57,604 bases of DNA from Moniliella sp. 'wahieum' (lineage: Eukaryota): NCBI GenBank assembly GCA_003971905.1, contig RSEE01000071.1, positions 310,001 to 367,604 of the forward strand, in the 5' to 3' direction. The notes beneath the pieces are model-generated. The model had not been told where the DNA came from. It saw nothing but the letters and a program-made list of their open reading frames with translations, and did not search any database. Position numbers and translations under genes: made by a program. Position 1 is the first letter of the stretch, and each line of letters starts with the position of its first letter. Positions 1 to 57,604 of the stretch are shown in pieces.

Positions 1-300
1 ACGTAGCGCGCCCGGAGCCGTGGGCGTGGGCAGCGACGAGGGGCACAGCGTCCATGGTAACGCCGGAGGCACGCAAGCAAGCCGCAGCGCCGCGGGCCGA
101 TGGGCGGGTGGGCAGCACGCCAGGCCCGAAAAGATGGGCGGGCGCCGGGCTCGAACCAGGGGGCGCTGCGCCGCCAGTCGTCCGTGCTCGGATGCGGGCA
201 CTGCGCGGCCTGCGGCGGGAAACGACGCCCGGCGAACGCACGTGCCCCAATACCCGCCGCAGCAATTCCCACCCGGCGCCCGAGCAGTGTCGGCGCAATG

Positions 301-309
301 CAACCCTAG
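301..309 (+). promoter_or_regulatory. CAACCCTAG telo-box/Tbf1-like motif upstream of SSB
   Basis: The exact 9-mer also occurs at 4884-4892 (upstream of RVB1) and 34625-34633 (reverse strand, upstream of YRB1). Function is inferred. Confidence 0.4.
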
Positions 310-444
310 TGGCCGCCCCCGCCGCGCCCGCGTCCAGCGCCGCGCCCTCGCCCGGCGCCGCCCGCCCCGCGCCCCGCGCGCGGCCGGCCGGCTTGGCGTT
401 TGCGCCGCCGCGACGCTGTCCTGCTTCCCCCCCTCTGCTCCGCC

Positions 445-2288
<1,844 letters not shown>

Positions 2289-3140
2289 GGTGGTCCAACC
2301 CCTTCTTGCCCCCTGCTGCCCCTCCTCCCTCCCTGGGTCTTGTGTCCTTCCAAAATGTCCTCATCGACTGCCTCTACAGCTAGCTCGCCTGAGGTCCTTC
2401 TAGGCTCCCCATGAATCGCCTTGTGTTCCATGCTCGTTGTTGATACTCTCGTAGCTGGTTGTGTCGCCTGTCAGAGCTCGTAGCCCGGAATGCGTTTTTA
2501 GTTGACGGGGCAACTCAGAAGTCGAACGGATCGTGGGGGGGGGTCAATAGTATCCAATCGCTCGTACCTCCCTGGGCCAGCTATCCCACTTTGTGTCCAG
2601 CCTCTGTTGCGCCATAGACCCAAGAGTCGCTGTAACGAGCGGAGAGAAGACCGACTGTGGCGAGACACATACTTTAGTCTTTCGGGGGCAGATCAACCTG
2701 CCTCAGCCAGGACAATCGCGCGAATCGAGGCGAGCGAAGAGGCAAGGGCAACGGCCGTATTGCGGCTCGGAGGACAGAGAACCACTGAACTAGCGAAACG
2801 GCGTGGGCACAGTGCGTAGGATCAGCGCAACTGAATCGAGACGGACGACTGGCATGATACCTACTAGTAGTAGCGAGACCCCGAGAAACGACGAGCCAAG
2901 GAAAGCTTTCATGCCCAGTGCAGAATTGGGCAAGTGTAGGACGCTGAATTGGGGCAATGCTGCTCCTCATGCCATCGACAGGTCACGCACCTTCCGACGC
3001 CCGGATCCGGTTCACAGAGATCCTTTCCCGAACCGTGTGCTACGCTAGGTGCTACCAAGTACCATGGATCCAAGCCGTCTATGTATTGGTACAATCCAAT
3101 TGGTTTTGGGTGGGGGGGATGGACAAGAGCGACTGACTGA

Positions 3141-4992
<1,852 letters not shown>

Positions 4993-5085
4993 CTAACCGC
5001 TGACAGTGCCTGCTCTGCTCTCCACGCGTCCGCCGCTTGCGTCGGCGCGGACGCCATTCCGAGGGGCGCGCATCGCATGCCGACC

Positions 5086-5996
5086 TCACTCGGCCAGCAG
5101 CACATACTCCCGCGTGCTCGCCCCAAACATAATCACGTCGCCCGACTTGAGCTCGTAGTAGCGCGACGGCGGGACGGCGGTATGGTTGACGTGCGTCTGG
5201 TTGGCCGAGTCGAGGTCGATCACAAACGGACTAGCCACACAGCAAGAGGCACGTGTCAGTCGACCCAGCACAATACGTCACGTCAGGTCTCGCACCAAGC
5301 CACACGGATACGTACCGGACAACACGCTTCTCGTCGCCAAACTCGTTGCGCTCGACGACGAGGCGGAACTGGATGACCGCATGCTGCTTCGAGCACGACG
5401 GATGGTCCAGCGGCACATCCACCACCGTTCGGTCGCGCCCAAACAGGTGGCACGATTGGACGGAGAGCAGGCGCATGTCCAGCTCCTTGCCGTCCTTGAA
5501 CGTGTACAGTCGCCATTCCCGCCGCGGGCCGCCGTGCCTCGGGCGGTTCATGGTACTTCAACGCCACCCCTGCCACATTGTTCGACTCGGCCGCCAACAG
5601 GCCCGATCGCTCAAAGTTGGGACCATGCTCGGCTTCCGCACCCTCGGGCGCTGGATCGGGGCGGGCGGCGACCTCCCTCCTGTCCCGGCACGCGGCGAGC
5701 GGGAGCGGGAGCGGGAGCGGGTTGAGGTGGGCTGTGGGCGCGGCGAAGCGGAGCGATACAGCCCTGGCATCTGGGGGATCGCCTGGTCTCGGCTCTTCCC
5801 GCTCGGATCGGTCGCGGGGAGAGCGGTGGCGATGCCTGTGGGGGCGATCGGAGCGGTCAGAGCGGTGGGGGCGATCGGGGCGGTCGGATCGATGGGGGCG
5901 GTGGGTGCGCTCTAGAGGCCGGTGGGAGGAGGGTGGGTGTCGTGGCGTCGTCTGCGGGCGGCGGGGAGTGTGCCCAGCGGCTGCGGAAGAGACCAT
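5086..5996 (-). CDS. PML1: FHA-domain protein, SNIP1/Pml1 (RES complex) homologue
   Basis: RS/RD-rich N-terminus, PNFERSGLLAAESNNV, LKYHEPPEAR, WRLYTFKDG, GRDR..HPSCSKQHAVIQFR, IDLDSANQT, YYELKSGDVIMFGASTREYVLL. Intron at 5231-5315. Confidence 0.85.
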
Positions 5997-6177
5997 GGGG
6001 GCGGTTAGGCGAAAGAGACTGTCGGAAAGCAGCGACGGGCAGTCCAGCTGGGCCATGGCGTAATCCCCCAGGAGGGGATTGAAATGTACAAACCAGGCAT
6101 CCAATCAGCGTAATCAGCCCCCGTTTAATCAGCGCCATCATTAATCACCCCCTGGCCACCCCCACCCCATCGACGCG

Positions 6178-8786
6178 ATGGACGCCGCTGCGTTCGCGCT
6201 GCACGCCAAGCGCATCCGGCGCGTCCCAGCGACGTCGAGAGCACCGCCGCCAGCTCCTCCAGCGCCCTCAGCACCGCCACCGCCACCTGGCCCGCCCCCG
6301 CCCCCCCCCGCCCCCGCACGCCCGCCGCCGCCCTCGCCCGCCTCGCCGCCCAGACCGCCGCGCTCCTCCTCCTCCTCGCCGCCGGCCTCGTGCTGTCGGG
6401 CCACCTCGTCTCCCTCCCTCGCGCCACGCCCGCCCCCCGCCCCCCCTGGCCCTTCCCCCATGGCGTCACACCCCCCCCCGCCCCCGTCCCCGCCGCCCCG
6501 CACCGCGCCCACCGCCGCCTACGCCCCGCCTACACCGCCTCCACCGCCTTCCCCACCGCCGCCTTTGCCTCCATGCACCGCCCCCCCGCCGGCACCACTG
6601 TCCAGCCGCGCCCGGCGATCCCCAACCTCGTCACCAGCGGCGCTCCTTCTGCCTTCTTCCCCGACCACATTGCCCACCCGTCCATCTTCCCCACGGGCGA
6701 TGCTGCCGAGCACGCCGTCCTGCCCATCCCTTCGTCCGCGCTGCCCGGGCCCGGCCGGCCGCCGTCAGAGGATGAGGCTGTGCGCTCACCGGCAAGCGAT
6801 CGACCGTGCCATCTCGGGCGAGGCAGAGGGCGATGAGTGTGAGCGGTGTCAGGATGCGCTGTTCGCGGTCAACAGCTTGCGCGGCTGTACCCGGCGCGCG
6901 TGCCGGACGTGCTGACGGATCTGTGCGTCGCGTACCAAGCCCAGCGCATGCATGGGCCTGGCAAGCCCCATGCGTCCTTGGCCGAGGCGGAGATGGCGTG
7001 CCGGCGCACCTATGCTGCCTCGACGCTGGGCGGGAGCTATGCGCAGGTCTTGTCCTACGCCCGCCTCGCGCCCGCCAAAGAGGGAGAAGATGCGTCGCCC
7101 GATGGCCAGGCCATCTGCGCCCGCTTCTTGCATGCGTGTCCGGCTCCGCAACCCGCAACGCTGGACAAGGCGTGGCTGGACGAATGGTTCCTCGTCAGGG
7201 GCTGCTGCCGGTAGTGCCTGACGGGTGGTGCAGAGGGAGGCAGAGCGAGCTTGCGGCATGCGGCACGCGTGGCCCAGGGCAACCAACAAACGGTCCATGT
7301 GGCCCACCTTAGTGACGTTCACCTCGACCCGCGCTACATGCCTCAAACAAGGGCGCCTGTACCTCGGGCCAATGTTGTCGCGTGGGCAGTATCAATTCCT
7401 CCCTGTCCACGCCCGTTGGGACGACGGTCGAGCCGCGGGGTACTATGGCGCGTACAAGTGCGACTCGCCCTGGTCCTTGTTTGTCGCCACCATGGAAGCT
7501 GTCCCGGCCATCCTCCCGCCCACGGCCGAATTGGAGCTGAGTCTGTTTACCGGTGACGCAGTGACGCATGAGAACGCAGCGCCGTGGCAGCTGACCCGGG
7601 ACCTGCTCTTTTATACGCAACAAGCCGTCACTGACGTTCTCAAGCGCTGGCTCGGCCCCGGCCCCGTGTACAGTGCGATTGGCAACCCGACAGTGTGCCA
7701 TCGGATTTCGTGCCGCTCGGCCCTCTGCCCGACGGACGGAGGGAAGCGATCCAATGGGAATGGGACAATGTCGCGCGTCTGATCCAATCCAGGGATGGGT
7801 TACGCGCCAGCACGAGGTGGAGCAGATCAAACGCCACCAAGGCGGGTACAGCGTGTTGCATGCGCCCAAAAATGCTCACGACGACCCCGGGTCTACGAAT
7901 CGTGGTACTCAACACGGATGCATGGTACCGTGCCAATCCATTTGCTTACATTGCCTCCACCGCGCCCGATGGCAGTGGCATGCTTCGCTTCCTTACCAAC
8001 GTTCTTGCCCAGCCGAGCAACGAGGTGAAAAAGTGTGGCTTGTAGGGCACGTCCTGCCCGCCTGGTCCGGTACCAACTCGCTCGACAATCCCACCCAGCT
8101 GGCGCATGCTATCCTCGACCGTTTCGCCCACCCGTTGCCGGCAGCTTCTTGGTCATACGCACGAAGACCAGTTCTCGGTCCTGTACCCCTTCTCCTCTGG
8201 CCCGCAAAGCAGGCGGACGAGCACGCCGGCCTGACCAACTCGACCGCCCACGAAGCCAAGGGGCCATCTTCATGGCGCCCTCCATTACGCCCGGGTCGAA
8301 TGTCAACCGGCGTTCCGGTGTACGAGGTGGACCGGCACACGTGGCAGGTGGTGGACTATACGCAATTTTATGCCCAGTTGGCCGATGTGTCGTACAATGC
8401 CACGGCGCAGCAGACCCAGCAACAGCCGCCGCTGGTCTGGAGAAAACTCTACTCGCGCGGGAACAGTTTGGATCGTTCCCAGCGTCCCGGGCGGCAGGTA
8501 CGTACGCCGCGCCTGTAGCGCTGGACGTACATGCACACTGGCCCTCTGGCGCCCCGCTCAACGGGACCTTCTGGGCCGCCGTGACGGACGAGATGCGCGC
8601 CAACTTGACGCTGGTCACGGAGCACACGCGGCTTAGCGGACGCCTCTCGCCTCGCCAGCCCAGCTGCACCTCACGCGCCTGTCAGGAAGCCAAGATCTGC
8701 TCATGCGTGCTGGCAATGCGGTCCAAGGCCAGGCCTGTCCCCAAGGCTACGACTCTGTCCAGTCCGGACCCGACTCGTACCACTGA
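6178..8786 (+). CDS. Acid sphingomyelinase-like metallophosphoesterase
   Basis: Calcineurin-like motifs HLSDVHLDPRY, YKCDSPWSL, LFTGDAVTH, SAIGN(H), WLVGHV, GHTHEDQF and PSITP. Upstream are a Cys-containing saposin-like region and a hydrophobic LLLLLAAGLVL segment. Many frameshifts; start codon uncertain. Confidence 0.85.
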
Positions 8787-8895
8787 TCGTGTCGTTATGT
8801 CTAGGTGTTTTTTTTTCCGAGGCATGCCACTCGTTGCGGGGCATTGTGGGCCCGCTACATGGCCCACACGCCCTTCATTTATGCATTCCCTCTAG

Positions 8896-10907
8896 TCAGC
8901 GGATACTTATAGCGCTTAGTCTTCTTGGCGGGGAGGAGGGGGGGGCAGGGCGTGTCATGGGCGTTGGCGTAGACGTTGAGGTTGGGGTAGACGTGGACGT
9001 GGACGTGGACGTGGACGTTGACGTTGACGCCGGGGTTGGGGTTGAGGATGGGTTGAGGATGGCATAGGCCGACGAGGAGCGCGCGGGCGTAGCCAAGCGT
9101 TGCGGTGGGGCGGTGGTGAAGCGGTGGCGGTAGCGGAGGGCGGGGCAGGCCTGCGCTTACCCTCGTCGCCGATCGAGGAGGAAGAAGTGGAGCTGGGAAG
9201 GTAGCGAGCGAGGAAGTACTGAATCCCTGGGGAGAAGGAGCGCGGGCCGGCCGCGCGGGAGTAGCAGCGACACCGTGAGAAGTGATGAGCGCCATGCGCG
9301 CCCGTACCTTTTCCCGCTCCGCACGGTTTCTCATCCTCCACCTCTTCGTGCTTGGGGATGCGCTTGTTGGGCGAAGCTCGAACGGGTCCGGGTCCGGCTC
9401 GGGCGGGCGGGGCGGGACCGAGCAACGAAGAGGGCAGAAGCGAACGCCAGTCGATCGACCCTTTGGACGTGTGGGTTGGCCTGCCGCCGCGCGTGGGGTC
9501 CGCGGCGCGGGGCGGGCAGCAGCAGGTGCCGAGGACGCGGAGGACGCCGAGGGGGTCGAAGGCAGGACCTTGATATTCTCCGAGTCACCCAAGAGCGCAT
9601 ACCCTTCCTGGTTGTTAATTTGGTCCACCATCTTGGACATGCACAGCGTCAAGTCCTCGTTGGTCTGCTTCAACTGAGCCGTCACCTCCTTGAGCCGCAT
9701 GTTTTCCTTCCTCCAGTCCGGCCATGCGCTCGTCCAGCCCCAGCTGCGTCTCGTCCGCCAACGAAACTTGGCCCACGTCGAGGTCAGTAAGACGCGACCC
9801 ATCCCCATCCCCATCCCCATCCCCGTCCTCCGCCCGAGCCTCCCTGCCCGACAAGAACGGCTCGTGGTCGCTGACCAATCTGTGCTCGAGGAGCCGCTGG
9901 AGACTTCGCATTGCTTTGAGCTCGAGGTTGTCTTCGCGCAACGCTCGGATCTGCGTGTCGGACGACTGCAGCGACGCCTCGAGGCGGGCATGCATCACAT
10001 GGGCCGCCTCTAGCTCCGCACGCAGCTCCGACTCTTCCAAAAGCGCGGTGGTGGTGGACGCTGGGCTAGATGCGCGCGTTGGTGGGGCACTCTCCAACGC
10101 CGCTGCCACGCTACTGGTTCGGGCGGCGCGTTCGGCCTCGCGCCGCGCCGCGGCCAACTCTTTGCGCAACTTGTCCGTCTGACTCGAAGCGATCTGTTTG
10201 TGCTTGGTCGCAGCGCGTTCGGCATCAAGCGCAAGCTGACGTTCGTGGTCCAGTGCCGCCTGGGCCTCAGCCAAGGCCTTGTCTGACTCGGTGGCCTTGC
10301 GCACAGCCAAGTGGGTTTGCCGTTCGCCTTCTTCCACGCGCGTGCCATCTCCACCATTTGGGTCTCGGTCGTAGCTTGCACCTCAAACATGTCGCTCAAC
10401 TGCGCTTCTTGGGCGCGGATTTCCGAGCGCAGCTCCGCAACCCGGTCCATGCTCGCCTCGTATTCCCGTGCACCGAGGCAAGGTCGGACCGGAGACCATC
10501 CAACTCGGCCTGCTGGTCGGCCCGGTTGGCTTCAAGCTACAGCAGGGCATGGCAGGAACGGCAGGGCAAACAAGCCAAGAGGGGGAGGTTAGTGGGGGGG
10601 AGGGAGGGTGAGCTGTTGCCCAAGAAAGACAGAACGAAAGAAAAGAAAACCAGGCAAGAAACGCACCTCGTCAAACTGGGCCTTGAGGCGCCCGAGGACA
10701 AGAAGAATGCCATCACGGTCCACGCCTCGAGGGCGTGGCGGAGATCGTCGAGGCTGAGTTCGGGCTCGGGTTCCGTGTCGGGCTCTTCGTCAGCAGCGAC
10801 AAGCGGCAGCGAACGGTCGGCCAGATGCGTCGCCTCGCTTTCCTCTGCAGGTGGGTCAGGCGAGGGAGAGCCACCAGGGGCGGCAGGCTGGGGAGGGTGT
10901 GTGGCAT
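8896..10907 (-). CDS. Coiled-coil protein of unknown function with Pro/Ser-rich C-terminus
   Basis: Heptad-rich ORF pieces 10010-10450, 9615-10337 and 8879-9991. Intron about 10538-10666 (GTGCGT...CTAAC...TAG). Frameshifted. Confidence 0.6.
8990..9030. repeat. (GACGTG/GACGTT)n hexamer microsatellite
   Basis: Directly visible; encodes an ST repeat in the minus-strand gene. Confidence 0.85.
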
Positions 10908-10921
10908 GGCCAGCGACGACA

Positions 10922-10969
10922 GCGATGGCGATGGCGATGGCGATGGCGATGGCGATGGCGATGGCGATG
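10922..10969. repeat. (GCGATG)8 hexamer microsatellite
   Basis: Perfect tandem run about 15 bp upstream of the minus-strand ATG at 10907. Confidence 0.9.
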
Positions 10970-11145
10970 GGGACGGCGCTTCTCTTCTCTTTCGCTCGCC
11001 GCACGCCCGTTTTCAGTGGCGTGAGATGGTGGTGGGTGTGGCAGGCAAAAAACTTTAATAATGGACGCAGGCGGCGGCAGCAAGTCGTAGTAGTAGTCGC
11101 ATTGGCTGGCACGTGGGTGGGATGGCAGCAGCAGTCCCTTCGCCG

Positions 11146-11196
11146 CCATGTACCATGCTCGCCATGCTCACCATGCTCACCATGCTCACCACGCTC
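11146..11196. repeat. (CCATGCTCA)n 9-mer tandem repeat
   Basis: About 4-5 imperfect copies in the divergent promoter/5' region. Confidence 0.75.
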
Positions 11197-11456
11197 CTTA
11201 CGTGGAAGCTTGCCTCACCACTCACCACCTCCGGCCCGGTCCAGAGAACCTGCCGGCCATGTCCCCACCGCTGGCCGCCCCATTCTGTCCTAGTTCTCAC
11301 TGCCCCCATGCAGTCAGCGTCCAAGTCGGAGCAAGACCACCCCGATCACGACGCCGGCCTCCCAAACCAATCTCGCCCCTTCTTTTCCTCCATTTCGGCC
11401 CTTTCCAACCCAACGTCCTTGCTCGCGGGTGCCTCCCTCCCTCCCCTGTTTCCGAC

Positions 11457-12880
11457 ATGGTCGTCGCAGCACAGCAGGCACTGCGATCGCTCTGGGAAGC
11501 GGCGCAGTTACCCCTCCCCGTACTCTCCCAATGTCTGCTACCCGGTGAGGAGCCGGGCGTAGGTTCCTCCTTTGCCGTTGCCACTGCCGCCCAGACATCG
11601 CTGGCTGCTGCTGCCTCGGCTGCCCTGCTCTTGGGCCACGATCGCTTATCCGACCGGTCCCCCAGCCGTGCCTTGCCTACGGTCACCGTCCCCTCGTGCA
11701 TGCGGCGGTGGAGTGCAGCTCCTACTTTAGTCCGCGCGGCGTTTCTCCCGACGCTTGGGACCCCATCTCGGGCACGTACTTATGTGGCGATGGTCGTTGG
11801 GTCCGAATCCACGCCAACTTTGCCCATCACCGCGACGGTGCATTGGCCCTGCTTGGTTTGCGGCAGGAGCGCAAACGACGAAAGAGGAGGTGGCGCGGGC
11901 ACTGGAAACGTGGTCAGCGCACGAGTTTGAGCAAGCCGCCTCGGAACGCGGCTTGGTGGTAGCTGCGATGCGTACGTTTAGCCAATGGGATGCCCATCCG
12001 CACGCGTCGTTTGTGCAAGCGCAACCGTTAGTTCGCCTCACCCGGATTGGCCCGGCGCCCGCGCGGAGGCTACCCCCCCCCCGAACGCAGGCGATCCACT
12101 GCTCAAGGGCATCCGCGTGCTCGACCTCACCCGGATCATTGCCGGCCCCACGGCAGGACGCACCTTGGCGACGTATGGAGCCGAGGTGATGCTCTCAACT
12201 CGCCATTCTTGCCCAACATCCCGCACCTTGCCCTGCTCAGCCAGGGAAGCTCTGGCCCATGTGGACCTCGACACGGAGGAGGGCAAGCAGTCCTTACGTT
12301 CGCTGCTCGCGCTACCCATATCGTGCTGCAAGCGTACCGCCCAGGCGCGTTGGCCGCGCGCGGATTCGGGCCGGAGCAAGTCGCGTCGCAGTGCCCGGGG
12401 GTGGTGTACGTGTCCTTACGGCGTATGGGCGGACGGGCCGTGGGCGTCGAAGCGGGGGTTTGATTCGTTGGTCAGACGGCGATGGGCTTCAATGCGGCGG
12501 AAGGCGAGGCGGGCAGGACGAGGGATCCCAAGCCGCTGCCGGTGCAGATCTTGGACTATGCAAAGGCTACCTCATGGCGTTTGGCGCCTTGGCCGCTCTC
12601 CACCACCAACTCCATACTGGCGGCAGTTGGCATGTGGAAGTTTCTCTGGCCAGGACGGCGTTGTGGCTGCGCTCGCTCGCGGCCGCGTGCCCGACGGAGC
12701 TCGCCACGCCCTGGCCGTCGTTCGACCGTACTTGCCACCAGCGCCTCGGGCTGGGGCGGCGACATGACGTTTGTCCGCCATGCCGCTGCGTTTTCACCGC
12801 CGCCTGCTGGGGCCGGGGACGTGCGTCGTTCTGTGCCCCCCGGAACCCATGCGCCCGTCTGGCCCCAAGCGTCGGACTGA
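11457..12880 (+). CDS. CoA-transferase family III (CaiB/BaiF-like)
   Basis: SSFAVATAAQ, WVRIHANFAHHRDGAL, LKGIRVLDLTRIIAGPTAGRTLATYGAEV, QAYRPGAL, GPWASKRGFDSLV, LPVQILDYA, GGSWHVEVSLARTA. Intronless and frameshifted. Confidence 0.9.
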
Positions 12881-13234
12881 GCCGAGCGGGTGATGCGATG
12901 GATTGATGTTTGCCGATTGCCCCCGGCCTGTTCTTGGACCATGGGTGGTGCGCACAGGCCATCCCCACCTGCTCGTAGCGCGTCCTGGTAATCCTCTAAG
13001 ATCTAAGTCATTAACCTCTTCATCATGCGCATTGGCGCAGGATAAGATAATCACGCATTCCGACTCACCGATTGTCGCCCCTTGTTTCAATGTTGCACCG
13101 CCATGCGCCGCAAATTTTTGTTGCACCGAACGCCGCGTCGCTGCTGCCCACGGCCGCCTCGGCCATCTTCGTCCGGCAGGCCCGACCCCCATCACCACCC
13201 CCACCACACCGCCCTCCCCCTCTCGTCCGGCGCG

Positions 13235-14645
13235 ATGCCATCTGGCAAGTCGAAGAATGTCCACCCCGTCAGCGTGCACGGGGGCAATGTGTCCCACATT
13301 GGGAACAGATGAAGCGCAACCAGCTGGTGCAGGCGTACAAGGGAAGAAAAAGGACAAGTTGAAGCGCCGCAAGGCGTTGGTCAAGGCTGAGCGCCTGGGC
13401 GGCGAAGGGAAAGCAGCTCCGCGCCGAACGTTTGGCCACCAACATTCCTCGCACCATTGAAAATACGCGTGCGTACAACCCTACCATTCTCAACGCGCCC
13501 AACACCCACCCTGGCCGGAGCAACTGGCCAACCGGCCAGCCAAAGCCAGGCCCGGCCCCCAGTCCGAACCCCGCTCTGGTTCCGACGACAGTGACTCGGA
13601 GGACGGGTCAGGGAGCGAAGTGGAGGAGGCGGAGGAAGATGAAGGTTCTGCGCCGCGAACAGGATCGTCCCATGCTCGTGTTCAGGATGAGGATGAGGAT
13701 GAGGATGAGGATGGGAGTGAAGGGGAAGGGAGAGGACGAGAGGGAAGAAGAGGAGGAGGACGAAGATGAAGATCCTCATGCACCACTGTATTTATTACCA
13801 TCTCGACAAAGCAACTCGATTGTACCGCACGCGCCTTCGCTCAAAACCGTGCGCGTCCGTACGAGCGTAAGCGGATGTATCAAGGACCTGCTCAATGTGT
13901 TCCCGGAGGAGCGGAGTACGTGCGCGTGGCAAAGCCAAAGGTGTGGCGCTGGGAACAATGCAGGAGGGCAAGGAAACGAGGGTACGACGCCAGGTTGGGT
14001 AGTTGGGGGAATATATCAAAGCGCCGGCACTTGAACCATCATCAAGTTGCCTCAGGGTCCCACGGCGTTTTTCCGTCTTACGGGACTGCAACTGTGTCAA
14101 GAAGTAGCCAACCACGGAGTTTCGACAGGCCACACACCCGAACTGATCCTCAACAACTTTACCACCGCACTAGGTCACTCGGTGGGCAAAATGCTGCAAT
14201 CTTTGTTCCCAGCCATCCCGCAGCTGGAAGGGCGACAAGTCGTCACCGCTCACAACCAGGTGACTATATCTTTTCCGTCGGGCACCGGTACATGTTTGCC
14301 TCGGCCGACAAGGCGCGGCTGCAAGAAATTGGGCCTCGGTTCACGTTGAAGTTACGCTCGCTGAAGAACAGTTGCCAAGGGCGCCGGACGTGGGACGGGG
14401 TGATTGATTATGGGCGATGGACATGTAGTGTACACCAAGCATGCGGCCCAGCCGCCCCGGGTGCGGGTGCGGGGGCAGGGGGTAGAGGACGACGACGAAG
14501 AGGAAAGAGAAAAAGCCGCGCTGGCCGAGCTCGAAGCTGGCTATGCTGCCCCGGCACCGCCAAGCCTTCCGAGGCAGAGAGGTGGGGGAGTCGAGTTCCA
14601 GTGGCAAACAAATGTCCGTGTCGAGCGCCAACTTTCTTCTTATGA
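13235..14645 (+). CDS. RPF1: Brix-domain ribosome biogenesis factor Rpf1
   Basis: NIPRTIENTR, IKLPQGPTAFFRLT, HGVSTGHTPELILNNFTTALGHSVG, GRQVVTAHNQ, RYMF, LQEIGPRFTLKLR. Acidic insert; frameshifts. Confidence 0.85.
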
Positions 14646-14948
14646 TCATAATATTGCCATGTCTTTTTTTGCACACCCCTCGTTCAAGCTTCATCATCGT
14701 CATCCTTCATTTTGTCATGTGCACTTTGCTTCAGTAGCGGCTTGGCCCTTCCTCTAGCCTCTTTCGGCCATCCGCGGGTGGGAGATAAGGTCAATGGGTG
14801 GTAGGAGACAAGGGGGTAAGATGTTTTCAAATAAGCGCAAGCGGTTAACTTGGTGCAATGATACTCCTCCCATTTCCCCTCGTATCCATCCCATCATCCA
14901 TCATTACCATCCCTTTCGCCTAACCCACGCTCGCACTCACAAAAATCA

Positions 14949-16851
14949 TCAAAACGAACGAACCGACACACGAAACAGATGCCCTGGGCCGCCCCAACCC
15001 CGAATCTCAAAGCCATACCCATATAGCCATACCCCCCCCATTCCCCTCACCTCCTCGCACCAAAACACGTTCCCCAGTGGTAGGGCCGGTGGGAGGGGCA
15101 GGATCTTGGTCGCTCGCTCGAGGCGCGACATGCGCTTGTACCCGGCCGCGCCGGTCACCCGAAGAGGCGTGTAGCGCACCTGGGACTTTGCGGGGGACAA
15201 GCCCGAGAGGGAAGGGGGGGTAACGAGCGAGCTGGACGAAGGGGAGGACAAAGTCGGGGTGGTAGTACGTGGCGAAAGCACATCCGATGCAACTGGTGCC
15301 TCTGGCGCGGCTAACGCTGGCGCAGCGAGCGTGGGCATGCGACGTAAGGCCTCGGGAACGAGCGTTGATGCGGGTAGGTACGACCAAGCCACGTAGCAAG
15401 TCGGTGGCCGTGACTAGGGCAGCGCTGAGCCCCGCTTCGGACGGATCATGGCCTCCATCGGGCAGCAGAGTGAGGTGGCCTCGGGCCAGAGGGACCGCAG
15501 TGTCCATACGGCCGAGGGGGGCGAAATCAGGTCGTAGCGGCCCTGCACGAGGCGGGTGGGGATGTGGCGGATACGAGAAAGAGCGGTCGGATGGAGTAAG
15601 GGGGTGGGGAGAAAGGAGTTGTGGAGCAGATGGGTCTCGATTTTGGCCGCGGCCAGTTGGGCCTGGAAACGAACGTCAGAAAGGGGAAGGGGGGGGGGGG
15701 GTACCCTGAGAGGGGGGGAAACAAAACGCACCTCGGTGGCCGGTTGAGCTTGAGCCTGGGCCAGAGACGGAACCGGAGCAGAGCGCGACGTAAAAGTTGC
15801 TGGCTCCAGTCTTGTAGGCCGACCAAAAGTAGCGGCTTGGTTCCGGACAGCAGGGTCATCAGCGACAAGGCGCGAATGGTAAGCTTGGACGAGATCGCCT
15901 CTTTCTTCTTCCGGGGATAAACGAGACAAATGCATCCACAGGTCGGGGAGGATGTGCCGTGCGCCGTTGGGCCTGAGCCAAAACGCATCCCCCTGGCCCT
16001 GGCCCGCCTCGACCCCAGCCAAAACCAAAGCCGAGACAGCGGTCGGGTGGCTTGCGGTACGCCAAGGCCACTGTGGCGCCCCAGGAAACACCCAGGATGA
16101 GCCAGCGGTCCACATGGAAGGAGGTACGGATGAGCTCGAGATCATGCAAGAGGAGAGGGGTGGTGTTTTTCCTCCGTCTCGCCCGCAGGCGTGCTGCGTC
16201 CGCCCCCCCTAAGGTCGAGCGAGAGGATGGGTACTGGGACGAGTCGAGCCAGCGGCGTTGGAGGGGGGTGCAGCCTACGCCAGGGGAGGGGGGAAGAAGA
16301 AGCAGGGCTGGAGTGCCATCGGGCGTGCCGGACCAAGACCAGAAGAGCTGGTGGGTGGCAGAGACGCGCAGCATGCCCTGATCGTACGGCTCGAGGGGGG
16401 CGTAGAGCGGCACGAGGCCAGGCTTGGGGCCGGTCAAGGACCGCTGGGCCGAGTCCGAAGGCGAGCCCAAAGGCCGCTCCGAAGGCGAATCCGAACGAAC
16501 AGGAACAGCAGCAGCGGATGGCGATGCAGTATCCGTCACGCAGATCTGCGGCGGGGGCGCGTGGGGAGGCGGCGTGTCTTCGGCGAGCGACGCGCGTGGA
16601 CGCGCGTGCGCACGGGCGGTGGAGGGGAGGAGGAGCGGATGTGGTTCACGGCGGGCGAGGAGACGCTGCGTGGAAGAGACGCGGCGCGCGCACTTCGCGA
16701 CAAGGCCCATGGCGGATGGAGACGGTGGGACTTGGTCGGGGTGTGGGCGTGGAGGCGGCAGGGGCGGCGGGTCGCCTGTCGAGGGCGCCGACGGAGCGTC
16801 GTGGCGGCCAAAGGAGCTGAGGCGGTTGCGCAGCCGCGCGAGGACAGGCAT
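14949..16851 (-). CDS. Proline iminopeptidase-like alpha/beta hydrolase (S33) with long low-complexity termini
   Basis: LYAPLEPYDQGMLRVS, NTTPLLLHDLELIR, nucleophile GVSWGATVALAY, IPTRLVQGRYDL, GGH. The 3' end is uncertain because of frameshifts. Confidence 0.8.
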
Positions 16852-17917
16852 GCTGGTGCTGCGGGCGGCGGCAGAGATGGCAGAAGGACGCCCAGCACGC
16901 GCACGCAGCTGGGCAAGCAAGAAGCGGGAGAGGTGCCCATAGCAGAATCGCCGATTCCAAATTATCAAAACCCATCCCCCTCGCAGCGCACGCCAGGCCA
17001 CACAGTGGCGCCGTGCTGGTGTGGCGCACGGCAGCAGCGCACGCGCGGGGCACGGGGGCAGTGGTGCGCAAGCGTGCCTGGTGCGCGCGCTTCCGACACA
17101 GCCGCAGGCCGCAGGCCGTCGGCGCCAGGCACTGGAGCGCACTGGGCGATCCATCCCCGCTTCGTTCCCGTCGAACAAGCGAGCCGCAAGGCAGTCCCTC
17201 GTCACGTGCTGGCCACGCGAGGGCAGCAGGTGCATTGTCATACACACAACCCAGCCTGTCCTCTTCTGCCCACCCCGACTGTGGGAAGATGGATGGCACA
17301 TCGTCGGCGCATTCCATCCCTCCCTCCCTCCACCTCACATCCATTGCTTTCCCAGCGGCTGCGTTCTGCAGTGGGGCTATGCAAATCGCGCACGCACAAC
17401 ATACAATCTACTGGCACAAACGGTGCCCAAGCCGGGTCCGTGGTCCGTGGTAGGAAAGGAGCACGGCGCGCTGGAGCAGGGCAGGGGTGGCAGGTGTGAG
17501 GGAAATCCGGGCACGTGTGGGGCGGCAGGGGCAAAGGAGGCAACCAGGCCAGGCGAAGGACAGACTACCAAAAGGAAATGGAAACAAGGAAAGAGAGAAG
17601 GGGATGGAGTCGTATGGGTTGGTGGGCAATGCGAATAATGAGTAGTAGAGTACATGGTGAGGCAAGTCTGCCCCCCAAAGAAAATGTAGGAAAAGAGAGG
17701 CAAGGGAAGAAAAAAAGGACACGAGTACATGGTAGAGGCGCCATCATGCATCACATGTAACATGCAACACCTCGGGCTCTCTTCCCTCCAACTTTAAGAT
17801 CAACGGTACCGTTAAGATCGAGATCAAGAACAGAACTTTTTAGGTGAACCGGGGGGCATGGACGCATGGCATCTGCCTCTGCTGTTTTTGTGCGGTGAAG
17901 ATCCAAGCGGCGTGGGT

Positions 17918-19741
17918 TCACGAATCGGGCATGGGAGGTGGGAGGGAGAGTGTGGGCGGACTAGGGCGGCGGCGGGAAGAGAGGGTAGTACGGGGGTAGA
18001 ACGAGGGGAGCGTGAGCGCGGCAGTGAGTGCGCGTGCAGCGGGGTCGAAGGAGAGACAGCCAAGCCATCCGGGCAGCGCAAGGGAGAAGGAGAACAGGAG
18101 AAGAAGGAGAAGAAGAAGGAGAAGCAGACAAGGTATCCGGATAGGAAACTGGGGGACGGGACCGCGTCGGTTTTCCTGCCGCAGTGGGGAGAGGCGCACC
18201 GCAGACGCACCTGTCCAAGTGGATGCAGAAGCACATTCCGAGCCCGATCCAGTGGACGAAGTCGATCCCAACCCCACCGTCGAGGAGGCCGGAGAGACCG
18301 ACAAGGCTGGCGAAGCTGGCGCACTTGGTACCAACGCTGCCATCAGCGCATCAATGTCGCGTGTACCACGGGGGGTTTGGCCGGCGTACTTGGACATGGG
18401 TGCCGACGGGTGTGGCTGCCTTGGTTTGTCCTCATGGGCCAGGCCCAGCTTGGACAGGACGGTGGCAATGTGCTGTTCGTGGGCACGCGCTTCTTGCTCT
18501 GTGCGGTCGCTGACGGAGCGGGGGAAGGGGGCGACGTGCACGTGGTACGCCAACGGGAAGAGGTGGCGAGGTAGGTAACGAGTCAAGTTGCGATCCCGAG
18601 GACGAACTCGATCCCGATCCCGATCCCGATCCCGATCCCGATGCGGGAGAGGAGCCGACGGACCAAGTAGGGCTGAGATCCCTTGGATGGTTGGGTGCAG
18701 ACCCACGGGCCTTTTCCATCGCCGAGGGACGGGAGGCAAAGCTAGTGTAGAGCGAGGTAAGGGACAGTTGCTTTTTAATTGGACTCTTTCCCAGGGCCGA
18801 GCGCCAGGACCGTACGTCGTCGCGCATGCGGGGTTGGGGCGTTGGGCACGGGCTGGCGCTTGGGGTGGCGGTGGTACTCGAGGACGGAGAGGGTAACGAG
18901 GGTAACGAGGGTAATGCAGGCAAGGGCGGACGAGAGCAAGGTGCACGTGGATACGTACAGTGAGACGGGTACGTGCGGGAGCTCAAGGAGGGCGCCGAGG
19001 GCACATGGGCAAGTACCCGGCTGGTCCGGTGCCCGTTGGACAGAGGGCTTGCGGGGTGGGAAGGCAAAGGAACGGGGAAGCATTCGAGCAATTGGTTCAG
19101 GTCCGTGGGCGCGCTCGCACTGGTAGTCGGCAGGGTGGGCAAGGGCATAGCACGAGCGTTGGCACTGGTGCAACGTGAGCGGGGCTCTTGGCGCAGAGTA
19201 TCCACGGAATCCATTGGGCGAAGAGGAGCGGGAGGGGCCAGAGGCGCAGCGTGGTCCAACGTGGGTGTGTCCTCTACATGAACCGATTCGGTCGAACACG
19301 ATTGGAGCGAGGTGGTGCGGCTGCACGTGCCGACGGGGCATCTCCCGGGGCTGGACGGCAGGGTGGTACGGGAGCTATTGCTCGACGAGGGGGTCCTAGG
19401 CGACAAGGTGGCGGAATGCGAGGTGGCAAGCAAGTCATGCGGATACGACACGTCGGTCTAACGGTGGGAGAAACGGCACACGCCGAGAAGCAAAAAGGTC
19501 AGCAAAGGCTGTGACACTACACACTGAACCACTACGCCGTGTCAGAGAGCAGAGGACGAACCTTGTCCCAAATTCCATCGTCGACGCTATCCTCGTCACT
19601 GTCGGCTGTGACGGTGGTTGTCAGGCCCGTCGATGGGGGGTGAGGCGATCCTGGTGATGAGGGCGAGGCGGAGGAGAGGAATAGGCCTTGCAGAAGCCAA
19701 GGCTGGCGAGAGGGGGGCGGGAGGCTGGACATGTGCGGCAT
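17918..19741 (-). CDS. Hypothetical Ser/Pro-rich disordered protein
   Basis: Overlapping long minus-strand ORFs joined in frame by a GTTCGT...GCTGAC...TTAG intron at 19458-19561 (DGIWDK|TDVSYP). No recognisable domain; both ends uncertain. Confidence 0.4.
18609..18642. repeat. (CGATCC)n hexamer microsatellite
   Basis: About 5.5 tandem copies; coding GS or RD repeat. Confidence 0.85.
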
Positions 19742-20639
19742 CCACGGTGGGGACGGTGTTGTGGACGGAGGAGCAGACGAGGGAGGGGGTGAGGTGGGGC
19801 CGGGGCGGCCAGGCGGCCTGTCGACAAGGCGGTGTGGACGCGAGAGGGGGGGGAGGCAGAGCAGGGTGTGGGCTGGGGGGGCAGGAGGGGGGTATCGGGC
19901 GCAGGAGCACGGCGGAGGCGGTGGTGGGGAGGAGGCGAGGGCGGTGTGGGTCGCGCAGGAATATTGACCAGCGTCGGGAGGATGGCGGAGGGGCGGCCGT
20001 GTGGGACCAGATCTCTGATCCAGCCAGCCAGTCGCGTCTCCCACGCACAGACAGCCAACAAGGAGGCCAACGGAGGGATTCCCTGTCCCACCCGACGGGA
20101 GAAAGCGGCGCGGGACACAGGCGCGTGCGGGGCGGGAGAAATTGGAAATGGACAGCCAGCGCAGCCCAGCAGCACCCTGGGCGCCAGATGGGGCGACTAG
20201 TGACTACCTTTAGGGACGGGCGGCCGACAGCCGCTGTGCGGGCGAAGAGGGGCCGAGAAGGGCAGCGCAGGGCAGAAGACAGAGTGTAGGAGGGCCCTGG
20301 ATCCTGAATCATCCGGATGGGGCCCTGGTGGGCCCTGGCCAGCAGCCTGTCACCTGCCGCTGCCACTGCCACTGCCACATGGCCCATGTCAGAGCCATTC
20401 ACCGCCAAGGCGTCAGTCACGCATCAACCGAGACTACCGTGGATTTGGCTCCAGAAGCCCCCAGAACGGCCACGCTGGGACAGGCCAGGAGCGCTCGCGC
20501 GCCCCCCTGCCCTCCCTCTCCAAGTTCCACTCCCCCATCAAACGTTTGATGTTTAACGCGTATCGTTTAACGCCTTGATGTGCGGCAGCTGTGCCCCCCT
20601 TTTGCACCAAACCTACCCCCTCCTCCCGTCGGCAGCGGC

Positions 20640-21610
20640 ACAGGCGATACCTGTAACATGTCGCAGTTGTAACAGGTAACCGGTAACCGGTAACTATAGT
20701 AGTAACTGGTAACTCCGGTAACTAGCAACTGGTAACCGGTTTGTGGTACCGGTAACTAGCAACTAGTAAAACTATAGTCCATCCGGCAACCGATCGGTAA
20801 CTGTTTCGCTTTATAATGCGCAACCACATAAACTTGGACAGAATCCGCTTAACCGTATCGGTAGATCACCGGTACCACACCGTTTTGTCCCACAGACAGT
20901 AACTAGTAACTAGTAACTAGTAACTAGCCGGGCCTAAGACCTAACCTAAGGCCAGATGTCGACCCACCGCCGTCCTAGCCACCCACCGCCCCCACCGCCC
21001 ACCACCCACCCTCCACCCTCCACCCCGCACCGCGGTACCGCGTGCGTGCCGCGTAACGCGCTTAACGCGTAACGCACAGAGTACCCTGGACCAACCGGCT
21101 TCGGATCGACACTCCAACTGGCCTGACTTGCGCTCTCTTCCATATGCACCCCCTGCTTTCCGTCGGGCGTATGTCAATGAGCTCTTGAAGCTTGAGTCTT
21201 GAGCCTGAGGCCCTGAGGCCCCGAGGCCTGAGGCTCAGGGCGAATGCATGACACTCTTGGAGCCCCACGGGCTGACGCTGACGGACACTGGCTGACGCTG
21301 CGCGCTGACGCCGGCCGAGCGAAGTGTGATGTGTCATGTGTGACAATCACATACAATGTATGTGACATGTACCACGGCACGCGACAACCCGAGAAGCCTG
21401 GCCGCCACAATGTCCTGCCTCCGCTCGGGATCGGGATCCTATCCGTCCTTGAGCTCCTTGAAGCTTGAAGCTTGAAGGTCGAAATTGGAAAAGCTGGAAG
21501 CTTTTGTGAAACGCTTGAAGCTTGAGCTTGAAGCGGGAAACTGGAAGCTTCTCAAGCTCCTCGAGGGACACGAGGCCAGATGGCCTGAGGATGATGGCCT
21601 TGTGGCTCTG
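20640..21610. repeat. Cluster of 7-bp palindrome-unit arrays
   Basis: (GGTAACC)2-3 at 20675-20695, (TAACTAG)4 at 20900-20927, TAA-CGCG-TAA at 21063-21072, TGA-GGCC type at 21200-21240, (CTTGAAG)3 at 21457-21477. Confidence 0.85.
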
Positions 21611-24059
21611 AAATGGGGACGTTGGCAAAGGACGTATACGCCGGCGTTTTTAGCGGGCGTATAACATGCGTAACCACTGTGAGTCAGTCACGTTTCCGCA
21701 CAGACAGCGATACGAGTGGTATGCGCTGCTGGTGTGCGCAGGACGACTGGAGCGCGGTCGACCATCCGCATCGAGCATCCACGAACTCAGCTTCCCACTT
21801 CCACAGTGGGAAAGGGCTGGTCTACGCGTCACGATATGTCAGCCAGCTGTCACATATCACACGCTGTCACTTGCTGCAGTGCGAAGCAAAATGAATAAAA
21901 GTAGGGTGGACGATAGGAACTAGTACTAGTAAAAGTACGGTAGGTACAAGCACTCATATACCGCGGCTGCCGCGGTACCCTCCGTTACCGGTTACCTGCC
22001 CTGCAACCGCTCTTGCGTGTCCTCTTATCCATCCCACAAAATGTTTTTTTTCATCTTCCATGGATGCCGGAAACGGCTACGCAAATATACTCTCTTGCCA
22101 ATAATACGTCCGCCAGGTTCCAGCTGGTCTGCGTGGGCTAGGGCTTGCTATGGCCAGAGCATCGAGCGTTGCAACAATCCCCACGAAGTATGTGAAACGT
22201 GCGAACCGTGTGAAACAGTAGTTTGATGAGGAGATGGAAAACCAAGGTCGATAGCCGAACAGGCTTTTCTATGCCGAGGATGCACAACAGCGTTGTCCAA
22301 TTTGTTGGATATATCCGATCCAAGGGGGACTTTGTTGTTTATATGGAACCTAACCTGATAATGTGACGCGCACCTAGGCAACGCCCTGCTGGCAAGCGTC
22401 AATAAGTTGAGGGCCGTTCTGCCGTCATACAACTTATGCAGTGTCAACCATTGCGAATTGAATGTTGAGGCCCTGAGGCCTGAGATCGATGACATGATAA
22501 AGGAAATAGGGTGTGCGGTTGCATCCATCGGAGAAGAAACTAATAAAACCAAGTCCAACTCCCAACATCAATTTATTGCCAATACAAATGCGTTTCAACG
22601 TCCAACCACGTCCCCCAAAATCAACGACCCCCCGCCCCCCTCCAATCGTCGTTTCAGCGCGTTCACAGTGAGTACTACTGAGTTTTGCCAATGGACTCCC
22701 GTCACCTCAGTGACCGCGATCCCCATTGGCGGATGTGTCATACTGACTTGGTGTATTATACACCACGCCGCAATACGATTACATTCGGATACGGTGTAGA
22801 AGGGAGGGGGGGTCATCCGGTCAGGCTGGCCATCAAACATCGAAGAAGTCGTCTCGGTATATAGCCTCTTCTCCTTTTGTGAGAGATTCATTCCATGGAA
22901 CGAAAATCACTCTAGCCCTTACTATAGTTTTACTACTGTCACGGGCTGCGGCGACACGAGATGGTCCGACCGAAGCTGAGGCCCGTCTGCTCCGCACAGG
23001 CCCAGTAGAGCGTGCTCCGCAGGCCAACCGAGTGTGATGATGGTTGGCTAATTAAGTATCGTGGCCGAAGGCCATGCTCAGCGCGACAACAGTCGCCTCC
23101 CGCCCAAGTCCACGTCGGCCGGCCTAAATAAGGCCACCGAGCTTCCAATGCCGTGGCGGCGTCTGCCGCCTCGTTCCCGTTTCCTTTTCCTTTCTCGGTC
23201 GCGCCTGCGGCGACCAACCCCGCTTTTGACATGTCTTCCTTTCTACAACCCCCTCTTGTATCCGTTTCCCTTTTGATCCTGCCTGTACCCCTGGTTGATG
23301 GGGATCTTTTCCCCCACCTTCCCTTCTCGTCCTTTCTCGTCATCCTCTCGCCTTCCCGTCTATCCTGTCCGACTCCTGCCCGTTTCCAGCCAATTTATCC
23401 AGTACAGGCAGCTTCTCTTGTTAGCGTCCGACTTCTCCTCCGACCTCGTCCTCCAGCCCTTCGTCAGTCCAATCGCGCGAGCCCTCCTCTGGTCGCGGCG
23501 ATTCCCAGTCTCTGTTGACGCAGTGTTGTCCCCCTCTGCCTCCTCCCGTCCCTAAGTCTCGGAGGCTTCAGACACGTTACTACGGCCCAAGCCGGTGCAG
23601 ACGCAGCCTTGCCACACGTGCAGCCGCCCCACCAAAGGCCTCTCCTCGTCCCTAGCTCCGCTCGGACGCACCAACCAGCCTAAGCCCGAAACTACCGTGA
23701 GTCGACCTACCGTCGCCTAAGGGATTGTACCCCAAAAACCCCAGGCGGGCCCCCTGGCGGCGCCCGCCCGTGACAACTACCGCCTTGCCACTCTCGAAGC
23801 TCCATATCTTTGAGATGGCGTCCCACAGGTAGCCCCACCCCCCACCATTGCAGAATGTATCATGTGAGAAGTAAATGTCTGTCAGCATAGCTTTCTGCCT
23901 TTGCCCGACGAAAAAGATATCTATGTGCGTGGGGCCCCCGAGGTCCTCTCCTACGCCCCTCCCCTCTTCTAGGCCGGATGGCCTCGCCGATCATTCTAAC
24001 CCCTAACACGGTAAAAAAGAAAACCTCGGGAACCGGGATCATGCGATCACGCAACGTGT

Positions 24060-24880
24060 ATCGCTGCTATACTATAAGTAACTAGTAACTAGTAACTGGC
24101 AACTGTGCCGTATACCAGAGGAGAAGTATCCCCGGGCGCCACGGTCCATAAAAACTCCAATCTATTGCAAATCATTTCCCATTCATGCATCGTGCATGTC
24201 TGGGCATCAGATGCACATGAATCATGCGTCTGCCCGTTACTTGGGGTTGATTGGTACCTGGCGCTCCCGTCGACACCATAAGCCGAAGCTGGCGATGGCG
24301 CCGCGCCCAAATCTGAAAGCGCGCAAAGGTCAACGATCAACTTGGACGCAGCTAGAAAAGCCTTTCAAGCTTCAAGCTTCAAGCCCAAGCGGGCGTTTCC
24401 TTCCCATACGCGTGCGGATGGCCCCATTTTTGACAGCTGCTGGTGGCTGGCTCTGTTCAGTTGAACGTTGAACGTTGATGCATGATGCATGATGTGTGGC
24501 TGAAAGGTCCGTCGATGCATCCATGTCGCCTACTGCCTTCGTGGCACGACGCCTCTGTCCGTCGCGCGTGCTCGGTGGCGAAGTCACCAGTGAGGTCATC
24601 AATGGTCAATGATTAATGAGGGGATCTGCGTCGGCACATACTTATCACTCCCACGAAGCTACATAGTGCGTCGTGGTTGGTCGAGTGGCCAGGGTCGGCG
24701 GCGTCCAGGAGCGGGTCCAGGAGCACGGACGCGCCGGGTTGGCAAAAGCTCAGTCGTAAGGCTTAGGCCTAACAACTCAAAAGCGCGCTGAAGCTGGAGC
24801 TAAGCAGCTCTGAGATCTGAAGGATCTGAAGCTTGAAGCTCTTGAAGCGTATTCAATGTTGAAGCGTTGCGAGGTTGATC
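24060..24880. repeat. Cluster of 7-bp palindrome-unit arrays
   Basis: (TAACTAG)n at about 24079-24097, (TTCAAGC)3 at 24364-24384, TGA-ACGT/TGA-TGCA run at 24462-24494, TGA-GATC-TGA and TGA-AGCT at 24811-24840. Confidence 0.85.
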
Positions 24881-26550
24881 TGGTTGCCAAGGCACGCGCC
24901 TTGTCGCGAGAAGACCTCTGCATCCTGATCCACTCACCTACATGGAGAGCACCACAGCGGATGGGCTGATGAGGCGCTCAAGAGCGCTGAGCTCGACAAG
25001 TGTATAGGACAGCAGCAGCATATAAGTGAGACCCCGATTGCGTGTGAGAGATGGACGTTGGATATATATTGTAGGAAGCCGGAAGGATCTATACAGGAGA
25101 AAAAGTCACTAGTCACTCTAGGCCCCACCAGGCCACTCCTGCTGTCCTGACTTTGCGCTTATCATGTGGTTAGGATACGTGGCCATACACACGCCATCTC
25201 CGGCGTCGGCCTCCGCGGAGAACCTCTTTTGGAGGTACATCATTAAAGAGGTGACAGAAAGTCCTCCTTTTCACGATTGGTCACGCTGACAGTGGTGAAT
25301 ACGCCTCATCTTGAAGCTTAAAGTCAGTCTCACCGTCGCAACACTATAATATCCTCTCCTCAACGTTCAACCGACCTCCGTACGAAGACCGAACGTTGAC
25401 GTTGAAAGCTGACCGCAGTCGGGCCACAGGATAGCGCACAGCCGTTGGATCAGAATAGTCGGCTTTTGTTCCACTTCTATCCGTCGGAAACCTGTTGAGG
25501 CGTTGGCGACATGCATAATTTGCAATAGGAGAATCGTGAAACCCGCCTTACAACAAAACAGTAACTTGGAACAGAACAGATCCGTTGTAGGCGACCTTCT
25601 GGGATGAACCAAACTTTCCTCTTCGGCACACAACAGTGCCGTGCTGATGACAGTGAGTCTCAAGCAGTAACAACTCTCGAGGTTGCAAGCTGCGCTCAGT
25701 CTCGAACCCCCGGGCTTGGCAAACGGATTGGCGGTACATGAAAAGGGTGCAGGTGAATGGAACTCATGTTTTACGTTGACGCTTGCACAGAATGGACGGT
25801 CCGAGATCCTACACCATCGCGGGGGAATTGCAATTCCTGGCACACGACTGTTGTGTTCTTTCCTGTCGTACTTGTTTTTTGACGATGTGATCAAGTATCT
25901 TTAGTCGTCATATGCATGTCATGGGGGGCAAGGAGACGCGGGGGATCCCCTCCCAACCTTCTGGACGGGAACCTATGCGTATTGTCTCCCTATGGTGCAC
26001 TGCAGCCCCCTCTAATGTTTGCGAATTGCGCTGTAGCCACGCTGTCCCAGTTGGGGTGAAAACGACCATGCTTTCGGTCGTTGTCTGGGCCGTGATGACT
26101 TTGTGGGTGTGCCCAGCCTGGCTGGGTTGAAGCCGATGTGTTCGGTCTTGGGGTGATGAGATCCACCGACACTGGCTCAAGATGCCATTTGGGAAACAGA
26201 AATGCCCTTATTCCTTCAACACTTACGTGCTTTTGGAAGAACACGTGTATATGATTCTTCCCAGTCAAATCCCCGGTTCTCTATACTGTGCAGCCAAGGT
26301 GCGTTCAGCTGACTTTGGCAGCGTACGTGCTTGTCCAGAAGGCTGGGAGACAGTGTTGCGTGCTCTGCCCATGCGTCTGCCCCTGCACGCAGAGGGCGGT
26401 GCTCTGTTGCTCTTTTGGTGTCTGCCCGCGGCACCCTGCTCCACTTACGCTGCGTGTTGCGAATTGCGATTTCAACAATGCCGCGCATGCCCCACTCCGA
26501 GTTCCGAGCTTTGCGTGTTCGCATCATGCATGATGCATCATGCATCGACC

Positions 26551-26690
26551 CGCGACGCGACGCGGTGTGTCGCCCGGGGGTTACATCAGCCGCCGGGGAC
26601 ACAGGCGGGGGGCCTGGACGCGGATGCTGCGTGCGCGACGCGTGGCGCGTGGCGTGGAAGAAGGGGCGCGTCGCAGCGCGTCGCGTGGCG
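26551..26690. promoter_or_regulatory. Cluster of MCB-like (ACGCG/CGCGT) elements in MCM4 promoter
   Basis: ACGCGT at 26638-26643 plus several ACGCG/CGCGT cores within about 220 bp of the MCM4 ATG. MBF regulation of replication genes is established in yeasts, but the GC-rich background raises the chance rate. Confidence 0.55.
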
Positions 26691-26772
26691 GACGCAGCAG
26701 GCGGGCAGAACGCAGGCAGGGCGCCAGTGGGCGTCTGGGGTTCGCATCCCCCCACCACCTCCGCCACCCGCC

Positions 26773-29818
<3,046 letters not shown>

Positions 29819-30231
29819 TCCCCGCTTGCTGCTTGTTGTCGAATGAAGAAAATGTGATCTGTGTCCGCTTCCCGAGAAACATTCTCTGCTATACAGTGAC
29901 ACAAACGTTGGGCGCTGTCCGACACCATAGGCCGGAGATGATTGAGATGAAGTAGGAAGATAGTGAGAGCTCGGGGTTTGGAGGAAGACCGCGAGGAGCG
30001 GAGGACCACTGCAGAGGAGAAGTCTCTTTCCGGCAGGGCGTCCAATAATAAGCTTCAAGTTTCGTTAATTCTGGTACGGTACTTTCAATCGCAGCACTTC
30101 TCGTGGGCCTGCGGAACAAAAAAAGCAATTTAACCTTTACGTTTTAACGTCCAATTGGACGCGAACAGCTTTTTCTTCTCGCCGCTGTCCTTAATTGCGT
30201 CTCTCCGCCAACCACCTTCTCTTCGTTTTCC

Positions 30232-32653
30232 ATGCTCCTCCTCTCCGCCGCGTCCCTCGGACGCTGCCAAGACAAGCCGCCTCCTGTCGACCCACCCGCC
30301 GCCGCCGCCGCCTACCCACGAGCACCTCATCCACGAGCGCCACGTCGGCATCCAGGCCTTCCTCGCCTCCGACCTCCCTCCCATCCATGCCACCATCAAA
30401 CAACGCTATTCCGACTTTCAAGTACGCGAACTGAGCCTCGACGGCTCCCTTTGCCGTCTGACTGCCGATGACCTGCTCCCTCCCCCCGGCCCATTACGTC
30501 TCTGTCTAGCCCGTGAGCAGGCCGAGTTCCACGACCAGCCCTAGTCGAAGAGCGCCGCGCCCGCCAAGCCGAAGAACAGCACCAGCGCGAGTCCGATGCC
30601 CAACTCGCTGTTTTACACGCATGGTCTTCTGATATGAGGTTCGCTTGATCGCTCTGGGATGGTCCACATCTGAGATTGGCGCGCTGCGCGAGCTCTGGAG
30701 AACCCACGAAGAAAGGGGCCGTGTTGTGCCACGCTCCTTTCGATCGAGATTTCGCGACAAGGTGCACAAGGAAATTTTCGATCTGTTCTATGGCCACCTC
30801 GTCTCTTTCACTGTGAATGAAGAAGGCCAGGAAGCTGGACCCCCACTTGCCCCCTCTCGTACCAGAGGAAAACGGAGACGATCCAGGGGCAACTTATTCC
30901 TTTCTTGCTGTCGCCTGGCCCAATGCCGAAGTCGATGAGCTGGGAGGGACAAAAGTGATCAAACGCGAACGCCGACCCCCTCGTGCGTCGCGCGAAACGG
31001 AACCCGATCATCCGCCCTACATCTCCTTCCTTATGCAAAAGTCCAACCGAGAGTCGGTGGAGGCTGCTGCCCTACTGACTCGCCGCCTGGGTATGCTTTC
31101 CAAGATCAGTACAGTATCCAGGTCGTTGAGTTTTGCAGGGACGAAGGACAAGCGGGCGGTGACTACCCAGGAAGTCGTACTCAAGCGCGGGAAGCGTACG
31201 TTGGAGGAAGTCTACTTGTTACTCAACCAAGTCTTTCGCTTGGCTGAGGCGATCCGCAACACCCCTTCCAGGACGGAGCTCACCGAGCCTACTAGCACTC
31301 CATCTGAATTTGATGAGGATAGGCATGCACGTTCCAGCATCCTCGAGGCCGTCACCAGGCGCGCCCCCAATCGGTCCGGGTGGGTCGATTTGCCTACGTC
31401 TCGTCAGACCTTCGTTTGGGTGACCTGAGTGGCAACCAGTTTATTGTCACCCTGCGCAACGTCAGTCGTCCTGGCTATGACGGCCCCGCCTCGTCTGACA
31501 CGGAGCTGATTGAGCTGATTCAGGCTTCGCTCGACTCGTTGCGCACCAAAGGGTTTATCAACTACTTTGGTCTGCAACGGTTTGGCACCACCAACGTCCC
31601 CACCTTCTCTGTTGGCGTTGCCATCTTCAAGGGCCAATATGAGCGGGCGGTCCAACTTATCATGGCGGACCGGCTGACAGACAATAACCTGGCCCGCAGC
31701 GCCCGCGAAGCATTTCGCTCCAACGACTTGTTCCGCTCCTATCACACTTTCCCGCCGTCGTACGTGAACGAACTTGCCATCGTCGGGCGTATGCTTGACA
31801 ATGAACGCAAAGAGCGACCCCACGACTGGTTCCTCGTGCTTCATTCCCTCTCACGCTCCATGCGTGTCATCTTCTGCCACTCTTACCAGAGCCTGGTGTG
31901 GAACCGGGTGTGACAGCGCGCCTACAAAGGGGACAGCACCCGCTCCCGGGGGACTATGTCCTGGCCCATCCTCAAAGAGACCGGATCCGGGACGAGAGCA
32001 CGCTGCCTGAGGTTAAGATCCTGACCGAGGAACGTGGGGAACTACTCGTTGGAGGACATCCTCATGCCGATGCCGGGAAGCCACGTCAAGGTGCCCGAGG
32101 ACACCTGGTTGGGGCAGACGCTGAAAGAGATCTACGCGGAGGACGGGATGAGCCAAGAGCAAATGTACGCATCCGAATGGAGAGAGTACCAAATGCGGGG
32201 CACCTACCGGTTCATGGTGGTCCGGCCTCGGAACCCGCGAGCCAAGCTGGTGCGCTACACTGATCCCGAAGTGGACCTTGCGGTCTCGGATGAGGATGCA
32301 GCGTTAGCGAGCTAGCCCAAAGGGGAATCGTGGGCCCCAAGCCGCCGCTCACGGCCGAAGAGGCTGCCCGGCGCGCCCGCCCACAGGAGAGTTTAGCATC
32401 GAGGGCGAGGCCCCTTTTTGGCATTGCAAGTCTGTTGGACCTACCGGGCTCTACGTACGCAACCATGGCCTTGCGGGAACTGCTCAGAACCGAGAGCACC
32501 TCGCCGCAAGTCCAGCGCCTGCTCACCCTCACTGGACCCGACCGCAAGTACCGTGGTTTGGGGCCGGACGCCCACCTCGGTAGCGAGGTCGCTCCGCCGC
32601 CCAGCCCAGAACAGCAAAAAAGGTTGGCTCTGCTGCGGCAGGATTTGCTTTAA
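30232..32653 (+). CDS. PUS7: TruD-family pseudouridine synthase Pus7
   Basis: IKQRYSDFQVRE, FAGTKDKRAVTTQ (catalytic Asp), LGDLSGNQFIVTLR, GFINYFGLQRFG, HSYQSLVWN, LPGSTYATMALRELL. Confidence 0.9.
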
Positions 32654-34245
32654 TGCATTACCTTCTCCAGCGTTTCCATCACTACGCGCTCATCCAGCTT
32701 GTTGGTAGACCAGTTGGACACAGCGAGGCGAATGGCCTCTCGCCCAAGGTAAGCGGTGCCAGTGACATACATCGACAAGGTCTCGTTGATCCTGTGAGCC
32801 AGCGCATGCGCACTTCCCTTTCGCGGGCGGAAGAGCACAATGGTGGTGCCCCAATGCTTGCTCCAGGGTTGGGCGCCCTCGCCATGCTCAGTTGGCGTGA
32901 GCACTTCATACCATTCCTCCTTTGAGCGCAGCCAATTGCGCACCACCTCAGCCGTCTTCACGTTGGCCGAGACGAGCTCGCGGAAGCCCTGCCTACCCTG
33001 CGACAGAAGAGAAACGTATAACGGCAACGCCCGGAACCGCCGAGAGTTTTCCTGGGACACGAGTGGATTAGATTCAAATTGGCTGCCATGACAGGAATGG
33101 CACGTACAATGTTCCGATGGAGTGGGCTAGGTTGGTTCAGGACTTCGCTCGGCAGATCACTGTCAACCTCGGGGGGGGTGAGGTAGGCAGCACTCTGTCC
33201 ACCTGGGCCGTAGGAGCGAGTCAGCCAAGCACCGCGGAGTGGGAACGATTGCTCGTTCCCGCCGCGGCGGAGGTAGAAGAGGCCGCAGTCGTAAGGTTGG
33301 TTGAGCGTCTTGTGTCCATCGGTCGTAACACTGTCGGCCAAATCGAGATGGGAGGCCACCCACTCCATCCCGTCAATCAGAGCCATAAAGCCACAGAAGG
33401 CGGCATCCACGTGAAGCCAAGCGCCATAGCGGGTGCACAATTCCCGCAACGCCGGGATCTGGGCGCTAAGCGCTCCTGTGTTCACTTCCCCCATGCCAAC
33501 AGTGACAGTACAGCCCCTTCCCTCCGTCTGAGACTGGGCGAGGTACGTTTCCACGCGCGCGAGGTCGAACTCGAGCGCCCGCGCCTGCGCCTCTACCGTC
33601 TCGCCCCCTGCAAGAGAAAAATCGAGCACGGCACGGCGCCCAAACCCGACCTGGGCTGCCGCTTTGCGGATGCTGGCGTGCGGCTGCGCTGCAAGAACAG
33701 TGATGGCCGGCGCACAAGCCAGGCCTTCTTCAGCAACACTGATCCCCCGCAGACGCTGACCCAGCGCCTCGCGGGCACAGGTAAGAGCAAGGATGTTGCT
33801 CGACGTCGCCCCTGTCGTCACGGTCCCTTCCCATGCATCAGATAGACCCATGAGCTGCCGTGCCATGGTCACCGCCAGGCGCTCCACGTGTGTGCTGATG
33901 CTTTCCAAGGGAAGATGGACCTGTACGTTCTGGTCGAACAGGCTGGTGAGCCAGTCAGACAAAAGGGCCTCCGGCAGCACCCCGCCGGTCACAAATCCAA
34001 AGTACCGCGGCCCCATCTGCCCGGGATAGAGCAGGGAGGAGTGTGTTGTGCACCAGCCGAAATGTCGTGGACAGGCCCAAGCCCGTTTCGGACAGGCTGG
34101 GAGGAAGATCGCGCACCGCCTGCTCGATCACACTGGGGGAAGCGGTGGTGGGCAGATCGTCCAGACTGCGGTACCTACCGGCCGCCAGGGACGCAATCTG
34201 CGAGACTTCCTGCTCAAATTCGTTGGACGCATGCCCCTCCGACAT
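32650..34245 (-). CDS. Group II PLP-dependent amino-acid decarboxylase
   Basis: GPRYFGFVTGG, TTGATSSN, HASIRKAA, WLHVDAAF, DGHKTLN (PLP Lys), ENSRRFRALPLY, IRLAVSNWST. Intron at 33052-33107. Substrate cannot be determined. Confidence 0.9.
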
Positions 34246-34841
34246 GGCGGACAACGGGCAAGGTACAGAGGAGGGCGATGACAGGAGGAAGCTGTCAATC
34301 GAGTGCTGCCCGAGATAGTTTTGTGCCGTGCTTTCAAGGGCGAGAAATTAGGACAACGTCAGGTTGAGGCGCTAGACGTGGGTTATCGGGTAACCCTATT
34401 GTGCGCTATGGCTATGGGGCGCGGCTGTGTGTCCCATGTCAAGTCCGGCACTATGTCCACGGATATAGCACTGGGAGATCTGGGACGAGCGGTCGCGAGA
34501 CGCGGGAGGCTTCATGAAGTGCAGACATCAAAGGTGGGAGCAAGCAGGCTGCCCAGTCCATATTCCATGACGTTCAGAGCCGCCCTGCCGTCGAAGGAGT
34601 TGGTGGTGTTGGTCTGGGCCAGCGCTAGGGTTGCTACGGGGGGCAGTGTTGCCCCTGTGCGCGCGCACCAGCGTGAGAGTGGCGCTGCGCCGGGGCCGTT
34701 CTGTCGGATTCAATTTTTCCAAGCCCAGAATGCCATTTGGGCTCTGCGATCTCGTCGCCACTGGACCGGTGGTCCGTTGCAACACTCCGCCACCCAACCA
34801 CCCCCCCGCCCGTTTCGTAGCTTCTAGCCGCCCGCACCGCC

Positions 34842-35675
34842 ATGTCTGCTACTGAGCCCAAGAACGACCCGCTTGCCTCCACTGGCAACGACCCCGGCGA
34901 GGAGAACGACCCCCACTATGAGCCGGTCATCAAGCTTGAGAAGCAGGTCGAAACCAAGACGTTTGAGGAGGACGAGAACGTGGTGTACAAAGTGTACGTT
35001 TCCGCCCACTTGCAGCCTTGGGCCAAGGCAGTTTTGTGTGCTTCATTCAGCGTGCTGCGTACTAACTTTGGTCGTGCAGCCGTGCCAAGCTGTTCCGCTT
35101 CGACGCCGAGGGTAAGCAATGGAAGGAGAGGGGCACTGGGGATGTGCGTCTGCTCCAGCACAAGGACACGAAGAAGGTCCGTGTTGTGATGCGGCGAGAC
35201 AAGACTCTCAAGGTTTGCGCGAACCACTACAGTATGTATTTTGTATTTCTCTGTCACTTGCCCAGCTGGGGTGCTAGAGATGAGTTGCTAATTCTGTTGG
35301 ACAGTTACCCCGGACATTGAGCTCAAGCCCAACGTTTCGTCCGACCGGTCGTGGGTGTACAACGTCGCGGCCGATGTGTCAGACGGCGAACCTGAAGCGG
35401 AGACCCTTGCCATTCGCTTTGCCAACGCGGAGAGTACGTATTTAGGCTTATTTATTTGGGGGAGATTGGTACTGACATTTCTTCCCGTAGACGCCCAGTC
35501 GTTCAAGGCTGCCTTTGAGAAGGCGCAGAAGGGTGAGGTGATGGATGGAAACTGTGAGAAGCAGTCCAAGGAGGAGTCCAAGGAGGAGGCCAAGGAGGAG
35601 CCCAAGGAGGAGGCTAAGGAGGCCCCGAAGGAGGAGGCTAAGGAGGAGAAGCCTGCCGAGGAGAAGAAGGAGTAG
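34842..35675 (+). CDS. YRB1: Ran-binding protein 1
   Basis: [55 protein letters not shown]. Introns at 34994-35079, 35232-35304 and 35434-35490. KEE(A/S/P) repeat tail. Confidence 0.95.
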
Positions 35676-36096
35676 TAAAGTTCTTTCCCTGTATCCCACA
35701 GAAGCGTTGGTCAGGCCTGTGATGGATGTTTGTTTGCTTCCCCATTGAGCTTCACTCTGCACTCCGAAGCCGCTGGCGAGAAGGCCTGAAGCCTGAAGCT
35801 TCCTGGTTCCATGTCCTTGCATTGCGAAGCACATCAGCCATGACGTGTGGTGTGCCGTCAGATCTGAGATAGCACCTACGAAGATGCTGGTGTTTGGTAG
35901 CCGTTTGGGACTTGCACGCGCCCTGGTGGCGGGCGGCGTGTGGATGGATTCGGATGGACGTGGATGCGTAGAACGTTGAACGTTGAAATTTGAATATTCA
36001 GCCCGCAAATGTTGGGGCCGAGCAGACTCGATCCTTGGATGTTTTGACTTGAACATTTGGTTTGCGTCCTAACCACCATCCTGCGTGCTCGTCGCC

Positions 36097-38500
36097 ATGG
36101 TCGACGCCATGGACGTGGACGAACGCGTCGGGGAGCACACGACGAGCCCTCATCATCAACTGCCCACCCGTCCCGTTCCCACTCCGGAGGACGCAAGCCT
36201 CGAAACGGTGCCACTGCAGACGCTGCCCACTCGCCATCTGTTTGCCATTGAGTACCCCGGACGCATCCGTCCACCACCCCGCGACGCACAGGGCAACATC
36301 GCGCCTTCGCAGGGCCCCACCGGACTCGAACGGGCGCTGGCAACACTGGCTCCTGAAGCCCCTCCCCTTTCCAACCCCACCACCGCGCTCAAACACATTG
36401 CCTCCCTTGTGGAGCAGAAGGCGACTGTGCTCGAGTGTCGGCTAGGGGCGCCCTATCAACCTGCCGAGGGCGGAGCGCCCCTCGCTCTAGACGCAAGCAT
36501 GTTCCGTTCACCGCTCCTGGGAGCTATTCTCCCCACCAACAATCCCGTCATACGCATCCGTCGTCGACGATGGAGGCGTAAGCGCCGCGATGGCACCCAA
36601 GGCGACGAGGTGGTCAAGGAGTATACGACTGACTTTGTTGGCGCTGCCCTCGAGACGACCCGGTTTCGTGCCATGGCAGATTATGTCTACGACCCTCCAG
36701 TCGGGAAAATCAGTCTTGATCATGATTCGGTTGTCACAGCGAATTTGACTGAGGGCCTTACTCGTACGCCTCCCTTTTGGGATTCGCATGGCAAACAGAG
36801 CATGATCATCATCCAGCCCCGCCATCCGACCTTTTGGACGACCCCCACGACACAGTCTTGTTTCGTCGCCAGACCAGAGGGGACAATAGTGTACCGCAAG
36901 CTATGCGATTACTTGCTGCTCTGACTACCATGAATTCTGAGGCCATGCGATCGTTCAAGTTTGATCCGGAGATGCAGAGTACCAAGCACCTGACCTAGCG
37001 GGGGAAATGAAGGCCGAAGCTTGCTCCAACTCGTCCCTCCACCTCGGTTTACTGACCAAAATCCACCCTTTCCTTACTGTATGCTACCTCCCCACCCACC
37101 CCTGGCGATCAGAGGAACGCCGCTGACGTGTCTTTTACTTCAGCTACAAGCAAGCCAGTAACTCGATTATCGTGGAGAAGGTGGGCTCTGACGGGAATGT
37201 GGTGCGGCGCTGGGAGAGCCAATCGGGTTACCGCGGATTTGCTCCCGTCCCTTGGCGTTTCGTGACTCAGACGGCAAGACGTCAGACGCAGGCGCTCCCT
37301 TGATTGTTTCTATCGATCTGTACCTGTCCGGCCTACTGCGGTGGTCGCGAGAACGTCCAATGGCGCGCGCAGGTGTCCTGGCGCATCTCGAAAAAACTCT
37401 TGATCAGGAACCGATGTGGCCCGTCCTGCGCTCTTGGCAGCACTTGCTGCACAAACTGGTCCGGTGCAAGTCGTGCGCGACGGCAAAACAGTAGAGCTAG
37501 GGATCGAGCCAGGGAAGGAGTATGGCCTCCGACTCCACCGTCTGGTGGCTACCTCGAAGCTCTATCTTCCCTTGATCTGTTATACTATCACCGACAGTCC
37601 GTGGCGCGACGTACTGGTTCGATTCGGGTACGATGTGCGCAAGAATCCCGCCGCCCGCTTTTCACAACGAATCGGGTTCCGGCCTACAGGGCGCAAGGGG
37701 TACGCCCGTAGCCGCAAGTTGACCTATGCGTATGGAGCGGACGAGCGCGAGCCTGTGCGCAAGGGCAAGCGCAGACAGGTTTCTGATGTTCTGCCCGACC
37801 CAGAAGAGGGGACAGCGGAGGAAGCCGAGCGGGACAGTCCCGAGGATGCAAGAGACGAAGATGAAGATAAGATGGACATGTATGTTTTTCCTCTTCTTGG
37901 GAGCGATCGTACTAACGCCTCCCTTTTCTCAGGCACTCCCATATTTGATGGTCAACATGTTGGGCCGAACGCCACCTCCTTCTTGGTGCGCGACGTGATC
38001 GACCCGGACATGCAATTCTTGATCCAGGACGACAGTCCCGCCGCCCTGCGTTCCACCCTGATGTGACGACGGGGTGGTACACGGAGTACCAATGGGAGGT
38101 GATCCGGGAGGTGCTGGGCACCAAGTACCGCAAGTTGGTCGAGGAGCAGCGGCCAGCACCAACTGGGATTTGCGGAGCACCATCAAGGGCGTGCGCACCC
38201 GGTTCCGCCGTGCTGGCCTGGCCGTGCCGCCGCTGACGTCGTCGAGCCTGTTTGGGCTGGAGGCGGGCGACATGGACGAGCAGGACGAGGATGCGCTGCT
38301 GGACGAGCCGGATCTGGAGCAGTCGTTTGTGCGCGCCAGGCGCTGGTCTCGGGTGCGCCCACGGGCACGAGGCGGCACCGGACCGTGCGGGAGGGGTTCC
38401 GGGTGTCGTGGCAGTAATTCTATGGCTGGGGGACATGGGCAAACGTTGTTGAAGCTTGCAGGACAATGAGGACAGTGAGGACAGTGAGGCCAATGGGTTC
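36097..38500 (+). CDS. TFC1: RNA polymerase III transcription factor TFIIIC tau95 subunit (Tfc1/Sfc1/GTF3C5)
   Basis: FAIEYPG, RFRAMADY, PPPRF, SPWRDVLVRFGYDVRKNP, IFDG. Introns about 37079-37143 and about 37880-37932. The 3' end is approximate. Confidence 0.8.
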
Positions 38501-38708
38501 ATGACGTCCAGGAAGTGGACTGGGCAGCAGGCAGTTGAAATGTTCACTGCGGGGAAATTTGTCAGCGCAGGACAGGAGTTGATCGTTTCAATTCGGGTGT
38601 TCTTCCGCGGTGAGCAGTGCCCCGAAAGAACCCAAAGGCCGACCAGAACGAGAGACTCACCTCCGCCCTCGCCTCTGCCCCATCGCCCTCGCCACCCCCA
38701 CGCCCACC

Positions 38709-40456
38709 ATGGCCATGTCGCCCGTCATGGCCTCGGCCATCGCGCCACGCAGCGCTGTTATGCGTATGGACTCGGCACACATGGATGCCGGACGTGTGCA
38801 GTCCACCCTGCGACGTCGGCCTCGGCCGTTCGCCCGCGGTTGCTCCACACTTCGCTCCGCACCCCAAACACCAAACCTACCTTCACCGCCTCCACCTCCC
38901 CCCCCCCCCTAATCCCAGCCCCAAGCCAGACCCTGATCCCAACACTGACTCTGAATCCTATCACTGGGACCCGAATCTCCCGCTACACAGTATGTGATAA
39001 TCCTTTTCCTGCTCGGCGCCATGCTCACGCTGCCCTTCCTTTTGCTACTCAGAAAAGGTCCACAAGGCTTACCGCTACTTCGAGATCCCCTTTCCCGTCG
39101 CTCTCGCAGCTCTTGTTCTTGTGGGTACCAGTTCAAGACCCACGTGTATGACGTCCACGCTCAGAAGCATGGCTTGGCCACGGTGATGCTGCGCGGGTCG
39201 ATGCATCAGGCCAAGTCATCCCTTCGCACCAACGCATTTCGTTGATTGTCTACAGCGCCTTGCCCCTCAATGCCATCTCGCGCATCTGGGGCTGGGCTAA
39301 TGAGCTGACGCTGCCCGTGTGGCTCCGTCCGTACGGGTTCAAGCTATACAGCACCATCTTTGGTTGCAACCTGGACGAGATGGCCGATCCCGACCTGACC
39401 CACTACCGTAACCTCGCCGAGTTTTTCTACCGCCAAATCAAATCCGATGCCCGACCATCGCTAAAGACACCCCTCTCGTTTCTCCCGCCGATGGAAAGGT
39501 CCTTCACTTTGGCCGGGTCGACTCGGAGCAGCGCCAAGTGGAGCAAGTCAAGGGCATTACCTACTCCCTCGACGCTTTCTGGGATTGAGCCAGCCCCCAG
39601 CTGCCCTGACACGCCCAAGGGGGAGATGCGTGTGCAAGACGAAGAAAAGTTTGCCCGGGTGAACGGGATCGATTACTCGGTTGGTGCTCTTTGGGTGAAA
39701 GCCCAGCCCACAGCCATCGCCCCCGCCTCCTCCGGCCAGCTGGTGGAAGAGCTGGGTCATGGCCCAGCCGGGCGAAGGGAAGCGGCCATCGCCTGTCCCA
39801 GCCCCTCAGGGTAAGCAGGTCGGAGAGGCGGGCATGCCGGAGCGCAAAGAAGACAGTCTCACCCACAGTGTGGAAGTGGCAGATCCATGGGCCCTGTGGC
39901 TGCTCTCCCGCCGCTGGGGCCTACAGCGGTGGTATCCAAACCCAAGAGGGTAAGACTTTTCTTTGCTGTTGTCTACCTTGCCCCAGGGACTACCATCACT
40001 TCCACAGCCCAGCCTCATGGGTTGTCGAGCGTCGTCGCCATTCCGTGGGGAACTCTACAGTATCTCCCTGGATGGCCGAACGGTGCCCAACCTGTTTGTG
40101 CTTAATGAGCGGGTGTCGCTCCTGGGTCGCTGGCGGCACGGCTTCTTCTCGATGGTACCTGTAGGGGCGACCAACGTGGGATCCATCAAGATCAACTTTG
40201 ACCAGGACTTGAAGACAAACACCCCCCGCCACCACGCAGCGCATGTCGACACTTTGGCCCCGGGCTCTTACGCTGAGGCAACCTACCAATCTGCCAGTCG
40301 CCTTCTTGGTGGGCAACCGCTAGCCCAGGGCGACGAAGTTGGTGGCTTCTTGCTGGGATCCACAGTCGTACTCCTCTTTGAGGCCCCAGACTCGTTCGCT
40401 TCACTGTCGAGCCAGGACAAAAGGTGCATGTGGGCGAGGCTATGGGCGTGCTCTGA
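38709..40456 (+). CDS. PSD1: Mitochondrial phosphatidylserine decarboxylase proenzyme
   Basis: [63 protein letters not shown], autocleavage motif LGST. Arg-rich N-terminus. Confidence 0.92.
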
Positions 40457-40684
40457 GCAGCGCAGGCTGCGTTTCCTCTCTTCTAAATTGTACTCGTACA
40501 CCCAGGGAACCCTACTATATGCCCATCATCTGCATCATCTGTTTAGTTCTTGGAAGATGGGTGGTGAGAACGAGGGGGAAATAACGGCTACAGGGTTTAA
40601 ACGTAGGTGCATAGTGTGGACAACGTGGAGGAAAGCTTGAACCGCTTTAGCCCCTGAACTGCCGGCGGCATATAAGAACGTGCC

Positions 40685-41145
40685 GTGTCTGTCATCTGGT
40701 TCTCCCAAACCTCCAGCTCCATCCCTAAGCTCTCATCGCAGGCTGATCTGGAACCCACCAATCACCAACCCGTCGCTGGTGCTACCTTCGTGGCTGGTGT
40801 GCCCATGGTCATAAATGGTACGTCTTTTGCGCTCTCCACAGCTCTCTTGGTATTTCCCCCCTTCGAGCAACTCACCATTTCAGGGACATCACCCACGTCC
40901 CGGATGGCGTCACCTTGACGCTCTCGTGACGATCAAGCTGGGCTACGATGATGGCGGCAGTGGTGGTCTGCACGAATATTGGACCCTGGTACGCCGAGAC
41001 CAATGTTCCCCTTCGTGTGGCCATGCGATGGTTCAGTTGCCCGACAACCTCCAGACCCGCAGACGATTACATCTGCGTCGTCATGGGCGACTCGGGTAAT
41101 GCCAGTGGCAAATTCAAGATTGTGCCCAAGCCGTCGTGGGCGTGA
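40685..41145 (+). CDS. Small basidiomycete secreted-type protein (Kre9/Knh1-N or Ser-Thr GPI-like beta-domain)
   Basis: IWNPPIT.P..G, W|DITHVP across a GTACGT...CTCAC...TTCAG intron (about 40818-40883), KLGY, DDYICVVMGDSGNASGKFKI. TATA-like element at 40670. No clear ATG or signal peptide visible. Confidence 0.5.
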
Positions 41146-41711
41146 TGGCCAAGGTAATCGAACGCAACAGTCCATGCCCTCTGCAGAATTATCTCTTCCT
41201 TTTGAACACTTGTCGCCAGATGAGTAGCCATGCATACCTAAAGGTTTGGCGGTAGTGTCGGCCTCTTCGCCTTTGGAGGGCTGGAAGCGATGATGGCCTC
41301 TGACTCAACTTTCTCCTTGTTCAGTATCTGGAAACCGCTGCTACTTGCTGGGCACATGCTCGTTCCCAGCGAGCAACGGGGGTTAAATGGGTTAAACGTT
41401 AAATGGGGTCAGGCCCAGGTCACCGGTCAGGAGGGTGGGTGTGTGACCGGTGATGTTGCACGTGAAGGTCACCTGACCGACCACCGATTCTGATCCCCGT
41501 GAGATCTAAGGAACAGAACCACAAAATTACGAACCCTACCTTGGTACACTACAAATGCTGCGGCAAATTATCCGCTGTGAGTATACTACACTGCCCCCGT
41601 ACGTGGGGCGTACGAGGGTAGTTAACCCTACTTCTGCTGCGAATGGGGGGGGGGCGTAGTGGTGGCTTCTCTTTGCACTTCTGTTTGCCCAGCACCACCG
41701 CCAAGACCGCC

Positions 41712-41918
41712 ATGCCCACCCGTCTCCACAACACCCGCAAGCACCGCGGCCACGTTTCCTCGGGTCACGGCCGTATCGGGTGCGTGCCCTGCCTCCTTCT
41801 TGATCCTGTTGGCCCCCCTGTACTGACCGCTTTGCTTTCGTCTACAGCAAGCACCGCAAGCACCCGGGTGGTCGTGGTCTTGCTGGTGGTCAGCACCACC
41901 ACCGTACCAACTTTGACA

Positions 41919-41955
<37 letters not shown>

Positions 41956-42223
41956 CCACTTCCACCAGCTTGACAACCACTACTGGCGCCCTGTGATCAA
42001 CCTGGACAAGCTCTGGACTCTGGTTCCGGCCTCGGCTCGCGAGGGCCTGACCGCCTCGTCGACCGAGGTGCCCGTGATTGACACCCTGGCTGCTGGCTAC
42101 GGTAAGGTGCTAGCCAAGGGCAACCTGCCCAAGCTTCCTTTCATTGTCAAGGCCCGCTTTGTCTCGGCCGCGGCGGAATACAAGATCAAGGAGGCTGGCG
42201 GTGTCATCCAGCTGGTTGCCTAA
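41712..42223 (+). CDS. RPL28: 60S ribosomal protein uL15 (L28/L27a)
   Basis: [59 protein letters not shown]. Intron at 41780-41847; intact frame. Confidence 0.97.
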
Positions 42224-42858
42224 GCTTCTCCTAGCTACTCTGCTTTGCCTGGGCATCTGCTGCCAGGGTGGGTGAGCCTCGACGGTACCGGTGCCGGTAC
42301 GGGTTGGACCTCAAGAATGTGGGGAATGGGGCGGAGCAACCTGTCGCTAGAAACTCGGCTCCACCTCTGCACCTCATGGATCTCCCGCTATTGGTTTACC
42401 GGCTGCCATGGGCGCGCTTTGCACTATGCTCCTCTATGTACGCCTTACCTGGGCGCATCTACGACCCCCAAAATGCTATCCCCCATCTAGCAGCCCCATT
42501 CGTGGTCACGCCATAGGTATTCACGGTTGAAACAGTGGTACTTCTCAGGCAAGTACCAAAAGGCGGCGAACTTTTAAACGGGGAGTACGATAACGAAAGG
42601 AAGGGAGGGGGGGGGGAGACGAGGTATGCTGGGTGCTAGTGACAAACAATGCTGCTGCCTGGCCCATTCAACCGAGATGATTGCTTTTTGAAGCAACAAC
42701 GAACCCGTTGACCGCGAGGCCTCAGGTTGCTCCGCCATGAGGTAGAGTGGAAACTGAGGCATAGATCTCGGCAATCGATCGTTGCTGTGTAGCTTCATAA
42801 AACATCATCTCGGATGAAGGTGGGACAGGCAGCAGCATCGGCCCCCAATAGCACCCGA

Positions 42859-44096
42859 TTAGGTTTTCAAAGCACTTCGCCAAGGTCCCAACTGCTCCGC
42901 TAAAGAGACGAAGTCCTGGCGCGACTCTTCGACCTGGCGCATGATCTCCACCATCGTCGCCATCTGGTTTAGAACTGAACCGATGCCTTGCTTGTACGTG
43001 GTGCGCACTGTCGTGGCTAGCTGTTCAACTGACTTGGCCAGCTCGTCGAGAGAGTGGAAGAGTCTATTGCGCACACGCCCAATCTGGTTGAAGTCAGCCT
43101 CGTTCTCGAACAAAGAGCGCCTGATGAACGTGTAGGACCAGTCACAGGCTGAGGCCGCCAAGAGGTGGATCCGCTGCAGGTCGGCGAGCTGGTTGAGCAC
43201 ATCGGTTTTTCCCTCTTCCTCTTGGCCTTGGCCATCAAACAGTTGAAGCACGAGGAGCTGGATGGTGGCGATAATGCCTTGATTTTCCCTGTTCACTTGC
43301 TCTTCATTTTGGAAAATGGGCAATGCTTCAGGCGGTGGATTGTGCTCCTTCTCAGCCCACCACTGTTGAATGAACTCACAAGGAAGGGGTTCGTGCATCG
43401 ACTCCAAGCAAAACGAAGACGTGTGACCGGCAGGGCAGGTGACGCTCCTGCATGTCTGATTCCCAAAAGCATGAATCCGCTCTGCCACTTGGTCGCACCC
43501 TTCTGATGGGCACCAATGCAGGTCCTTACGAGCTTCGACAAAGGCGCGGTCGAGTTGGAACGGTACTCTCTCACCACGGTCGTGGGAACCAGAGCGGTGA
43601 GCTGTTCCACGCTCACCATTGACTCGCAGTCCATCATTTTGCACATCAGCGGAACCCCGGCCGCCAGTGCACCATCGATCTCAGGTACCGGGTCCAGCAA
43701 GAGGTGCACAGACGGTGGCCACAAGAGCTCAGCGTCATGCTGGAGGGCACGGCCTGAGTTGAGGAAGCTGCCGTGCCTCCACATCCTCCGGGGCAGGAAA
43801 TGTGCCCATGCTTGTCCTGTCAACAGTGTCAGAATGGGTGCCAGTAGGGCTGCGTGGTGCGGGTTGTGCCTGGGGCAGTTTCTCCTCATCCCAGCCGGCC
43901 TGCTGCAGCAACAGCATGGCTTCCGCATGCTGAAAAAGAAGAACGTCAGCGATTCTATCCTGCCGGCTGTATCCTTTCCTGTGTTCAGCTCACGTACCCC
44001 GATCTGTCGTTTGGCAGCGATCTGGGCCACCAGCGCTTCAAGTCGGTTGCGCATGACGTCGGCGCTATGCCAGACCAGACCCGTGGTGGAATTCAT
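42859..44096 (-). CDS. Divergent Ariadne-like RBR protein (UBA-like, RING1, IBR, Ariadne helix; no RING2)
   Basis: LLLQQAGWDEEKL; CPGGC...CGHRLCTSCWTRY...CKMMDC; WCPSEGC...CPAGH...C..SMHEPLPC; ACDWSYTF. Intron at 43930-43997. Confidence 0.8.
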
Positions 44097-45184
44097 CGTA
44101 TATGGATGAGCAAAGTCAGGGCGTGCTGGAGAAGGGGAAGGTGGTCGGGGGGTGGAGGGAGGAGCGTGGCGCAGAAAAGGGGACGGACAGACAGGTAAGG
44201 AAGGTAGAAGCGGCGCAGGTGATGGGCTCTGACCTACTAGCGGGCCTCAGGCCTCATGGCCTCATCATCGATCCGGTTCGCTTATGGTCAGCACGGCTAT
44301 CGCACCACGCATCAAGACTCGCGGACTCGTTTCCCAACCGCACAGCGTCCAACCGGGCGCAGGGGCCACTCACAAGCGGGAGGAGGCCACCTGGGTCCCT
44401 CCGGCGCGTCTAGTATATTCACATCACTGTACTCAATAGTCCTCCGTCAGTCATCACTGCTTAGGACTGTAACAACCAACTCCCACACCATTGCCTGCGC
44501 TGCGTCCCTCCATCGGGGACAAAGGAAGACGTGTATGAATAATGGCCGCCAACAACGCGCGCTGCTTATGGTCGAGAACAGATAATAGCAGCAACGGGGT
44601 GCTGTATGGTATATCGACCCTCTGTTCTGCAGTACTCAGTAAATGCTACTCAGTACTCCGGCAGGTGTGATGCGTACTAGTATCGAGTGGGTCTTTGTGC
44701 GTAGCAGGCAATAGACCAGTCCAGTAGCTACAATAGCGAACGAATGGCACTAGTAGGCGGTCCGCTCTTTCCAGAATGACTCCACCCACTTAGTCTCCAC
44801 TTACGATGTACTTGTATCTATATTTATCACTCATACTGTTGTTCAAGACGAGCAAGATACGGCTTTCCATGCCGACATTTCGCACTTTCGCTGCCATCGA
44901 TCCTCACGCCAGATTGCGCCACACCCACACTTTTCGATAACCTAGACCATAACGACCATTTTCTTCAAGAAAATCGGGTGGGTGCTGATGGTAGCAGAAT
45001 GGGCAAGTCGCACCCAAAGGTGGATGGGATGAGATGGGATAGGGCTCAGGATGGATCTGTTTCTCCCAACGTAAGCAAGCAGGTAAAGATGAGGGAGGCG
45101 TTGAATAGAGGACGACGACAAAGCACATAGATGACGCGGTGAATGTTCCAAGGGGCTATAGGAGTGCCAAATCGAGTTGAAGGA

Positions 45185-46147
45185 TCAAACGATACGCTGC
45201 ACTTCAAAGTGCCTGTGAGCAGGAGTAGCAGAGAGTCAGCACATCACTCTTGTCCTTTCCTGAGGCAGAAAAGAAAACTACTAACCTCTTGACAAAGAAG
45301 ATTTGCACTCCGCACACAGCGGCCAACATGAGCGCCTGAACAATCGACCACGAACGTACGCGCGAGTTGGTGCTCTCGGCAGCTGTGAGGCAGGAAAAGG
45401 GGTTAGTGGTCCGGTTCGTGGATGATACGTTTTCCTGACGAGTGGGACGTACTATTACGATGCAAGCGTTCTCGAACGACGAGGTAAGCCTGCTCATCCT
45501 TGATCGCTTGGCACCAGCAGCCAAGTCCCGCACTTCCCGCTCCACAGGGGACATGTCGCTATCCTCTGCAACGTAGATATGCCATGAACGTTGAAGCTGC
45601 CAACGAAACACGAGTCAGTCACTCTCTCTTTCCTCCTCAGGCCAACTCGTGCCCAATCCCCCTACCACTCACCTGACCGTCTTGTCCCCTGCACTGCTGT
45701 ACTCGTTGAGAAGCAGTACTCGAACCGCCCATCGTACGAGGCGACAAAGGAATAGACCCGGTGTCCTTTCGCAACCGCTCGTACAAAGGGCTCCCTGATG
45801 GATCGGTAAGGGTAGTGTCAATCTCGAGCGGTGAGCCTCCGCCCCTTGGTACGACAGCGTCATCTGCCAAGCGCAACCCAAGTCAGAACGCAGACCTACC
45901 CGAACGAAGGCGGGGGTGGGAGAGAGGAAGGAAATCCACCATAAGGTGTGTTACGAGGCAAAGGAGGAGGGTGTGGCGGATACCGTACCTGGTCCCCAAT
46001 GTTGGAGATCCTCAAAGAAGCAAGCCTTGTCGTGGGGGGCATCTCGACCATGTGGGCCTGCGCAGTGGTGAGGAGCGTGGAGGCCAGCAAAGCGGCCACC
46101 AGGAGCGCGAGGCGAGCCCACATGAAGGATCGGGATATGGGCGGCAT
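45185..46147 (-). CDS. EMP24: p24/Emp24 COPII cargo receptor
   Basis: Signal peptide, GOLD domain (CFFED, DGRFEYCF.NE), coiled coil EQAYLVVRERLHRN, TAESTNSRV, a TM segment, tail FEVQRIV. Four introns, the first at 45864-45988. Confidence 0.9.
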
Positions 46148-46901
46148 GCGTGCTCGTACTCAGTGGTCAGGGTGGGGCAGCTGGAGGCAAGCGCAGGGGG
46201 GTGGGCTACTTTGGCGGCAATGTTTTTTGTTTGGGGCCGAAGAAGCACTTCGGGCGGGGCGTCTGGGGCCGTGTGCAGGGTTTGGCCACGTGACTGGTTG
46301 AAATGGATCGCCACCACGTTTGAAATTGGAATGTGAACGGAGCATCGAGCAGCGCTTTTCGATGATAGTTGCACGATTGCAGATTGACACGTGGAGGATG
46401 GCGGCGCCGTACTACGAATCGGCGACGTAACTCAGCAGGCCGCAAGTACGGATTGGGGCGCGTAGAGACCCGAGAAGAGACAGGAAATGGTGTATTGCCT
46501 TGCACATCAGCTACAAAGGCTAGCGGTTATTTCTTCTCCCCTTAAGAATTTCACCGACTGAAGGGAACCGGGCTACATAGGACTGCCGGCGTCTCAGTCA
46601 CCCAGAGAGTGTGGCACCACAGAGCGCTAACTTTAAAGGGTTCTCACTCCCGCTGGTTGTGAGAGCAGAACATCGTATAGATGGACTAAGAAGCACCTGC
46701 GACTGACTCGTCCAAAGACTAGTGTAAACTAAGTAGGAAGGAGAAAGAAAAACGGGCTGATTATTCACAGCACGTCACTCACAGTACGGTCTGCTGTCTC
46801 CTATAGGACGGGGGTGTCAGCAACCTAGAAGAGCGCAGAGAGAGGGCACACCACTGCTAGGGGGCGGGGGAGGGTTGCGCATGTGTCCCAAATTCCAAGG
46901 C

Positions 46902-46943
46902 TGGGTGGATGGATATTGCATTGGGTGGATGGATATTGCATTG
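46902..46943. repeat. Perfect 20-bp tandem duplication (TGGGTGGATGGATATTGCAT)2
   Basis: Directly visible. Confidence 0.9.
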
Positions 46944-48639
46944 ATCGGCATTGTACCGTGGCCAATCCCTTTGAAAAGTCGGTTGATCCGTTTTTGGTCC
47001 AACTATATATTATACTTTTGTCCAACCAACGACCTTCTGCCAGTTTGGATTATCGCTTCTGGGGCACTTTTTATTGTCTCCCATACGGGATGTGCCGTGA
47101 GTATCAAGTTCACCTGTCCGATTGGCTCCATCTCTCCGTCTTCTATATCTTCCGGTTGCGCGCCTGTAGTACAACCCATGGTGACGATGAGATCTCTGCG
47201 CCGCTTGGCTGAGCCGCACAATCACCCCTTACCGAGTAGGTCAACGATGGAGACGATCCGCAAGAGGTCCACAGGAGGTCATTGTGTCGCGCCATACCGG
47301 TCAAGGCGGACGTCTTGAAGAGCGCCGACCCTTTGTTCCGGCTCGGTGCGATGTACCCTATGCCCCGACAAGTCTATTTCCCGCGCACGTCTCATCATGC
47401 CTCAGTTCTTCTGTTGAGCCATCGGGTGGCTCGTGCTTTGGCCAATGCCCCTTCATTCCTCCTCAGGCCTGAGAGTTCTGTTGTTTTCTCTCTCCTGTTT
47501 TCCTTGTTCCGCACCTTGGCCCCTGGTGGCGACTCGCTGCTTGATGTTTCTCTATAGGCCTTGCTGTGGTTGACATAAACGACGACTACCACCAGTGCGA
47601 TTGCATCACCCTCGAGGACCATCCGGACTTCAGGTCTCATCATCTTCGCCTTCTCCAAACTCCGGGGAAGCGAGGTCTGAGAGGCGGCAATGTCGCCGAT
47701 TGTGACTGAGCTCACTTCAAGCTTCAATTTCCATTCTGCGTGCCGTGCATTTCTGGCTCTCCCTTTCCCTTTTGTCCTTGCTCCCGAGTAAATGAGGCTC
47801 AAAAGTGGTGACCCACAAGGCTTCCAAAACGTCTGGCGAGAAACAAACAGGGAGAGAGAATACCGAAAATGGTGGGAGCCGGCGGGGGTTCACAACCTAC
47901 TGCTAGCGAGCGAAACTCTCTCACCTGACTATAAGCGAGCGTCACTGATCTCAACTTGAGAAGCGAGCAGGAGAACGCACAAGCACCGAGATACCCACGC
48001 TTTACACAGTAACTACCTTTGGGTTCTCCTCGCTAACTTGTTGCAGTCCCTCGTCTCCCCGTCTTAAGGCATTCGTTTCGTCTTCCTTATTCCTGGAGTG
48101 TGTGGTCCGAAAAATACAGTTCGTGCCTTTACTATACGGCCTAAGAATGAAAGAACCTATGGATCTGATGATCGATGAAGGTCCAACGGCTTCACAGCTT
48201 CACCAGCACAGCATGTTGTAGCCTGTTGCTATTTTTCTACTTACTATCATACTTTCACTCTAATAACCTGTTGCTTTTGCTACTTACCATACTGCATCCA
48301 TAACATTGACAAAGCTTAAGGCTGGGACAGGGAAACGAACCGAACCGCTCTCATCTCGCGTGCGTCACTTGGTAGCGCCACCACTGCCAGGGAACCAGGG
48401 GATCGCCAGGATATCAGGACCTTCTGGTTCTCGCCATCCATCCGTCCCGTACCGAGGTAGTGCGTGTGGACACGGATGATCGTGGTAGACATCCGAGTGA
48501 GGAACCATTTCCATTGAGATTCTTTCACTCCCACGTGTTTTACTCTGTGCACCATGTGCAACAGATAGGAAAATTCATGTCAAGCCATATGCAAAATGGG
48601 CCCTGAATTTGTTCTTACTGTGGCCCCCCTGTGCCCCCA

Positions 48640-50730
48640 CCGGCCCAAGGAGGGACTTCATGCACTTCATGCATCATGCAAGCGTCATGACGGGGTTCCT
48701 TTGTTTGTCGATGGCATCGCACCTTAATGGCCTTAATACTAGACCTTCGTCTGCAGAGCCTTGTTCCAGGTAGGCATGTCGTCCCACATCACGTGTCACA
48801 TGTCACACCTTTACAGTTAGCTACGTGAAGACACCTCTTCCCTTGATTAGTGACTAGCGATTTGACTTACTCCCTGGCCGGCTGCCCCCCTAACTAAGTA
48901 CCAAGGACCAAGGCCTATGGCCTAAGGTTACCATTTACGGATAGGTCTAAGGCTAATGCCTAAAGAGGGTCGTCGGCCGACCGTTGTCTTGCATAATATG
49001 CCGCACAACCCATTGCACGTTCCAGGACAGGAAAATGGGTCAGAGGTAGGCACGGGGGCAGTGTGGCATGTTCACCGATGCGGCGCCGCGCGCTGATCGA
49101 GGATCAGTGATCGATGCCATCGATGCCATCGATTATAACTGCAATCGCGAATCGTAATCGATGATCGCGATCATCCACAAGTGACGGATTCACTCTACTC
49201 AATGGCCGCACAGCGATATCCTCGCCAGCGGCCCATCTGATCCATTCGTCATATTCAATCGTCAATAGGCCGAGGTTGCATTGGGAGAAAGGGGGAGCAC
49301 GACGGATGCTGAGATCGATAATCGATCTGTAGCCTGGATTCGGTCTGTGGGGCCGGGGACGGATGAAAGATCAAATTCAAAAACGCCCTGTGGGATCTGA
49401 TAGATCTGATAGCGAGGTGGCAAAATGATTGGCTTGAAGCTTGAAGAGCACGACAACAGAAGCTATGTATATGAAGCGATCGATGGGCCATGTGATGTGG
49501 CATGTGACATGGGCATGCCAAGTGTGATTTCCCACAGGACCAGCCGCACCCTGCCCGCGTGCCTGCCTCGCTCATCGATCATCGCCCTCGCACCCTCGGC
49601 TTGCTTTCTCAGAACTCGCACTGCGGTATCAGACTGAGTATCAGACTGACACAATCAGATCTGGATTCGCACGCGAGCTGGTCCTTGTCATCTGATCGCG
49701 ATCATCGGCCAGCGCTGCAACCACCCCGCCCCAGCGACCAACTTTCAACCGCCGCTGCTGGGGGCGGCAGGGCGCTAGTGTCCGCACCCGAGACATTGCG
49801 TCCCTCGCTCCCTCGCACATGTGCCCTCCCCTCGGCGAAGACTCGCGTACTGCATGCGTTTTAGTGTGTCTCTCGCAGTGCGCTTGCTTAATGAGATGGC
49901 AGAGCTTAGTTGGCACCGCTTCATCTTCCATCTCACATCTCACATCTCGCCCCCAATCACCAGCCCGCCTGCGTTGGTGTGCTTCCAACCCACCCACCCA
50001 CACTGCAGCTCCCGCCCGTCTCCAGGGGTTTCAGCTCCCAGCAGTAGCTGTCATGTTGGCAGCGAAAAAGACCGCATGCTATTTCTCCTCCTGTAACATC
50101 AGTTCTGGCTCACAGCGCGCACCCTCTCGCCGCATGATACTGGCTTGGAGCCTGCCCAGCACTCTTTTTCCCGCATCAGGCACCTCCTCTGTACATCCCA
50201 CCAATATCCACCACTGACAATGGTTAATGGTGCGTGCCCTACGTTCCTGTCTTGTCCGAAACTGTCGGGGATGGCGCGTGTGTATAACCGCACAAAGCCA
50301 GTAGAAGTGGAGGAGCAGGAGGGGACGAGGAACAAGGAGGATAGGGTGCAGAGACTCGACCCTTTTCGATTTGCAACCATTAATCACTACCCTTACAATA
50401 TAGGGATGCTACTAGTCACTTGACCAGAGTCTTTTTCATCCCCATTCTTCTCGCGCTTGAGCGCTTGAGCTCGACACGCCAAGACGTGCCCCTGAAGCTT
50501 CCCGCTTCAAGCCTCAAACCTCTCAGACCTCGTGCTTCCGGACTTCAGTTCCGATCTGTCATCAACGTTCGACGTTCAACAGCTCTCCCACCGCTCCTGT
50601 CGCTTCGCCTACCCCATGTGCTACATGTACCCGCTGGCCTCGCATGTCTCACGCGTTCCACACCAAAACGGTGTGCCTGCCGCTCTGAGCGCCTGAGCGG
50701 CCTGAGGCCTGAGGCCTGAGGCCTGACGGT
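48640..50730. repeat. Dispersed cluster of 7-bp palindrome-unit arrays upstream of the ferric reductase
   Basis: TCA-TGCA-TCA at about 48667, TCA-CATG-TCA at about 48796, TAA-TCGA-TGA at 49155-49164, TGA-AGCT-TGA at about 49435, TCA-ACGT at about 50562, (TGAGGCC)3 at 50703-50726. Confidence 0.8.
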
Positions 50731-51126
50731 CGCACCCTGCCTCTCTCCTCGTCACCCATCTCTGTTTCGTACCTTGAATTTTTTGATGTCGGAGCTACCT
50801 GGAGGCAGAGAGGCTGTACTTGATACCAACCTGTTGAGCCGCTCGCCGTGCATCGCCTCACCGATACTCTCCTCCATCTCCCCGAAGAAAGCCACGGCAC
50901 TACTCCTGTGAACATCTGTCTCCGTACCGGAACAGAACTTACCCGCGTGACAGCATAACCGCCATCCGACTGTCTTGGTACTTAAGTACCTGTCACACGC
51001 TCCCTCGAACTGTCGCCTCCACTTTTCCCTTGGCCGCATCCCTGCACATCCCACAGTACAAAACGAGCGCATCCCTCTCCCCTGTTCGTGAGCACCATCC
51101 CCTCCCCACCCTCAATTTCGGTCGAC

Positions 51127-53363
51127 ATGGTTCAGAACCCATGGGAATTATCCGGCAAAGCCTTGAAGGCGATTGCGGCAGCCAAACCAGCGGACAAGCC
51201 CATCTTGGCCAAAATTACCACGTCTATTTGAATGACCGTTTCAGGTCGGTTCGGTGGCTGGGTAGGGATCCTTCCTGTGATGGCTTTGAGCCCGGTACCA
51301 ACATGGTTTCTGATACGTTTTGTTTTGTTTTCTTTCTTTCTTTTGTTTTCTTGGGGTTCGTACAGCTGGGCGATCCTAGGCGTGTTTGGAACCGTCATCC
51401 TATTGGTGGCCTTTCTGCGGCTCCTTCGCTACCTGCTGCACCGGACCCTCGTCAGGAGAAAAGACACGTGGGTGGGACGGTTGTTCAAGACGCACCTGCT
51501 CGAGGCGCCTGTGGTAGGGGAAAAGCGGGCGGCACCATACACGACACGAAACGGGGCCTTAATTCTTCGTGCTCCCGGACGCATTCATACAGTTGCCATC
51601 TTTGCGCTGGTGGTGACCAACGTGGTGACCTCGTTTGCTTTTTACCACCACCTTCCCGCCAACGAGAGGAAGACCAAGGTCGTTGGCACGCCCACGAACC
51701 AAAAGTGCGCTCTTTCGCCGATCGGACAGCGATGCTCTGCATGGCCCAATTGCCCCTCATCTTTTTGTTTAGTGGGCGCAGTGGGCCGCTTCCCCTCTTG
51801 ACTGGGTGCAGCTACAACACCATGATGCTCTACCACCGTTGGTTGGGGCGGATCGTCACTGTGCTCTGCTTAGGCCATGCCATTGCGTTCACGTGGGTCC
51901 ATGCTGCCCAAGGCGGGTTCCGCGCATGGTTCTTCCAACGTTATATATCGTGGGGAATCGTCTCGATCTCCTTCTTCTTTTGCGCATGCGTTTTCTCCTA
52001 CACTGCATTCCGTCGGTTCTCTTACGAAGTACGTCTCATTCTTGTCCCCAATTTACTGGGCGCTCCAGACTGACTAAACTCCCGTTCTTCCCACCAAAGC
52101 TTTTCCTCCTGCTACACATTACCTTTGTCACTTGGTCCTTCATTGCTCTTTGGCGACACATCCAAGAAAAGCAAGGCCTCTCTTCGTCTTACATGACCTA
52201 CATGTTCGCAACCCTGGCATTCTGGGTCTTTGACATTCTTGCCCGCTTCCTCCGCCTCCTCCTCGCCAACTTTTCCCTTTCCTCCTCGGGCGCACGGATG
52301 ACCAAGGCCACCGCACGCGCCTTGCCCGATGGCACAGTGCACATCCGCGTCCACCCAGCCGGAAAGGCAGCCCACAGCCTTCTCGCTCCTCGGGCCGGAC
52401 AGCACGTGTACATTAACCTACCCAGCATCCAGTTCGGTTCCTTGCACCCAGTCACCGTGGTCTCGGGGGGAAAGAGGCGGATCGGACCTACTTTGATCTG
52501 TGTCTTCGTCCGCACAAGGGCTTCACCCAAAGCCTCTCCCAACGCCTCGTTTCAAACCACAACACGCTCGAATGCTCTGCCTTGGTGGAAGGGCCGTACG
52601 GGCACCACGTACGCACCGAAGGCTACACTCACCTCGTACTCATGGCCGCTGGGATCGGGGTCACACATACACTCAGTGTGCTGTTGGATACGTTGCGTAC
52701 CTATGCCAGCGTGGCGACCAGGAAGCCCCCCTGGCACAAACATCACCTTGGTCTGGGTCTTTCGGGAACCGCAGACGTTTTACATTGCTCTTCCGTACTT
52801 GCGCGCAGCGGTCGAGGAATTGGAACAGGCCCAGGTGCCTCTCGAAGGAGTCAACATTTCCATCCGTGCATTTGTCACGGACAAGCCAGTGGGATCGGTA
52901 TTGGCACCCTCTTCGGCCGCAGGGACACCCGGTTCGCCCGCCCGATTCCTTCTCTTTCCTCACCAGGCGATGAGAAGACAGACAAGGCGGCCGAAGCGGA
53001 AGCCGAAGCGGACGAGGAACAAGGACTGCCCCAGCTGCCCCACAAACGCGCTATCAGTGGGTTGGACGAGACGGTGGCCCAAGTGGAGGAAGAAGTATTG
53101 TCCTCCTTGGCTCAACACACTGAAGATGTCAGTGCGGATCTGCGCGTGATCCGGCGCTTGTGTCACTTGACCTTTACCCAGGGCCGGCCCGACGTGGAAG
53201 TCGAGATGCGAAGCTGTTTTCGACTACGAACGCGCGCCCCGGACGTAGTTTGGTCGTTTCTTGTGGCTCAGCACCGTTTGCCGACCGGGTCCGCGCTGCG
53301 GTCTTGGCCATGCGGTCCGAGACCAAGGGACTGGACTTGGATGAGGAGGTGTTTGCATGGTGA
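51127..53363 (+). CDS. Ferric/cupric reductase (FRE family flavocytochrome)
   Basis: QLPLIFLFSGR, heme His motifs YHRWLGR and LGHA, YE|LFLLLH, FAD-site HPVTV, VEGPYG, NADPH-site AAGIGVT, GRPD, SCGSAPFAD, EEVFAW. Introns about 51245-51365 and 52029-52099. Confidence 0.9.
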
Positions 53364-54508
53364 ACTCAACCGGGGAGCACCCAGCGGTTTCAGCTGTATG
53401 GGCAACCTCCGCTGACGGTAGCCTAACGGTAAGACGTGCTGCGAGAGCAGCGATGCATATGTCATGTAACGGATTATTTACACTGCATTTGTCACCGCAC
53501 GAAGAGAAGCGGCACCAACCCGGGCTGGGGGCGGCAGTTCAGCGAGGTACATGCTTCATAGAGACTGGAAGGTAATAGTGACCTCGGCCGGTCTGCTTCG
53601 GACGGATGAAACATGTTGATCAATCATATATCTCCAATACCCAAGTCTTCCCTTTCACTCGCTCGTATCCCTGATGCCCCGTCGTTTTGCCCGGTGTCAC
53701 GGGCGAAGGCGGGTGGTAATCCCGGCGGAACCTACGCGCGCCCTTCGCCTTTCTAACCCCTTCCCCAGATTGGTCATGGGGTTAGATTCGATTTGATCCG
53801 ATCTCAGCTGAGGCGCTGAGGCCTGAAGGCCGTCCGCGATTACAAGTCTACGTATCCGGGCAACAATAGTCTCCTTTGGCCCTAGTGAATTGAGAACCTC
53901 TTCAGTTTTGCGGTTTCCCCCAGTTTCCGTTGTCCTTGCTACGCTAGTCGCCCGTGTCTGACGGGGGAACACTTGCTACAGAAATACTGCCCATGTTGAC
54001 ACCCGTGCGGCGCTCTCCCAAGGCCTGCACATCAGCAGCGTCCTCGGCGGAAAGCCAACGTCAATGATAGAACCATCCTCGACGCATCGGATCGTTACTC
54101 TGACGGACCAAGTAGGAAGAGTGACATTGGGTCTGCAACCGGGCTGTGGACGGCACCGGTTGAACCGCGTTGGCGGCAGGCGGAGCAGTGCGCTGTTACA
54201 GCTAAGTGTAGGGCCAGGTGGCACAGTGACCGGTGTGCTCGGTTCCGTTTTCACATAGAATCGTGCAGACGGCGCTATTGACCGCACTGGGGGTCGGGAG
54301 GTCCACGTGCCGCATCAGTCGCGGCTCACCACATTCGGTATATCTTCAATCAGAGAGGAGGCCGCCGCTCTGTCAGTACAGAGCCCTCAACTATATCACG
54401 GAGACGATAGCCAGGTGCCGCCTTTCGTATGCCAAGAAGGACTCACGGAGGATGTCCCATTTCCGACAGGGCTAAATACAACTCGTCGTGGGTGACAGGG
54501 CGGCCGAA

Positions 54509-55399
54509 ATGGGCGTGGTCAACCTTGTTACGGGTCTCGGACCAGGCGCAGGAAGCGAGATTGCCGAGCACATGGGTATTGACAAGGTATCCTTTACCGC
54601 TCCACACGTGTTCGGACGCATGGTGATGCAAACGGCCGCCAGTACCAACCTCAAAAAGGTAACCCTGGAGCTGGGTGGCAAATCCCCCGTGGTAGTGCTG
54701 GACGATGCCGATTTGGACCAGGCGCTTTCATGGTGCCCACTGGGCGCTACCCTTCAACACGGGCCAGGCCTGCTGTGCCGGATCGCGGATCTATGTGGCC
54801 GAGAAACTTTATGAGCCTTTCCGCGCTGGCCTCAAGGCGAGGTTTGAGGCTATCAAGGTGGGTGACCCGTTTGACCGGTCTATACCTTTCTCGGCCCTCT
54901 GATAAGCGAGGTTCAATATGACCGCCTCATGAAGTACATTTAGACTGGCAAGGCCGAAGGGTGCCTGGTGACGGTGGCAATCCTTTGCCGGAGGAGCGGT
55001 ACGTTGGAAATGGCAATAAGGTGAACGGGTGGTTCATTGCGCCCACTATCTTTTCGATACCTCTGAGGACTCGGTGATCAATCGCGAGGAAATCTTTGGT
55101 CCAGTGGTGGTTGTGCACAAGTTCAAGGATCACGACGAGCTGGTGCACAAGCCAACGATTCCATGTACGGCTTGGCCGCTGGCATATTTTCCCGCGACAT
55201 CTCCAAGGTGCTTAAGACGGCCCACTCCCTCGAGGCGGGCTCGGTATGGATCAACACGTACCTCGCCTTGTCGGCCCAAGTGCCGGCTGGTGGGTACAAG
55301 GCATCAGGGATTGGCCGTGAAGGCTCGGCATACGGTCTGGAAAGTTATGTTCAGGTTAAGGCGGTTTCGATCAACATTGATGCGCCCAACCCCTTCTAA
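54509..55399 (+). pseudogene. 5'-truncated aldehyde dehydrogenase (C-terminal ~60%)
   Basis: Similarity starts abruptly at GVVNLVTGLG, then DKVSFT, TLELGGKSP, GQACCAGSRI, EEIFGPVV, YGLAAGIF, GGYKASGIGRE. No PWNFP or GN..VLKP N-terminal motifs seen upstream. Confidence 0.7.
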
Positions 55400-56114
55400 A
55401 GCCACAGCAAAGCAAATGGCTCACTGAAGAACTATCAAGCAGTCCAATGCTCCTCTGGGCCTCTGTTCGTCCAGAGCCCCTCTTTTGGTGTCTACTTCTC
55501 TCATACTGCTCCTGCGTTCCTGAAGTATCCGAAACAAAGTGGGATGCCGGCACTGCATGGTACCCGTGGTTTTCTCCATTTTACTATGCCAGCGAGCATT
55601 TAGGTGCCGCACACGGTAGTGAAAGAGAGGGTCATATATGAATCTTCATTATGATCTGTTTCGACATTTGAAGAAAGCACTGGTACGGAGCCCGCTTACA
55701 ACTAAAGAACCAACTGCGTAAACACGGTAGCATGCGCTCTCTATAGATAGAGGAAACATGAAAGGCTGATGCACAGCAAATCATCTTGTGGCGCAAACGC
55801 TGCCTGCCACAGTCAGGGCTAAGCGAGAGAGGCCAGGGTCGAGACTATAGGTGAGATTTTCGCCTACTGGAGGTGACGGTCTCCCCCTACCGAGCGTTGC
55901 CCACGATGGATGCGCCCTCCACTCCACCGATCCAGCTGCAATAGTCCCAGCCAGGAAGTAAGTAGTAACCCTAATGCCCGTACAGAAAGTCGATGTAGGG
56001 AAATTGCGGCCACACGTCACATGTCACCCATGGCCATCATGCATCACGGCGTCAAATCTGCGTGTCACATGTCACATGTCACACAACATTGTTGCCGCCC
56101 CGTGCGCTGCCAGC

Positions 56115-57604
56115 ATGCCCCCCCCACCCGCCATCCCACGGCCGCACCGGCCTCCTCCACCCCATCGCTCGTCGCCCGCGCTTTCGGCCGTCGTGGCAGC
56201 TCTCCTGAACTTGGACAAGGAAACGCCCTGCTCTTCTGCCTCGCTGCCGCCCCGGGCCTCCTGGCGTGCAGCTGGCCCCATGTCTTTCCCCGGCCCCCCG
56301 CCCTTGTCCCCGCCTGCCGGTCAGCCGCCTGGCTCGCCAGCGACGCCCCCGGTTCCCCACGTTCGCTCGTCTGCACATCATTTCAACCGAGATCGAGCTG
56401 AGCCCCGACTTGCCCCCCGTCCATGTCACCATTCGGCCGTCAGAGTCTGGTACGTGCCCTTCCAATCCCGCTGACGGCCCCTTACCAGCCTGACCCCCTG
56501 CCTGCCTGCTGCTCAGGCGGCTACACCTGCTCGGCCTGCTCGAAATCCTCCCCGATCCCTCATACCGCCATCCGACACGCTCGCGTCTGCAGCCTTCTCA
56601 AGGGCCAGGTTGCCGCCTCGAATTTTCGTGATCCATCATTATCGTCCGCATTGCCCTCGACAAGGTCAACCTGGAGTATTGTCCTCGTCTTCGCTTGCTC
56701 TTCTGCCGCGAATGCCAGTATTTTGTCCCCGAATCCCTTGGCATCTCGTATGTTCAAAGCACGTGGCACTCATGTCGCCCTTGATAAACAGGGTTGTCGC
56801 CGCTAAACGTGCTGCGTACTTGCCTCCCTCGGCGAACCGCTCAGCGACTGAGAGATGTTTCCCCCTTCCTTTATCCTCTCTCGATCTGATTCCATTGGAC
56901 TTCCGAGGCGGTGTGCGCCGAGTGTATGCAAGTGATGAAATGATTCGCCGGCTTCACATGCCCAAAAAACAGGTCACAAGTACAGGATGGTCCTCCTGCC
57001 GGTCAGCGCTTGGCTTTCCAGATCACGCGTGCGATTGCTCCATCTCGGAATCTCCGGAGCCCTGCGTCACTTGCCTCGCCTCCCCGTGCTGTCCAGCAAG
57101 GCCAGAATGCTCTTGATTGGCCTCAGACTCCGTCCAGAATGTGCAGCTGGAAGCAGAAGCCGCGGTGCAGGCGGCGAGGACGCAGGGAACACTGGTTCGG
57201 CTGGCCAGGAAACTGCTATACACGAGAGGTCCGTAGGGGCGTACGAGTCGCTCTTCTAGCCCTTCCGGAATGAGCCGTCCACCAACCCTGAGCCGGATTT
57301 CAGAACGTTGCGCCAGGTCCGACCCGCGCCGTGCGGCCGAATCAACGAGGGCCTTTGAGGAGAGCCATAGACGTTGCCCATCAGGAGCGCTGCCATGGGG
57401 CCACAATTGTCAGCGCTGATTCTTTCACCCGAATCGAGACGAGGAGCAGCGGATGGGGCTCTTTCCGCGCATTTGGCAGTCTCCCGACTCTTTCGTGGCG
57501 TGTCATGATGGCGCTGGCCCAAGCGCGGCAGCTTCCAGGCTTGTCCCGCAGCGACAGCAAGCTGCAGCCACCTTGTTGGCCTGGGCCACTGAGGTCTTGG
57601 ACTA
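56115..57604 (+). CDS. Zinc-finger protein with DUF3505/OrsD-like Cys pattern (partial, runs off window)
   Basis: Intron at 56450-56516 (GTACGT...CTGAC...CAG) joins PSES|GGYTCSACSKSSPIPHTAIRHARVC (C-x2-C-x12-H-x3-C). This is followed by LEYCPRLRLLFCRECQYFVP. Frameshifted; the start could be 56280. Confidence 0.55.

Follow-up and report, generated by a model that had tools for sequence, protein, structure and literature searches.

The window analysed here is a 57,604-nt stretch of contig RSEE01000071.1 of Moniliella sp. 'wahieum'. It holds an MCM gene, an HSP70 copy, a Tau95 ORF and a ferric-reductase ORF, together with short repeats in which a T-N-A trinucleotide recurs every 7 bases around a 4-bp palindromic core. 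Arrays of this form had been listed in an earlier note on this DNA, and every one exists, at its listed position or no more than 3 bases away, with the cores AGCT (21457, 24364), GGCC (50703), CATG (56065), ACGT (24462, 41393), TGCA (26524), GATC (24811, 12997), TCGA (48169), CTAG (20900), CCGG (20677, 41420), CGCG (21063) and AATT/ATAT (35984–36000). The TNA-palindrome repeats are thus real. No description of this repeat grammar was found in the literature, and a search that included Ustilago, in which the earlier note had mentioned similar 7-bp repeats, found no paper on parallel repeats. The loci are given below without strand; U denotes the 7-mer NNTNANN, and +7, +8 and +9 the number of bases gained.

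12997..13006: single +7 scar, TC TAA GATC TAA, whose core reads as the left flank's reverse complement followed by the left flank itself
20669..20769: compound hot spot of GTAAC-type units, with (GGTAACC)n at 20675–20694 and a +9 scar at 20708 (GGTAACT+CC+GGTAACT)
20898..20927: (AGTAACT)4 array, CTAG core
21063..21072: single scar TAA CGCG TAA, matching the right flank
21186..21234: single scar TGA AGCT TGA at 21186 and a +8 unit at 21204 (CCTGAGG+C+CCTGAGG)
21457..21550: (CTTGAAG)3 at 21457–21477, then a decayed CTTGAAG run to 21550
22474..22483: single scar CC TGA GGCC TGA
24077..24097: (AGTAACT)3 array
24364..24384: (TTCAAGC)3 array, grown from right flank AG
24460..24494: two arrays with one common TGA, GT TGA ACGT TGA ACGT TGA TGCA TGA TGCA TGA TG
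24811..24848: cluster of a +7 scar (TGA GATC TGA), two +9 scars (TCTGAAG+GA+TCTGAAG and CTTGAAG+CT+CTTGAAG) and TGA AGCT TGA
25104..25117: (AGTCACT)2
26521..26546: TGCA-core array, where the long ORF leading into the MCM gene starts or a little upstream; the middle base flips (TCA/TGA/TCA)
35971..36000: chain of ACGT, AATT and ATAT cores, ~85 bp upstream of the Tau95 ORF
40524..40541: +9 scar CATCATC+TG+CATCATC
41393..41429: two single scars, TAA ACGT TAA and TCA CCGG TCA
44243..44265: TCA GGCC TCA scar and a period-8 run (GGCCTCAT)
48169..48178: single scar GA TGA TCGA TGA
48656..48807: +9 scars at 48656 and 48722, and +7 scars at 48667 and 48794–48807 ((TGTCACA)2)
49396..49446: +9 scar TCTGATA+GA+TCTGATA, and (CTTGAAG)2 at 49432–49446
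50453..50726: +8 unit at 50456 and (CCTGAGG)4 at 50699–50726, upstream of the ferric-reductase ORF
53807..53826: +8 unit GCTGAGG+C+GCTGAGG
56037..56083: single scar TCA TGCA TCA, and (TGTCACA)3

Palindromic cores and the flank rule

The pattern TNA-[4-bp palindrome]-TNA was found 65 times in the window, against 5.9 (sd 2.4, maximum 15) in 200 blockwise dinucleotide shuffles, and the same pattern with non-palindromic 4-base spacers was not enriched (87 seen, 93.8 in shuffles). When spacer lengths of 0–10 bases were tested, enrichment was confined to 4 bases. There were 33 perfect period-7 runs 14 bp or more in length; in 19 the unit could be rotated into an odd palindrome, and T-N-A formed the centre of 18 of these 19 palindromic units (by chance, ~11% of period-7 units would be palindromic, and a quarter of those T-N-A). 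Copies of scars with one mismatch (46 vs 5.7 expected) and two mismatches (96 vs 51 expected) gave an age spectrum. The earlier note had also remarked that one strand of T-x-A invariably reads TGA or TAA; this holds for any x, and the stop-codon remark is therefore uninformative.

Any 4-bp palindrome had been thought able to serve as core, and 15 of the 16 palindromic tetramers do occur, but the choice is not free: it is dictated by the 2 flanking bases. Under this flank rule, scored for TNA pairs at a spacing of 7 with the same N, the core is either the reverse complement of the left 2 nt followed by the left 2 nt, or the right 2 nt followed by their reverse complement, and 43 links had such a core (0.30 in shuffles). 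Since the core is set by the flank, each event is a +7 insertion, in which 5 bases are a forward copy and 2 are inverted. With both strands counted, T-N-A centres gave 61 events (0.31 in shuffles), and the remaining centres, pooled, gave 40 (~10.7 expected); C-N-G, G-N-C and A-N-T centres were not enriched in the same geometry test, nor were the other core or arm geometries tested. Ancestral sites reconstructed from 19 single events had only the T and the A fixed, and no arm symmetry. The rule-obeying loci amount to ~36 per 57.6 kb, with ~5% of non-ORF TNA sites affected.

One product dominates, the main class having 14 nt in place of 7 (43 links, vs 7, 3 and 2 for the other classes). In the +9 class, which shows a 7-bp duplication centred on TNA, U is followed by 2 inverted bases and a second U (n = 7, 0.005–0.01 expected); the filler was inverted in 7 of 14 TNA-centred U..2..U duplications, as compared with 11 of 93 for other 7-mers. 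The +8 class (U+1+U) comprises three cases, all of the inverted type (0.07 expected), and plain U+U with a non-palindromic U was found twice. The number of inverted bases added was 2, rarely 1 and never any other. Products one base off the tip with a total length of 14 nt, and products with both fillers retained, were absent from the window.

As the earlier note had it, the register can be held while the palindrome changes; this was seen in three chains, at 24462–24492 (ACGT then TGCA), 35977–36000 and 17744–17760. The two arrays at 24460–24494 grew from one site in both directions, the implied ancestral site being GT-TGA-TG, where the left flank would have been used leftward and the right flank rightward. 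Their lengths are 19, not 21, which excludes duplication of a pre-existing palindromic 7-mer.

Ordinary replication slippage, acting on heptamer microsatellites that are palindromic by chance, is highly improbable as an explanation. Arrays of 3–4 units are present, and from two units upward slippage is a probable source of some copy-number change, but it creates neither the first unit nor the inverted 2 bases, and does not account for the TNA-centred 18 of 19 palindromic units or for the 19-base lengths of the two arrays that meet at one TGA. Single links, which lie below any slippage threshold, make up 38 of the 49 chains, and 25 of these 38 keep the flank rule (chance ~12%); the ~13 that do not are roughly as many as chance matches and decayed copies together would supply. 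Although 120 or more unrelated metagenome contigs carry (TGAAGCT)n arrays, as slippage would allow, the multi-core grammar was missing from the flanks of the metagenome loci listed, only 1 of 120 having two or more other-core events there. As the origin of the units, slippage was rejected, expansion of arbitrary units being contradicted by what was found. The flank rule and the T-N-A specificity agree with the earlier note on this point, and equally with its view that symmetry and spacing are kept and sequence is not.

Position relative to genes

The arrays had been placed outside coding DNA, and this was borne out. The 7.2 kb of coding DNA that aligned to Pfam contained no scar (256 TNA sites, 5.5 scars expected), ORFs of at least 200 codons held 2 of 43 scars though they contain 44% of TNA sites, and 35 of 43 scars lay outside ORFs of at least 130 codons, i.e. 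in 24.6% of the window. On a rough ORF-based gene map, the two stretches where gene ends converge (1.36 kb) were free of scars (~3.4 expected), and a putative divergent region (20.4–26.1 kb) had many.

An assembly or base-calling artefact is scarcely credible. Conserved genes of this assembly do carry single-base frame breaks (two in the MCM gene, at ~28.82 and ~29.35 kb, and several in the HSP70 copy), but these errors are 1-nt indels, not rule-bound insertions of 7–9 nt, and T-N-A specificity, exact flank copying and avoidance of coding DNA are not expected of sequencing errors.

Selection for symmetry and spacing, at sites of a dimeric DNA-binding protein or at promoter cruciform or hairpin signals, would fit the symmetric units, their location in gene-flanking DNA, and the contrast between the scar-free convergent ends and the putative divergent region. 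Such selected cis-regulatory or structural elements are nonetheless improbable, since the core follows whichever 2 bases happen to flank it, nearly every palindromic core is in use, no protein-sized word is conserved beyond T-N-A, and many loci are single scars or decayed copies. Single-stranded, the arrays have little folding stability (−5.4 to −10.5 kcal/mol, z −1.5 to −3.9), and with cores that follow their flanks, the structure-read hairpin or cruciform element of the earlier note was not upheld. Insertion into open chromatin would lead one to expect scars in promoters just as much, as for Cryptococcus T1, with 41 of 46 new insertions reported as intergenic (PMC9942834), and purifying selection elsewhere would give the same location.

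Excision footprints as a proposed origin

We favour, with somewhat better than even confidence, the reading that a cut-and-paste DNA transposon built the arrays through footprints that accumulated as it excised. The scars keep the target duplication in both copies (in the +7, U+2+U, U+1+U and U+U classes), and at the junctions the neighbouring flank bases recur as short inverted, P-type copies. We infer the element itself, the hairpin chemistry and the joining route, which would run as follows. The element would insert at NN-T-N-A-NN and duplicate those 7 bases (U). At excision, the transposase would close each flanking end into a hairpin, in the manner of hAT, Transib/RAG and Mutator-like enzymes, and a host nuclease would nick each hairpin 2 nt 3' of the tip, leaving at each end a 4-nt 3' overhang that consists of the 2 outermost U bases and their inverted copy. 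The two overhangs would then be superposed and both strands ligated, giving a 4-base mismatch, which replication or repair would settle to either strand. The predicted products are yz-TNA-z'y'yz-TNA-wv or yz-TNA-wvv'w'-TNA-wv, each exactly +7; because T and A are complementary, the product would be the same whether the hairpin were nicked 2 or 3 nt from its tip. If the whole U were kept on one side, the rarer outcomes U+2 inverted+U (+9), U+1 inverted+U (+8) and U+U would result. Each scar would provide new TNA sites and a perfect 7-bp palindrome; repeat visits, perhaps with slippage, would lengthen arrays in register, and use of the other flank would change the core. The position of hairpin opening and the mismatch-ligation step are taken from general knowledge of hairpin processing.

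In the search for a source element, none of 292 window ORFs (163 of at least 130 codons and 129 short ORFs of gene-poor stretches) had a transposase domain (Pfam) or belonged to the hAT7/Kyakuja transposase lineage, and no element with a 7-bp TNA-centred duplication was detected in the window by a target-duplication and terminal-inverted-repeat search or by a long-repeat search. The search for the lineage was confined to the window, and no look-alike stretches turned up in the other genomes of the scan. Further points were counted against excision footprints: the scars vary far less than published end-joining footprints commonly do, and their density is very high for a piece of genome with no visible DNA transposon.

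The lack of an element in the window, the very high scar density and the very uniform product also speak for a transposon-independent break-repair or replication process at T-N-A (a site-specific nuclease, or fold-back/template-switch synthesis) that writes the +7 directly, and template switching does account for an inverted copy of neighbouring bases. We regard such a process as unlikely. A 7-bp direct duplication with inverted filler needs a staggered 7-bp opening that is filled on both sides, which insertion followed by removal yields naturally and a simple break does not. Template switching, moreover, would require microhomology or an inverted repeat to be there beforehand, and for the jump back it has no microhomology to use; it should also act at C-N-G, G-N-C and A-N-T, none of which is enriched, and an endogenous process leaves the restriction to 2 (or 1) inverted bases to be accounted for. 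Of the earlier note's iterated template-switching process, the iterated mutational part accordingly stands, with the flank rule added, and the template-switching part does not, in view of the T-N-A restriction and the 7-bp duplication.

Should the arrays be excision footprints, transposon activity is under-read, as scars would far outnumber visible elements, and a seemingly transposon-poor genome may be heavily shaped by one family. The process would offer a concrete mechanism for the birth of tandem repeats and of promoter palindromes. It would also preserve, in a fungus, a natural record of hairpins opened and ends joined hundreds of times, with the nick position sharply defined. For screening other genomes, the signature would be U(−2) + 2 inverted bases + U at NNTNANN. 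A wider claim, which we put forward tentatively and hold somewhat doubtful, is that a very active flank-hairpin lineage with a 7-bp TNA-centred duplication, maybe an EnSpm/Transib-like branch outside the described 2–5 bp range, acts in this fungus as a genome-wide writer. Its landings and departures would then be a leading source of indels in gene-flanking DNA and the origin of most heptamer tandem repeats, with every scar improving the target for later visits, and microsatellites would arise by a path without earlier description.

Comparison with known systems

Quasi-palindrome template switches, like the events here, make or perfect short palindromes from neighbouring sequence, but they correct an existing imperfect inverted repeat without net direct duplication, whereas the scars here show a net gain of 7, a direct copy of 5–7 bases and restriction to T-N-A. 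As candidates they were rejected: the ancestral sites have no arm symmetry and other centres are not enriched. PIF/Harbinger and IS5-group elements make a 3-bp TNA target duplication, and so have the T-N-A target word in common with the scars. Duplication of the PIF/Harbinger type was likewise rejected, as 5–7 bases are copied here and the 4-base filler comes from the flank, not from element ends. In hAT elements the target duplication is 8 bp, with the consensus nTnnnnAn, as compared with 7 bp centred on T-N-A here. Opening of the hairpin 2 nt off the tip, like the details of Ac/Ds footprints, belongs to the general background on hairpin processing.

In hAT, Transib, RAG1 and the MULE Muta1, flank hairpins are opened by host enzymes and sealed by end joining, which leaves footprints (PMC5499845). 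In such flank-hairpin footprints (Ac/Ds hAT, Transib, Muta1), and in V(D)J joints with their P nucleotides, the target duplication remains in both copies where the element has left and junction bases are replaced by short inverted copies of the flank, as here, and the scar is made by host end joining, as proposed here. The scars here differ in that the filler is almost always exactly 2 bases, with one product dominant, and in that they are dense enough to form tandem arrays with no element in the window.

The CMCT clade (EnSpm/CACTA-like) is described as containing Transib and RAG1-like enzymes, with duplications of 2–5 bp, as against 7 bp here (PMC12730594). The passages of that source on hAT7 and Kyakuja, described from Pucciniales and Agaricomycotina and compared with the scars here by description alone, mention neither a TNA-centred target nor footprints. 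They do present both as DNA transposons of Basidiomycota that make target duplications of 7 bp, the same length as here, and group hAT7 with Ac and Tam3, which are flank-hairpin enzymes (PMC12730594).

Arrays, cores and flanks

Every array listed in an earlier note on this DNA, which had described T-x-A steps joined by 4-bp palindromes at a 7-bp period, was found in the window, and the observation of 7-bp palindromic arrays is confirmed. Perfect period-7 runs numbered 33, with an odd-palindromic unit in 19 of them and a T-N-A centre in 18 of those 19. For the single step TNA-[4-bp palindrome]-TNA (a link, its 4-base palindrome being the core, and links in series forming a chain), 65 occurrences were observed against 5.9 ± 2.4 expected (maximum 15, 200 dinucleotide shuffles); the TNA frame with a non-palindromic 4-bp spacer showed no excess (87 observed, 93.8 expected in shuffles), and spacer lengths other than 4 between TNAs were not enriched. 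The remark that T-x-A always reads TGA or TAA on one strand is true for any x, and hence uninformative.

The 4-base core is not free but determined by the flank: it consists of the 2 nt preceding the first TNA, with their reverse complement placed in front, or of the 2 nt that come after the last TNA, with their reverse complement placed behind. This rule was obeyed by 25 of 38 single-link chains (chance ~12%) and by 36 of 49 chains overall, and rule-obeying links whose two TNAs share their middle base numbered 43, versus 0.30 in shuffles. With y, z and w, v denoting the bases left and right of the TNA, and primes their complements, each event therefore takes yz-TNA-wv to yz-TNA-z'y'yz-TNA-wv, or to the mirror-image product, with a net gain of 7 bases (+7), of which 5 are a forward copy and 2 are inverted. 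Chain 24460-24494 (GT TGA ACGT TGA ACGT TGA TGCA TGA TGCA TGA TG) grew both ways from one site, so that the register stays while the palindrome changes, a property stressed in the earlier note and accounted for in this way. Each half of this chain is 19 nt, not 21; a pre-existing 7-bp palindrome was thus not the thing duplicated, and duplication of a ready-made palindromic 7-mer was ruled out.

At T-N-A centres, 61 rule events were counted on both strands, versus 0.31 in shuffles, while all non-T-N-A centres summed to 40 versus ~10.7, part of these arising from other phases of T-N-A arrays; alternative core and arm geometries gave no enrichment. Middle-base use tracked site supply (32 links at 500 TSA sites, 11 at 225 TWA sites). 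That the arrays are selected binding or structural elements is quite improbable, given a core dictated by its flank, the use of 15 of the 16 palindromic cores, and weak folds (-5.4 to -10.5 kcal/mol). Slippage alone is more doubtful still, since the first unit cannot arise that way.

A second class was found by recurrence of the pentamer NNTNA, at distance 7 (76 versus 4.3) and at distance 9 (40 versus 4.3). With U denoting the TNA-centred 7-mer NNTNANN, seven loci read U + 2 bases + U and have a filler that reverse-complements one end of U, either its first 2 bases or its last 2 (0.005-0.01 in shuffles); inverted filler was present in 7 of 14 TNA-centred duplications of this form, versus 11 of 93 for other 7-mers, the latter being the chance rate. 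A single inverted base separated the copies in 3 of 3 U+1+U cases, and plain U + U with non-palindromic U occurred twice. From these three forms, the duplicated unit is the symmetric 7-mer NNTNANN. Neither products retaining both fillers nor products of 14 nt with just one inverted base were present in the window (0 of each).

Distribution and sequence quality

The window has a GC content of 53-68% and is eukaryotic DNA with split genes, which include TIP49/RuvBL, MCM, TruD, PLP decarboxylase, TFIIIC Tau95, phosphatidylserine decarboxylase, RPL27A, an IBR protein, emp24, ferric reductase and aldehyde dehydrogenase. Searching a protein atlas with the Tau95 ORF did not place the organism, as all matches scored low and were unrelated. 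Pfam-aligned coding DNA, 7.2 kb in total with 256 TNA sites, carried no scars (presumed transposon excision footprints), versus 5.5 expected. ORFs of at least 200 codons carried 2 of 43 links, though holding 44% of TNA sites, and 35 of 43 lay in the 24.6% of the window not covered by ORFs of 130 codons or more; 8 lay under such ORFs, none of them in Pfam-supported exons. More than half of the rule-obeying links (24 of 43) fell in 20424-26130, within two stretches of 20.4-25.4 kb. This gene-poor region of 5.7 kb, without an ORF of at least 200 codons and without Pfam matches in its 62 ORFs, is bordered by a minus-strand ORF on one side and by a plus-strand ORF leading into MCM on the other, and may represent one long divergent promoter or contain small unrecognised genes. 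Between convergent gene ends, 0 links were found in two regions (1.36 kb, ~3.4 expected on a rough ORF-based gene map), an absence that is only suggestive. Decayed copies were frequent (one mismatch, 46 versus 5.7; two mismatches, 96 versus 51), so the scar-forming process is a long-running one.

The MCM helicase gene (27291-29715) contains at least two single-base frame shifts within conserved motifs, where an intron has no room, at ~28.82 kb between ...GLTAYVT and [30 protein letters not shown], and at ~29.35 kb ahead of ...[15 protein letters not shown]; since this gene is essential, the shifts point to assembly indel errors. An HSP70 copy (310-2285) shows several frame changes and an in-frame stop inside conserved blocks, and represents a pseudogene or, alternatively, poorly called sequence. 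Opposite it, the antisense 'NAD-GH' Pfam matches are the known HSP70 mirror. These single-base frame breaks would be in keeping with the arrays being an assembly or sequence artefact, a reading at odds with coding avoidance and site specificity and, on that distribution, extremely improbable.

On the plus strand, long low-complexity tracts rich in C (of CCCGCC and CCACCC type) at 6270-6550 and 20960-21035 are unrelated to the TNA pattern. Plus-strand purine excess was strong at 16001-20000 (GC skew 0.17-0.29, AT skew 0.16-0.23), which fits minus-strand genes without Pfam matches.

Insertion and hairpin excision as a proposed source of the arrays

Insertion by a transposase dimer leaves a symmetric target duplication. 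In hAT, Transib, RAG1 and the MULE Muta1, as described in PMC5499845, flank ends are sealed as hairpins at excision, and off-centre opening leaves short inverted flank copies. The best-supported mechanism for the arrays, and in our judgement a fairly probable one, is that a transposon has repeatedly inserted at NNTNANN and left by hairpin-type excision. Insertion at NNTNANN by a transposase dimer would give the symmetric 7-bp duplication; at excision the flank ends would be sealed into hairpins and then opened off-centre, leaving short inverted flank copies. If both hairpins were nicked 2 nt 3' of the tip, 4-nt 3' overhangs (wvv'w' and z'y'yz) would result, which, laid over each other and ligated on both strands, would give 14 nt with a 4-base mismatch, and resolution of the mismatch to either strand would yield exactly the two +7 products. 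We infer the nick position and the overhang-joining route from general knowledge; the route would require neither trimming nor synthesis, which would explain the uniformity of the +7 products. Opening of one hairpin at or beside its tip would give the +9, +8 and U+U products. Since each scar would supply both a perfect palindrome and new TNA sites, arrays would be extended by re-insertion and probably also by slippage.

Complementary middle bases (TCA...TGA) were present in ten links, versus ~2.1 expected, giving perfect 10-bp palindromes; hairpin opening at a greater distance from the tip could have produced them, as scars carrying 4-5 inverted bases.

Positions of links with complementary middle bases
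17744-17760, complementary-middle-base links
26524-26540, complementary-middle-base links
35991-36000, complementary-middle-base link
47463-47472, complementary-middle-base link

Other routes were set aside. The flank-derived filler excludes a TNA duplication of 3 bp filled from element ends; a 5-bp duplication plus 2 P nucleotides (short inverted flank copies) is asymmetric and fails to yield the +9 class; hairpins of tyrosine-recombinase or telomere-resolvase type give mismatching products; and snap-back or polymerase-theta-type synthesis would have to make the second copy without microhomology.

No transposase domain (Pfam) was found in 292 window ORFs, and no long repeats in the window. 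A search of the window for terminal inverted repeat pairs bounded by a TNA-centred 7-mer returned only two matches, which were the two AGTAACT arrays themselves (identical unit, 20898-20927 and 24077-24097, 3.15 kb apart); the 3.15 kb between them was rejected as an element inserted in one array, its ends not being inverted repeats. A transposon-free break or template-switch process agrees with this lack of an element in the window and with product uniformity, but leaves the 7-bp duplication, the restriction to T-N-A and the missing microhomology unexplained, and we consider it rather unlikely. The earlier note's iterated mutational process keeping symmetry and spacing stands, though its reading was only partly right overall.

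No look-alike stretches of the window were found in the other genomes searched. In metagenomes, at least 120 loci matched a 24-base idealised (TGAAGCT)n pattern, such arrays alone being widespread, and only 1 of the 120 loci listed had at least two other-core scars in its flanks; the scan yielded neither a relative nor independent support for the pattern.

Full-text searches, covering literature other than subscription journals, returned no paper describing palindromic heptamer arrays centred on TNA, or fungal repeats built by footprints, and a term search of the tree-of-life repeat survey PMC12699852 gave no mention of heptamers. The interest of insertion and hairpin excision here lies in scale, uniformity and a role in making tandem repeats. 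No link is drawn to Cryptococcus T1, for which the portion of PMC9942834 concerned reports no target motif. Among known elements, as given in the relevant part of PMC12730594, the EnSpm/Transib clade makes 2-5 bp duplications, and 7-bp target duplications are made by hAT7 and Kyakuja of basidiomycetes.
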